A stretch of 64,000 nucleotides of DNA from Lytechinus pictus (taxonomy: Eukaryota). The notes beneath the pieces were generated by a model. That model was not told where the DNA came from. It was given only the letters and a program-made list of their open reading frames with translations, and ran no database searches. The DNA lies in NCBI RefSeq assembly GCF_037042905.1, contig NC_087251.1, positions 34,164,001-34,228,000 on the forward strand, given 5' to 3'. Shown here in pieces: positions 1 through 64,000 of this stretch; within the stretch, counting starts at the first letter, position 1, and the number at the start of each line of letters is the position of its first letter. The position numbers and the translations under genes are program-made.

Positions 1-881
1 ATAGAGTCGGTATCAAATTTTATTAACACATCATGCTTGTGCATGTAAATTTTAAAAAGGCAAATAAAAAAAGCATGAATCCTATTGAAAATCTCATCAA
101 AATTACGGGTTAACTTTTAAGAGAAGTGAAGCTGATCTTCTCCATACATGACATCCACTGATAATTTCATGCACGTTTCACCGTACCCTTGCATTTTTTG
201 AAGGGCGAATTTCATTCCCTACATGGTTATGATAAAAATAAAGAATTGGATCACTGCTAGCCTCATTAACTATTTTGCTGTAGTTACCCTTGACAAGATT
301 CTAGACATCTCATAAGGTCATAAAGGCTAATATATGGCTTCTATTGCCCTTCATAGAGAGTTCATATTAGAGATCACTCAATGAATTAACCAGAAAAAAT
401 GGTCATTGAAGCTGAATTAAATTGTATCCTTTCATTGACATTTGAAAAAAAAAGATAAAAAACTCATAAAAACTTGAGGAACTTAACATCACACACAGCT
501 GAATATTTTACCCTTCCCGTATTTTGATTATTTGCAAGATACATTGAGTGGAAAATCATTGATATGATTAAACCTGGGGAGTATAGGTTTCACAAAGAAA
601 CTATTCACTAATTTTCAATAACAACTTTGTTCTGAGCCAATCAGAAACAAAGATTTTAGTAGCTTATAACAGTTGTCAGTGAAAAATCACAGACTATTTG
701 TTTAATTCAATGCTGCCTGTAATAATTTTTGCTGTCACAGCAAATGATAACTCAAATTACTATCCATCATTCACCCTCACATCATTGACATTTTTGTAGC
801 TTAATTATAGTGTGCTTCAACTGATATTACAGGTAGCTTCCAGGTTATGGAAACAAAACAGAAAAGACAGAGAAAGCATAC

Positions 882-959
882 CTTCTTGTAGCGGTGTTTC
901 CCCTAAACAGTCTTTCGGGACCTTGTCAGCACATCTTTTGTGGCAGTTGAATTTACAAT
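882..959 (-). CDS. PRKD: PRKD coding exon 6 (C1b end); gene continues left of window
   Basis: ctttcag|[31 protein letters not shown]; 78 nt, phase 1 to 1. Confidence 0.96.
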
Positions 960-1779
960 CTGAAAGAGAAAAAGATACTTGTCTCATTTATGTATGTATC
1001 TTTACAGTTATGTAGAAAAAAATATGAAAACACTTCTTGAGAAGTTTCTTCACTGAAATAATTTTACAAGAACAAGCACATCTTTGCAAAAGTACATCTA
1101 CTCCAATCAATTGACAAGTATTGGATATGGGATATATTGGTAAATAAGAGGGAGAGATGGAGCTTTTGATATTTGATCAGTTTGACACCAGAAAGTGTTT
1201 TAGTTTGGATATCAAGATGTACTGGGTACTTGATCATCAATACACAAGTGAATAGGCATGAGTGCGATGGAATGGAATTTTGCATGAGGTGTAAGAAAGA
1301 TGCTCTATTCAACGAGGCATAGCGGACTTCGATATAGCATCTCTCCCTTTCATCAAACTGCAAAATCTCATACCATTGTAAGAATAGGAATCTTCACTAT
1401 TTATGTTGTACAATGCTTCAGAAGTTTGAAAAATAATATATTGAAGAATAATCAAATATTTTCTGTGGTAATTCATGAAAACTACAAAAGAAATATAGAA
1501 AGCAAACAGCAAAATCCCTGAGCGGAATGCCCAGCGAGTTGTGATTCAAGCACGCTACTGTAGCAACATTACGCTTTAGCCAGTACGTGCATTGCACCTG
1601 CATTGCCATGCAGTGGTACATAATACGTGTACAATGGTAAAAATAAGTTCAGCCTCCCGTATGCTTGCATACAACTAACCAACTAGGCATTGATTTGTGA
1701 TGTATTTGGCTACCAAACAACCTACCGAACTTAAACCACATACTTAAAATATACTCTGAACCGTAGTTTAGAATACTAC

Positions 1780-2023
1780 CTTTGCATTGAAGTCCCTGAC
1801 GGAATAGCCCAACCAGAAGCCTTTTGCAGTACTGGCAGATGGTTGGCTTGGTGTAATTGTGCACAACAAAAGTATGGGGCACCTTGATGCGACTGGCTAC
1901 TGCCCGCTCAACCCAGAGTGGCCGGTTGCCCCATGACGGTGACCGCCGTTCCTTGTAGCTGTCGCTCTTCACAAGGGGAGTCTGCTGGGAGTGGGTTACA
2001 AATACTGCAAGCTGCTGCTGCTG
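1780..2023 (-). CDS. PRKD: PRKD coding exon 5 (linker and C1b first part)
   Basis: [39 protein letters not shown]...[40 protein letters not shown]; the acceptor lies in a (CAG)5 run so the exact start is uncertain. Confidence 0.92.
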
Positions 2024-5000
2024 CTGTAAAGGTAAAAAGAAAGTTTTAAAAATGGAGTGATAACGAAATTCAAATTAATTCATGTAACTTTCAATTACTG
2101 AAGTACAAAAGAATGCACAAGCGCACTGTAGCCTTTGGTGGCGGCCTGTAATGCCGCCAATTTCATGGGAAAACTGAAAAGTGATTTGTGATAAAATAGA
2201 TAATTGTGAATATTTCCAATTTTATTGATCACAAAATGTGGATACTAAGTTGAATCAGATATACTTTGTGGGATATACTTGCGGGGAGCACAATGATTTT
2301 CAGGCATGGAAAGAGAAAGGAAAATTCCAGGACTTTCAAGGTTTTGAAGGATCTGTAAGGACCCTGTCCTTCACCTCTCTCTGAAACCTGGAAGTCATAT
2401 TGTTACATGAAATGCCTTGGTTTTAGGTTAGGGGCAGGGAAAGTGAGTACATGGACAGTGTAGCTTGATAAGTGTCAAGGAATTGCAAAGAAATCCTCAT
2501 TCATTGTGTTTATACTACCATTAAAATGCACTTTAAACAGATATAACTCTAAATATAAACTAATATTTTTACAACAAAGGTTATTCATTATGCCTTAATC
2601 TATTATCATTTGTCCTATCAGTAGACAAATAAATTGTTATGTACAATAATGGCAGATGCAGAAAACCAGAGTAAACAGTCAATGAAAGAATATCTCATTT
2701 ACATTTCAATGTACTCTATACTGATTTTTTTAAATCAAAGATGTACAAGACATTCTATAAGCTATTTATTGAATTCAAACAAAAGAAACCGCTAAATAAA
2801 AGCATGGAACTTTATCAGAGAAAAGTCTTAACTGATTTCCGACTTCATATCTGAACACTATAAATGAATACTTGCTATTCTGAAAACATTTTTAGTTTAT
2901 CATGCATGCCAATGTATGTCTGGCAACTGATACATTTTTTGTACTAGAAATATAATAACAAAACCACACTTCCTTTGGCTGTATATAACTAGCATGTACA
3001 CTATGTACTTAATTTGAACCCAGGCACATTCGTGTATTCTACTACGACTGACTCATGAGGGGTACGGTCATGCTACTATGCTTGTTTCATGGAACACAAG
3101 TTGTAATCATATCTTGCTATTATTTGAGTCATCAATGATGACATGGGGCCGTAAAAGCCCGTGGAGCCTCTAAGCTTGGATTCATACTGCCATCAATAGC
3201 ATGAAAATACTACTCTATTCACAGGACACTTGACATTAAATATTTACAATATTTATTACTGTCAACAGGACATCAATAGTGGTTAACAAATTTGCACAGT
3301 TTTGCATCATGAAGCTTCATAAACACAAAAAGAAAATCAATTTGGTTATCAACTGAAAGAATGTGATTTGGGGTATCAACATGATTGGTCATGTTGGTTG
3401 AGTGAAACTATTGATGGCAGAGCTCAAAAGGAAATGATAAAAACAATACGTTCTCTCTTTATTTTGATAATTATTTATACATGATTACTTTATCTAGTAT
3501 TCATTAATTTATTACTGTTACATCACCCATTATTCCACTTTGTTGTTGGGGTTGAGGTCTGCTAATGTGTTTTACTTTTAAGTATGAGAGCAGAAATTTT
3601 ATTTTTAAAATATAACGAAGCCAAGCATTACATGTACTTTTCCATTATAAATTTAACAATATCAATAGGTGGGGAATTGGTTATTAAAAAGGTTGTGAAT
3701 CATTTTATATCTCGACTGCTTTTTCATAAATCATGCGAGGACTGATGATACAAGTACTTCATAAAACTTCACCCAACAATAATTGAGAGAAACTGTGAGC
3801 TAGAAATAATTGACCCTCTCATCTATTGACATTACACCCCTGTATTTACACTCTTACAAATCACTCTTTACTGCACAGCAGGCACAGTGAAATGATAAAG
3901 AGTATGAAAATAAACTATAGAACAAAAAGTTATATTCAAACAAACAGGAAGAGAAGGTAAAGAGAGTAATAAAAATGGCAGAAACGGACAACAAAAGATG
4001 AAATGTAATGATGCGTAGAAAATAAAAGTACAAAAAATGAAATAAAGAAGTGTGGATGGTAAAGAGATCTGAAGACAAGGAGATTTAGTTCGAGTTAGGA
4101 TTGGCACAAGAAAAAAATTGATTCTGATGATTTTGAGGAAAATATTGGGGAAAGCATTCAATTCAAAACTTGGATTAAACACAAGTTTTACTTAACATTT
4201 TGCATGGCTAAGAATTATAAATGTACTCATTTTGTATTCAGTTCAATATTATTATTAGTGAGTATTTTGCTTAACTTTGGTTTTATAAAGTAAAATACTT
4301 AAATTTGATCTGAATGTGAATTTAAGCATTCTGCTTAGCCAAGTAAAATGCTAAGTAAAGTACTTACAAAATCAATACTTCCAATCGAATACCGGCCCAG
4401 GACATGCTCATCCCACGACTGCGCACCATGCCGTAAACGCGCTTCCTTCTTTGCCCCCCAATTCAAAATGGGTGTATTCCGATCGATCGGGAAGATGGAC
4501 ATGAAATTTTAACATGTTCAAAATTTCACGCCGATCTGATTAAATGCCCGCTCTTTTTCCGTCCCCACAACGCTGTTGCTACGCTGCTTCCAGTTTCCGC
4601 CCTCTGCCAATTACTAATCAGGATGGAGTGGGGTTTCAGATAGAGGTAGTGGAACAGCCCCTTTAAATATAAGGTTAAATACTTAGTCAAATTCATGAGG
4701 TGAATATCAAAATGGCTAACTATTAAAGTAAAATACTATTTTTTCAGACTTGAATTGAATACCAGCCTATGAGTAGGGAATGAAAGGTGGATGTAATGAT
4801 GCAAAAATCAAAAAAAGAAGTAAACTCTACAGCAAGACAAAGGAACAACAATGCAAAAGAAAATACGGTACACGGACAAAAGAGAAGGAAAAGAAAGCAA
4901 AATTAAAAAGCAAAGCACCAAGGTCTTCTAAAAGGCAAACTATAAAAGTTGTTAACAGTTGAATACCCTGATGAAAATCTCTTTGGCACCATGCTGATAC

Positions 5001-5857
5001 AATCATCATGGTTGACAGAATAGGGCCTGTTTTTCTCTCCTTCAGGAAATGGTTCAAATTCCCCATGCACTTTACATCAATGAAATGCATACATGTACAA
5101 CTGTATCTGAATACTAAACTTCTATGGCAACCACCTGTAGATTAAGGTTAACCTGTCTGTAAAGACTACTTGCATGGTTTCTCTAATAATTTTTCTCATA
5201 AAAATATTTTAAAAACATGTATTTCAGGAACCTGTCCATAAGGATCACCTGCTTTATACACAGATTACTTTACTTTACTTTCTTGGGTGATGTTTATAAA
5301 CAAGTTTCACTGTGTATCCAATTTATGTTTACTTGTAATGAGGCAAGCCATCATACATGTTCATGTCAACCAATACATTTTCATGTTTGACATATACATC
5401 CCTTTTTAGAACCTAACATTTTATCAACACAGAAAAATCTATATCGATTTTATAGGCATTCATTTATTTTTTCTATGCATTAAAACTACTACATGTATTT
5501 AAAGGATACTGGTTACTTTTTCTTCGAAAACAAAGGTTTAACGTCAAAGTGTACCATCAACTAAAAGTCACAATTTTTCATTCATACTCTTTAAAAAACC
5601 CAAAAGTACAATCTATATGTATATAAAGCAAAGCAGATTTCTATAATTAGCTCATTTTTCTGCTTGTATGAAAGTGAAACACACTCATTAAGGCCCTCAT
5701 TCCACAGAACAGAACAGAAACCTTTGAAAGATCACTGAACGATCAAGCAAGTTTCATGGTCTTTCTGGGATCTAAAGTCAGTGGAAATGTGGATTAAAAA
5801 ACCGTATAAAGTAATGGTAATTATTTCTTTAATACCACCTACATTGATCAAACTTAC

Positions 5858-6006
5858 CTGAGAATCTTCACTAGACAAACTGGTCTCTGATGGAGACCAA
5901 GGAATACTGGAGGAGGAGATCGCTAAGGAAGAGCGCCGTCGCTTGGATAACGTGCAATCATTAGGAATTTTGAAAGCGCACCGTTTGTGGTAGTTTCCCC
6001 CACACC
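5858..6006 (-). CDS. PRKD: PRKD coding exon 4 (C1a end and linker)
   Basis: Not in ORF track; hand translation [58 protein letters not shown] borders; 149 nt, phase 1 to 0. Confidence 0.95.
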
Positions 6007-6441
6007 CTATAGTGAAAAGAGCAGAAAGATGAAATCGTTTGAAAATTGTTGGACTGTGTGAGGTACTGCGACTTACAAATATTTTTTCATAGATTGTGGG
6101 GAGCGATGAACTCTTTTTGCTCCTCTTCTGAAAGCATTCACAAATTCAAATCAAATGTGTGGATTCCAAGAATTACATTAAAAGTAGATTTAAACAATAT
6201 GGCAGCATAAATGCAACAATATCAATATATTTTCATGTAAGAAATGCTCTAGTATCTTCTGTGGTAATGCAACACTTGAGTAGTGTCAATCCACAAAATT
6301 TTAATACTGATATTTAAACTCCCACTAAATGCATTTTTATTGACTGTAAACTGGTTCCTAGACCTATCTACTATTAAGGTTCATTAATAATATTTATACA
6401 TGTCTGTAGAAAATTGTGGATAACAAAGTTGTTGAGCTCAC

Positions 6442-6573
6442 CATCACATTTCAGTCCTTGTCTGACTAATCCAAATAGCATCTGACCACAGAAGTCACAA
6501 AACGTTGGACTCTTGTAGGAGTGGACATATAAAGTGTGAGGCCGGATCTGTCTGTCTTCAACAGTTGCTGAGG
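6442..6573 (-). CDS. PRKD: PRKD coding exon 3 (C1a domain, first part)
   Basis: tatag|[49 protein letters not shown]; 132 nt, phase 1 to 1. Confidence 0.97.
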
Positions 6574-8840
6574 CTATAGAGCCCAATTTGATTAACATCA
6601 ATGGAATTGAAGATGAAAGAAAAGAAAGACAAGACAATCATCATCTGAAATTCATTTTTAATACGAGGAGCTGAATAATGTGTTTGTTTCAATAAAAGAC
6701 GTTTTACCAAATTAAAAAAAAATACAAGGCTTGAAAAGTTTACAAAAGACATCCTTTTATGAAGAGAAAAACAAACAGGGACTACAATTAACAAACAAAA
6801 TCAAAACAAAGCTGAACACTGAGCGAAACATAAAATAATCTTAACAAACCTAACTATAAACATAACCCTCAAATCCCATTATTCTGATGCAATAAGCTTA
6901 TCATAGCCCTCACCCTTCTCAGAAATTAGGACTGGATCAGTTCTCACTTGAGTAAAATTATTGTATCACCAATGCTCAAATTACAATGGCAAGTCATTAA
7001 CAATACTGTGCAACGATTCTTCGTTTAAATATTAAAGAAATAAATCTTTTTTATTATAATTTATATCAATCAGCAACTGGAGGCATCATTAAGCTACACA
7101 CAATGACATTTTTTAACAATCTTTGCATCGCTTTAGTAAAATACCTACAAATTATTTTGCATGAAAATTTTAATCAGCAAATCTACGGATGTTTCCTGTG
7201 CAGTTGTAAATAATTAGGCCTATTTGTTCATTAGATCTAGCCTGTGTATATTTTAGATATTTTAAATACAATTACTGCATCTACATGTACTGTACAAAGG
7301 GATGTATAAAACCTGAAAATGTAAATACAGGTATTTGCATGTTCAATGTAATAATAATGACAAGGGTATAATTACAACTGAACTAATTTTTACATACAGA
7401 AAGCAGCATTTTAAAACCTCATACAAAGCTTTCACTTGACAAAGAGTACAGATTCACAGTAAATTTTTAACAATCCAAAACAAACTCACTCCATTAGGTC
7501 TCTACAATAAGAAAAGGCATTCTCCATGTATCAAGGTGTGAACAACAATCAGTTTTAAATGTGTAGGGAAATGTACATTTAGCATTACAATATCCCAAGC
7601 TCTGACAGTTAATATCAAAATGACTGCAAAGGACAGGGAGTTTGAAATGGGAAATTGAAAAGCATGCAACAAGGAAAGAATGTGAAAAGTTTCATTAATA
7701 TTCAACAGGTATGTTATTCTTTTTCATATTTCATAATCATACCAAATAACGGATAATGTACATGTATGCCAACTGTACTCTTCAAGATCTTTTAACAAAT
7801 ATATAGTACAAAAAGGTGAGGAAATTTATTCCATTCACTCCCCCCCCCCCCCCCCCCCCCACCTGGCAGAAATGTGAATTGAAAAGTGTGCTGGAAATTC
7901 TCTTCATATTTTGAGTTTTGGTAAAGCCCCGAAAAGTGATGTCACTATTCCAAGTACAAAATACAACATGAATACATGTATGCCCTAAAATGGTAAAGAT
8001 TTTGAGGACATTTTTTCTGTATGTACATGTACATGTAGTTTATTACAAAAAAATTGTGATTTTACATGAATAGTTGTTTTTATATTAAAGGTGTCCGATT
8101 TTGAAAAATTGAATCTCTTCATTTGTTTTTATTCAAAACCACTTTATCAAGAATGGAATGGGCTGGAAATTTTTCAGCATATATAATCTGTCTGTACCTT
8201 TGTAATATCCAATCACTTTGAGGGTAGTGTTCAAATGACTCTTTAAAAAAAATACATACACCTGTAAATATTTCTATCAAGAGGGGATTCTAATTTCCCT
8301 TATGCAAAATTAAGGTTTTCACAAAGAATCAACTGTTGAAAAAAGATTCAAAGGCCAATACACTTTTTAAAATGATACTGAAGTATAATTTGACCCATCC
8401 TACATGTAAAGTTTCAAATGGACTTCAAGTTCAATGCAAGGGCATACCAATAGTAAATCTGTTCAAATACAGTACCATGAAGGATCCAGAATGATACAGT
8501 GTAATAAGAAATATTGTATTTTGGGATGGGGTGCGTTTCTTTATTTTTCTTTTAAAAGTAAGAAAGCAGGGCCTTGCATATATATATATATATATATATA
8601 CACACAATGAATTTCAAGTGAGTATACAATGTAAACTAAAGCAAAACAAATAGTGTTTTTTACTGTGCTTGCATTGCGTTAAATCAAACCTTTTAAAGAC
8701 CAGTGTACAAAGATTATATCAGTTTATTCAATAAGGGTGTAACTGATGCCCTACATTGTTTTGGAAGTGTAATTGCAGAAGACAAGTAAGAAATGAAATA
8801 GAAAAAAAAAGAGGATTTTTTTTCTACTGTATGTACTTGC

Positions 8841-8891
8841 CAGAGGAATTTTGGCTGACGAGGTCATTCATTCGGCTACCATCCCATTGAT
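8841..8891 (-). CDS. PRKD: Candidate PRKD cassette exon (17 aa, DQWDGSRMNDLVSQNSS) with GC donor
   Basis: ~100-nt pyrimidine-rich tract, CTGCAG acceptor, 51 nt, phase 1 to 1, stop-free, CTG|GCAAGT donor. Confidence 0.55.
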
Positions 8892-9294
8892 CTGCAGTCG
8901 AGACAATGAATGAAGGGCGTACATTGACGAACACGGAGGAGGCAGGACAAGAGCAGGGGATGAAGAATGGAGGGAGGAGAAGGAGGCAGAGGTCGACACT
9001 TAACTTTTTTTTCATACATGTACATATATAAGATATACACATAGGATAACAATCAACAAATCTCATGCAAAGTAGCTCTTCAAATCAGGGTGCAAAATAT
9101 ACCATGCAACACAGGGTCATGCAATGAAAGTATTGTGTATGTATCAATAACATAATAAAAATTATCATTTCCTCAAAAGCAACTACACATGTAGTATGTA
9201 CATGTATGTAGAGTACATGTACCTTTCTCCTTAATAGACACACAGTACTGTACAGTACTGTATGTGGAAAAAATATTCATTATTCAACTTTATT

Positions 9295-9524
9295 CAAGGC
9301 TCCACACTAACTTTTTTTCTTTCCGCCAAAATCATCAATTTCATATTCTTGGTGGCCCAAAAAGCAAATTTGCTAGCCCTAAAACAATAGAAAGCATTAC
9401 AATTTATCAATAATTTGGTACCCTGACTGGGCCACCAATTGCAGGCTTTTACAAAAATTTGGTGGCCCCGACTCTCATTTTTGGTTGCCTCGGGCCACCG
9501 GGCCACTGCTAATGTCGAGCCCTG
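9295..9524. mobile_element. hAT-like MITE
   Basis: CAAGGCTCCACA...TGTCGAGCCCTG; flanking direct repeat CTTTATT. Confidence 0.7.
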
Positions 9525-11711
9525 CTTTATTCATTCATTTCATTTCCTTTATTGATATTATAATGGAAGAGTATTTTTATATATTTTTCTTTATTACAAT
9601 GGGCCATTTACATGTACCCCACTTTTCAAATACACATCATATAATTTTTTAAAGACATGTACTATTCATAGAGGAAATGATAACTCCTGTGGGATAGCAA
9701 CATCTCCATATCCATGTGTAAATCAAAACAAGGCCAAATCAAAATATTTCAACAATAAAACAACCACAAGGAAAAAAAAACTGTTAACCATTTTGTAAAT
9801 CGAATTAAGAAATTAACAGTCACATAAAACTTTGCAAGTCAGTGCAACCAAAATTACATCTCAAACACGTGATACATGTATGTGACTATATTTTGTTGTA
9901 CATTGTAAGAAGCTTTGTACAGGACTTTTCCTTTCTCCTACTTTTAATGGAATATGGATTTAAATGCATTTCACAAACGTGATTGGTTAAAATCTGCCAA
10001 CATTTTGGCACGTGTATGGTGTCCTTTTTTTTAATTTCTCAATGGTTATTCTGCTTTGAAAGAAAAATATATTACAAAGCAAAAGTAAATCAAATATTGG
10101 CAACAATGTGGCCTTAAAAATGTTCAATATCATGCTATTACAAGTTTGCATTAAAATATCCACCTCAGACTTTGCTTCCAATTTTGTATGTGTAAATTTG
10201 TATTTAGTCATTGAAAAACAGCTGAAATATTTTTGTTTATCATCATCAAAGAAAGGATTTTCATTCATGACACTGTAAATGGCACACCCAAATTTAGATT
10301 TTTTAATTATCTACTTTATTCATAACCAATTAAAAAAAAAAAAAAACAAGTCATTTGCACTACACAATTTATGATATACTGTCTTATTCACCAATCACCA
10401 ATGTTGTGTTATAATCAAAGTTGTTTTTTTCCAGTTTTACAATCTGGAAATCTGAATGGTTTTTAAGTTGAACCCTCCAAATGTATTAATGCTCAAATAA
10501 TTTTGAAGGGTATACAAGTGCTGTGTTTTTTATGATTCACTGGTGAAAAATGAATTCAGCAAGTGGAGAATAAATGTAATTTTAAATTGTTTACATCCCA
10601 TGTGCACAAGTGTATTTTCAATGTGAGATTTGTCCCCTTTCTATGCACAATCTAAATGTATTTCAAAACTTGTTTGCAAAATATTCAGTAAATTTATGTT
10701 TAATATGTGCATATAAATTTAGTAAAATCAGATTTCTAGCAAAATCAGAAAAGGCATGCAAAGTTGCAAACAAAATCGATCCATACATATTGGAATTCAA
10801 AATCATACAGCAGTCACTGTAAACTTGGTGTCTTAAACAGACAAACAATAATTAAAAATCATATGGCGTACATGTAAATAGATATGATCGCGAATGTTTT
10901 AATTGCATAATTTAAGAGTAATTAATTTCATTCATACAAATAAAATAATTATCTGTAAAAAAACAATCTAATACAAAGCATACATTTGTATTAATGCAAT
11001 ATCATCACTAATGTAAATTTTAATATTTATATTGTTTTATGATGATTTACGAACAGAGATATAAAAAGTATGTTTTTTTTTTATTTCATTAATTGATTTT
11101 TAATTGATTTCATTATTATTATGTTTAAGAGATCGGGATAACACAAAACAACGTATGAATGATGGGCTAAAAATTCATCACTTTCAGTAGCTACTATTAG
11201 CTTTATGTATTAAAAGCTTTATTTTTTGACCATGTGTAAACTTTTATCAAATAAATAAATGATTATATATTTCAAGTACCACATTAAAGCGAAATATCAC
11301 AGAGTGATCCGTTACACACTGTACTAATGATTTCACAATGGTTCACAACAGAAAAAAAATTAGTATGATTTCACGAGGGAACATTTTATCCAGTTCAAAT
11401 GGAAATGGTGGGTAATCAGTCGTGCAATTAGCTCGATAATCAAAACAGTTAATGCGTACTTAGGAATGGGCGATTTCAAGTATGGTGTTGTTTATGTTTG
11501 TTTGGTGGTGAGAGCAAGAATGAGACTACCTACATATATGTACATTGAGCTTTATACCAATACGGTTTACACCTTGATAACAAAACACTCATCTTTAATT
11601 CAGTTGTGTATCTGGTGTTACATGTAGAGCTTACATGTACATACATGTATGCCTGAACACCAGCACAAATTTTCAACACCAAACTGGAAGTCGATTGTGT
11701 TAATATCTTAC

Positions 11712-11850
11712 CTGATAATACGGCCTCAATGAGGGCACCCTCCGTCACATCGTTAACTGAGGTTACGGGTGTGAGAGAGTAGCTCGCACCTGGATTGTGC
11801 TTGAAGAGCAGAAGCTTGTCATATACTCCATAAAAATCATGCTCTGGAAA
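11712..11850 (-). CDS. PRKD: PRKD coding exon 2 (ULD second half)
   Basis: ttttttggcag|FPEHDFYGVYDKLLLFKH...EGALIEAVLS|GTAAG; 139 nt, phase 0 to 1; typical PKD FPE.GFYG.YDK.LLF.H motif. Confidence 0.95.
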
Positions 11851-12185
11851 CTGCCAAAAAAAAAATGAAATCAAATGAAATAATTAAGAAAACCATTTCA
11901 AGGGTACTGTAAAGTTGCAGTAAACACTAATTTCAGGAGAAAGTCTGTAACTTCCGGGGGGGGGGGGGGGGGAGGCTATTCGAATTATAACATGATACCT
12001 ACACTACAGTATGTGCCACACCAAAGCCGGAAATAGGGGGCTCTGGAACTAAATCTTGGTCTTGAAAGTGGGGGTCTCCAGAAAGGCTCTTGAATCATAC
12101 CCCAAATCATGCTCATATTTGATGCTTGTTTTGCTAATTTCTCAGCAATTATACCAATTCTTCCAGAATCCTTTGGTACATGTAC

Positions 12186-12992
12186 CAGGGCTGTTATCGT
12201 TAAGAAAATTCTCTGTCGATATATCGCTAAAAATATTTTTCCGATATCGGCAAAAGAACATAATAAAAAATAAATCAATACGCATTTTTTATGCATTATA
12301 GCGATGACACAATACCGGTACTCGCATTGGTCAAAATTTGTATCTGCCACTGTACCAAGAACGCTTTAAAATCCGCGTTCATCGGATATAAACGATTACA
12401 TAACATCTTTTAACAAACATATTTAGCATAAATACATCCTCACGATATTAGCATTATTTTAAGGTTGGATGAAGTTTTATCGATCATTTTGGGGCTTTTT
12501 GGACATTGTTCTGAGCAGCCAACATCTTTTGCCTATCCGCCATTTTGATATGCTGTACATCTTCGAACGTAGAGGGTAGCAACAAACGGCCGTGTACTGC
12601 CTTCTACGTTGGTACTTGCATTTGTGAATGTTTTCAAGATATGATCGAATGGAGTCGAGTGCAGTCACGATGTTTGGATTGTCATGAGCGAAGTGAGATC
12701 ATGTTTTGTGGCTAGTAAATATTTGTATTTTGTTGAGATTTTGGAGTAATTCCTGTTGCTGTTCTGTGCATTTTGAGGAAAATACGTTTTCCGTGATTTT
12801 CTGTTTGAGAAGTCGCTTTCAAAAGGCCGTTTCCGTTCATTCCGTGAAATCGCGGAAAATCACTGTCATGTCCCTACATACATGTAATAGCGAATATTAT
12901 CGACAACGAAAGGTTATCGATATCGCTAAGTGACAAAAAACAAGCGATTATCGACAAGACTAGCGATAAAGAGGTTATCGATAACAGCCCTA
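12186..12992. mobile_element. hAT-like non-autonomous element
   Basis: CAGGGCTGTTATCG...CGATAACAGCCCTA TIRs with subterminal CGATAT motifs; TSD not evident. Confidence 0.65.
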
Positions 12993-15900
12993 TATACTGT
13001 ACCAAAATATGTTTAATTATATACACGTAAGACATTTTAATGGTCATTTGACAATTGACTACGTACAAACTCATTTTCAAATTTTTACAACTCGCATCGA
13101 GGCTATGTTCACCACTGCTTTTGCTCTGGTGGTATGGGCTGTTTTGTCCAACAAGGCCAAAAGCTGTGAATGTTAGGGTCCAGAAAGGATAGGAATAAAA
13201 ATGGGGGGGGTAGTCTTTTTCTTATTGTACATATGTACACAAAACAATAAGAGGTTGTTTTCAATACTCAAGTAAATTTCATACTTGTAGTTAACGTCAG
13301 TTCCAATTGACAATTGGGTCGACTACAGTTTGGAAATTTATTAGACCTTTTTCCCACATAAATCTGCTAATGGTATGTATGGTCTCATCATTAAGGCCAT
13401 TTCCCATGCTGTATGTACAATATGTTGTACCTGTCTAAACTTTGAACATACATGTAACAAGAATTTGTACAGAAATTTGAAGGACAGTGAACAGGAAGAG
13501 CCCTTCCTGCTCTGGAACACTCTTATGTAATCAATGTCTTTCCTGAGAATGCACTACAATATGTATGTAGGCCTAAGTTGTCCATGTTATCCTCCTATTC
13601 AAATGTCCAATTCGCCAGGCTTTCAAGCCACTCACATTCATAAATCAAATGAGAAATCATATAATGTAATGAATACATAAACTGCAAAAATAATCAATGA
13701 TACACATGGGAAATTCTTCAATTTTAAATGTACACTGCAGAAATTATCTTGACCAAAGCTCAAATTTTTATTTTAAACTCTTTTTCCTAAAATAATAATT
13801 CACTGCATATACATGTACCTGTACATGTTTTGGTGTTTTTTTTTTTTTGAGGGGTGGACATGAAAATTAGTGTTTGTCATTTCTAATTTCAATAATTTCA
13901 ATGAAAAGTACTTTCTAGCGAGTATACACATGAAATGACAAAAACTAGAGTGAAGAATATGATCAGTGCTCTATTCTGAGCAATGCAATGCCATGTTTTA
14001 GAAACATGTCATGCAAAACCTGTTACAACTATAATCCATGGGCTGTCATAGTAGCAATCTCTCAGACAGCCTGATGTTCTGACTTCATCATGAGTAATAC
14101 AACATTGATCAGCAGTGTCTAATACCAATTGACAAGATAAAACAGTACCCCATTTTGCAATGGGAAAGAAGCTTCATTTTTCAGGAATTGGGATTTCAAG
14201 TTTTCAAACATTTCATGGTATATACCAGACCAAAGAAATGTTTATTATTATTATTTATTTATATTTTTGGTGCCGACTCTTCACAACCTTACCTACAGCC
14301 TTAATAATCTGCAACGTATAAGCTTTAAACACTGTGGTGAATGGTGATTTTTTCTGGGGCTCTTTTTCATTTTCTATGGCTCTTTTGAAGCTTTTCAGGG
14401 GCAAAATTGTCTTTCCCCTGTGGTACATAATGTATACATGCATGGAGAAATACATGTGAGAATACTGAATGTTAAAGGCCAGGCTGTAAAACAGCCTCCT
14501 TTTGACAATGGAAGGTCTTTACATACATTAAACTCTGTAGTATTACTGATAATCAATTGAATGTTTAGAAGGTGGCAGGTAATTTCTCAACTCCTGAAAG
14601 GAAAAAAAAATGCAAAAAATATCCACAGTGTATTGGGTGTGGAACAGCATACACAGGTGTATTTATATATACAAGAATATGAAAACTTGAGGAAGGTGGA
14701 TATCTTTCACAGACCTACCATTTTTCAGAAATGAAGATTTAATAGTGATAAATTTTAGCAGAAACAAAAAATATTTGAAATACCCGTACTATCATTGCAT
14801 AAAAGTAGGCCTACATGTACATATAGCAAATGTCTTCAGAATTATGCATGCAATTCAGCACGCTGCATTACTTACTCTTTGATGTCCTGTCCAAAATAAA
14901 ATAAGTAGGACTTTACCTTTACATGTAATATACATGTATGTATATGTACGATTTGCATTTTCCTTAATATATGCACGGACTGTATCGGAAATACGTGTAC
15001 TGTTGTACCGGTAGTCCTTGGTTGATATTGATGGTAACAGTATTAATGCATGCAATGTACACGTAAGGAATACAATTCAAGTTTGGCTCATTTTGGCCAT
15101 TTAACTCATATCTTGACCTCTACAAAATGAAATTTCTTACTTGTACAAGTTATAATAGCAATAATACCATTAAATAATAAATGTGTTTACATTGTTTATA
15201 TGAAAGATAGACTGTGAGGCAAAAAATAAAATACATGAAGTAAAAAATCTCTACTTGAACCCAATCCAAAAGTAAAAATTCTCAATTCAAGTCTTCTATT
15301 TCATCATTACCATACATAGGCCTATTCGCATGTACATGTATCTGGAAAATATATTTTTTTTAAAGACCCAACAAAACGTGGGTAGCGGCAACCATCTTAA
15401 AACATATCAACGATGCCCATATTGTGTCTCTGTCACACACTTGAGTGCATGGCTCATACTGACAGTGTGTGCATACACACACTCACACCAATCATGAATT
15501 ATTCACCCTTACCATCAGCAAATGTGCCTGTAATCAATTAGCATGTTAAGGACATTTTGTCAGCAGCCTAGCCCAATTGTTTTACATTGAAGGCAGTAAG
15601 TCCCTCTGGTAAAGAATTAATTCATTTAATAATGGACCCCTCTTTGTTGGGGGTCTCTAATTAGAAAAGAAAGCAGAAATGGTGTTTGCATAATTACATG
15701 TATGTGCATTCAACAGTTCAAGTACAGGTTTAATACTTTCTGTACAATGGAAGTGGTATACCACAGGTTCTACAATGATTACGAGCAGTGTACAACATGT
15801 ACCAAGTACTAGTACTTTCAAATTTATATAAGTTAGGATTACAATCTAAACTCTTTTTAATGCATGTGATTAAATCTGGAAAAAAAATCGTCAGTGAGAT

Positions 15901-16038
15901 ACCCCCAAAATACTGTATACACTGAGGCCTATACATCTACATGTACTGTATGTACATGAAAAATCTACTGAATACCGGTACTGAACTTCACAACATGTAC
16001 ACATTGAAATTAACAAAAAAAAAAGAAAGATGTATTAA

Positions 16039-16640
16039 AGGGATGGTCCAGGCTGAAAATATTTATATCTAAATAAAGAGTAAAATTCACAGAGCAAAAT
16101 GCTGAAAATTTCATCAAAATCGGATAACACATAACGAAGTTACTGAATTTTAAAGTTTATAAATATTTTGTGAAAACGTTTATATACACATCATCATGAA
16201 TATTCATTAGGTGGGCTGATGATGTCACATCCCCACTTTCCTTTTCCTTATGTTATTACATGAAATCATAAATGTTTCATTTTTTCATACATGTGCAAAT
16301 GATGTGTTTCCATTATGATGAAATAAGTTGCGGCAATAAATATTTAATGCACTTAATCAGTTGTCAATCCAGTTGTTTTAGTTCTAAGAAGAACATTTTT
16401 GAATAAACCTAATTTCATATAATAAAATACAAAAGAACAAGTGGGGATATGACATAATCAGCCCACCTAATGAATATTCACAAAGACATGCCTAGAACTG
16501 TTTCAACGGAATAATGCAAATATTTAAAGTTCAATAACTTTGTTATTTGTTATCCGATTTTAATCAAATTTTCAGCATTTTGCTCTGTGAATTTTACTCT
16601 ATTTATTGAGATAGAAATATCTCTAGCCTGGACCAACCCT
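16039..16640. mobile_element. Kolobok-type MITE, family A (AGGGATGGTCC ends)
   Basis: TTAA|AGGGATGGTCCAGGCT...AGCCTGGACCAACCCT|TTAA; long internal inverted repeats. Confidence 0.88.
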
Positions 16641-17162
16641 TTAAGTATTCAAATTTCTATATTATCTAGAATGCTGAATTCAATCTACATGTATATTGCG
16701 GAACAACATAATTCTAAAAACATAAGAAAAATGCATCTCATGTTTCTACCCTCAATTATCCACATGTGTTGTATTTCATTTCACAAAAAAAAAATAAACA
16801 CATTCAAGCTCTTTTTCATGAACAAACCTCTTCACTACAAGTATGTGTGGGTGTAATGAGCTTTAATACAGTCACTGGTTACCATGCAAATTTCATAGAT
16901 CTACATTTCCTTATTGGAAATCTAACCTTACTGCTATAATATCACAAGCTTAGATATCCTCATTTCAAACTCCGTGAAGCGCCCCTGGAAATTTATTCAA
17001 GATTCTCATAATGTATTAACACATGCTATATGTTGCATTGAAATAATAAATAATAGCTCCATTATTTTTCCTTTTGGAATGTGAACTTTGTGATAATCAG
17101 ACTTTTTACTGAAGGAGAAAGCTAACTCTATCTGAAGTTGAAGCAAACCTCAAGAAGTTTAT

Positions 17163-17595
17163 GACACCGTTCTCACTACCTTCCTAAAACTAGTTTAACG
17201 TGTAGTGAGAATGGTTGAAGGGATCTTGGAAGCGATCTTCCAAACCGGTTCAGAAAACCACCTAGCGATGTAGTTTTAAAATCGCTTTGCCTCGTTAAAC
17301 TGGTTTTACCATAAGTGAGGACACAACCGTTCTTCGGGAAGCGATCTTCGCACATTTTGAGCGCGCTACTGCACACGACAGGTGTAGAATGTCTACGTTG
17401 CGGCTTCGAATTTCGCACAAAATGTGTCACCCCACTGAGAGCATTTCCATAGCAACAAGATCACTTTACGTGTCTACGTGAAGTGATTTTGAAAAACACT
17501 TTCATGTAGGAATGCTAGCGAAGAGATCTTCCAAACTGGTTTCCTGAATTGGTTTCCAGTAAACTTGTTTTAGAAAGCGTAATGAGAACGGCCTC
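17163..17595. mobile_element. TIR MITE (possibly PIF/Harbinger)
   Basis: ~35-bp imperfect TIR ccgttctca.tac..t.ctaaaac.agttt. Confidence 0.65.
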
Positions 17596-17659
17596 AAAGT
17601 GAACAAATATTTTTGGAAAAAGTAATTACATTCAAGGTGATTTTTTTAAATATCATATC

Positions 17660-18149
17660 ATTGCAATTTTGACATTTTAAAATTTAGCAATATTTTGTGA
17701 AAACAGTCTTCATGAATATTCATTAGGTGGGCTGATGATGTCACATCTCCACTTGTTCTTTTGTATGTTATTATATGAAATTAGGTTTATTCAAATTTTT
17801 TCCTCCAAGAACTAGAAAAATTAGATTGACAACTGATTTAGTGCATTAGATATTTATTGCTGCAACTAATTTCATTATAAGGGAGACATATTATTCACAC
17901 AAGTATGAAATAATGAAAAAAAAATGATTTTATGTAATAACATAAGAAAACGGAAAGTGGAGATGTGACATCATCAGCCCACCTAATGAATATTCATGAC
18001 GACTGTTTTTACGAAATATTGCTAAACTTTAAACTTCAATAACTTTATTATTTGTTATCTGATTTTGATGAAATTTTCGGCATTTTGCTCAATGAATTCT
18101 ACTCTATGTATTATTAAAGATATAAATATTTTCAGCCCGGACCATCCCT
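17660..18149. mobile_element. Kolobok-type MITE family A, left end missing
   Basis: Homologous to 16039-16640; ends CCCGGACCATCCCT|TTAA. Confidence 0.8.
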
Positions 18150-19790
18150 TTAAGGTATTCCACTCATACACCGTAATCTGGTGACTTTAATACCAAGGCC
18201 TACTCTTTCAAACCGTATCGATCACCCATAATTTTACTAAAACTTATTCAGGCCTCGAAATATCCAATAATTATTTTCCGCATTCGTACCCACCTGATCC
18301 AGACCCTTCTGGGGTACGGTAAGTTCCTGAAGATACAAGAATGCACTGTAAGTTCTGAGTAGCAGACCTAGCATGCCATTCAAACTCCCTGGCTCAGTGA
18401 CTCCTGTGCAGGGGAGGAGGGGGGGGGGGGCTGTTGTTGCTTATGAAATGCGAGACTAAGAACGAGATTGCAGTCTGCATATACAGGAGTGCTTGAGAAC
18501 TGGAAATTTACATGAAATGGGGTTTTGAGAAATACATGTGTATCTAGCAACGCATTGTAAGGAGAACCAAAGCTCACATACAAATTTCGTGCACATCCAC
18601 GATAGGGCGATTTAGTGCTCGTTGTCATTGGCACTGGATCTTTTAATATTTGGGGAGATCAAGCTGTAAAACCAGAGAACAAGAGATTTCGATAGCGTAT
18701 CTTAGGAACAGGAGAGAACGGGTTATTCAGTGAAAAGGGTGAAAATGATACATGTATGAATGCTTGGGAAAAGCTGGAGAGAGGTAAAATATTGCCATTA
18801 TATGTGAGTACCCCCCCCCACCCCCCCTGGTTCCTGTGCCCAGCATACTCACTGGATGGGAAAGTTTTCATAATTTGATTTCACTCTGCGAGAATACCCA
18901 AAACCTTGAGAAAATCCCTGCCCTGAGATAGTTCTTGTAATTTTGAAAGTACCTGTATGTACCGAGTGTATTTTCTTTCAGGAATATTTCAAGTAATTTG
19001 CTTTCACACTGCCAAAAACAGCTGGTACTTTGTGATTGATGTAGAATATCAGAGTAAATTTGTCAATCTTAAAATGCCTGGTATTCTCTTTTTTTTTTTA
19101 TCGGTTTGAAATCACATAATTCACATTTTCAAATAGTTTGGTCATAGTCTACAGGTATGCCATACTTTGAACATGGCAAGAAACTTTCATGGGGGACGAA
19201 TGAGACCATCGAATGAGACCATCAAACGATGATCACCAATGTCATCCATCACGATATTGCCACCATACAGGAAATGAACTATCACTATCAGTGATAAGAA
19301 TATTGATATCATAATACTAAAAACATTCTAAGGAAAATGTTACAGGTGAAGGATGTCTGCATGAGCACTACATATTTGCAATACAGGTACATGCTCTATA
19401 CACAAACACTCTGAAAGAGTGAGAGAGTACCGCTCTTGTGAGTAATACATGTGGGAAATGACATGATTAAAATCGCCTCCGTACAAGTGTATCCACACTG
19501 GAGATTGGGAAAAGAAAGGGAGACAAAACGGTGGAAGTCTATCAATCATCGGAAGGTCAAAGACACCCAGGTTTCTTCTCTCATACCCTCTCTCTCTCAT
19601 TCTTTCTAGGCAGCGTGAAAAACAATGATGGGTTACGCCCGATGAATAGTGGGGTAATTCACTGGGAATTAACTTCAATTATCCATACAGGTGTGAGAGT
19701 GCATGCTACGTACATGTACAGATAACCATGTTAAGACTCAATGTGCATGTACATGTATGCATTACCTGCATACAATGCAGAATATAGTAA

Positions 19791-20376
19791 AGGAGAATGA
19801 AACCTTTAGAACAATATAGCTTGTGTGAAAACAGACAAATCAAAGAAACAGATCAACAAAAGTTTGAGAAAAATCGGACAAATAATGAGAAAGTTATGAG
19901 CATTTGAATATTGCAATCACTAATGCTATGGAGATCCTCAAATTGGCAATGCGACAAAGATGCGTGATGTCACTTGTGAACAACTCTCCCTATTACTTTA
20001 ATATATATTTCACTTGAATTGTCTCTTTTATCACATCTATCAGTAGATCATGTATTCTTTTTATAGGAGGGCATGTAATACAGATTTTTAAAGAATACAT
20101 CATGGATAAAGAGTTTGTATCACCATAAGAAAAAGCAAAAAGAGACATTTTGAGGGTATTTTATAGTCCATCAAAGGGACAGTTGTTCACATGTGACATC
20201 ACACATCCTTGTCGCATTGCCAATGGGAGGATCTCCATAGCATTAGTGATTGCAATATTCAAATGATCATAACTTTCTCATTGTTTGTCCGATTTTTCTC
20301 AATACTTTCTTTTTTCTTATTCTTTGATTTTTCTGTTTCGACACGAGCCTACTTGTTCTAAATGTTTCATTTCCCT
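19791..20376. mobile_element. Kolobok-type MITE, family B (AGGAGAATGAAAC ends)
   Basis: gTAA|AGGAGAATGAAAC...GTTTCATTTCCCT|TTAA; internal inverted repeats. Confidence 0.85.
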
Positions 20377-20638
20377 TTAACTATAAAGAATCAGCAGCAA
20401 AAGACAATTGATCTACTAGAATTTACTGATTGAATATTAGGCCTAAGCCAGACTCATTGGGCCACCAGGGCCTGACCAATGCTGACAGTCAATGGGGCAA
20501 TTTCCTAGACCTATGGACAAAAGGAATTTGTAGAATAAATAAAAAATTAAGTGTCAAATAACCAGAGTAAAAATGAAATTAAAGTGGTAATGGAAATAAC
20601 AATATTGTACAGGAATACAAGAAACAAGATAGAGTTAA

Positions 20639-21207
20639 AGGAGAATGAAACCTTTGGAACAAGATAACTTGTGTGAAAACAGAAAAAATCAAAGAAACAG
20701 ATCAACGAAAGTTTGAGAAAAATCGAACAAATAATGAAAAAGTAATGAGCATTTGAATATTGCGATCACTAATGCTATGGAGATCCTCACATTGGCAATG
20801 CGACAAAGATGTGTGATGTCACTTGTGAACAACTCTCCCCATTACTTTAGTACAGTATATATTTCACTTAAACTGCCTCTCTTATCACATCTACCAGTAT
20901 CAGTATATCATGTGTTCTTTCTATAGGAGGGCATGTAATATAGATTTTAAAGAATACATCATGGATAAAGAGTTTGTATTACCATAAGAAAAATAAACAT
21001 TTTGGGGGTATTTTATAGTCCATCAAAGGGAAAGTTTTTCACATGTGACATCACACATCCTTGCCGCATTGCCAATGTGAGGATCTCCATAGCATTAGTG
21101 ATTGCAATATCATTATTTGTCAGATTTTTCTCAAACTTTCTTTGTTCTTATTCTTTGATTTTTCTGTTTCGACACAAGCCTAATTGTTCAAAAGGTTTCA
21201 TTCCCCT
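20639..21207. mobile_element. Kolobok-type MITE family B, second copy
   Basis: TTAA|AGGAGAATGAAACC...GGTTTCATTCCCCT|TTAA; colinear with 19791-20376. Confidence 0.88.
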
Positions 21208-21721
21208 TTAACATTTAAGTCGTGATTTCTAATGAAACATGCTGAGAAATAGTTTGGCATTTTGTCATTTTTCTTGCTTCTTATGGCTAATAACACATTG
21301 GGGGTTTTAATATAAAATTGGCCTTTATATCTTTAACTACTTAAGTCAATATTCATGAGAATCCTTTCCTAGTAAATTGTGAATATTTTGCTAGGCCCAT
21401 GCATTGTGTGATTTGGGAGTAATCATATTTAAAAGTTTTCTACAGTCCTATTACAGGGAATATCTGAAATCTGTAAAAATTCTTTACAGTACTCAGCGAA
21501 ACATAAAGAAATTAAATGTCATTTGATCGAAATTCATTCAAGCAGGCCATCCCACATATGTACAGTACACAGGTATAGGCCTATAGCATCAGACAAACTG
21601 TATCATTCATACAATGTACATAAACTTGGTCTGTATTAAGGGCGTGGTGTACTGTACAAGACCTTTTTTTCATCATCAAGAACATTGCTTGATATATAGT
21701 GTACCTAAAACAATAACACTG

Positions 21722-22762
21722 AACAAAAGCGGAACGCCTCTGGCAGTCTCGTCTACATTATGCGATTCGATATACTGTATCAGCAGTGCTGACAGTGACT
21801 TTGAAAACAGCTATGGAATAATTATTCACAAAAGAGAACATTAATAATATAATAAAATATTATGTCCATTGACCCAAAATGACCTTTCACCATGATCATG
21901 TGACCTACATGTAAAACATGTGCAAAACAATCATTCATACTTGATACTGTATGTCTATGTTTCGCGAACTAGATCTAAGTTATGATGCCAACAACAAATA
22001 CCCCCAACTCGGCCGGAGTTCATTGACCTTTAATGACCTTTGATCTTGGTCATATGACCTGAAACATGCACAGGATATTCATGGATATATGGTTGCTCTT
22101 ATGTCCAAGTTTCATGAATTAGATCCATAAACTTTTAAAGTTATGATGACCATTCCACAAACACCCCCAACATTGCCAAAGTTCATTGACCCTAAATGAC
22201 CTTTGACCTTGGTCATGTGACCTGAATCTCGCACAGGACGTTCAGGGATACTTGATTGCTCTTTATGTCCAAGTTACATGAACTACATGTACATGTATTG
22301 TATGATGACAATTCGTCAAATACCCCCAACATGGCCAAAGTTTGTTGACCCTAAGTGACCTTTGACATTAGTCACGTGACCTGAAACTCAGACAGGATCT
22401 TCAAAGATACACCATTACCCCTATGTCTAAGTTTCATGAACTAGGCCCAAATACTTTCTAAGTTATAATGACAGTTTCGAATTCTTAACCTTGGTTAAGC
22501 TTTCGATATTGATTCCCCCAACATGGTCTAAGTTCATTGACCCAAAATTACCTTTGACCTTGGTCATGTGACCTGAAACTCAGACAGGATATTCAACTAC
22601 TTGATTACCCTTATCTCCAAGTTTCATGTACAAGGTCCATGTACTTTCTAAGTTATGATGACATTTCAAAACTTAACCTTGGTTAAGATTTCAATGGTGA
22701 CGACGGTGGCGGCCACCGTCGCAAAAGCAAGCCTATAGTCTCGCTCTGCTATGCAAACGAGT
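21722..22762 (-). mobile_element. Helentron-type non-autonomous element (HINE/DINE-1-like) with ~140-nt internal tandem repeats
   Basis: About six units of gacctttgaccttggtcatgtgacctgaaac; reverse complement of 50747-51606; head fragment also at 23914-24120. Confidence 0.75.
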
Positions 22763-25362
22763 GTTTCTGAATATTTATGATTTCTCTAATCGCCTTTGCA
22801 ATTAACCCAATATCAATTCAGCATTTCAAGATTACTTGAAACAAGTTTAACAAGTTTAATAATATAGTTTAAATGTTCAATGAATGGATCACTGTTTTAC
22901 TAAAATATACAATGAAATAATTCCTTATTCTTACTTTACAAGTAAGTTAGTTGTAATACATGTAGCATGTGTTGTATTTTTTTTTACTGATAAATACTAA
23001 AACTAAAGAACACACTATAATAATTCATGTCTGTACATAACACTTAGCTCCATTCAATGAGTCATAAAACATGCTGCAAGTGTACATCACCAGCAGTGCA
23101 AGCACACAAACTTTGACAACATTTTGAGCATTGAAGTGTATGTCATTTAACAAGTGTCAGCTCTGTGCATCAAATATTAGTACAATGAAGCTCAACTAAT
23201 CCCTTTATGATCTAAATAAAGAGAGAAAAAATTAAGTTGCAAATGTGCAGCTATTCATAATAATTTTGAACAGGTGATATTTATTCATTTCTTGTAATAC
23301 ATGTATGTAAGTCATCAGTGTCTACAATGGCTCCCATAAACTGATAACCAAATCATAAAAAACAACTGCCATCAGGCAAGGGGCCTTGATTCGTATCTTT
23401 TCATGGAGGGGGGGGGCAAGAAATGTAACAAATACATGTACATGTATGGAGGGCTGCACGGCATCACCCTTAGAATAGAAATATGCAAATAGTAGGAAAA
23501 TGAGTGATCAAGCAATTAAATTTACTGCTTTTAACTAGAAAATACTAGACATTTTTAATCTCTGTTAAAGAGGTAATTACAGTGAAGAGGCATTTTAGAA
23601 ATCAAACTGAACTGTTCAAACCTAAAAACAATATACATTTATACAAAAGAAAATGGCACAAGTAAACATGAGAACACAGCGACCAGACAAAAAATTATTT
23701 TCATTTTTTGTTTCGGGGGCTACTTTTCAGAACTTACTGCCAAAATCTGCAGTAAGTTTTAACATTACAATGTATGAGGATTTCCAGGGCTCCTTTTTTC
23801 AGTTTCAAGGGCTCTTTTGAGCCTCTTTTGAGCATTTTGAGGGCTAAATCGCCCTCAATCCCCACATAATTTTTCCCTGACAGAGACCAAGCAATCAAAG
23901 TCATACTTTAAAAAACAAGTGGAGCGCCTCTGGCAGTTCGCCTGCATTACGCGAATCAATATAGCAGCAGTGAAGACTTTGAAAATGACTATAAAATAAT
24001 TATTCACAAAAAAACACCATTCATATAATATGCTACTACATGTACGTTCATTGACCCTAAATGACATTTGATCTTGATCAAGTGACCTACGGCTTGTGCA
24101 AGATGAGCAATGATACTGGATTACTCTAATGTCCACAGGACTAATGTCCACAGGACCAATGTGTGTGCCAAATTTCATTAGAATTGGTTAAAAAACCAAG
24201 GAAGTAGTTTGAAACAAGATTATCTAATTTTTGCCATAATATACATGTACTGTGTCTTCACTATGGCAACACAATTTCCAAAACATGTGAAAAATGTGTC
24301 TTACAACCCCAAGACCAATGTGTGTTCCAAATTTCCTGAGAATTGAGGAAGTAGTTCAAAGCACAAGGTTTGCAACGGAGTCATGACCGCCCGCCCGAAT
24401 GAACGAGTGACCATGCACTTTCCCACATACCCCTTTCAAACTTTGAAGGAAAAAAAATTAATGAAAGGCACTGTAGAACCCTTTAAAACGATTCCTTGGT
24501 GTTAAAAATATAGGAAAATACAGGAAAAATTAAGTCTTGCTTTTTCTTATTTTGTCTTCTTTTTTTCCTCCAGAGCATACAGTACATGTAGATACTCAAC
24601 CTGGAAGCATTGAACCGATATGGAACATGATGTTTAATTCATACATGTATAGTCCCAATATTTAAAGTTTTCATCCATAATATAGTTTGTTTAATACCTT
24701 TGTTTAATATGATCCTTATCTAAATACAGACCCTGTGCTACTTAATAATGATTTCCCATACACCATGAATGTCTTACACAAATGCGTGTATGTAGCTATG
24801 GAAGGCGATAAATTCCATAAAACCTTAAAAACCCTCATCAGGGTTCAATCAACAAGCAGTTTTACTATGCACGTACAGTAGTTTCTCTCTGTACGAAGAG
24901 CAAAAAAACTACTGATTAGGGTTTGTGATGTACATGTACCCTGCACGTGCCATAGTTTCTCTCTGCACAAACATAAAAAATCTATTGTTCAAAGGTTTTA
25001 CTCTGCATGTGCGGTAGTTTCTCTCTGCATGAACAGAAGTACCACTGATCAGTGGATTCTATCTATGTGCGAGAATATTCTCGCTGCAAGGAATGGACAC
25101 ATTATCGATGCAGCCAGATAGATGAGCAAACGCTGTCGCATTATTCTGCGCATTTCATATTTAAATTTACGGTGTCCCCTACCAAATTAAAGTTTGCTCA
25201 GTAACACTTGGCAAAATCAAGGTGCCTGACTTTTATACTGAACCACCAAACTAATCCTTTGTGTTCGGAAGTGCCAAGTTGGCCAACTTCCATTCGGTTC
25301 AGCGGTTCGGCTACAGCATTACTTTTCATAAGGAATGATGGATCATGACAATCCCTCTCATT

Positions 25363-25619
25363 TCTATTATTTATTTCTACAACGATACTCAGCAGGATCC
25401 ATAAGTCAGGATGTAGTGCTAAGGAAATATCTTGGGTGCTCATCTGCAGTGTATACATTACTTGTTGGTGCTTTTAAAACATTGTGCTGTTTATGCAAGC
25501 AAAAATCTAGTTCCTTGGTTTAGATGTTGGTTGGAAGCACCCCCCCCCCCTTGAAGGCCTCCAATGAAGGGGCATCAAGGATGGTTTTGGGAAGCGCATT
25601 CCACGCAGTCATTGTCCTG
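25363..25619 (-). mobile_element. 3' end of a CR1-like LINE
   Basis: RTMTAWNALPKTILDAPSLEAFK C-terminal motif, 3' UTR and A-rich tail. Confidence 0.75.
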
Positions 25620-26671
25620 TAGCGTCCGTAACGTTGGGGAAGTACAATAAGAAACAAGATGGCGGCGTAAACATCGGGCAAGTCTCTTCCGTCTTTTCAC
25701 AATATTTTTTCATTTTTTTGATGAATTCTTGTTTTAAAAATAACAACGAGAGCGTAGAAATGTCGGAAATGAAGTTTTATCCCATGTACATGATTTAGAG
25801 CTAGATCTTTTAGAAGGAAAGTAGAAATCTCGGGGGTGAAAGTTTCAGGTTTTGGCTTCCTTTGTGTGGGTCTATGAGATAGAAGGCCTGGCTTCGTATG
25901 AGAGTAACCTTACGTTAGTAAATGATTTTTACTCTCTAGAAGCCGCCTGGCTAGTCTTGACTGCAGATAAAACGAGGTGAGTTCGAGTCCCAACTAAGGT
26001 AAGCAACAGTAAAAAATGATAGAAAAAATCTAAGGTGAACAAATCGGAAGTCTCAACAATCTTGTTATTTTTGGTGGGGGGTGCATATGCACTCACACGT
26101 ATTGCGAGGTTAGTAGTATACTAACCTCGCACCATGAACCGTGTTTGGCAGTGGATTTCTAACTAGTGGGTCGCGCGTGCTGGGATCTCACTTCTGGTGT
26201 CCACAACACACAACTTCTATGGCTTGATTTTTCTGTGCGCGGCGGCATGTAATGAACCCTTGGGTGGTGCATATGGAACTCTTTCCCAGCTTATTCTGCG
26301 GTCAAAGGTCATTTCCAACGCTCAGTGCACTGACTTACCATACACTTGTAAAAAAAATAATGCAGACTATTTCTGACATTGCGCAAATGACAACAGAGCC
26401 TCAGAGGCAGATCACTCAGCTGGACAATGCAAACACCACATACTACATAGCCATGGTTTTCAATTGTCTGGCTGGTGATCGTTGTTTTCCATTTAACAAA
26501 AGCCAAGGTGGCAGCGTATCCATCAGCCAATTTTTCTATGATCCATTCCTTTAAAATAAAATTTAGCATTTCACATATAAAAGTGATTTCAAAAGTTATT
26601 TTGTCAAAAAAAAACAACATGCAGATCGAACTTTTAAATTTTAACATCTGCTGGCAGGTAATGATTTTCCA

Positions 26672-27289
26672 GGGGCGTTTCACAAAGCACCATTCTTAAA
26701 CTTTACATGCACATGATACTAAACACATACCGGTACATGTAATCTGATTTATTGACCAATGCGGTGCGATGATCTTTAAGTGCGACTTTACCTTCTCTAA
26801 AAGACTCTAGCTAGTCCCTAGACCAAAAGCTTCGGTCTCTGTTATGTTGGTTGTTCAGCTGAACTCCGTTGGCTTCACTCACCAAATACAGAGACCGAAG
26901 TTCTAGCGCGATCTGTACAGGGGACTCAATGGCCATATGTTTATGTACTTAAGATCGGATAAAACGGGGAAGTGAATTTGCGCGACAGCCGAGGTAAGTC
27001 ACTGTTTTTGTTCCTTTTAACTCGATTTTTCTCCGTTTCTTGGCAATTAATGCCAAGAGGGAATATCAATTTGCATTTTGGTCGCATTAATTTTCAAAAT
27101 TTTTATTGATTAAAGACAAAAATTGAAGAGCCCCGACGGGGGGATTTTGCATTGCAAGTCCCCTAATGGTGGCTGCACGCTAGCGAGCCGTCTGTGTATG
27201 AGGAGAACTTAAAAAAAAAATGTTAAAAAACTCCTCAAAACAGACGGCTGCCAGCTGTCTAGCTAGTCCCAATCTTTGTGAAACATCCC
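26672..27289. mobile_element. PIF/Harbinger-like MITE hosting Academ copy 1
   Basis: GGGGCGTTTCACAAAG...CTTTGTGAAACATCCC; CAG-like flanks. Confidence 0.65.
26819..27261 (+). mobile_element. AcademH-like non-autonomous DNA transposon, copy 1
   Basis: TAGAC...GTCTA termini; perfect 9-bp TSD GCTAGTCCC; subterminal hairpins CTTCGGTCTCTG/CAGAGACCGAAG and AGCCGTCTG/CAGACGGCT. Confidence 0.8.
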
Positions 27290-27608
27290 ACAGACCTTGA
27301 TTGTGTGCAGTTATTTCTTTATCATTATGTCATGATATGACAAAGACACGACATGCAACAGAACAAGGGCGAAAACAGTCAGGAATCTATTCTTGGGAGT
27401 TGGAATTGGGTTTGAAATTGGAGTCAGTGATTTCTGTCACTCATCTGTCATCATCATCAATCATGAACTGATGATGTGTGAAGACGTGAAGATGATTTAA
27501 ATTTTACTCTCTTTCCAAAGCCAAAGGCAAAGCTCCTGGCTGGAACCAACCAGGGAAATGGGGAATATATATTCACCCTACATACTAAGTAGTCTAGACA
27601 TTACTTAC

Positions 27609-27782
27609 TCTTTGTCTAACCATTGAGGTAACAATTTCTTTTATGAGTGGGATGGAAGGGTCACCTCCCTCTGGGGGAATCTGAAAATTTTCTCGCACAA
27701 ATCCTATCTGCACGGCAAACGACACTCCATGAACCAGCCCCGGTCGGGTCGTCGGCGGCAGCGGCGGTAGCTCTTCCCCCAT
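27609..27782 (-). CDS. PRKD: Protein kinase D, coding exon 1 (N-terminus, first half of ubiquitin-like domain)
   Basis: ATG at 27782, MGEELPPL...GVSFAVQIGFVRE...IKEIVTSMVRQR, then AGA|GTAAGT donor; 174 nt, phase 0; resembles the PKD N-terminal ULD. Confidence 0.9.
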
Positions 27783-27899
27783 GTTTCTCTGGTTTTTACA
27801 GTATTATGCAGATGTTCTAAGGTAAACTTAGTTTATTCCAACAAATATCCTGCCTACTGGCACTCCATTTCCACGATCTGGGTGCGGTAAAATGCAGAA

Positions 27900-28020
27900 A
27901 CAAGCACAGCAGACAAGCAAACATCCTAGCGCTTGAGCTGAAGTTCCGTCATTTCGCTGAAAATAAACATGGCGCAGGTCACGTGACGTGAGCTAGGACG
28001 GCAATCTAGGGAAACGGGTC
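27900..28020 (-). promoter_or_regulatory. Putative PRKD core promoter with YY1-like site and palindromic E-box GTCACGTGAC
   Basis: CpG-enriched; AACATGGCG at 27966-27974 and GGTCACGTGAC at 27977-27987, ~190 nt upstream of the ATG. Confidence 0.6.
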
Positions 28021-28917
28021 AAGGAGTGTTTGAAATATTGTTTTATTAATAAATAAAAAATAAAGTAAAAACACATTCGTGGGGTGGAGGTGTCACAAAA
28101 CAGTGTAACCTTTGAAACAGTTTGAAGATTTGGAAATCAGAGCTTATTTAAGATTCGCAGCAAATCTTCACCCGGTGATTTCATTAATAAAAACTCAGGT
28201 AAAAACTTAGCCAAAAACGGTTTAGAAAAAAGTATGCGGGCCTACTGATACAAATACCGGGTATTTATAAATACATGAAATTGACTTGGTGAATTATATG
28301 TCATAATGTATGCCTAATGTAATATTATTTATCATATTGCATACATTACTCAGCATTATATTCCATACACTTTAATTGAAACATTAGTACACGATGATCT
28401 TATGGTTTGACTGAGGCTTTTAATCATAATGCCTATATGGGTATGTGCCTTATGAGAAGATTTACCTTTTATTATTTTTTTTTTCAAAATACAATAAGAA
28501 CTATTTAAAACAGCTCTTGTAAACATTTGAAATTTGTATTATTTCAACATTAAGTTTCAGAACTTTTAATTTAGCAAACATAATCACATTATGTCTTTTG
28601 TTGTTGTAAGCTCCGATTTTCTTAAATTGTTCGAGCCGGGCATCATCGGAATTCTTAGCAAATACAGAAAACGATATTTCTATGGGTTCTAAAGGTTTGG
28701 CAAAAAACAAACAAAACCAGAGTGCTCAAGTTATGACATCACAGTGTTACGTTTCAATATGTGAGGATTATTTCTTATTTCAAATTCATATATAAAATCA
28801 TGGACCTACTAGAAACGTGTATATCAAATAAAAAGCCTATATTATGTACATAATTGGTTATAGGCCTATATCAGCTTGGTGTTGATGTGGCCGAAAGTTG
28901 CTGAGTTCCTATATACA

Positions 28918-29116
28918 CACTGCAAAAACTCCGGTGTTGATTTAACACCAGCCCGGAATCTATATATGTCCACACCAGAGAAGTTTTGGTCTATAACACT
29001 TTATACAACACCAATTAGTATTAAAACAGCATCGGTTTGATTCCAAACTGGTGTTGTTTCAATACTTCTCTGGTGTGGACATCCGGGATTAAATCAACAC
29101 CGGAGTTTTTGCAGTG
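28918..29116. mobile_element. 199-bp palindromic CACTA/EnSpm MITE
   Basis: CACTGCAAAAACTCCGGTGTTGATTTAA perfect TIR; 2-bp TSD CA. Confidence 0.92.
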
Positions 29117-29499
29117 CAGAAACTGAAACCGGAAATTCATACTTATACCTGATAGGGTGTCATTGAAAAAGTGTCATAACTACCTGGGACACGTGCCCCC
29201 CCCCCCCCCCAGGGAATATGCCTTATGACTGACCAAAAAATACAGAAATAAAGAAAATACTATCATCGGGGGAAATGGAATGGAAGAGAGAGAAGGAAAG
29301 AGAAGCTTTGAGGGGAAAAACAGGGGTGGATTAATTCAGCTTTCGCCAACGGGGGGGGGGGGGGTACTTTCATACATAATTATTATTCCCGATTGTTTTT
29401 TTTTTTTTGGGGGGGGTATTTTAAACACTTAAAGGGTTTATTAACATCGTAGCTTTATTCTTACAAACATGCTAAGGAAGATCTTTTTCATAAGGCCAA

Positions 29500-31050
29500 A
29501 TATAATAATGCGAGTGCGTAGCGCGAGTTATTATGCATTTAAACCTGAAAATTAAACATTCTCAGCAGTTTTTGTAAGCATGAGTATCTATAAACAATAT
29601 TGATGCGAGCGCGAAGCGTGAGCCGAAAAGTCTTAAAATTCCGACCAAAAAAAAATTGACATTCGAATTAAGCACTTTTGGTAATCATGAACAGGATGGT
29701 ATATCTAAAACTTAACATCTCTTGCGAGTGCGAAGTGCGAGCTGAAAATTTATGAAATTCCGACCGAAAACTGGACATTTTAAGCATTTTTTGATATTAT
29801 GAACATGATGGGTATCAAGATCTATCTAAACATGTTAATTGATGCGAGCTGAACAAAAAATTATATTCTGATTAAAATTTGGATATTGTAAGCACTTTTG
29901 ATCATCATGAACAGAGTGGGCATCTAAATTAACATTATTTTGTCAATTTGATGCGAGCACGAAAAGCTAGCTGAAAGTTTTAATATTTTGACCTGAAATT
30001 TGGCCATTGTTAGCACACTGTAAAAAAAATCTTTGAATCAGTAGTTAACACTTAATGTATTTAAGTAGAATTTACAATTTGTAATTATTTTTCGTTGTTT
30101 TTAAGTAGTTTCAACTTGTCTTTTAATTTACTTGATTTACTTGATTTATTTGGGTTCAATATACATTTAAGAAAATTCACGTATTGATAGCTTGCTTTGA
30201 TTGAGTAAATCTAACTCAATTAGGCAAAGATGATTGTTACTTATAAAATCATGTTGAATGTACTTATATTTTTCAATTAACGCCATATTTAAATAATTCA
30301 TGAATATTCATTAGAGCAAGTAAATGTTTTTTTTTTTTAAATAACTGTCATATCTATTTGTGTTTGAAATTGTTTTGGATAAGGGTGTGCTAACTATTGT
30401 ATTCTTTTGTTGAATCAATGAAAAGGCAATATTAAATAGTCATTTAGCAGAAAATTATTCTCACTGTTTTATTTGTAAGAATGAAACGATCGCGTATAAA
30501 TATAAATGTCAGTACCTATACATGTACAGGTAAGTGACAATTCACAAAGTCTAATATTTGGATAAAACATGTCTAAAATGAAAATGATGCCACCAAAAGT
30601 GGGACGATGGGGGAGCGGACTTTCGAATCACGAAAGTCCACTCCCCCATTTGATATTTTCAAATATTTTGTTGATTGTTTTACTTAATTGAATTAAGTTA
30701 TTGTAACTTAATTTTCTTGAGTAAAATGGAAGCAAAGAAAATAAGTAAATTTTACTCAAAACTGCCAAAGTCATAAATACTTGAAAAAATTAAGGCAATT
30801 TTTTGCCACAATTTTATTAAGTAATTTCTACTAATTTTTTTTTACAGTGCACTGTTTGTAATCATGAACAATGCGTATCTAACCAAACAACTGATTCGAT
30901 ATTGCTAGTATACAAAGTGTGGGCTGAAACTATTTGATATACTGACATAGAAAGGGAATTTTCTATGGACTGTTTGGATAGGCTATACCTGTCCCATGCA
31001 CTCATCATATTGATGCGAGCGCGTAGCGCGAGTCGAAGATTTTTTACATA
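29500..31050 (+). repeat. Diverged ~110-130-nt tandem array with GCGAGCGCGAAGCGCGAGC core; inverted relatives at ~32860-33190
   Basis: Core recurs at ~29510, 29605, 29724, 29953 and 31015. Confidence 0.8.
30016..30849. mobile_element. 834-bp CACTA/EnSpm non-autonomous element inserted into a tandem array
   Basis: CACTGTAAAAAAAA...TTTTTTTTACAGTG; TSD CA; the joined flanks rebuild the array unit (tagcactgtttgtaatcatgaac). Confidence 0.9.
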
Positions 31051-31096
31051 GAGCATTTTTTTTAACCAACAGAATATATCTCTCGCTAAAACACAA

Positions 31097-32221
31097 CAGG
31101 GGCGGCGGAGCGAATTTGAAAGTGGGGGGAGGGGCACAGGGGAAAAGGGCACCTTTTCTTTCGAAAATGGCACTTAAAACAAGGAATAAAAGACTTATCT
31201 ACCCCCACTCACATGACTCATGAAACTTAAGGCACGTATAGGATTATTCATTAAAAAATTAGAATATTGTTTTCTTAGAACATGCAGACTGAACATTTTA
31301 AAAAAAGAAAGGGGGCATTTGTCAAAAGTAAATAAGGGAATATTAAAATAGGGCATTTAATTAGATGTTAAAATTATTGATGAATTTCTGAAATAAAAAA
31401 GAAGTAGCGAAAGGGGCAAATCATATTTTGAAAGGGATAGTGCAATTAAAGGATGCACTTGCAGAAGGAAGCAGAACGCTAAATAAAGAAACCGGGCGCT
31501 CATCGGGCAACAACAGTGAACAGCTACGCAGAAGGCAAAGGAGCACTTGCTAACGGCATAAAACGGGTCCTTCTCAGGTATGAAAGGGACACAGAACACG
31601 TTCGTGAGGAGCACTGTTCTTCTGTAAAAAGGGGCACTGATTCGAGAAATAGCACTTACAAGAGGGCAAGGGGCACTTGCTCACACATAAAACAGGTCCT
31701 TCTCAGATGAAAGGGGCACAGAACACGTTCGTAAGGGGCACTTTACTTGGGGAAAAAGGGGCACTGGCACGAGAAACCGCACCTATAAGAAGGCAAAGGG
31801 GTAGTTTTCTAAGGTAAATAAGGCACTGATTCGAGAAAGGGCACTTACTAGAATGTAAGGGGGCACTTGCTCACGCATAAGACGAGTCCTTCTCAGATGA
31901 AAAGGGCATTCACGTTCGCGAGGGGCATTTTTGGTTTAAAAAATGGCCCTGATACGAGAATGGCACTTTCTAACACATAAAACCGGTCCTTGTCAGGTGA
32001 AAGGGGTGCAGAACACGTTCGAGGGCGTTCTAGAGGGGCATTTTTTGGGGGTAAAATTGGCACTTATACGAGAAAGGGCACTTGGTAACACCCAAAACGG
32101 GTCATCCTCAGGGGAAAGTACACGTTCGTGAGGGGGGAGTCTTGTGTAAAAGTGCTTCAAAAAGTGGAGGGGGCACTGTCCCCCCCCCCCCAGGATCTCT
32201 GCCCCGCATGCTCCGCCCCTG
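31097..32221. mobile_element. hAT-like non-autonomous element with internal AAGGGGCAC-rich tandem repeats
   Basis: CAGGGGCGG...CCGCCCCTG ends; repeated ggtccttctcag.tgaaagggg units; no clear TSD. Confidence 0.55.
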
Positions 32222-33249
32222 ATAGCAAAATATAGTAATGAAAACTCGAATACAGGTCAGAAGAATTTTGCATAATTCAAAATGGTATATTTTAAGCTCC
32301 ATCTTGAGAAGATTATTATCTCCCTCTTCCCCCCTTTTTTGCGCCTCCAATAGGGGAGGGTGGGGTTGGGTTGACCGCGGCCTCTTGGACCTCCACCTCG
32401 ACACGCCTTTGGAAAAAAAGAGGGAAATATAGATAAATGTATTTTTCACAATTTGATGAAATGCATTTGGCCTATGTGATCACTCCGCCCTGTGGTCATG
32501 CCCTCCTTAACAGTAATAACAGTCCCGAATATTATTTTGAGCGACGTCACCCCCCCCCCCCACCCCCTCCAATCTTGGCCACGCCGATCGCGCTATCGCA
32601 AAGAAAATAATTTACAGCGATAGAGAGTTACATACACTGCGCGATTGCATTGCTAAATATTACTAAATTTATACATTTTATTTCACATGAATAAGTTATG
32701 CTAATTTTATTAACGAAATCATACTTTTTGCTCCAATTCACTATAAATGTAGCTTCGCGCCGGCCGACTCAGTTTTGGTGAAAATACGGCCGAGAAACAT
32801 TCCTTGAAATCTTTCTTTTAAATGTCATTATATCAAGCATTTCATGGCGTGATCGCATTATTTTAAGTCAGATTATGTTCATGATTATAAAAAGTGCGTA
32901 AAATGTCCAGTTCTAAAGGTTTTATCTCTAAAAATTTCCAATCGCTCTTTACGTTCACATAATTTACTGACTTACGCATCATCTTCATAACTTTTTTTCC
33001 CAACATGTCAAAAAGTGTGTAAAACGTTTATTGTCAGGTTAGTTTAGGTCCATAAAAAGATCCGGCTAGCGCTTCGCGCTCGCAACATCTATTTAGCGAG
33101 ATACGAATAGTGTTTGTGATTAAAACTTTAGTTTTTAGGTCTGTGCATTTACAATTTTCAGCCAGCACTTCAGCGCTCGGATTATTTCCCAATTAAAAAT
33201 TGTGAGTGAAGACAAGACTAAAAAGTCTTTCACAAAGGTAATTTTTTTA

Positions 33250-33680
33250 TGGTCAGTGTGCCAGACAGGGGAAGCCTATTCAAGAATGAGCCTAACTATG
33301 CACGTTGTGTATATACAGTCACCATATCAGCCACACTTGCCTTCGATTTCCTGAGGATACAGAGAGTGTATACAATCTACGCGATGCTTTGGAAACAATT
33401 CCTTCAATAGGTTCCATTTCAGAATGTTTTGAAGTGTAACTCCTAGAAGTTTGATATTTTCGACAACATTGAGTGGGGTTGAGTTAAGGTGAAAATAAAA
33501 AAGAAGTACATAGTTTTTGAGGAAGGATATGGGCATAAGGTTACATTAATTTTAGATGGTTTGGGGAGGACATCATTATCAGTACACCATTTTGAAAGAA
33601 AATCAAGTGACGATTGTAATAAGGGGTTTTCGTTACATTTGACTATTTATCCCAGTGTCAAAGCGTCAACATCATTACTT
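33250..33680 (-). mobile_element. Degenerate CR1/L2-group reverse transcriptase fragment
   Basis: LSKWCTDN...PSKC / VENIKLLGVTLQNILKWN / IVSKASRRLY / ILE*ASPVWH with frameshifts. Confidence 0.8.
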
Positions 33681-33895
33681 CCATCGGGGAATCCCACTCG
33701 CATATATACAGCATCATTTATTTTACAAGCATTAGAAATAAAACTGGACCTAACTTGGTATCCTGCGTTACCCCATAGGATACCTCTACCAGAGGGGAGT
33801 AACACTAATTATAAACTTTAGTAGACTGAGTTCGATTAGTCAGGAAACTGCATGCAAATAATTGGAATGATCGACCTATGAACACCCAAAAAAAT

Positions 33896-33935
33896 GAATG
33901 AATGAATGAATGAATGAATCAATCAATGAATCAAT

Positions 33936-33970
<35 letters not shown>

Positions 33971-33975
33971 TCATT
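33896..33975. repeat. (GAAT)n/(CAAT)n compound microsatellite
   Basis: Direct reading. Confidence 0.95.
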
Positions 33976-34016
33976 CAATCGTCACTTAGTCAAGTCATTC
34001 GTGTGAGAGGGTCTGT

Positions 34017-34047
<31 letters not shown>

Positions 34048-34059
34048 CAGCGGATTTAA

Positions 34060-34629
34060 AGGGGAATCCAACCTTGGTCATTAATGTTGTGTTGGAAAGG
34101 AGAAAAATAAATAAACAGATTGTTGAAAGTTTGATAGAAATCGGACAAGCAATAAGAAAGTTATGGCTGCTTTAAAATTGAGATCCTTATGTAGATTTCA
34201 AATTGGCAACTGGGTAAGTAAATTATGGCAAGGGGCAAGGACGACTTTCCCATAGGCCATGTAATTAATTACCAGGTACCCATTCCCAAGGGGTGCGGTA
34301 ATCTAATTACAACCAAGGTAGTATATTGTTTTATGTCCTCATGAAAGAAAAATACATTTTGAAGTAAAAGTTTTGACAAAAAGTTATATTTCAGCCATTT
34401 TATGCATTGGAGTACATGGAAAATTAGTCCTTGCCTTACATCATTATGACATCACACATGCGGCCCATTTGAATTCTCCATGGATTAAGTGATTACCAAT
34501 ATTTACAACTTTTAAAGTTCATAACTTTCTTATTGTTTGTCCGATACTATTCAAACTTTCACCTATCAAATTGTCTGATATTTCTATTTCCTCTATATAA
34601 ACATTTTTTTTGGGGGGTTGGATTCCCCT
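34060..34629. mobile_element. Kolobok-type MITE, family C (AGGGGAATCCAACC ends); degraded relative at ~44860-45871
   Basis: TTAA|AGGGGAATCCAACC...GGTTGGATTCCCCT|ATAA. Confidence 0.82.
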
Positions 34630-34779
34630 ATAAAATCAACCGTATCCCTTTCGCTATAAAACTATTCGTAAGTTCTTCTAAAAAGAATGAAAAGATGTAA
34701 AATAATATGTTTAACAGCCCCCCCCCCCTTTTTTTTTTAAGAGAGAGAGGGGGAGAGAGAGGAAATTTGATAATGGTGA

Positions 34780-34960
34780 AAATACGACTGATTGCCAATC
34801 AATCGTGCATGGTCCCGCAACCGGTAGTGGTCGAGCGCCAGCTTTTGACATAAGTTGTACATCCCCATGACAACGTTTGCCCGATCGGAAGCCAATTTCC
34901 AGTTAAATTCTGTTGTTTTTTATTGAAGGCAACTTCTTTATTGTCATAGCCAGCTTTACA
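34780..34960 (+). promoter_or_regulatory. Putative PPP1R36 promoter with CCAAT and RFX X-box-like site
   Basis: CpG-rich patch; CCAAT ~34795; TCCCCATGACAAC ~34862-34874 resembles an RFX X-box; ~90 nt before the ATG. Confidence 0.45.
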
Positions 34961-34990
34961 ATGGCCAAGACCATATCTGTTTCAGAGGAT
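34961..34990 (+). CDS. PPP1R36: PPP1R36 homologue, probable coding exon 1 (MAKTISVSED)
   Basis: acaATGG Kozak context, 30 nt, GAT|GTAAGT donor; phase 0 fits exon 2; no homology support for this short peptide itself. Confidence 0.65.
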
Positions 34991-35349
34991 GTAAGTATAG
35001 TACTCAGTTTTCTTTCATTCCTGCTGCAAGTAACCAAGGCTTAGTTATGAACTTGCAAAAAATTGTCGCAGCTGAATCTGAGCCGTACGGTACGGTAATG
35101 CCGTGGACGCTTGCTCCCGGTGCTCCGGCTTGGATAGCGGGTAGGCGGTATGGCACCGTATGCTGCAAGCCGCAGCTACACTGCAGCTTCAGCTTGTTCA
35201 TCCATTCAGCTGAATCTCAGACTCAAGTTCGGTGTTGGTGTTGAGAGCATGGAATGGCAGTTAACCCTGCTACAGTAGGGAGATTTTTTAATTTAATGAG
35301 ATTTGGTGCATACTAGACAGCTGGCAGCCGTCTGTTCCCAGGTCAAAAA

Positions 35350-35985
35350 ACCAGTTAAGGACCAGTTCATCCAACTGGTACTGGTACCAGTTGATTCCAG
35401 TTAGCGAACTGGATTCAATATGGAAATTGGAATACTGGAATCAACTGGAATCCAGTTGATTCCAATACTGGAATCAACTGGAATCCAGTTGACAAATTGT
35501 AACTGGTACCAGTTGGAAATACCAGTTGGCAACTGGTCCTAACTGGTACCAGTTAGCAACTGGTACCAGTTGACAACTGGTCCTAACTGGTACCAGTTAG
35601 GACCAGTTGGAAACATGAGTTGTCAACTGGTGCCAGTTAAAACCAGTTGGAAACACCAATTGTAAACTGGTGCCAGTTAGGACCAGTTGGAAACATGAGT
35701 TGTCAACTGGTGCCAGTTAAAACCAGTTGGAAACACAAATTGTCAACTGGTGCCAGTTAGGACCATTTTGAAACATGAGGTGTCAACTGGTGCCAGTTAA
35801 AACCAGTTGGAAACACCAATTGTCAACTGGTGCCAGTTAGGACCAGTTGGAAACATGAGTTGTCAACTGGTGCCAGTTAAAACCAGTTGGAAACACCAGT
35901 TCCCAACTGGTGCCAGTTAGAACAAGTTGGAAGCACCAGTTAGGACCAGTTGGAAACATAAATTGTCAAGTGGTACCAGTTAGAA
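35350..35985. repeat. Left subterminal array, 40-nt units alternating as an 80-nt dimer
   Basis: tgtcaactggtgccagtta(g/a)(g/a)accagttggaaaca... repeated; core palindrome AACTGGTACCAGTT. Confidence 0.92.
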
Positions 35986-37351
35986 ACACCCTGCAATGTA
36001 TAGCATAAACAAAAATGAATCATGTGGATATGTACATTCCCGATCTTTTACTCTTCTCGTATAATCACTCCTTCGTTTTCCTTGCGCACACACACATTAG
36101 AATATTGGTACCAACACCCCCCCTCCCCCCTCTCAGGCGGTTATTTCAATTATAAATTATCTTCAATTATCTTTACATTGAATGTCCACTCCTGTTATAA
36201 CAATGTGCAAGGACAAGTGAAATAATTATCCTTGCACATAGGACTGATGAAATGAATCAAGGTAAATTTGTAGCATTGTATTGAAACCTTGTTAATTTCC
36301 ACATGCACAATATAACAGGATTGGACTGTAAACTTGCTCTGGTAAATCAATCCCTCAGTCTCTTGAAATCTGTACCAAAAAACATCAGAGAATGACAAAA
36401 GTCACAAAAAACATCTATATGGTATTTAAACTAGGAATTTAATGAAAGAAAATTATGTTACAAACTGTAACATGCTGTGTATAATTCTTGTATTATGTGT
36501 CAACAAAGATCATTAACTTACACAGTAAATATGTAGTCAATCCAATTTTTACATGCTAGCTTGGAGACAAAATTTGAATATAATGCATCTAAGCATTTAC
36601 CTTCAATAAATAATATGTACTATTTTTAAAGGAATGATAAAGGAGTCTTTTTTTAATTATTATTTATTGAGATCTTGGGGCCCTCACTGGCTCTGAAGAG
36701 GAAACGTGAAACAGGTACCTTCCTTTCCTGTAGTGGCACTTGATCTTTGCTGGTAGATGCGATATATCTGAAGATTAGAAGAAAAAAACAAATGGAATGA
36801 AAAATAATAAGTACAGTGAATACCGTAATACAAAATTTCAGTGGTGTAAAATTATATCTGCACATAAAGAAAAATACATGGGATAGTGAAACTTCTCTAA
36901 GTTCCATATTTCAATGATTCAATTATAAATGATAGACAGCACATCATCATTTTTATTACAACATGTATAGTAAGTTCACATGGTCTTGGGAATACTTCTG
37001 AAATTGACATTGCAGAGATGAAATTGCCTCGACCTTATACCTATACATTTATTTTAATAATAAAGACTTAGACTAAGTATGTTTGCATATATGTATCTAG
37101 GAGTCTATGTTGCACATTATCTGCTAACATCTGATGGGTATTTCATGATTGTCAGTGCCGACTATTTCAGTGAAATCATTGCTTTTGATTGGCTGAGAAG
37201 CACTGGCCTCTGACTGTTACTATGGTAACTGTCGGAAAAAGACAACTTGTTAATGCTGACAACTTTCAAAAAGCAGTTCCCAGAACATGTTTAAAAACGC
37301 AAGACAAAGCAAAAAAAAAAAATGAAATACAAAATTTTATCCGAGGATTAA

Positions 37352-37938
37352 AGGGATGGTCCGGGCCGAAAATATTTACATCTAAATAATACTTGAGTAA
37401 AATTCACAGAGCAAAATGATGAAAATTTCATCAAAATAGGATAACAAGAAGTTATTGAATTTTAAAGTTTATCAATATTTTGTGAAAACAGTTGTATGCA
37501 CTTCGTCATGAATATTCATTAGGTGGGCTGATGTCACATCTCCACTTTCCTTTTTTTTATGTTACTAGATGAAATCATAAATGTTTGATTTTTTCATACA
37601 CGTGTAAATGATGCGTCTCCATTGTAATGAAATAAGTTGCGTCAATAACTAATGCACCTAATCAGTTGTCAATCCAATTGTCAATAGTTCTTGGTTAAAA
37701 ATATCTTAATAAACCTAATCTCATATAATAAAATACAAAAGGGCAATTGGGATATGACATCATCAGCCAACCTAATGAATATTCATAAAGACATGCCTAG
37801 AACTATTTCACCGGAATAATGCAAATCTTTAAAATTCAAAACCTTAATTAGTTATCAAATTTTGATCAAGTTTTCAGCATTTTGCTATGTGAATTTTACT
37901 CTATTTATTGAGATATGTTTCCAGCCTGGACCATCCCT
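37352..37938. mobile_element. Kolobok-type MITE family A nested in the CACTA-like element
   Basis: TTAA|AGGGATGGTCC...GGACCATCCCT|TTAA. Confidence 0.88.
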
Positions 37939-38237
37939 TTAATTCTACTTCTACGGTACCCCCACACATACTGGTAAGTCAGAGGTAAAAAACAACGAGA
38001 ACCAATTTAATTTCAAAGATAAAAAAATACTTCAGCCTCCAGATTTAAGAAAAAATTCAGGAAATGTTATTTTAGTTCAGACTAATTGCGCACGTTTCAT
38101 TTCGGAGGTCAATCTGAAATTATACTTCCAGTTTTAAATTCACGCCATTTGGTTATGCAAAAGCATGAATTAAAATTGATGGGCATGGGCCCATGTCACT
38201 GGCTAGCCTAGAGGACTCCATGAAGATAATTTTATCA

Positions 38238-39295
38238 TTTTTACATTGTATTTTCATCACGGAGCCTAGACAAGCCTCCTATAAGGTTGCTCGTACAACT
38301 GTGTAAACAAAGATAGATTTCCCTCGGAAATCCACCTTTCCCATAATGATTTTTGGGCAAACATTAAATTTTTACATTTTGTAAGCCTTGATACTCTAAA
38401 TGTGTACAAAGGCTTTAAAAAAAATTAATTGTAAAATGTACAAATTGGAAATTTTCTTACAAAAAGGATCACTTGCTTGCAGATCTAGTCCTCACTGCCT
38501 CTGAAGAGTTCACGTGCGACAGGTACATTCCTTTCCTCTACTGGCACACATTCTTTGCTGTTAGATGCGATGTATCTGAGGAATTTTTTTCAAAAACAAT
38601 GGAGAGAAAAATAATCAGTACAGTGAACAACAGCGAATAACAAATACGTATATATTACAGTGAATAGCAATACATGTCTACACCTTAGGCGGGCAAGGGT
38701 TACTACAGAGTGTTGTAAAATTCCATTTGCACTTTAAGAAAAATACATGGGATTGTGAATCAATTTTTACATTGTATTTTCATCACGGAGCCTAGACAAG
38801 CCTCCTATAAGGTTGCTCGTACAACTGTGTAAACAAAGATAGATTTGATTTTTCCTCGGAAATCCACCTTTCCCATAATGATTTTTGGGCAAACATTCAA
38901 TTTTTACATTTTGTAAGCCTTGATACTCTAAATGTGTACAAAGGCTTAAAAAAAAATTAATTGTGAAATGTACAAATTGGAAATTTTCTTACAAAAAGGA
39001 TCACTTGCTTGCAGATCTTGTTGTCCTCACTGCCTCTGAAGAGTTCACGTGCGACAGGTACATTCCTTCCCTGTACTGGCACACGTTCTTTGCTGGTACG
39101 GTAGATGCGATGTATCTGAAGAATTTTTTTTTAAACAATGGAGAGAAAAATAATCAGTACAGTGAACAGTGAATAAAAATACGTCTATATTACAGTGAAT
39201 AGCAATACATGTCTACACCTAAGGCGGGCAAGGGTTACTACAGAGTGTTGTAAAATTCCATTTGCACATTAAGAAAAATACATGGGATTGTGAAT
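38238..39295. repeat. Recent ~526-nt tandem duplication inside the CACTA-like element; third, diverged partial copy at ~36670-37020
   Basis: tttttacattgtattttcatcacggagcctagac starts at 38238 and 38764, with near-identical downstream sequence. Confidence 0.92.
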
Positions 39296-39776
39296 CAATG
39301 ATTCAACTATAATGATAAACAGCACATCATCATATTTATTTAAAAAATGAGTAAGTTCACTTGGTCTTGGGAATACTTCTGAAATCGATGTCGCAGAGAT
39401 CAGTCCTTCATGTTTATAATTCCATGGAGCTCAATAAATGGCTCTCCTTATGCCTCCGAATTTGCTTTCCTAGACACACTCAATTTTATAAAATGCTCAA
39501 TTGTTGTAGATTGTTATTAAAATTGTAAATGCAACAGCTGTGTAGCTATCAATTAATCTGTGGTGAAACTAGGCTTGGGTCATGTACAAAATATCGCGCT
39601 CCTCAAAAAAAAATTATAAGTAGGGTGTCCGAACTCATATTAGGCCTAAAAAAAGTGCTAGAATTTCATATTTTACATCTTTAAAACCATTAAATCACCA
39701 TCTCTTTTCCATAATTCTCATAATAGAAGATACACAAAGACCCCAAAAGAAAACTTGACATCTGAATTACCTAACT

Positions 39777-39946
39777 TACAGCCTCCTCATATGGAGGGCA
39801 GCAACGAAGTATTCGGATCTCTACTCCTGGCGGTTCTGAGCTGGGCCTTCTTCTGGAAACTACCGGTACCCCAGGTCATGTTCACTGACTTCATCTCCTC
39901 CTCGAGGCTCAGTATGACTCCAGGTGGTTTTGGGTCTCCCTCTCTC
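39777..39946 (-). mobile_element. Degenerate 3' end of an RTE-clade LINE ORF, bounded by splice sites
   Basis: With frameshifts reads RGRPKTTW..LEEEMKSVNMTWG...KKAQ.RTA...FVAALH*, the typical RTE C-terminal signature. Confidence 0.7.
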
Positions 39947-40659
39947 CTGAAATACAGAGTCAAAAAGTGATAAACAGCTAGGCCTATTCATGAAAAAATC
40001 AGACTCTTAAAATGGTGGAAAAAATAATGAATTTCGATTTTCGGCATTTCAAAATCTCATCAAAATCCTCAAATCGTGTGTAAAGTGATTGGTGCGCAGA
40101 CACGAGGCGCTGGCCACTATCATAATGTTAAATCTGAAATTGAAAATCATAACTGGCTGAGTCTCAGATTTTTTCCAAGACCAAGAAAATCAGTTTCACA
40201 TTCGATCACATATCTCTCTCATTTACTTATAACAATATATGGAACAATATCAACTGAAAGATTTTGTGAAATAAAAAGAAATTCATGTTAAATCTTAACA
40301 CAAATCGTAAGGTCAATATGATGTATGTGCGCAGACTTGCACCGGCATGGCAGCCACACATCCACGCCCGGCTAGTCGCGGCCGGCAGGCAGCGCTGAGG
40401 GGCAGTAACAGGATGTCCTGACGAACTCTAACGTTACAGCTAGCCCCGCAGCTAGCTGCGAGCCGCGCCATTTAACAAACTACGAAAAGAAAATCATAGA
40501 AAATTGTTAACTTACCTGTAGAGCCTACTGCGAATGTCTTAGCTTTCAAGTCATTGTCCAAATCTGGTCCGTGTGATTTCAGTGGTTGAATTATTATTAA
40601 AACGGCCTTCTTTATCCTTCTTTATCGCACTAGCACTCGATAAAAGTGCGGTGCAAATT

Positions 40660-40800
40660 ATCGGCGCGGCGAAGATGGCTCTTTCAAATTCAAATTAGAT
40701 TGGCGGTTTGCGTTTGGCGGCGCTGGTTAATTTGCATAATTATACGGACGATAGCGATCAGTGGCACTCAGTGCGCATGCGCAGGCCCGCCCGCGCCCGG
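40660..40800 (-). promoter_or_regulatory. CpG-rich promoter within the CACTA-like element
   Basis: YY1 AAGATGGC 40672; two TTTGAA (CHR-like, minus strand) 40683-40694; CCAAT (minus) 40699; E2F-like TTGGCGG x2 40700-40720; octamer ATTTGCAT 40730; NRF1 palindrome TGCGCATGCGCA 40772-40783; GC box ~40785. Confidence 0.65.
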
Positions 40801-42134
40801 TGATTGAAGGAAGATCTGCTGAGTCAGGAATAATGAAGGGGGGGGGGGGTCTAAAGCAAGAAAGAGGTTTTAAAATAGATATACGAACTTCTTAACATAA
40901 AAATTTCTTCTTGTTTGGTTTTGGTTGGCAACCAGTCAAGAAATGACGATTTTTGCCTCTGCTTTTGGAGCTTTTTTTTTTCTTTGAAAGTTTAAGAATG
41001 AATTAGCTTAATATTTGTTCTTTATTTCTATTTTATTTATTTTCTTTTTCTTTGAAAGATAAAGATAGCCTTGCTTAACATGGCAAGGTTGTAAACTAGC
41101 AATAAATATGCGCATTATAAATAGAAAAAAATAGCTATTCTATTCACCTTCAAAAATATTTTTAAAATATCAGTGAGTTAAAAAAAGAAAAATACATTAA
41201 TTTTTATATGATTTGTAAAAATAGTGTAAAATAGTCCTCTTTAACTTAAATTAGAAAAAAGGGATTAAATAGGAAGAAATTTTTTTCTCGCAACATATAT
41301 CTAGGATAACAATTTTTTTAATGTAAACTAGAAAATTTCACTGAGAATAACATGTTTCGATTTAAGTTATATGGTAATATCGAACCACATACTTTAATGA
41401 AACTTTTCAAGGTGGAAATATTAAAATTAACATAAAGAATAATTAAGTTAGTTATTATGTAGATATTTTTTTCCTCTTATCCTCAATCGAGCTGTGTATA
41501 GGATGGATAAATGCATGGCATTTATTGTGGTAAAAGGCTGAATTACATGAATTTGTACAGAGCAAAATTTCAGTAAACAAATAAGCAACAAAAAAAAGTA
41601 TACTAATGTATAATATTGGAAAGGGGATACAAAAAGAAAAGTATACAGGGAGGGGGGGGGGAATAATGTCAAAAGCAGGAACGGACAAATGTTGGGAGTA
41701 GGCTAAATGTATATACCTTTAACATAATGAACATTTTCACATAAATATATATTTAACCAATGTTGAATGAATAACAATACATGTAGATTAAAGAGTGGAT
41801 TGTATGAAATAATACTTGCTTTTTTTTAAGAAAAGTAACGCTTTGTTGATGGTAACAATAATAATAGTTATAGGAAACACATTCATGAATGATAATCATA
41901 AAGAATTATCTCAAAAGGAATTAAAAACAAAGATAAGAGGACTTTGAAGTAATATGATTTGTACAAAAAATATAAATATTAATGTAAAGTGGGTTACAGC
42001 TATATTGAGCCAGTGACTTGTCGGATAAGAAATTTGAATGATTACTGCAGATATCAACAATTACAAAAATATTTCAAAAGTCAGTTACAGTTTAAGCGAC
42101 AAATAAAACAACAAAGGTATGAAAACATAGTTCT

Positions 42135-42141
<7 letters not shown>

Positions 42142-42188
<47 letters not shown>
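42142..42188. repeat. (AT)n microsatellite
   Basis: Direct reading. Confidence 0.95.
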
Positions 42189-42193
<5 letters not shown>

Positions 42194-42274
42194 CTGTTGG
42201 AAATAAGTACAATGCATTACCACTATGCCTCTTATATACATATATATATATGTATATATTATATATGTATATAC

Positions 42275-43345
42275 GGGTTCTTACTAGAATCAACTGGTAA
42301 GTCCTATTGGTTCTAACTGGTATCATTTGGTTTGATATTCCAGTATGGTTAATGGGTTTCAAGTGGGTTATGGGTGGCCTATGGGTTTCAACTGGTATAA
42401 TCTGTTCCAGTTTGGTTTATGGGTTTTAACTGAAATCAGCTGGTAGATATATACTGGTAATCATGCCTATTGGTTCTAACTGGTATCAATTGGTTTGATA
42501 TTCCAGTATGGTAAATGGGTTTCAAGTGGGTTATGGGAGGTCTATGGGTTCCAACTGGTAAAATATGTCCCAATTTAATTGATTTATGGGTTTTAACTGG
42601 AATCAACTGGTAGTATACCAGTAATGTATGCTGGTTTAACTGGTATCAATTGGTTTGAAATTCCAGTATGGTTAATGGGTTTCAAGTGGGTTATGGGAGG
42701 TCTATGGGTTCCAACTGGTATAATCTGCTCCAGTATGGTTTATGGCTTTTAACTGGAATCAGCTGGTAGATATGCCAGTAATGCCTATATTGGTTCTAAC
42801 TGGTATCCATTGGTTTGATATTCCAGTATGGTTAATGGGTTTCAAGTGGGGTTATGGGAGGTCTATGGGTTCCAACTGGAACACTCTGATCCAGTTTGGT
42901 TTATGGGTTTTAACTGGAATCAACTGGTAGGTATACCAGTAATGCATGTTGGTTCTAACTGGTATCAATTGGTTTAATGATATACCAGTATGGTTTATGG
43001 GTTTAAGGTGGCATTAACTGGTATATACACCTATTGGGTTTCTATGGGTTCCAACTGGTATCAAATGGTCCAGTTTGGCTAATGGGTTTTAAACTGGAAT
43101 CTATTGGTAGATAAACCAGAAAGGCCTATTGGTTTTAACTGGTATTAACTGGTGTACTAATTTATACCAGTATAGTTAATTGGTTTCAACTGGAATAAAC
43201 TTGTATGTTTTCAGCATGTCCAGTTGGGACAATGGGTTTCAACTGGAATATACTGGCATGGTGGGAGTTTACCAGTTGTGCCAATTGGTTTCAACTGGTA
43301 CCAGTTGACTCCAGTTGAAACCAGTTAAAATTTCAACTGGTTTCA
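42275..43345. repeat. Right subterminal array, ~160-nt units with the same AACTGG core
   Basis: aactggtatc.attggttt recurs at ~42316, 42478, 42638, 42798 and 42957. Confidence 0.9.
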
Positions 43346-46300
43346 ACTGGTTTTTTTACCTGGGTTTCAAGGAGTTTTTTTGAGGTTCCAAACTTCCAGT
43401 CTGTGCCTCGCCCTCGATATTAATTATTATTTAACAACAGGATACTGCCACACGATAGACCTGCATAATTTCTGTTTTCACAATTTTCTTTCCAAGTTAT
43501 TGAGACCACAATCTACCCTAGTCCCGTGTCTATGTGTAAATGCACGGTGAGCTTCCTGGGTTAGCTATCGTGCAGCCACCATTAGTAGGGGGTTAACAAT
43601 GCAAAATCCTCCCAACGGGGCTCATCGATTTTTGTCTTTATTTCATAAATATATATGAAAAGTGTACCAAAATAAAGATTATTATTCCATTTTGGCCTGA
43701 AATGCACCAAAACGGGGAAAAAGTTAACTTAAAAGGGGAAAAAACAGTGACTTACTTCGCCTTCGGCTGTCGCGCGAATTCACTTCCCTGTTTTAATACA
43801 TAAACGTATGGATTATGGCCATTGAGTCCCTGTACAGATCGAGCTAGAACTTCGGTCTCTGTATTTGATGAGTTGAGCCAACAGAGTTCAGTGGAACAAC
43901 CAACATAACAGACCGAAGCTTTTGGTCTAGGTGCATACCTGGTCTATGTAGGAGACAACAGTCACAGCTCAGCCTGTAATTTAAATTACAACATCTAACT
44001 TAGTCGTTGACAACATTAATCACCAGATATTGTGATACTTGCACAAGTCGAGACGATTAAGATTTCGTCATAGGCCTAACTTTACATTTAAGTTAAAAAG
44101 TTATTTAAAAAAAACTACAAAGGGGAGGAGAGCTTCCCCCAGAACGTGATAATAGTCAATAACATAATTTGTCAGTAAACGTTGAATCATAAAACAGACA
44201 AATAAAGTCTGGAACATGACATTCTGCACAAAGATCTAATTCTAGCATTAGATCTAACGTGATCAGCCTGAATATGAATCAATTTTTTTTTCAATCTGTA
44301 ATTTAATTGAAAAGTAGTTGTAATTGAGCATTTCTTCAATTATGTAATTGTAATTGAAGAAAGTAATTGAGCCCAACCCTGGTAATGGTAACCTTAAGCA
44401 TAAAACTATATAGATATAGAAAATTATTTACTATTGTGCCTTTCACCACTTTACATCTTTTTATCTGATACTATATTATTACTGTATTACAAGTGGGGTA
44501 CTTTTTTGTATCACTTACAATTCTTCCATTCTTCTAGATGAGTAAAACTAGAACTATATCATAAATAGAAGTACTTGGAAGTTACCTTTCTTAGGTTTGT
44601 GCTTTTTATAAGATTTCTGATAGTAAAAGGTATAACCTCTTCGGAAAATCCCCAATTTGTCCCAAAAATGAAAGGGGAAAATTATTTATAAGAAATAATG
44701 CAATGTTAATCTTTAAAGCTGCAGTAATTTCTATATAAATATAGTTATTTCATATTTGCATTGGTAGTTTATCTTATCTAAAGAAATCTAATAAAGAAGT
44801 GTAACTTCCTTTTTTATTCTAAAAACACATTTCATGATATTTTTTTATAATTCTATTATTCGAACCCAAATAAAATGTTGTTAGAGAGGAAAAGAAAAAT
44901 CAGAAAAGAAGATATAGACTCTTCTGAAATTTTGAACAATATCAAACAAGCGATACAGAAGTTATGAATTTTTGAAAGTTGTAAAATTGATGAGCTCTTT
45001 ACCTATGGAGACTTCAAATTGTTTGCATTTGTGATAAAATGGTTAAAATGTTATTATCAAAAGCCTCACTTCAAATGATCTTTTTCTTTCATGAGGACAT
45101 GAACACTATACTACCTGTGTTATATTTTTATAATTGCCCCAGAGGAATACATGTACATGTGTAGGTACTTAAGGTAAAACCATAAATCTTCTCCCAACTA
45201 CATGTCATTTTTTTCCACTTCAACCACCCTGCCTATGGTGAATCTACATGTAGATCTATGCAGCATATTATAGTACACATTTTAAAATTCTTTACCTTTT
45301 TACCCAAAATACTCAGATCCATAAAGTTATTGTTTTTCATTATTAACTTGGGGATAATTTTTTATTCACTATAGCACTCAAAAACTTGAATTTTGAGCAT
45401 ATTTTTGTGTGGGCCCTCTAATGATGGAAAGCAAAGTTGGTCTGAATTGTTACCAAGCAATCTCTCTTTTTAATTTAGAAAAACAATAATAAAAGAATTC
45501 AATTTACTTTAGAGCCAACTTATATGATGAATAGCTGTAATAGAAAATGATAGTGTAAAAGAATCAAGCATTTGATCCCAAGAACAACAGAAAATAAGCC
45601 AAACATTGCCATTGTTATTTCACCACACAGGGAGTACTAACAGAGGACAAGGTAATATCATAACATTATACATTGAATGAGTGCTACTTGTCATAATTTA
45701 CTTACTCAGGTCCCAGTTTGAAATTTACATAGTCTTAGGAACCTCAATTTTAGAACAGCCATAACTTTCTTATTGCTTGTCCAAACTTTTTAAAACTTTC
45801 ACTATTCTGTTTAGCTTATTTTCTCCTCTCAGACTCTCACACAACATTTTATGACCAGGGTTGGATTCCCTTTAATCATCTAATGGCATGCCTAAAAGTT
45901 ACAAGATGTAAATTAGTGATTCTCTTTGTTTTGTTTTGTTTCATATCAAGCTCAAACTATACATGTACAAATCCAATAAGTTGATTAATCTGATAATTCT
46001 TGATATATTTGACTGAAATTAAATATGACTTGATTCACTGTCTATTTACATCCTGACCAAAATATGTTAACATAACTCTGCCTTTATCCCAGGTTTTTTA
46101 ATCCATGTTTGTACACCTTTTCAATAATGTAATATCAGGCCTTATAGATCTATATTTTTAACCTTTTAAGATCACCTCTACTGTGTGACAAACTTGACAA
46201 AGCTAAATCCCATAAAGCAGTCTTTTGCATTATACCAAATTCCAATAGCTTAATCTTTAATATCAAGCAAAATTTAGAATTATAGATTTTGTTTATGGAG

Positions 46301-48887
46301 TTTGCACTCCCCAAGTACAGTCCGACCTCTCTTATCCAGCCTCCCCTTATCTGGATCTCTCCATTATCCGGACGCACACTTGCCAAATTTTTTTTTCCAT
46401 TTAGTACGTGGGGAAATGAGATTTCAATCTAAACTCAAAATTCCTACGCAAAACATACATTTTCGAATATAGTCTATCTGTAACCACATTATTTTTTATG
46501 AAAATATCTTGCCCAAATCACCAAAAGAACTTGGACAGGATAATTTCCAGTAAATGAGTTCGCAGTGCAATCATTTTATCTCATTCTCTTTTTTTTTCTG
46601 GGAAAATACAACACATGTCTCACTAGCTAGCGCTGGGCCTTGATACGGACAGCACTATTTATCATGTTTGAGCCTACAGTCATAACAATGGCTGTCTTTG
46701 CAAAGCTGCGATGCTCGCCGCAATCATCCAATTTTAAAACTTAGTTTTATCGAGCCATTCTCTTTCTTTCGAGGTATGCTAGATGTATATCTCAATCATT
46801 TCAGCAGGTAAATTATCCAAGAGTTTTGGTAACCACTCGATTTCATTTCTGTCAAAAATGCCTATAGTTGATTTGCACTGACACTGTAATGAATAATGTC
46901 TGTGTACGCCCACTTCAATAGATTACGTACGTGTAGCTACCATAGAGGAGGCAGCTGCGTGTATTTAATATTGGGTCTCCCAGATCTGAATATATAATAT
47001 GTAAATCAAACTTTCATCCCAAATTAGAAATTATAAACCATCAATTTTTTTTGTAATACATTGCCTATTTTTCATATTGCTTTCTCTTTGATCAAACTGT
47101 TCTAAATATATGTAGGTTAAAATTGGACCTCATATTTGGCTGCTCTAGGTCTTGCTTTCTTTAATTTCTTCTTTTCTGTCTGACTTTGCTCCTGAACTGT
47201 TCTTGAATTTGAACTTTTCACTTTCATCCATCTTGAAGTTGACTTGAAAAACTTCATTGTATATCACACACAAGATATCATATATGATGCAAGGATCTCG
47301 CAGAGCAAAAGTACAGAATTACATAAGACCCGATGCAATTGTGCTCTAGCTTCTGAAGCTATTGCAGTCTCACATCGCAACTTAATTGGCGATGCACATG
47401 TTCATATCTACCCTAGATCTCGAGCACGCAATGCAGCTGACCATGCACAATGAGTGCATGCATGGGGTTTCCCCTTGTGACGTGATAATGCAGCTAGAAA
47501 GAAGGGGATTCCCCAGCGCTATTCAAAACAAACCGATATGGATGCCTCTTGCATGAAATTGGGGTCTTTTTCCTTCTTGCAGCACTGGGAGGCGTGATAA
47601 AATGAGTCATGGGCGGGTGGGCGTGAGATGAGGTGCTGGGGCGTGAGACTTCATTGGAAGATCTGGAACCCAGCTGCAAATCTGGCCTACGTGTAACTCC
47701 TTGTTAATATCAAGTTCAATATCATGTTAGTCAAGACTTAATCAAGTCCCCTGTTTTTATTGTTGAAATTCATTGACAGGTCCAATATCAACAGAATAAA
47801 CTCAGCAATTGAAGGGAGTATTGTATGCTCTAAAAAGGCTTTTTTTGTACCATGTATACCTTGCCTGTTCTCAATATTTTTTCATATTCTAGCAGCTAAT
47901 CCTATGTTCACGGTTATAACAAGACTTCATTCCTCCCAAGATAAACTGCATTAGTGAGATTAGAAATTCCTTAATTTTTCCTCATTCTTTGTTCCACAGA
48001 CAGAAAAACCAGACTAATTGACAGGATAAAAAAAAGAAGAAAAATTCACAGATTTTCTCTTGCATTCTAGCAATTAAATAAATATGTGGTGACCAAGAGT
48101 GACAAATGAAAAAAGAAATAAGCCTCTGTCAAGGAAACTTAATAATTTTGCTTCAATGGATTACACATAACAAAAAATTATACACAACAAAATAATCATG
48201 AAAAGTTATTAGTCATTAGGCTAGGTCAATTCCATCATTTTACAATTTATTACAATTTATTATGATGTTAGCGCTCCAGGTGTTATTACATGCAATAAAA
48301 GAGAACAAAATTTAAACATCGGTGAGGAAGGGTCTATTAGGGGAGGCTCAGTAGGGCCGTGATTATTTGATTTCCAATGTCTCATAGGATTTTACATAGA
48401 GTTTACTACACTACAAGGCTGGCGTAACAGATCTGCAAAGATGATTTGGCACTATCGGATCGAAACATGCAATTAAAATTTTAAAAATTTGATCAAATCT
48501 AAGAAGACCAATGATAGGGGGAGTAAGGAATTGCCTTACAGGTCACATTGTTTTGCCAATCCCTATTATTTGATTTTTTTAAAAAGTAAAATGATAACTT
48601 TTAGGCATACTGCACTTAAAAGTTTCATTTTGGTGTAATGCAAACTCTTCCGACATACCAGTGTCCTAGCCTAGGATTCTTGCCAATTCGCACCAGATTT
48701 TTTTAAATACTGAATTTAGAACTGAAAACAAGCTTTTGTCATTGTTAAACATAGCTTAGACCTTTGATGAGTTTGAAGCTTTTTTAAAAATGATTTGTCT
48801 TCCTGAAATTTTTCCTTTCACCTGTTCCAGGCTGAATACTTACCAGTAATTAATTAATAATCATTGTTTTTTATGGTTTATTCGCAG

Positions 48888-48955
48888 ACATCCATAGCTA
48901 CATCTGGGAAATGGTTTTGGAAAGAAGAAACACAATCGCTTGAATTCCAACCAAG
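48888..48955 (+). CDS. PPP1R36: PPP1R36 exon 2
   Basis: TSIATSGKWFWKEETQSLEFQP resembles the vertebrate PPP1R36 G.WYWKDET.TLEF motif (recalled); AG/GT borders, phase 0 to 2. Confidence 0.9.
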
Positions 48956-49336
48956 GTAGTTAAAAACGTAATATTTTCATGACTTTGTACGATTTAATAT
49001 GATCAGTCGTCCAGATCAACCCCATCATTTTATGGGACTGTCAACTAATTTCTGTATATGCATCATTGACAAAAATAATCATCAAATATTACGTGTATTA
49101 AAGAAAAAAATATTTGTTGTCTTTGAATTTTGGTTCATGTAGCTATCACAACTCTGGCAATGATGTTATTTTATTTCAGCTTCTTTTCCATTTACCTAAA
49201 TATACATGTATATTCTAAGGGAATATTATAAAGAATATTTTTTCTTCAGTTTATGCATATTTCCTTATTCAATTGAATCTCAGTAAAAGTTTTAATTGAT
49301 AAGTCATCTGTATTTTTGTTTTGCTTTGTTTTCCAG

Positions 49337-49423
49337 TGCTACGCAATCACTCGACCAGAAAGATAAGAAGAATCAGAGGAAGAAAAATCACACTTTTGGA
49401 GAAACAGGAAACAAGAAAGATAG
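49337..49423 (+). CDS. PPP1R36: PPP1R36 exon 3
   Basis: ttccag|SATQSLDQKDKKNQRKKNHTFGETGNKKDR|gtatt; 87 nt, phase 2 to 2. Confidence 0.85.
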
Positions 49424-49805
49424 GTATTATTAATTCAATAGTTGCACAGTCGCATAATTAGATGTAATGTATTATAATTTTATATCCAATTTGTAACATG
49501 TTTGATAATCATGCTTTTCCACAATTAGTTCATTTGATAATAAAGTGATTTTATTGGCAGTGCTGGAATTCATGAAATACTTGAAAATCTGTATTCATAT
49601 GCTGGCATGTTTAGTCAGTATTTCTTCAACTAAATTTGTTATTTCAAACGTTGTCATTTGAGATAGGGAAAATTGATCATTTGTTTTATGGTAATCCTCA
49701 AGTAATTGCAGTGGGTTTGCCTAATTTCTGGCAATGGAAAAGGACATCATGAGTTTTGAAAAAAAAATGTTTTGAGTTGATTTACCTTTTTTTTTTTTTT
49801 TTCAG

Positions 49806-49930
49806 AGCCACCCCCAACCGATTTGATGCCAAAGGTCAAGGAGGATCGAAAGGGAATCAGGGTGTTGGTACTAGGTCAGCAAAATCACACAAGGAAAAGG
49901 ATAAAACTGTGACATTGCAGAGAGTCAAAT
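49806..49930 (+). CDS. PPP1R36: PPP1R36 exon 4
   Basis: poly-T cag|ATPNRFDAKG...KDKTVTLQRVK|gtaag; 125 nt, phase 2 to 1. Confidence 0.88.
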
Positions 49931-50485
49931 GTAAGATATATCAGTATTCTTATGCAGGGACAGTGAAATGAGTTTAAAAGTGTGGGGGGGGGGGGTGGCT
50001 AGCAAGCATATAATCACAAATTGATGGTCATTCTCACACTTTTTCATATGGTTAATGAAAAAATTCCCCCCCCCCCCCGTCACCCTGGTTCCTCAGCCCC
50101 TGTTATGTTGTTTGAATTTCTCAAATGAGGTCTATACTTGTATCTCTTTTTTTTTTGGGGGGGGGGGATAAATTACTATGGATGTTTTCTTTAGAAACTT
50201 AATGAATGTAATATCAGTTCCTTAATTAAAACTGGTCAGTCATCCAGAAGTAAGTATGACGTTGAGTTTCTTTCATGAGTAATTTTGAAATACATTGCAT
50301 ATTTTTCTTCACAATTAACATTTGCTTGAAAATTGGCAACAACTAAATGGGCTTTATATATTTCATGTATCGCTAGAGTTAGCATCATATTTCAACTATA
50401 GTTCAAACAAGAAATAAATTTATATTTCAATATCAAGCTCACTTATCTTTTATCAAGCTTATCTTTTTATTCATTTCATTCATAG

Positions 50486-50552
50486 CTGTTGCGCTGTTCA
50501 TGCTGAATGAAGTCAACTTTTCCACAGAATCATTTGAGATTTGCTTATATGA
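50486..50552 (+). CDS. PPP1R36: PPP1R36 exon 5
   Basis: catag|SVALFMLNEVNFSTESFEICLYE|gtaagt; 67 nt, phase 1 to 2. Confidence 0.88.
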
Positions 50553-50746
50553 GTAAGTTGTGCCAAATTATAACATTTCTTTAAGTGTTTATATTTTTTT
50601 AATGCATGATAAGATAACATCACGATTTCCATCTTAATGTTTCTTTCATTCATTACTTAAATGAAGCGAGCTATGAAGAAGAATGAATTAAGCTGCTGTG
50701 AATGTTGATAATGATGATGATGATTATGATGATGATGGTGGTGATA

Positions 50747-51606
50747 ATTTTTGTCTCGCCTGTATAGAGCGAGACTATAGGCGCCGCTTTGAAATCTTAA
50801 CCAAGGTTAAGTTTTTGAAATGTCATCATAACTTTGAATGTATATGGACCTAGTTTATGAAACTTGGACATAAGGGCAATCAAGTATTACTGAACATTCT
50901 GCTTGAGTTTCAGGTCATATGACCAAGGTCAAAGAGCATTTAGGGTCAATGAACTTAGACCATGTTGGGGAAATCAATATCAAAATCTTAACCAAGGTTA
51001 AGTTTTTGAAATGTTGTCATAACTTAGAAAGTATATGGACCTAGTTCATGAAACTTAGACATAATGGTAAGTGTATCACTGAAGATCCTGCCAGAGTTTC
51101 AGGTCACATGACCAAGGTCAAAGGTCACTTAGGGTCTATGAACTTTGACCATGTTGGGGGTATTTGTGGAATTATCATCTTAACTTTAAAGGTTTATGGA
51201 TCTAGTTCCTGAAACTTCGACATAAGAGTAACCATGTATCCCTGAATATCCTGTGTGCATTTCAGGTCACATGACCAAGATCAAAGGTCATTCAAGATCA
51301 ATGAACTTTGGCCGTATTGGGGGTATTTGCTGAATTATTGGCATCATAACTTTGACAGTTTCTGGATCTACACAGTAGTTCATGAAACATAGACATAAGG
51401 CTTGTCAAGTATGTTTTGTACACGTCTTACTTGTAGGTCACATGATTATGGTCAAAGGACATGTCGGGTCAATGGACATAGTATATTATTATCATATGAG
51501 TGTTTACTTTTGTGAATAATTATTCAATAGCTATTTTCAAAGTCAGCACTGTTGCTATATTGAATCGTGTAATGCAGGCGAGACAGCCAGAGGCGTTCCA
51601 CTTGTT
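50747..51606 (+). mobile_element. Helentron-type non-autonomous element, second copy
   Basis: T-run start; subTIR GTCTCGCCTG (~50753) with local hairpin; partner CAGGCGAGAC (~51575) followed by a short palindrome and CTTGTT; tandem core repeats; remnant at ~56205-56442. Confidence 0.8.
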
Positions 51607-52706
51607 ATAGTGTTATAGTGATGTCACAAAGTCATGCACTTAATCCAATACAGAAAAGATGCCCGAAGGATTTTCTTTTTTACACTTTATAATTTTGAAG
51701 GAATTACTTACTCGGATACAGGGGGGGGGGGGGGGATTCATGGGACCATTTTTGAGCTCACCAGTCAAAATTTGTGACATTGTATTACAAGTTACATTGG
51801 ACCTCATGGGGATTTCCAGGGCCCTTAACCAAATAGCCCCTGAACCGCCCGAGACCGCCCTTCCTGTTACACACTGAACCGCCCTTAACCGCCTGTACGT
51901 TTTATTTGCGCTATAGTATCTCTTGTATATGATTTACCGTGGTAATATTGCGTGTGCATACGGTATAGGTTGGCTGCTATATAGATCTGCATAGAAAAGT
52001 GTATGCTCCTATTGAGTATAATAGAGAAAAACCGATTGACACGCATCGGTGTGTAGCAAGTTCCAGACTGTTGCGCAGTCGATCTCAGCAAAGATGGCTG
52101 CGCCCATGTCTCGGAAAACCACTTACTCCGCCGAAGATGCTCGGGCGTTGCTATACGTTCATCAAAACGTTGGATATCACACAGAGTGACATTCAGATGT
52201 GAGTTGGAATTAATTTTTGACATATGTTATCCCAGATTTGGCAAAAACTTTAGTATTCTGTCAGTGATACTTTACATTTTTTTGAAGGCGTGGGACTGGG
52301 GCGGCTGAAACCTGAACTTTTGCTTTTTTTCTTCTCGCTCTGCAAACGATTGTCAAAGGTCAATATTCGTACATCTGATTGAACATTGCCATGTACCATT
52401 CTATTCAACAGGTACTATGCTACAAAATAAATATAACTTGTAATGAACAAAAGTAAATTGATAAAAAACTGTTTCAATTTGTTTGGAACAATGCCTACGA
52501 ATTACCAGTTTTATTGTTTCCTCTAGTGAGAGATTGCCATTATGCATATAATCTGTAGGTGCTATAGGGTTAATTAGTTTTCCATGGCTCATTTGGGCAT
52601 TACCCAAAAAATTGGGGTATTACCTGGGTATTTAGCTGGATTTCCATTGCTAAAGATGACGTTGAATAATATGACTATTTACATTTGTGTCTTTACTTCA
52701 CTCCAG

Positions 52707-52805
52707 ACTTGACCAATTTGATGAGTTTCTTCTCGGATTACTGAACTACTTTTCAAGTTACTTTGACAGACTTGTTGTGGAAAACAAACCCAAACAGATG
52801 ACAAC
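52707..52805 (+). CDS. PPP1R36: PPP1R36 exon 6
   Basis: ctccag|LDQFDEFLLGLLNYFSSYFDRLVVENKPKQMT|gtaagt; 99 nt, phase 2 to 2. Confidence 0.92.
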
Positions 52806-53328
52806 GTAAGTACAAATCTACCAGTAAACCCAATGTAGGCTTGTCACATGTGTGTATATCAAGATGAATTCAGAATAACATTTTTTATGGAAAGTACTAT
52901 TACAACAAATCAACATTAAAATTGTGATTCACATATTACATTACAGTTTCTTTAAATACTCTATAGCCACATTTACAACCACAAGCATGTTTGTTACATT
53001 ACATTGTTGACAAGCGTGGTATACTATGAGTACGAACTAGAAATGTCCTTTAAAAGCTATGCAAGATAAATGTCCATTCAATTTTAATTTAGTTTGCTTA
53101 AAACATGATAATGATATTAATGTAACTAATGAAGTGAAATCCACTCTGCAGAGTGCTCAAGGTACATAGAGAGTTCAGGTTATAAAAAGTTTTTTTTCTT
53201 AGCTTCAACAGAGGAACAAATTTTGATGTCTTCGGGAAAGCTATTACACAAAGTGTAATAATGAGTGATCAATAGGGGTCCGAACTTGTTAATTATGATA
53301 ACATTCTGTTTCATTTTGTATAAATTAG

Positions 53329-53469
53329 TGAACCCAGTTTTGCGGAGCAAGCTGCGATGGCTGAAATCACAGAACGCATGGATGTAGCACAGAGGCATCT
53401 TGCACAGAGCTACTGTATTCTCATCCTGGGTCTTGGCTTACAGGATCATCATCACATGGGAAGTGGAAC
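53329..53469 (+). CDS. PPP1R36: PPP1R36 exon 7
   Basis: EPSFAEQAAMAEITERMDVAQRHLAQSYCILILGLGLQDHHHMGSG; family motif AQ..LAQ.YCIL.LGL...D.HHM; 141 nt. Confidence 0.95.
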
Positions 53470-53489
53470 GTAAGTGATATGTCACAATG

Positions 53490-53951
53490 GACCCTGTCTC
53501 ACAAAGAGATGTGAGCGATACAATCAGTCTTAACTATCTTAACTATGAAAAATATGCAATTCTTCATACACCAAAAGAAACAAACACAATCTCTCTTTAG
53601 AAGCAAGTAGGAGCATGCTTACCTGTCCAGGGGCTGTTTCATAAAGCTGTTCTTAAGTTAATAGCGACTTTAAGAACGACTGGTGAACCTTTCTTACGTG
53701 CTTAATAGTCACCAATGAACATTTAGTTATGAATGTCATTTACCACAAGAAAGGATCACTAGTCATTTGTAAAGTCACTCTTACAAACAGCTTTATGAAA
53801 TGGCCCCAGACACTGATGCATGCATGCATTTTATCAAATTTGGAATCAGAGATTACTTTAAATGGATGCATGCATTCCAGATAATGGCAATAATAGTTTC
53901 ACATTGTTGTTGATTGAATCAATAAATCACAACTCTTGTATAAGACAGGGC
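53490..53951. mobile_element. PIF/Harbinger-like MITE with a second one nested at 53631-53806
   Basis: Outer ccctgtctcacaaagag/ctcttgtataagacaggg; inner GGGCTGTTTCATAAAGCTGTT...AACAGCTTTATGAAATGGCCC with TSD CAG. Confidence 0.75.
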
Positions 53952-54007
53952 CTGGCTTGCATCTCATTGAATTTCTTGTCTCCTGGAGGAGCACCATAAA
54001 CAATGAA

Positions 54008-54079
54008 AGACTCGGCTTGAGATCAAATCAATGACCTCCTGTTCATCAGGAAGTGCTCTACCACTGAGCTACCATGCCT
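54008..54079 (-). mobile_element. Degenerate tRNA-derived SINE head
   Basis: Minus strand GGCATGGTAGCTCAGTGGTAGAGCAC (A box); B box decayed. Confidence 0.6.
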
Positions 54080-54115
54080 AGGAGACACTGACATACCCTC
54101 CATTTAAGAGCTTAA

Positions 54116-54669
54116 AAATCAAGTCCTCCTCCAAAAAATGTTGATTTGAATCGATAGAGAAAAATCAAACAAGCATAATGCTGAAAATTACATCAAAATC
54201 GTATGTACAATAAGAAACATTTATAGTTTCCCTTATTTTTATAAAACAGTTATATGCACATCTCAGTGACATGCTGTTGAGAGAGTCGATGGTGTCCCTC
54301 ACTATTTTATTTGTTTTTTATTGTTTCAATTATACAATATTTCAATTTTTACAGATTTAACATCAAGGATCAATTTCATTGAACCATAAAATGTTAAAAC
54401 AATTGTAATGTCACATGTTCAAGGAGGAATAAAACTTTTTTCACTGGACAATGATGAGAATATGAGAATATTACATATAATAAAATACAAAAGAAATAAT
54501 GAGTGGGTGATATCATCAGTCCCCTCATTTCATACCGACCAGGATGTACATTTAATTGTTTGTGAAATGAAGCAAAAGTTTAAAATTTCATAACTTTCTT
54601 ATTTTACATCCGAATTTGATGAAATTTTCAGTGTTATTCAAATTTACCGTCTTTGGGTGGATTTGTCCT
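54116..54669. mobile_element. Kolobok-type MITE, family D (degenerate left TIR)
   Basis: TTAA flanks; right end GGATTTGTCCT|TTAA; catcaaaatcg/cgaatttgatg arms shared with family A. Confidence 0.7.
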
Positions 54670-54831
54670 TTAAATGTATGAACCGTGTAGTCTCCCTACT
54701 TTGAAATCTCCTTTTCATAATCCATCAATTTTCTTTATTTTTGTTACCGTATCGTTTTTTCTGGCTTATCAGTGACATTGATTAATCAAACAACCATAAT
54801 AGAATGTGTTGTTTTCTGGTTTATCTTACAG

Positions 54832-54874
54832 GCAGCGACAGTCATCTACAAAAAAAGATAGAGAAATATATGAA
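54832..54874 (+). CDS. PPP1R36: PPP1R36 exon 8
   Basis: ttacag|QRQSSTKKDREIYE|gtgagt; 43 nt, phase 2 to 0. Confidence 0.9.
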
Positions 54875-54897
54875 GTGAGTACCAAACTAACTACGTC

Positions 54898-55140
54898 ATT
54901 ATACCCCCACCAAACGAAGTTTGATGGGGTATATAAGACTCATTGTGCGGTCAAGCGGCCAGTAGGGGGGTCAGGCCATCGCAAATCTTGGCGGTTCAAA
55001 CTACTTCATCAGTTTTTAACCAATTCTCATGAAATTTGGCTCACACATTGCTCTTGGGGTGAAGATGGGCAATAGAGATGTTTTCCATGTGTTGGAAACT
55101 GCATGGGGGTATAAATCACCTTCAGTGATATTTGTGGTTT
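54898..55140 (+). mobile_element. Short Helentron-type element of another family
   Basis: TTATACCCCC..GGGGTATA 5' hairpin; 3' GGGGGTATAA followed by the ATCAC..GTGAT hairpin. Confidence 0.55.
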
Positions 55141-55288
55141 TCATACATGATAATGTTAACATTTATAGGATTCCTTGAATGACTTAAATGGAATCCTAAT
55201 GTATGAATTCTTTTTAAAATAATTAAAATCAGGCCATTTCTATATTTTGAATTCAAGGCCACTTTTGTATAGGGCCCTATTCTATATT

Positions 55289-55597
55289 GTGGCGATGTGT
55301 CCCAGTGGATTAGTCTCTGGACTTTGAAACAGAGTGTCGTGGGTTCAAATCCCAGCTGTGGTGTAGTTTCCTTCGGCAAGAAATTTATCCACATTGTGCT
55401 GCACTCAACCCAGGTGAGGTAAATGGGTACCTGGTAGGAATTTATTCATTGAAATGCCGAGCGCTTGAAGCTAGCTGCTTGAGCTAGCTGCTTGAGCTAC
55501 AGCCGGGGTAATAATATCCAAGTCCTTTGGAAGCGCATAGAGACGTTATTCATGATGTGTTATGCGCTATACAAGAACTGACTATTATTATATTATA
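55289..55597 (+). mobile_element. tRNA-derived SINE with conserved-type central domain and L2-like tail
   Basis: A-box-like TGTCCCAGTGG; B-box-like GGTTCAAATCC; core ggcaagaaatttatccacattgtgctgcactcaacccaggtg; 3' hairpin agcgcata..tatgcgct and (TAT)n tail. Confidence 0.85.
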
Positions 55598-56047
55598 GCT
55601 TAAATAGGAAAAGCGGCACAGAAATCTCCAAGGCCAATAGGTTAATTAACAAGGTATCCATAGCCATGGCCTTTGATGGTCTTTGATCAATCTAAGCCCT
55701 GGAGAATATACCAATTCCCAGACAGATTGTGAATTCCTAATTAATCAAAAAATATGTGAGTAGTTTATTGAAAATTTGAAAATCATCTAATGATTTATTT
55801 ATTTTTAGAGTGGGTTAAATGTGTCAATTTTAACCTTTTGAAAATGTCATTAGAGTGACGTTTTTAGATGGAAATAATGTAAGTATTTCAAATTATATAT
55901 CCTTCAAAATAAATGAATAGAATTTAAGAACTGAACAGCAATGTAATTTTGCCAATGATGCTGATATATTTTTTTTTCTTCACTTTGCCAGCATTGACTA
56001 TTTGAATGATTAATTCATGTTGTTTTTATCTTTTCCTTGTTCAACAG

Positions 56048-56130
56048 ACATTGTACAAGTTTTGTGTATATCTGGTTTGGCTGGTATTTAGGAGGAAAGA
56101 TCATGATCTCATCAACAAAGAACTTGGAAG
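56048..56130 (+). CDS. PPP1R36: PPP1R36 exon 9
   Basis: aacag|TLYKFCVYLVWLVFRRKDHDLINKELGR|gtttg; 83 nt, phase 0 to 2. Confidence 0.93.
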
Positions 56131-56629
56131 GTTTGTTATAATTTTTCTATTAAATACAGGCTTCAAGGAATATGAAACAAATTGATATTTGATAAACTTT
56201 CCATTTTTGTCTTACCTGCTTTAGCAGAAGGGAGACATAGGTGCTGCTTTTCCAACAGTCACCGCTGTTATTTGAGGTCAAAGCTGTAATTTGAGGTCAA
56301 CAAATTTAAGATTTTATTATCAAATAATTTTTTTAAATCAAATGTTCGAAAAATTGTTCATCTTATATGTTTCCTAAGTCAACACTGCTGCTATATTAAA
56401 TTGCCTAATGCAGGCGAAACTGCCTTTTAAGTTCCACTTGTTTTGTAATAAGAAATCTAAGTTCATTGACCTAAGATGACCTTTGACCTTGACTTGACCT
56501 CATGTGTTTTGTTATATCTGATATCATTTTCATACAAGTTTCATGAAATATGGTTGAATTCGTTTGACATGATAATGTTTAATGTTTAATCATAGGACCG
56601 ATTCTTAAAGTGATTGGACTGATGATTAT

Positions 56630-57230
56630 GTTTTTTTCACGTATTGCATCTTCTTTACTTCATCATCATTTGTAGGCTTATTCATGAACAGAGCTATCTT
56701 TTGCTTCGCAATATCTTCCCCATCTTCATTAGGCTTCAATTGCACACCATACATTAGGAGATTCAGCCTGTAGCAAGTAGCTTATTCTCACATTCCTACT
56801 CAACTCTTTCTATCTCTTTCTCAAACTGGGGGACTTTTTCTTTTTCCAACGCCATAATTCTGTTAGCATTATCTTGAACTGCAACTTCAATAGTACTTAC
56901 AGATCTTATAATATAAGATATATCATTCTTGAATGAGCCTAGCTTTGCATTGACCTGTAAGGAAAGCTGTCGAATCATGCTACGGATATCCCCCAACTCA
57001 TCCTCGCCACGCTCCACTGACCCGCCGGTCGGTGGTGGCCTCCTACTTGCACCAGCTTGCAGCTCTGCTTCCTCACCACCACATGACCCTTCATTTCTGT
57101 CAGTTTTTGACATATTTCTGTCTGTGTCCTTTTCTTACAGGTCTAGATCTCAGTTCATGCCCCTTATGCTGACCTTTCTTTCCTTAAGTGTTCTTCTGGC
57201 TCATTGTAAAACCAAAGAGTCATTATTTCA
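56630..57230 (-). mobile_element. Degenerate LINE ORF1-like fragment (coiled coil followed by RRM start)
   Basis: ORF 56796-57113 is heptad-rich (IEVAVQDNANRIMALEKE), followed after a stop by RLNLLMYGV...E, as in L1/CR1-type ORF1p. Confidence 0.6.
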
Positions 57231-57424
57231 AAAAATGTTGTGATCTTTCACGCGAGCATGCGAAAGGTGGTTATTCCATGCTGCAACCAGAATTGGAAAT
57301 AATGGATTGATCATTATGGGCAATCAGTTTTATCAGCTTCAGTTTTAATCAGCTTCATGTTATTTTGCCTTAATGTGTATTTCCTGAGAATAAATGAAAA
57401 TTTATTATTGTCTTTGACTTGTAG

Positions 57425-57565
57425 AATCTTGCGATCTGATGTATTCAACCCCGCTCTGCGAGTCAAGAATTCACCAGAAGAAGACATCGAGAATGAAGAA
57501 GAATTGCTCAGAGATATTTCTTTCGTTCCAGCCATCACTCCAGCTGAAAGAAGAAGACAGAATAG
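57425..57565 (+). CDS. PPP1R36: PPP1R36 exon 10
   Basis: ttgtag|ILRSDVFNPALRVKNSPEEDIENEEELL...AERRRQNR|gtatg; 141 nt, phase 2 to 2. Confidence 0.92.
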
Positions 57566-57707
57566 GTATGGCAAGGGATAGTTAGCCATTGGGTGATTTC
57601 AAGTTCAGTGTTGACCTTTTGGTGTTGGTGTTAGGTCAATTTTTACACGATTATAACACCAAACATAAAATGAAGATGGTCCAGAAAAGTCACTAGTTGT
57701 TGAGATG

Positions 57708-58040
57708 CACTAGCGTACCTACGGGGGGGGGGGGGGGCAGGGGGGGCACTCTGCCCCCCCTGACGAGTCACAACCCATGCAAAAACGTATATTTGCCCCC
57801 CCCTGACGGGCTTGAAAAACCTTTTTTGCCCCCCCCCCCCCTGACGAACTTTAAGATTACTGCCCCCCTGACGAGCTTGAAGACCTTCTTTTTTTTTTTT
57901 TTTTTGCTTGTCAATTTTTTTCTGGTACAAAATCCTTTATTTGTGATCGAAGACCCTTTTTTTTTTTTTTTTTTTTTGCTTGTCAAATTTTTTGGCGGAC
58001 GGTTTTGCCCCCCCTGTGGAAAATCCTAGGTACGCCACTG
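57708..58040. mobile_element. hAT MITE
   Basis: CACTAGCGTACCTA...TAGGTACGCCACTG; perfect 8-bp TSD TTGAGATG. Confidence 0.9.
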
Positions 58041-58109
58041 TTGAGATGTCAATGTGATCTGGATCAGTTGTACAACTCTGAATAAATTTTGGAGATTAGA
58101 AATCATGTC

Positions 58110-58440
58110 CCTGGCTTTTCTCTAGCTTTTTTTTTTAAACCTCCCTTCTCATTCAACTATTCCTCTCATCTCATTTTCTCTGATCTTCCTCTTCTGTCCA
58201 TCTCTCTTATCCTCCCTTTTCTCCATCCCCTTCTATTTCTTCCATTTCTACTTTCATGCCCCTCTCTCTTATTTCACCCCTTTATCATCTCAATCTCCCT
58301 CTATTATTTTTCCTTTCTCTTTCATTTCTTCTTTCTCTTTGATCTTCCTCTTCTTTCCATCTCTTCTCGTTGATTGTCTATTTCTTTTTTTCTCTCTCCA
58401 TCTTTACTATTTTGCCTTTATCATTTCAACTTTCTCTATA
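58110..58440. repeat. CT-rich low-complexity tract
   Basis: Almost pure pyrimidine on the + strand. Confidence 0.85.
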
Positions 58441-59081
58441 TAAATTTTGAGTAAATATTCCCTTCCCTCCCTCATACTGTTCAATCACACATTCAGGATG
58501 AAAAATTGAATAGAAGTTTGAGGACAAGAAGGTTGCTACTTTTAAATGAAGCCTTCAAAGTTGGACCTTCGTGTGCTCAGCCAAGAAATATCTACTAAGT
58601 ACAGTATATATAAAAATGGGCACAATAGAATTTGAATTCTTATGAAATTTAATTTGGAATAGCATGGATGTTGCACGACATGTATGCTTACATATGTACA
58701 TCAATACGCCTTTACATAAAGGAATGGGTGGTGGATAAACAAAACCAAGTCTACTCTAACAAGTTTACTAATACAAATTAGAGCACAAATCAGAAAAGCA
58801 TAGCAATGGTAATTCCATTAAAAAAGTTGTGGCACTTTAAATTTCGCTTATTTTCATATACCAGTTATATGCATATCCTGGTCAGTATGAAATATTCCAC
58901 ATGTCAAAAATTGCCCAACAAGACCACTACCTCTTGTCAAATATTTTAACCCCTTTTTTAAAACTACATGAATTACCAGGTTCCAGTACATTGTGCATAT
59001 AGAAATATGTTTGTACATGATTGGCTTAATGACAATAAAATACACTTTGCCACACTAAGTACATCAGTATTAATTCAATAT

Positions 59082-62047
59082 TTATAGACTGCAAACTAGT
59101 TCCCGACCAGCATCTTTGGCCTCATTCACTTTCAGGACAAGGCTGCGAAAAGCCTCATCGGTGAATCCTGGTTGGCCATCCACAACACTGTACCAATTTC
59201 GGATAACTGAAGGATGGGGTAGTTGCAAATCAAATGTCTTCCGAACGTACCTATAAGCCTTGGCAGAATAGAAGTTAAGGGTGATGGCAAATGCACGAAG
59301 AGCAGGTGGATATTTCTCCCCTGATGGCTTGTCATACCTTCTTCTCCTCACAATTCTATTAATAAGTTCACTAGGAATGTCGCATGTCTTGTCCAGTGCC
59401 TCAAGTCCATTCTCTGAAAGAAAATTCTTCCCTTTCAGTGTTGAAACTACGTCTTTGAGTGTGCTATTAAACCTTTTTTCGTAGACGCCTAGATTTTGCT
59501 TGAGAATTTTTCAAACGCTTTTAAAGATTGGAAGTATGGTCAAGCAATTTGTCAAGCTTTCGCTTTACACTGCGTGGACTGTCACTGATGGAATATGTGA
59601 GGTCTTGGTGGGTCATGCCTGTCTTCCTCTTGATAAGAGTTAGTGGATGCATCTTTGAGCATTCAGAGCTACTGGGAAGTTTTTGAGGAGTTGAAATCTC
59701 TTCGGTTCCATGATCTGATTGATGACAGTCGTCAATGGGTTGCTGTGGTGCTACAACGGGAACTATGTTGTCTGATAGGACTGGTTCAGCAGACTCTGAA
59801 ACTTCCGGGGAACAATTCTCTTAGTTGACCCTTGGATATGATGCTTTCCTTTGTTTTGTAGACTGCAAGAAACAATAACAGACGAATAAAAATATTAGAA
59901 AAAGGGTTTCACTGAATATAGTTGTATTAGTTTTTGCAACTCACAATGTCACATTACTTTCTATTTCATTTCTGAGCAAAGAAATACCCTGAAAGAAAAC
60001 GAAACTCTGAAATATTTGAGCTACATGTAAATGTATCCCCTCCCCCTCCAAACAAAATAAAAACAACACTTTATCACAAAATTTGGCAAGATTAAAATTA
60101 AGGTGAGTGGTACAAGAAATTGAAAGTTATATAAAAAGAATTGAAATGTACAATACAGATAAAAACATACAAGTCAGACATGAAAACATACTAAAGAACC
60201 CATTAAACTCTCCCTAATTCCAGTTTCAATTAACAAACAATTCACAACTGGATACAAGTCACTTTTAATAATATGTCATAATTAATTTTGCAGGTGGGTT
60301 TGTAAGAATTTTGCCCACACACAAAAAGAAATTACATATTGCAATGTACCTATTTTTTACTGCTTCAGAACATTTACTCTCTTTACATTAATAATTAATA
60401 ATTTTCATTTCAAGTAATATACCTTCAAAAGATGTTTAGGAAAGTTGAAGATGGTTGGGACTGCATCAGGACGAAGTCTAGTTGTCTGTCCAGTCCGGTC
60501 AAAATAGCTTTCTTCAAAGTGGTCTGAGCAGATAGTGGAGTGGCTGAGGGGTGTCCAAAAGTCTCGCCTCATTTTCACCTGCCATTCTTTGAGCAAAGCA
60601 GGATTAGGGTTAGAGAGGAGACACTTTCAATTTATTACATGATTACATTTTTTTACAAGTTACAAGATTACCAGACCATGACCACTGACATCAGCATCTC
60701 ACTCAAAAGCCAACCTCAAAGTCGGATCTAACTGTTAGATCTAGTCACAACACTCAACATGTTCAATCAAGTAGCACAGACACCGAGATACTTCTGTGTC
60801 CATGGTGTTTCAAGTTTCAAGTTTCATTTATTTCTCCTCAAGAGATCAAGATAAAAATACATAAAAAATAGACAATGTAAATACAATGAACATCAAATTT
60901 AAAGAAAGTGAGGAAGGTAATGACCAAAACGGAAGAAACCTTGTGTGAGGCCAACCCATAACAAAAATTGTACTTAAAGGAGAATGAAACTCTTGGAGCA
61001 AGTTAGCTTTTGTGAAAGCAGAAAAATCAAAGAATGAGATCAACAAAAGTTTGAGTAAAATAGGACTAGCAATAGAAGAGTTATGAGCAATTGAATGTCG
61101 AGATCACTAATGCTATGGAGATCCTCCCATTGGCAATGCGACCAAGATCTATGATGTCACAGATGAACAACTCTCCCCTTTTGGACACTGAAAATATACC
61201 CCAAAACATCTCTTTTTGCTCATTCTAATCATATGACAAACGATTCATCAATGATATAATGTTGTGAAACCTCTGTACTTGTCCTCTCATAAAGAGAACA
61301 CCTCACCTTGTGATAGACTCTATAAAAGTGAGAATATAAGTGAAATAAGTACTTAAGTAATGAGGGAGTTGTACGTGTGTGACATCACAGATCTTGGTCG
61401 CATTGCCAATAGGAGGATCTACATGGCATTAGTGATCTCAATATTCAAATGCTCATAACTTTCTTATTATTCATTCAATCTTCCTCAAACTTTCAACAAT
61501 GTGTTTCTTTGATTTTTCTCTTTGATATGGATTCAGCTGGTTTCAAGGGTTTCATTCTCCTTTAAAGTTAAAGAAATATTAAAAACATCATATAATCACA
61601 AATTCAATGAGAAAAAAAAAAAAAAAAAAACATAACAAACAAACACCTAACTAAACCTTAACCAAATGAGAATGGGGGGGGGGGGGGGAGAACCAAAAAT
61701 AAATCTAAGACTTAGACAATAAAAATGTTTTGTATTTCCTTTTAAAAACAGATACCGAAGGGCTTGATTGAATGTCAGAAGGGATTGAGTTCCAAATAAC
61801 TGGTCCTTGATAAAATATACTGTTTTTGAAGATGGAAGTACTGCACTGTGCAGTTGTACTGCACAATGGAATATGGATATTTTGGGAATATCAATTAATG
61901 TCTGTTGTTATGGTGTAGCGTCTATCGTTGCCATGCATTGCCGGACAACTTCATTTTTTGGCACAAAATGTAAACTTACCTGTGAAATGTATGGCCCAGC
62001 TTCTTCCCTGTTCTATTTGTGCAATAAACTGCAACACAAGATGGCAT
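59082..62047 (-). pseudogene. Spliced THAP-domain / P-element-type (THAP9-like) transposase pseudogene in PPP1R36 intron 10
   Basis: Exon 1 61980-62047 MPSCVAVYCTNRTGKKLGHTFH; exon 2 ~60423-60620 LLKEW...ICSDHFEESYF...LRPDAVPTIF (THAP C2CH and AVPTIF box); exon 3 59082-59862 with KYPPALRAFAITLNFYSAKAYRYVRKTF..LPHPSVIRNW. In-frame TAA at 59821 and 59521, frameshift ~59465, exon 2 acceptor out of phase, truncated after LVCSL. Confidence 0.88.
60978..61561. mobile_element. Kolobok-type MITE, family B subfamily, in THAP intron 1
   Basis: TTAA|AGGAGAATGAAAC...GTTTCATTCTCCT|TTAA; same arms as family B, different core. Confidence 0.9.
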
Positions 62048-62094
62048 TTTGTCGAAGGTGAATCATCAATATCATACATTTAGTCCATTACTTT

Positions 62095-62230
62095 CTTCTA
62101 CGGCGCGTTTTCGAACAATTGACCTAGCAAAATGGCGGCGGTCACGTGACTTATCGAGTTTGCCGGCGATGTTTTGCTTTGGTGAACACGACTTCCACGT
62201 ACTTCCAGTTCAGTGGAGTTCGGGCCCTTG
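62095..62230 (-). promoter_or_regulatory. Putative promoter of the THAP element (YY1 site and E-box)
   Basis: CpG-rich; CAAAATGGCGGC at 62128-62139 directly followed by GGTCACGTGAC at 62140-62150. Confidence 0.55.
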
Positions 62231-63018
62231 TTTTCAATGTGCAGTGGTTTTTCTGTCAAGTGCCCAATTGAATTCAAAATTTTGTTTACAGTGAATGCTT
62301 CTCCTGTTTACTGTGCTCTTTACTAATTATTTAATGGTCAATTGTCATACTTATCCTTCCCAGGCAGTTAATAATGTTTTGGGAGTCAAATGAGCTGATA
62401 CATTGAACCTCTACTGTTAGAGATTTATGTAACAACTGGCTCTCCATAATTAAACCACAACTTAAAACCAGAGTTTAAATTAAACTGACTTCGGAATACG
62501 GACCCCTGGGTCTTGATTTATTTTGGATCATATTGTATTAACAGTCATGTACTATGTAACTGTATTCCTCTTCTCAGTGAGGGCCGTCTCCTGAAGCTGT
62601 TTGTAAATAATTCATCACCTTACGGATGACTGGTGACCCTTTCTTGTGCTAGATGATATATCCCTTAGCTGACTTACACCTAAGAACATGCTCCAGTTGT
62701 GCATAATCTTGTGTCTAGCTGTATGAATAGCTTTCATTGAATGGGCAACTCAGATATTCGTGGAGCCTTTACTCGGTATCTGACAAATAAACATTTGAAA
62801 TTGTGTTCTAGACAGTTATGGAAGTCCATGACATTTATGCTACAGTGTCTCTGTAAAGATAAAACATTGATATTTAAATCTATTATCATAATTATGTGGA
62901 CGATGCATTGGTTTTCATTTCATATTTGTAATATTACCTGATAATAGAGTCAATCGGTGACAGTTATATTTCATTCTTTGTAATTGTTATTCCTCCTCTT
63001 TTCTTTTTTTTCTTCCAG

Positions 63019-63048
63019 AGATAGACCTTCAATTACAAATATAATCAA
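63019..63048 (+). CDS. PPP1R36: PPP1R36 exon 11 (30 nt); gene continues right of window
   Basis: Long pyrimidine tract, ttccag|DRPSITNII|gtgagt; resembles vertebrate KRPAIKKAIN (recalled); phase 2 to 2. Confidence 0.8.
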
Positions 63049-64000
63049 GTGAGTATAAAAAAAATATCTAGACAAGTGCAATGATTGACAATTCAAAATG
63101 AGTTTTCAAACACATATAACTTTCAACCCAGAAAAAAAAGTCCCAATAGGGTTGCCACCCCTCAATGATCTCTACCAAGAGAGAGTTGCTTCTAAGCACA
63201 AAAAGTATGAATTCAATAGTAATATTCTCCAGTTTTGTTCTCTGTAATATTGCTTAACAGATTATGCAGGACCCCACCCACCCACTCTACCAGAACTTAG
63301 TTACTTTCAACTGATCAGTCATTCGTCTATGTACACCATGCACACTGAAAACCCGTTTCAGACAATCATTTGTCCCCAACGCCATCCATCACTTTAATGC
63401 TCAAATCTGAAGGACTGTGTCTCACCCGTGATTAGTACCCTACTTGTTTTGAATTTATTGTTTAATAATTGTTATAGATGTAAATTTTGACTGTATAAAT
63501 ATGGATATATTTTTTTTTAGAGGTTCACTTCTGAAAACAGACACCACATTTCTTACTCTCAATTATTATTTACAATTGCACAGGATTTAATTTTGGAGGG
63601 GGCGGTAAGTGCACGCAAAGCGTGCCAACATTTACAGAGCGCGCGAAGCGCTCCCTAGGGGAGAGGGTGCAGGGAGCGCGAAGTTTTTGATATCTCATCA
63701 AATTCAAATCAAAAGAATGCGTCTCTTGCATCTCTAGTACCCTTATCAACTCGAATATTGACTTAATTGCTGTGATTAAAAGAATTTTGTTTTCGAAAGA
63801 AATTATAAGCGCCCCCAAAATGGGAAAAGATTGGATAATCTAAAATAATTCCTCTTACTGCGCTAAGCGCGGAAGCTTAAAACGTTTTATAAAAATAAAG
63901 AACAGAAATTATATAATTATGCATACCTTGGTCACATCAGATTTGAGTGTAAAAAGTTTATCTACATCAAATTTTGTCAACTCAATTCGCAAAACAGAGT

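Follow-up and report, generated by a model that had tools for sequence, protein, structure and literature searches.

TA-flanked palindromes in the introns of a Lytechinus pictus PRKD gene as probable excision scars of cut-and-paste transposons

A palindrome field in the PRKD introns

The window analyzed here, the whole 64-kb stretch of Lytechinus pictus DNA, contains the 5' half of a minus-strand PRKD gene, whose introns harbor a dense field of the palindromic word TACATGTA together with related words of the form TA-NNNN-TA. The mapped features are as follows.

880–960, minus strand: PRKD exon
1766–2026, minus strand: PRKD exon, second C1 domain (match edges approximate)
5858–6007, minus strand: PRKD exon (match edges approximate)
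6425–6595, minus strand: PRKD exon, first C1 domain (match edges approximate)
8842–8895, minus strand: short PRKD exon, present in P0001; P0003 gives no match
11713–11853, minus strand: PRKD exon, ubiquitin-like domain (PRKD match; PF25525)
27609–27782, minus strand: first PRKD coding exon, residues 1-58 (tblastn with P0001, 100% identity)
3629–26741, no strand: field of 45 TACATGTA, 6 TAGGCCTA, 4 TACCGGTA and 3 TAGATCTA

None of the 52 TACATGTA copies in the window falls inside the seven mapped coding exons. The sequence-only reading had counted about 44 copies in the first 27 kb and about 7 elsewhere, and this is borne out, with 45 copies at 3629-26741 and 7 beyond (45 of 52 within the first 27,608 bases, binomial P = 1e-10). 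The density of the word is 16 per 10 kb in the field, reaching 27-32 in the introns at 6,596-11,712 and 15-19 in intron 1, and upstream of the first coding exon it falls to 1.2; PRKD runs ~15 kb further past the window start, where the density is 3 per 10 kb. The rough expectation of two to three copies per window given in the same reading also holds, since base composition predicts 2.27 copies and dinucleotide shuffles of the window (n = 100) yielded a mean of 1.65 and a maximum of 7. Markov models of orders 2-6 trained on the unmasked window expect 3.2, 5.3, 11.2, 25.0 and 41.3 copies, the values for the high orders being circular because the training window still contained TACATGTA. With the word masked, an order-3 model expects 1.8 copies versus the 45 observed.

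Genome-wide, TACATGTA is present in 224,046 copies (2.76 per 10 kb), ~190,000 of them above background, and 54 evenly spread 10-kb stretches (540 kb) contain 148 copies versus 17-21 expected. Hence, the seven copies in the other 37 kb of the window represent the ordinary genome level, and the local excess amounts to approximately sixfold. A literature search, with most subscription papers outside its scope, did not find this genome-wide excess described. The enrichment pertains to the exact word (148 vs 17 in 540 kb) and not to a graded family of near-matches: its 12 one-mismatch neighbours are near background in the 540 kb (443 vs 382), variants with different outer bases do not exceed background, and the +4 word TACATA/TATGTA is at background (519 vs 478 expected in 540 kb). 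The count for TAGGCCTATAGGCCTA was 37, which is uninformative.

TACATGTA is commoner where DNA is CpG-poor (ρ = -0.49) and scarcest near homeobox genes (0.9 per 10 kb). The suggestion that the density of the words records historical chromatin accessibility found no support in the features compared, which were CpG depletion, gene class and position in the gene: density tracks CpG-poor DNA and the 5' half of the gene, TAGGCCTA does not follow the TACATGTA gradient, and the neighbourhoods of young Tc1 elements and of an 820-bp MITE present ordinary densities (2.33 and 1.89 per 10 kb).

Six-letter insertions at TA

Words located within repeats were compared with the homologous repeat copies. Of 93 informative TACATGTA copies, 24 exceeded their homologues by exactly six letters (14 of the 47 for which at least three homologues were available); the corresponding figures were 7 of 33 for TAGGCCTA and 4 of 20 for TACCGGTA, versus 3 of 377 for control TA-NNNN-TA words (Fisher P = 2e-15). 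The shorter alleles of the +6 TACATGTA copies read TA in 18 of 24 instances. Where this can be checked, TACATGTA words are often six-letter insertions at an ancestral TA. A further 38 of the 93 copies were neither +6 nor shared (6 of equal length, 4 at +5 or +7, 1 at +12 and 27 other or ambiguous). For TAGATCTA, +6 was seen in only 1 of 34 testable cases, and the proposal that the palindromes are +6 insertions at ancestral TA is therefore upheld for the first three words and not for the fourth. The inner letters are foreign and not taken from the flanks; TG before combined with CA after TACATGTA occurs in 8 of 369 cases (10.4 expected), and TG-TA-CA is found at 1 of 18 empty TA sites. Individual words and chains of words considered here are listed below.

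12879–12886, no strand: TACATGTA in a repeat, +6 versus its single homologue, which reads TA
14806–14825, no strand: chain TAGGCCTA-CATGTA-CATATA, compared with organism A contigs X1, X2 and X3/X4
15695–15702, no strand: TACATGTA, two substitutions versus organism A (15699, 15700) at equal length
15973–15980, no strand: TACCGGTA, in organism A without the six letters and with a single TA kept (X3 and X4, one sample)
21906–21913, no strand: TACATGTA in a 159-bp repeat copy, +6 versus 11 of 14 homologues, the majority of which read TG, not TA
26728–26741, no strand: mixed chain TACCGGTA-CATGTA, last copy before exon 1
45245–45258, no strand: mixed chain TACATGTA-GATCTA, outside PRKD

In organism A, one relative with ~94% identity, seven to eight words are readable, and five of them keep their length. 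An origin by point substitution, which had been named as grounds for refutation, is contradicted at 15973, where organism A is six letters shorter, and would fit 15695, where the substitutions are either evidence against insertion or the result of later decay. By contig-offset arithmetic over 10 kb, organism A has at least three gains of +6 and 18 letters fewer net over 8376-8419, a span that includes the TACATGTA at 8401. The first 14 letters of the chain at 14806 are covered in organism A, with the last six absent from X1, X2 six letters shorter net and a different gap in X3/X4. An assembly artefact was rejected for the words at 14806 and 14812, since organism A contigs cover them. Contigs of organism B are identical over 11074-11741, 14792-15360 and 15355-16060, although they may not be independent.

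All six chains proposed on inspection were located (8024, 14806, 22284, 23433, 26728 and 45245), and linkage of the words via shared TAs exceeds chance across the genome, mixed pairs included. The mixed chain TAGGCCTACATGTA occurs 2,421 times, versus 7 for the reversed control, and the homo-chain TACATGTACATGTA 9,353 times, ~12x independence and above the prediction from mixed chains. Complete Tc1-type MITEs were found sitting in the TA of existing TACATGTA words, in agreement with the idea that each word provides new TA targets.

Candidate sources and alternative origins

The words were most likely left behind when TA-targeting cut-and-paste elements of the IS630-Tc1-mariner/pogo group excised, a reading that we regard as probable. 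Following known chemistry, the element would duplicate TA on insertion and, on leaving, would be cut two bases inside each end. Germ-line end joining that filled both overhangs would then leave TA, the first two and last two bases of the element, and TA, converting TA into TA-CATG-TA, TA-GGCC-TA or TA-CCGG-TA. Intronic six-letter scars would be nearly neutral and could drift to fixation while whole elements were lost, and the two TAs of each scar would allow further hits.

Resident families match part of this scheme. An intact Tc1 family has TA|CA ends (TA at 78 of 79 ends), a second CA-ended resident is the Tc1-type 820-bp CAGTGC MITE, and resident pogo DDE_1 elements end in TA|CCGTA. The inner dinucleotides CA and CC match the termini of these elements; for GG and GA, no candidate could be confirmed as a TA-targeting family with such ends, and the one left rests on a single copy. 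Candidates discarded include the GGCTTAC family as GG end (outer flank conserved), the GAGGCG family (CAG conserved outside TA), the GACC/GACA family at window position 26,819 (target duplication longer than TA) and, as CA source, one young DDE_1 family (ends TA|TGG). Minos-type carry-over of four bases was also rejected, as the best ten enriched TA-NNNN-TA words include no non-palindromic word with CACT/CAGT ends.

The young Tc1 family and the 820-bp MITE were rejected as the main source because their AWA-TA target choice differs from the scar flanks. The base before TA is A in 88-90% of cases for these elements, with A at 87 of 99 young Tc1 ends and 57 of 66 MITE ends in the direct comparison, whereas scars present A, C, G and T at 39, 20, 25 and 16% (A in 272 of 698 sides) and empty sites give counts of 10/11/9/6 (A in 10 of 36 sides; P = 3e-18 and 5e-12). 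Serial excision scarring of the gene body, as first proposed, thus retains the insertion at TA, the chains and the re-hit scars, but its main source family does not appear to be either of the two abundant Tc1 families. If the words are scars, the main CA-ended source could be a pogo-type element that is undemanding about flanks and prefers 5' gene bodies, a guess on which we would lean neither way. A CA-ended pogo element was not found among the DDE_1 family ends read in this genome, no TIR pair was detected within 1.5 kb of 25 of 25 DDE_1 loci, and element, scar and empty alleles were not seen together at one site among the gaps listed for contigs of a few individuals.

The alternative that retains most weight, though we consider it unlikely, is that the six letters are added at TA without passage of a whole element, for instance by a transposase that has been domesticated or misfires, or by a repair enzyme joining short end fragments into a cut TA. 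It would accommodate the disparity between 224,046 words and families that each survive in hundreds to a few thousand copies, the lack of a resident family fitting both ends and flanks, and the dominance of +6 here versus +4 in worm Tc1. Against it, the inner CA and CC equal the ends of resident TA-targeting families, and the same behaviour is shared by three different cores, as expected of separate element families. No enzyme is known to add six letters at TA without a whole element.

Derivation from abundant CACT-ended (CACTG) elements with 2-bp target duplications, which we take to be CMC/EnSpm-like, is very unlikely. One such family has 4,646 ends, with CA termini and flank bases compatible with those of the scars at -1 and -2 (P = 0.99, 0.89; n = 35). 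However, although 4 of 16 whole copies carry a TG or CA duplication, TG-CATG-TG stays at the background level (58 vs 52.9), none of its 95 informative cases is +6 (80 are shared), and scars are sparse beside the copies of this family (0.73 per 10 kb). CMC/EnSpm-like transposases, moreover, hairpin the flank and leave no end bases behind. A CACT-ended source is largely refuted, with a strictly TA-specific sister family as the conceivable exception.

Marginally less credible still are selected transcription factor sites, of Irx-type homeodomain or Myb proteins, clustering in first introns. TACATGTA has been cited as the site that Irx prefers (PMC3520976), and Phytophthora PsMyb37 binds it (PMC11134190); the density peak in first introns, the drop at exon 1 and the five words of conserved length in organism A would also fit. 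Selection of sites does not, however, predict a word that appears as one insertion within single repeat copies, that is depleted near homeobox genes and whose variants with other outer bases are not enriched. Some TACATGTA copies may nonetheless have later been used as putative transcription factor sites. Slippage or six-base tandem duplication (hexamer microsatellites, hAT-type footprints of TGTACA sites) and CpG decay are the least credible of all: the homo-chain excess and the preference for CpG-poor DNA point their way, but the empty-site sequences, with two-sided TG..CA flanks at chance, refute duplication as the main origin, mixed chains cannot slip, and the CpG precursor TACGCGTA, with 6 copies in 540 kb, is rare, while decay would leave length unchanged. 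A contribution of slippage may be limited to homo-chains and TAGATCTA arrays.

Scars as a possible record of past transposition and comparison with known systems

Excisions usually leave no countable record, and insertion preferences are read from survivors thinned by selection. A uniform scar in 224,046 copies would allow past cut-and-paste traffic to be counted and mapped per family, and a scar origin would explain one of the top over-represented words of the genome. It is possible, though doubtful, that the ~190,000 fixed scars, a hundredfold over surviving elements, form such a per-family fossil map, in which a CA-ended pogo-type element at the 5' bodies of germ-line-expressed genes would have written TACATGTA, a differently distributed family would have written TAGGCCTA, and scars would have given rise to further hits; the abundant Phytophthora TACATGTA "promoter motif" may share this origin and have been co-opted by a transcription factor afterwards. 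Motif finders are cautioned that TACATGTA doubles as an Irx/Myb site.

The comparisons that follow draw on the available portions of the cited sources. In Phytophthora, motif-1/AM-20 is TACATGTA itself, an identical and highly abundant palindrome in non-coding DNA that is read as a PsMyb37 site, and a footprint origin is there dismissed without test (PMC3520976, PMC11134190); the urchin words, in contrast, are shown to originate by insertion, with any binding role putative. Caenorhabditis elegans Tc1 (10.1101/2022.08.01.502254, PMC3520976, PMC4490562) shares with the urchin the TA duplication, the CA/TG end bases, TACATGTA itself and resident CA-ended Tc1-type elements. As a Tc1 footprint in the worm, however, TACATGTA is called rare and is not the usual product (PMC3520976), 78% of footprints being +4 (10.1101/2022.08.01.502254). 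Worm germ-line repair yields varied deletions, whereas the +6 form dominates in the urchin and its flanks are unlike those of resident Tc1; a germ-line repair outcome unlike that of the worm would be indicated.

Passer, a pogo element from a fish genome (PMC9976928, PMC7386202), targets AAGTACTT, favours the 5' gene bodies of expressed genes and, as a further point of resemblance, leaves footprints of 0-4 bp (PMC9976928), a TA target with G before it and a 5' bias that would fit the G-rich flanks and 5' peak of the scars; the urchin pogo-type ends TA|CCGTA also match TACCGGTA. It differs in that its data come from human cell lines and the urchin has no CA-ended pogo found. Sleeping Beauty and ZB likewise leave end bases between duplicated TAs (PMC7913693, 10.1101/659086), but these are three, giving +5, and there is a strong target preference for AT palindromes (PMC7913693). 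The words TACAGTA/TACTGTA are modestly enriched here (114 vs 73 in 540 kb; 20 vs 8.5 in the field).

The word field in PRKD and its distribution across the genome

The eight-letter palindrome TACATGTA (the word) occurs 52 times in the window, 45 times within 3,629-26,741 and 7 times farther on, in line with the sequence-only reading (about 44 and about 7), whose six word chains were also recovered in place. A dinucleotide-shuffled window contains 1.65 instances on average, and only four homopolymers outnumber TACATGTA among the eight-letter words of the window. The excess persists against an order-3 Markov background with the word masked, which predicts 1.8 instances in the first 27.6 kb (45 observed). 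The window lies in a protein kinase D (PRKD) gene: one exon matches the sea-urchin protein (Lytechinus, Strongylocentrotus) with full identity, and the protein P0001 maps to seven minus-strand coding exons between 27,782 and 880, in a gene that extends into the next 15 kb.

Density of TACATGTA along the window (instances per 10 kb)
2,027-5,857: 7.8
6,596-11,712: 26.7 and 31.9
PRKD intron 1, two halves: 15.3 and 19.0
Upstream of PRKD exon 1: 1.2
Last 28 kb of the window: 2.1

The best single change point in density falls at 24,950, and the field is bounded by the first PRKD exon, a boundary newly described here. Since the 3' half of PRKD, although equally CpG-poor, carries only 3 instances per 10 kb, the field corresponds to the 5' half of the gene and not to its entirety. 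A short PRKD exon (8,842-8,895, minus strand), matched by P0001 and by none of the Strongylocentrotus or Diadema proteins, lies inside the densest part of the field.

The L. pictus assembly (G000, 812 Mb, where the window is C7:34,164,001-34,228,000) contains 224,046 instances, or 2.76 per 10 kb. Across 54 evenly spread 10-kb stretches, TACATGTA was found 148 times (20.8 expected, order 3) and was strongly clumped (variance 10.6, with 19 in one stretch); combined with the genome count, the sampled expectation places some 190,000 instances above background. The sister palindromes TAGGCCTA (49 versus 3.0 expected), TAGATCTA (33 versus 6.5) and TACCGGTA (14 versus 2.6) were also in excess, the remaining TA-bounded palindromes, TA repeat aside, exceeded expectation by no more than 2-3 fold, with low counts, and one-mismatch neighbours of TACATGTA were hardly elevated (443 versus 382). 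A second dense block, L086 (C15:15,000,001-15,010,000 region set; C15:5,000,001-5,010,000), holds 19 TACATGTA and 8 TAGGCCTA in 10 kb.

Density of TACATGTA per 10 kb was 3.1 in DEAD-box stretches (n=20) versus 0.9 in homeobox stretches (n=20; P=1.4e-4), with no difference between DEAD-box and random stretches (P=0.16), and it was lower with higher CpG observed/expected ratios (ρ=-0.49, n=94); for TAGGCCTA, the gene-class and CpG trends were both absent (0.85 and 1.15). CpG depletion is taken here as a proxy of gene-body methylation. The TACATGTA pattern would be consistent with an element family that prefers DNA which is transcribed and methylated, or that leaves such DNA more easily; it does not demonstrate the earlier suggestion that density may record chromatin accessibility. 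At C2:20,425,236-20,478,361, about 19 almost identical homeobox copies lie in tandem, spaced 2.6-2.9 kb apart.

Six-letter insertions at TA and their chaining

For the repeat-copy test, 248-base stretches around each word were searched via BLAST against 290 sequences (1.93 Mb), leaving out 24 overlapping, duplicate or satellite loci, and the length of the word copy was compared with that of homologous repeat copies. A homologue was available for 93 of 478 TACATGTA instances, of which 24 were exactly six letters longer (+6), 4 were at +5/+7 and 1 at +12, the rest being shared (31), of equal length (6) or other/ambiguous (27); with at least three homologues, 14/47 were exactly +6. Among 1,500 other TA-NNNN-TA words, by comparison, 3 of 377 informative cases were +6 (Fisher P=2e-15), and a smaller prior run was consistent (13/45 versus 15/1,388). 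Two window copies (12879, 21906) belong to the 24 +6 cases. The majority allele was TA in 18 of the 24, and only 1 of these 18 was TG-TA-CA; the proposed origin of the words by +6 insertion at ancestral TA is thus upheld. A preceding TG and a following CA were found together at 8 of 369 instances (10.4 expected), which shows that the core was not copied from its flanks. The +6 state was found for TAGGCCTA in 7/33 and TACCGGTA in 4/20, and for TAGATCTA in only 1/34; the loss of TAGATCTA from the scar set, to which it had been assigned, is new here.

Contigs of organism A, a relative about 94% identical, were compared with window 14,760-16,025, with 12 of 40 gaps and 40 of 71 substitutions listed. 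Among these, organism A lacks six letters at TACCGGTA 15973 and retains the TA, as anticipated for an insertion. The CATATA following word 14812 is absent from contig X1, X2 is six letters shorter there, and X3/X4 (one sample) carry a different gap. Offset arithmetic indicates that length is kept at 14806, 14812, 15006, 15333 and 15938, whereas 14920-14938 is diverged and unreadable. Most words in this segment are therefore older than the split, and one or two are new. Word 15695 reads TACACCTA in organism A, a difference of two substitutions that insertion does not explain.

The proposed chaining through shared TAs also held. The chain TACATGTACATGTA occurs 9,353 times in the genome and the mixed chain TAGGCCTACATGTA 2,421 times (reversed control, 7), where independent TA use would give about 780 and 510. 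With local density accounted for (1.06 Mb), the counts were 14 versus 2.6 for TACATGTACATGTA and 11 versus 2.6 for all mixed pairs. Slippage is impossible as a source of mixed chains; it may add to homo-chains, whose excess is larger. A pattern search located 69 places where a CA(G/C)TG end adjoins TACATGTA; the far end was visible in 19 of the first 30, with TA there in 18 of the 19 (three being one locus copied). These are whole MITEs inserted into the TA of a scar. Among unselected ends of this MITE type, TACATGTA adjoins 2/52, a small number.

Candidate source elements and the excision reading

Transposon excision footprints are textbook knowledge. Established here are the +6 at TA, the foreign core, the three cores, chaining, and resident CA- and CC-ended elements, and we regard it as fairly probable that the words are excision scars. 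The transposase would cut with a two-base stagger inside the element ends, germ-line end joining with fill-in would close the gap, and the six-letter scars would then be fixed neutrally. The worm Tc1 footprint is +4 in 78% of cases and only rarely TACATGTA, whereas in L. pictus the +4 word is at background and TACATGTA abounds; worm germ-line repair via polymerase theta, as described in PMC4490562, yields varied deletions. Both count against the simplest fill-in version. In the literature searched, which included few subscription journals, there was no description of a single +6 form that can be counted across a genome and whose map differs between families.

The inner dinucleotides had been expected to match the ends of resident TA-targeting elements, and matches were obtained for CA and CC; among the resident elements examined, none could be confirmed as a TA-targeting family with GG or GA ends. 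Pogo-type DDE_1 elements starting TA|CCGTA (4 loci) fit TACCGGTA, a match new here, and 14 TACATGTA in 31 kb around 25 resident pogo-type loci give only a weak hint. According to PMC9976928, the pogo element Passer targets AAGTACTT, prefers expressed genes and the 5' part of gene bodies, and has footprints of 0-4 bp. The CACTG-ended family (4,646 ends) has flank bases that fit the scars; it also duplicates TG/CA, yet the corresponding TG-bounded scar is absent, and its rejection is new here. Near-identical intact Tc1-type copies (at least 150; 1.9 kb; ends TA|CACTAC) are flanked by TA at 78/79 ends, and an 820-bp CAGTGC MITE contributes about 2,000 ends. In young Tc1 and this MITE, A precedes the TA at 86-90% of ends, versus 272 A, 138 C, 174 G and 114 T at scars (P=3e-18 and 5e-12) and 10 A, 11 C, 9 G and 6 T at 18 empty sites, and the flanks of 40 young Tc1 copies show no TACATGTA excess (2.33 per 10 kb, as in random stretches; P=0.94). 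The failure of the abundant Tc1 families to match the scars' target sites is new here, and they were rejected as main source. Given these misfits, and with no GG/GA family confirmed, none of the examined families could be named as the main source.

Other elements

A young multi-copy DDE_1 element (L325:3286-7046, L326; 98% identity, TA|TGG ends) has a reading frame of 514 residues, with a cysteine-rich finger at the C-terminus. The scar predicted for this element, TATGCATA, shows no enrichment (19 versus 14). Further elements in the window are:

16,030-16,650; 17,669-18,160; 19,780-20,390; 20,622-21,212; 60,968-61,581: MITEs in very high copy number, about 0.6 kb long and starting (T)TAAAGG
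26,819-27,261: element ending TAGAC..GTCTA that duplicates about 9 bp of target and lies 350 bases from PRKD exon 1
30,016-30,849: CACTG-ended element, 2-bp CA duplication
56,796-57,134, minus strand: open frame that by impression resembles a LINE ORF1 start (putative, coiled-coil-like), with no Pfam match
59,082-59,820, minus strand: broken P-element/THAP9-type transposase remnant (PF12017)

The (T)TAAAGG MITEs apparently target TTAA-like sites, and one shows extreme contig depth. The TACATGTA at 30519, inside the CACTG-ended element, was found in one of two homologues. Elsewhere in the assembly, L074 (C10:15,000,001-15,010,000) is a satellite with a 573-bp unit around a 242-bp CACTG-ended MITE. 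The very young Tc1-type family (L009-L028, L154-L193; at least 150 copies genome-wide) shows about 99.5% identity and a 364-residue open frame; many copies are longer inverted doubles of 2.0-2.9 kb, in which two 5' or two 3' portions of the transposase adjoin in opposite orientation, with unchanged outer ends and variable breakpoints.

Follow-up and report, generated by a model that had tools for sequence, protein, structure and literature searches.

The window analyzed here, a 64,000-nucleotide stretch of Lytechinus pictus DNA, carries at 35337-43364 one copy of a young, non-autonomous, transposase-less animal EnSpm/CMC (TRC-type) transposon family, which we call family E (Table 1). The first coding exon of a protein kinase D-like gene lies 7.6 kb downstream of the element. 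A first-pass annotation of this DNA had described the element's RNA as antisense to its host gene; that description was not supported: the downstream gene lies on the same strand, and no plus-strand host gene was seen when 131 GC-richer frames were inspected by eye.

Table 1. Features of the family E element and its flanks (window coordinates)
Feature	Position	Strand	Evidence
Left target site duplication, TT	35335..35336		exact 2-bp duplication in 43/43 two-ended copies
Left TIR, CCCAGG start	35337..35356	+	19/20 match to right end
Left subterminal array, ACTGG core, 40/80-bp period	35337..35990		48 motif copies; TRF 35585-35941
3' region of transcript, homologous to family F	36018..36587	-	depth drops below ~36,400
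Last exon, made of the third repeat copy and the 3' region; approximate 3' end	36400..36767	-	junction reads (see text)
Nested MITE, TTAA on both sides	37352..37938		inverted arms I1, I7, I11; ends
Internal tandem duplication, ~530 bp, source of exons 3 and 4	38234..39299		93.6% identity
Exon 4, 115 nt	38461..38575	-	junction reads; GT/AG intact in 51/51 mapped copies
Exon 3, 123 nt (118 nt in most copies)	38993..39115	-	
Exon 2, 176 nt, common to family G	39771..39946	-	44 junction reads at donor 39770
Intron 1, GC/CpG-rich 5' third	39947..40515	-	53 junction reads
Exon 1, non-coding	40516..40700	-	homologous in E, F and G; start at or below 40719
CpG-island promoter, palindrome (presumably NRF1-type) at 40772-40783	40660..40810	-	invariant motifs in E/F/G; fewer decayed CpGs
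Decayed F right subterminal array and terminus (CCCTAG/AAATAG type), enclosed in E	41057..41303	+	70.9% over 244 columns
(TA)n microsatellites	42135..42273		
Right subterminal array, ACTGG core, 160-bp period	42290..43364		33 motif copies; TRF 42305-43011
Right TIR	43345..43364	-	51 exact 28-mer matches genome-wide, 0 for control pattern
Right target site duplication, TT	43365..43366		

Ends, copies and relatives of family E

The structural outline proposed in the first-pass annotation was borne out. The element's 20-bp terminal inverted repeats (TIRs) agree at 19 of their first 20 bases and both begin CCCAGG, the CCC/CAC start expected of animal EnSpm/CMC elements, and the TT target site duplication (TSD) is present at both flanks. 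The subterminal arrays of ~0.6 and ~1 kb, which that superfamily also has at both ends, were equally clear, with AACTGG/CCAGTT occurring 48 times in 35337-35990 and 33 times in 42290-43364 but only twice in the intervening 6.3 kb. As claimed, no transposase frame lies between these CACTA-type ends, as in Pack-CACTA (Pack-TYPE) elements: the longest stop-to-stop frames inside 35337-43364 are 102 and 111 amino acids, and tblastx of the element against the sister autonomous element described below gave nothing outside the subterminal arrays below an E value of 0.28. The genome holds ~55 to 60 near-identical copies that carry the same cargo, with a median length of 8.15 kb and ~0.5 to 1% divergence from the consensus. 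Of 58 loci examined, 43 retain both ends, and every one of these is flanked by an exact 2-bp TSD, which reaches 3 bp in only 1 of 31 copies.

The first-pass annotation also envisaged an autonomous partner with the same TIRs. None was found: 18 extra loci recovered through the TIR had the same interior, insertions or lone ends, with no CMC transposase in any, and of 9 loci whose ends are variants, some contained additional or older copies, some fragments and some nothing related. Nor did we find an autonomous element with the ends of families F or G (see below). A 24.1-kb sister autonomous element (G000:C19) has ACTGG arrays, a GA TSD and 15 of 20 terminal bases in common with E, and it encodes Transposase_21 (PF02992) above the cut-off, so that the ends of family E are related to those of a Transposase_21-encoding element. 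A BEN domain was detected below the cut-off in this element (E 0.008) and above it in another, C13; C13 and C14 share their first 8 bases with E but have a different array motif. Both ACTGG-type sister copies are damaged in the assembly, one by an insertion in the first transposase exon and the other by a stop codon.

In maize En/Spm, the transposase and an array-binding protein act in trans, and its defective derivatives, like family E, have TIRs and subterminal arrays as cis sites (PMC2613891). E would be mobilized in trans by an autonomous EnSpm element that has, besides its transposase, a BEN-domain gene read divergently. This gene takes the place of TnpA in the sister elements, and its product may play a TnpA-like role by binding the ACTGG arrays.

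A spliced non-coding RNA from an internal promoter

Family E is transcribed from its own internal promoter into a spliced, non-coding minus-strand RNA. In ribo-depleted RNA-seq, two of three libraries (X10 and X12) gave strand-specific depth and six GT-AG junctions for a transcript running from ~40,700 to ~36,400; the reads derive from other family E copies and were mapped onto 35337-43364. Depth was 32.1 and 29.5 over 40449-40719 and 0 over 40720-40990. The first-pass annotation was right that an EnSpm/CMC element with its own promoter and such an RNA has been dispersed as a unit to dozens of sites, and the CpG island, the donor at 40515, the acceptor at 39946 and the triplicated exon that it named are real, the last three being used in splicing. 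It was less exact in two details. The predicted 167-nt exon does begin at acceptor 39946, to which 40515 is spliced, but reads leave it at 39770 instead of the predicted 39779, which makes it 176 nt (183 nt in 20 of 40 aligned copies); a junction at 39779 was not found among the best 15 of 23 joints. The predicted AATAAA is present at 36668, but read depth passes it and continues to ~36,400, nearer an ATTAAA at 36443. The last exon is entered from both 38461 (38461>36767, 31 reads) and 38993 (38993>36767, 12 reads). Within intron 1, both libraries show an accumulation of molecules that begin at 40311: 14 at a depth of 52 in one and 10 at a depth of 30 in the other.

The RNA is spliced, longer than 200 nt and without a conserved open reading frame, as a lncRNA is defined structurally. 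A micropeptide encoded in exon 2 is extremely unlikely. Most family E copies do have an ATG frame of 35 to 41 amino acids, their longest, which ends before the exon-2 donor and shares its first codons with family G. However, a 7-nt indel alters the frame within E (21/40 versus 10/40 copies), the middle of the exon is read in different frames in E and G, and across families the exon carries indels that shift the frame and, in G3 copies, a TAG at codon 8. A longer frame of 84 amino acids was discarded, because it requires donor 39779, for which the best 15 joints include no junction.

We think it very improbable that the transcript is instead a host for small box C/D- or H/ACA-like RNAs cut from its introns. 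Its exons are short and non-coding, pairs of C and D boxes with a short stem occur at 39333-39154 and 36950-36838, and the ends at 40311 adjoin a segment, 40311-40504, that folds with a z score of -2.7. Yet there was no snoRNA family among 32 Rfam matches up to an E value of 5 and none at gathering score, such a C/D pair arises in 5.5% of random strands, and 39148-39342 folds with a z score of 0.04. Moreover, the C/D-like segments are missing from F and G, and the GC-rich part of intron 1 is the least conserved block across families (54 to 56%). No intronic RNA of either class with a snoRNA family match or conserved boxes was seen.

Because exon identity between E and G or F (75 to 87%) does not exceed that of most alignable intron and upstream blocks (77 to 89%), a function of the RNA is unsupported by sequence comparison. 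Copies at first seemed conserved over 39500-40800, but this signal came from two copies of partly non-homologous sequence, and divergence was flat after masking. No mapped family E copy has lost any of the 18 splice dinucleotide bases, whereas we estimate that ~3 should be variable at the background rate (p about 0.05), which hints weakly at constraint.

The motifs GCA(T/C)GCGC and ATTTGAAA are invariant in 9 of 9 aligned E, F and G promoter sequences; we take the palindrome at 40772-40783 to be NRF1-type. CpG sites with any decay number 13 of 38 in the island and 51 of 77 elsewhere (Fisher p=0.0014), so that the island looks hypomethylated, to judge from this footprint, although the contrast is weak in G2 (2/35 versus 19/116), whose right end also has 2/33.

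One cassette in three transposon families

The cassette of promoter and exon 1 also lies, 68 to 87% identical, inside two other EnSpm-type families, F (CCCTAG ends and AAATAG arrays) and G (CCCTGA ends and GACGTC arrays), which have 2-bp TSDs in 6 of 7 two-ended copies and 10 of 10 copies, respectively. Blastn of the outer ends of E, F and G against each other found no similarity, and their subterminal array motifs are almost mutually exclusive. Family F lacks exon 2 and family G lacks the repeated exon, leaving no whole RNA common to the families.

Two segments of E resemble F beyond the cassette. At the left, 36018-36587 matches F at 75% over 590 columns, beginning where F's own left array ends; at the right, the remnant at 41057-41303 reaches to 6 bases from F's end, and a shorter F-end remnant is present in G. 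As a decayed end of F survives inside E, the sequence points to nested capture of an older transposon, not of a host gene. Because the cargos of E, F and G are about equally diverged, the order of capture hangs on this remnant. Nesting of one EnSpm element in another was observed at four loci (L117, L135, L172 and L191). Three F right ends have no cargo, two of them in 370-bp MITE forms and one a lone end.

Origin and possible role of the cassette

One extension of the main proposal of the first-pass annotation, a Pack-CACTA-like capture of a host lncRNA with a functional RNA, seems quite improbable. The housekeeping-type CpG promoter, the real spliced RNA, on in two of three libraries, and splice sites kept across families ~20% apart would all suit it. 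Every homolog of the cargo found, however, was inside another transposon: 20 places taken from ~90 further ones with exon 2 were all E- or G-type transposon sequence, with no host locus among them. A host source of the cassette was likewise not found among the 40 scored of 186 to 1252 candidates, in searches saturated by copies. The level exon and intron conservation, the lack of a common whole RNA and the lack of an antisense host gene also speak against this proposal.

We also regard as unlikely that E is a plain, dSpm-like deletion derivative whose promoter and exons are remains of an autonomous parent, for example of its BEN accessory gene. The RNA runs toward the left end, as does the BEN gene in the autonomous sisters, and spliced transcripts are reported from truncated SmTRC1 copies (PMC1636069), as seen here for family E. 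Against this, exons and promoter have no nucleotide similarity to 17 transposase-bearing regions of 20 to 40 kb from the assembly, none of which is collinear with E's interior as a same-ended parent would be, and the alternative offered by the first-pass annotation, a deletion remnant of a transposase gene, found no sequence support there either. The best tblastx match of an exon, among the matches listed and for exons 1 and 2 only, had an E value of 0.4; the NRF1-type palindrome was missing from 5 of 5 autonomous elements scanned; and a single parent cannot account for three unrelated end types. A first origin of the cassette in an extinct F-type parent would still be compatible with this explanation.

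Our preferred reading, which we consider probable, is that E is a young transposase-less EnSpm/CMC element whose spliced RNA has no conserved frame and whose cassette was likely gained when it engulfed an older EnSpm-type element whose ends were different. The cassette would have switched shells when one element inserted into another and the outer ends were then used, as in plant Pack-CACTAs, except that the captured DNA would be another transposon. The RNA sequence would be a passenger, and if anything is under selection, it may be the open, low-methylation promoter. The first source of the cassette may have been a host gene or an extinct autonomous element.

Known systems match this reading in part. 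Animal TRC/EnSpm elements (SmTRC1 of Schistosoma mansoni, the Tribolium and Aedes TRCs and Spongebob) are described with the same CCC termini and 2-bp target duplication (PMC1636069, PMC4298943), whereas family E has no transposase, nothing similar to its transcribed unit was detected in any autonomous element, and its cassette occurs in three unrelated end types. Arabidopsis Pack-CACTA1a is likewise a non-autonomous CACTA shell enclosing foreign DNA, and its reported capture by neighboring insertions, each losing one end, fits the F remnant in E; its TSD is 3 bp and its cargo consists of host-gene fragments (PMC6379663), while the DNA enclosed in E traces to another transposon. Unlike the defective derivatives described for maize En/Spm (PMC2613891), E has an interior without detected similarity to the 17 transposase-bearing regions. 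Zebrafish EnSpm-N49/N49B is, like E, a young, transcribed mosaic non-autonomous EnSpm with a 2-bp TSD; it has 72 copies and is more active than its two source families (PMC13189230). It is a hybrid of two like-named families, and the available portion of its description mentions neither an internal spliced unit nor unrelated subterminal motifs. We found no literature description of family E or of a cassette common to several CACTA end types; the families may be named in Repbase or Dfam.

On the ordinary reading, a young non-autonomous EnSpm family has scattered ~60 working Pol II promoters with a spliced non-coding RNA, in addition to ~90 related places, which provides a clear example of how transposon-borne lncRNA loci originate in an animal and a warning to those annotating lncRNAs. 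A bolder and speculative possibility is that the cassette is a transferable enhancer of transposition, a selfish passenger: its NRF1-type CpG-island promoter would keep the adjacent end free of methylation and accessible in germ-line cells, and any EnSpm shell that acquired it would replicate more than relatives without it. It would then be a mobile module passing between transposase systems while encoding nothing, and a promoter that outlasts three changes of shell while the exons attached to it diverge would be under selection at the element level. This idea makes the effect of an internal promoter on non-autonomous transposition directly testable.

The ~530-bp tandem duplication is missing in 3 of 40 aligned family E copies, and the nested MITE, which we take to be Kolobok-like, attracts two-stranded background reads that come from other copies.

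A transposase-less element and its family

The element at 35337-43364 is real, as is its family transcript. It is flanked by TT on both sides, its two ends agree at 19/20 terminal bases, and of the AACTGG/CCAGTT motifs, 48 fall within the leftmost 650 bp, 33 within the rightmost 1.07 kb and 2 in between; neither stop-to-stop frames nor tblastx against a sister autonomous element revealed a transposase frame inside it. These results bear out the terminal inverted repeats, TT duplication, subterminal arrays and lack of a transposase ORF described in the first-pass annotation.

Exact end patterns occurred in the genome 51 times (right) and 46 times (left), with 0 for control patterns. The promoter-exon stretch matched at 94-100% in 40/40 scored places, and an exon-2 24-mer was found at 62 places with 0 or 1 mismatch, 3 of them in another family. 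We take family E, to which the element belongs, to comprise 55 to 60 copies. Both ends were present at 43 of the 58 loci examined, every one with an exact 2-bp duplication; length was 7.3 to 9.3 kb. The proposed search for further copies with the same cargo thus yielded a family whose copies all have a common interior, which implies a fixed body rather than copy-specific pick-up. Divergence from the consensus was 0.5-1% (right array excepted) and flat over exons, introns and promoter; a lower divergence of the promoter/exon region, seen at first, came from misaligned copies. Later insertions of 0.5 to 15 kb, some with reverse-transcriptase-like frames, were seen at loci L061, L064, L071, L076, L041 and L116.

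The element lies 7.6 kb upstream of a protein kinase D-like gene (first coding exon alone, Pfam E 0.18), on the same strand and pointing towards it, and no plus-strand host gene was seen in the window, so the proposal that the cargo is antisense to its host gene is not supported. At most 2 reads crossed the ends of the read-mapped stretch, giving no sign of an effect on the kinase gene. Elsewhere in the window (59085-60626, minus strand), frames with a THAP domain and a P-element-type transposase helix-turn-helix are the remains of a THAP/P-like element.

Features of the window and of related elements; junction reads are X10 and X12 combined, and the near-identity of exons 3 and 4 makes their division between these exons uncertain
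Feature	Position	Strand	Detail
Protein kinase D-like gene exons	27609-27782 (first coding), 11533-11883, 5735-6145, 1652-2074	minus	
Nested MITE	37352-37938		element interior; TTAA on each side
Tandem duplication			element interior; 530 bp
(TA)n tracts			element interior
Junction	40515>39946	minus	53 reads
Junction	39770>exon 3	minus	26 reads
Junction	39770>38575	minus	18 reads
Junction	38992>38575	minus	18 reads
Junction	38460>36767	minus	31 reads
Junction	38992>36767	minus	12 reads
Autonomous EnSpm with BEN gene	G000:C19:508574-532683		
Autonomous EnSpm with BEN gene	G000:C13		L098, L099, L167
Autonomous EnSpm with BEN gene	G000:C21		L104, L105

A spliced, non-coding minus-strand RNA

Read mapping covered about 6% of each raw run. 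First-mate-plus depth over 38,010-40,719 was 25-59 and 15-46 in the ribo-depleted libraries X10 and X12, respectively, with no more than 3 on the opposite strand and none above 40,720; in a third such library, X11, depth over this stretch was at most 4.8. Independently of read-strand depth, the junctions identify a minus-strand transcript, since their ends are CT..AC when read on the plus strand. Two of the six joints recur in X5 (a marine metagenome run), in its oligo-dT contigs. The predicted splice from the donor at 40516 to the exon at 39946 was found, and exon 2 was spliced downstream as claimed, but from a donor at 39770 rather than from the proposed exon edge at 39780. Intron depth was near exon depth, so much of the family RNA is unspliced.

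At six sites the window carries a rare allele (4-5/53 copies), and 208/211 first-mate-plus reads had the other allele, so the RNA came from other E copies; the mix of alleles in the reads points to several sources. In two libraries molecule 3' ends accumulated at 40311, and in one library 5' ends did so at 40504; either an intronic RNA that is stable or an artefact of library preparation could account for this.

The family E RNA is non-coding, as had been supposed: in the five-exon model, the longest frame starting with ATG spans 35 aa in 10/40 copies and 41 aa in 21/40, the two differing by a 7-nt indel and both ending ahead of the exon-2 donor. Exon 2 is read in differing frames between families, with TAG at codon 8 in 3/3 aligned G3 copies (3/13 alignment rows being empty). 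An Rfam search gave no match at gathering score.

One cassette in three shells

The cassette, a minus-strand promoter with exon 1 and further exons, is common to three non-autonomous EnSpm-type families. Family F (2.5-4.4 kb, 7 cargo copies) has CCCTAG ends, AAATAG arrays and a target site duplication in 6/7 two-ended copies, MITE forms included; what it has in common with E, at 70-82% identity, is exon 1 plus donor, a single copy of the repeated exon and the 3' region. Family G (6.6-7.5 kb) has CCCTGATAGCAG ends, GACGTC arrays and a duplication in 10/10, and has in common with E, at 68-87%, exons 1 and 2, an upstream block and portions of intron 1. Twenty fetched exon-2 places (of about 90) comprised 10 complete G copies, 4 with a G right end, 4 of E type and 2 unassigned. 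The outer ends of the three families showed no similarity by blastn, and their array motifs are almost mutually exclusive.

E is a mosaic, its exon 2 being G-like and its 3' half F-like. Window 41057-41303 matches the F right array as far as the F terminus (71%), and G retains the inner 70 bp of this remnant, which makes it likely that an older, F-type shell was later enclosed by E and G ends. EnSpm-in-EnSpm nesting was found at L117, L135, L172 and L191; the report on Pack-CACTA1a describes neighbouring insertions each losing one end, the step required for enclosure (PMC6379663). Window 38210-38446 has the opposite orientation relative to exon 2 in G, a sign of internal inversion. L146-L147 (G000:C1) holds a 370-bp F-type MITE within a gene whose 2072-aa open frame is made up of Gly-rich repeats. 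Copies of family G2 (e.g., L180:3027-3476) contain a 150-aa coiled-coil frame (best Pfam E 0.11) resembling a LINE ORF1 fragment.

Identity between E and G/F was 75-87% in exons and 77-89% in most alignable intron and upstream blocks, against 54-56% in the GC-rich part of intron 1; the core promoter was unalignable. An NRF1-type palindrome, ATTTGAAA and the donor were kept in 9/9 aligned sequences. CpGs with any decay numbered 13/38 in the E island versus 51/77 elsewhere (p=0.0014), and 2/35 versus 19/116 in G2. Conservation and CpG pattern fit a promoter open in the germ line with a drifting RNA sequence. However, all splice dinucleotides are intact in every mapped E copy, a weak hint of constraint on the RNA.

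The element has the tested features of non-autonomous animal EnSpm/TRC elements, as these are described in PMC1636069 and PMC4298943. Its nearest precedent is the zebrafish N49/N49B hybrid, a mosaic reported to outgrow its sources (PMC13189230). E works like the Pack-CACTA-like vehicle that had been proposed, but no host source of its interior was found among the matches scored, and we therefore do not class it as a Pack element. In our search of published papers we came across no account of a spliced cassette common to several CACTA end types.

Autonomous relatives

CMC transposase loci were located by PF02992 and protein searches of the genome, and the 17 transposase-bearing regions examined showed no cassette similarity. 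A 24.1-kb element on contig C19 and a relative on C2 have ACTGG arrays and share 15/20 terminal bases with E; elements on C13 and C14 share the first 8 bases but have a different array motif. The search for an autonomous partner thus found sisters, though without E's own ends, and since both are damaged (an insertion in the first transposase exon at C19, a stop at C2), neither is identified as E's working helper.

The autonomous elements carry a second, opposite-strand gene with a BEN domain, which points away from the transposase gene; their subterminal motif is family-specific (ACTGG, CCTATAG, AGCTTGC or AAACCAT). By analogy with TnpA (PMC2613891), the BEN protein would bind the subterminal arrays; we found no description in the literature of a BEN domain together with transposon and EnSpm. 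Loci L131-L138 hold MITE-like forms derived from the C19-type element, most of them about 1.3 kb long, and L135 contains a nested element with CCCAGG-type ends.
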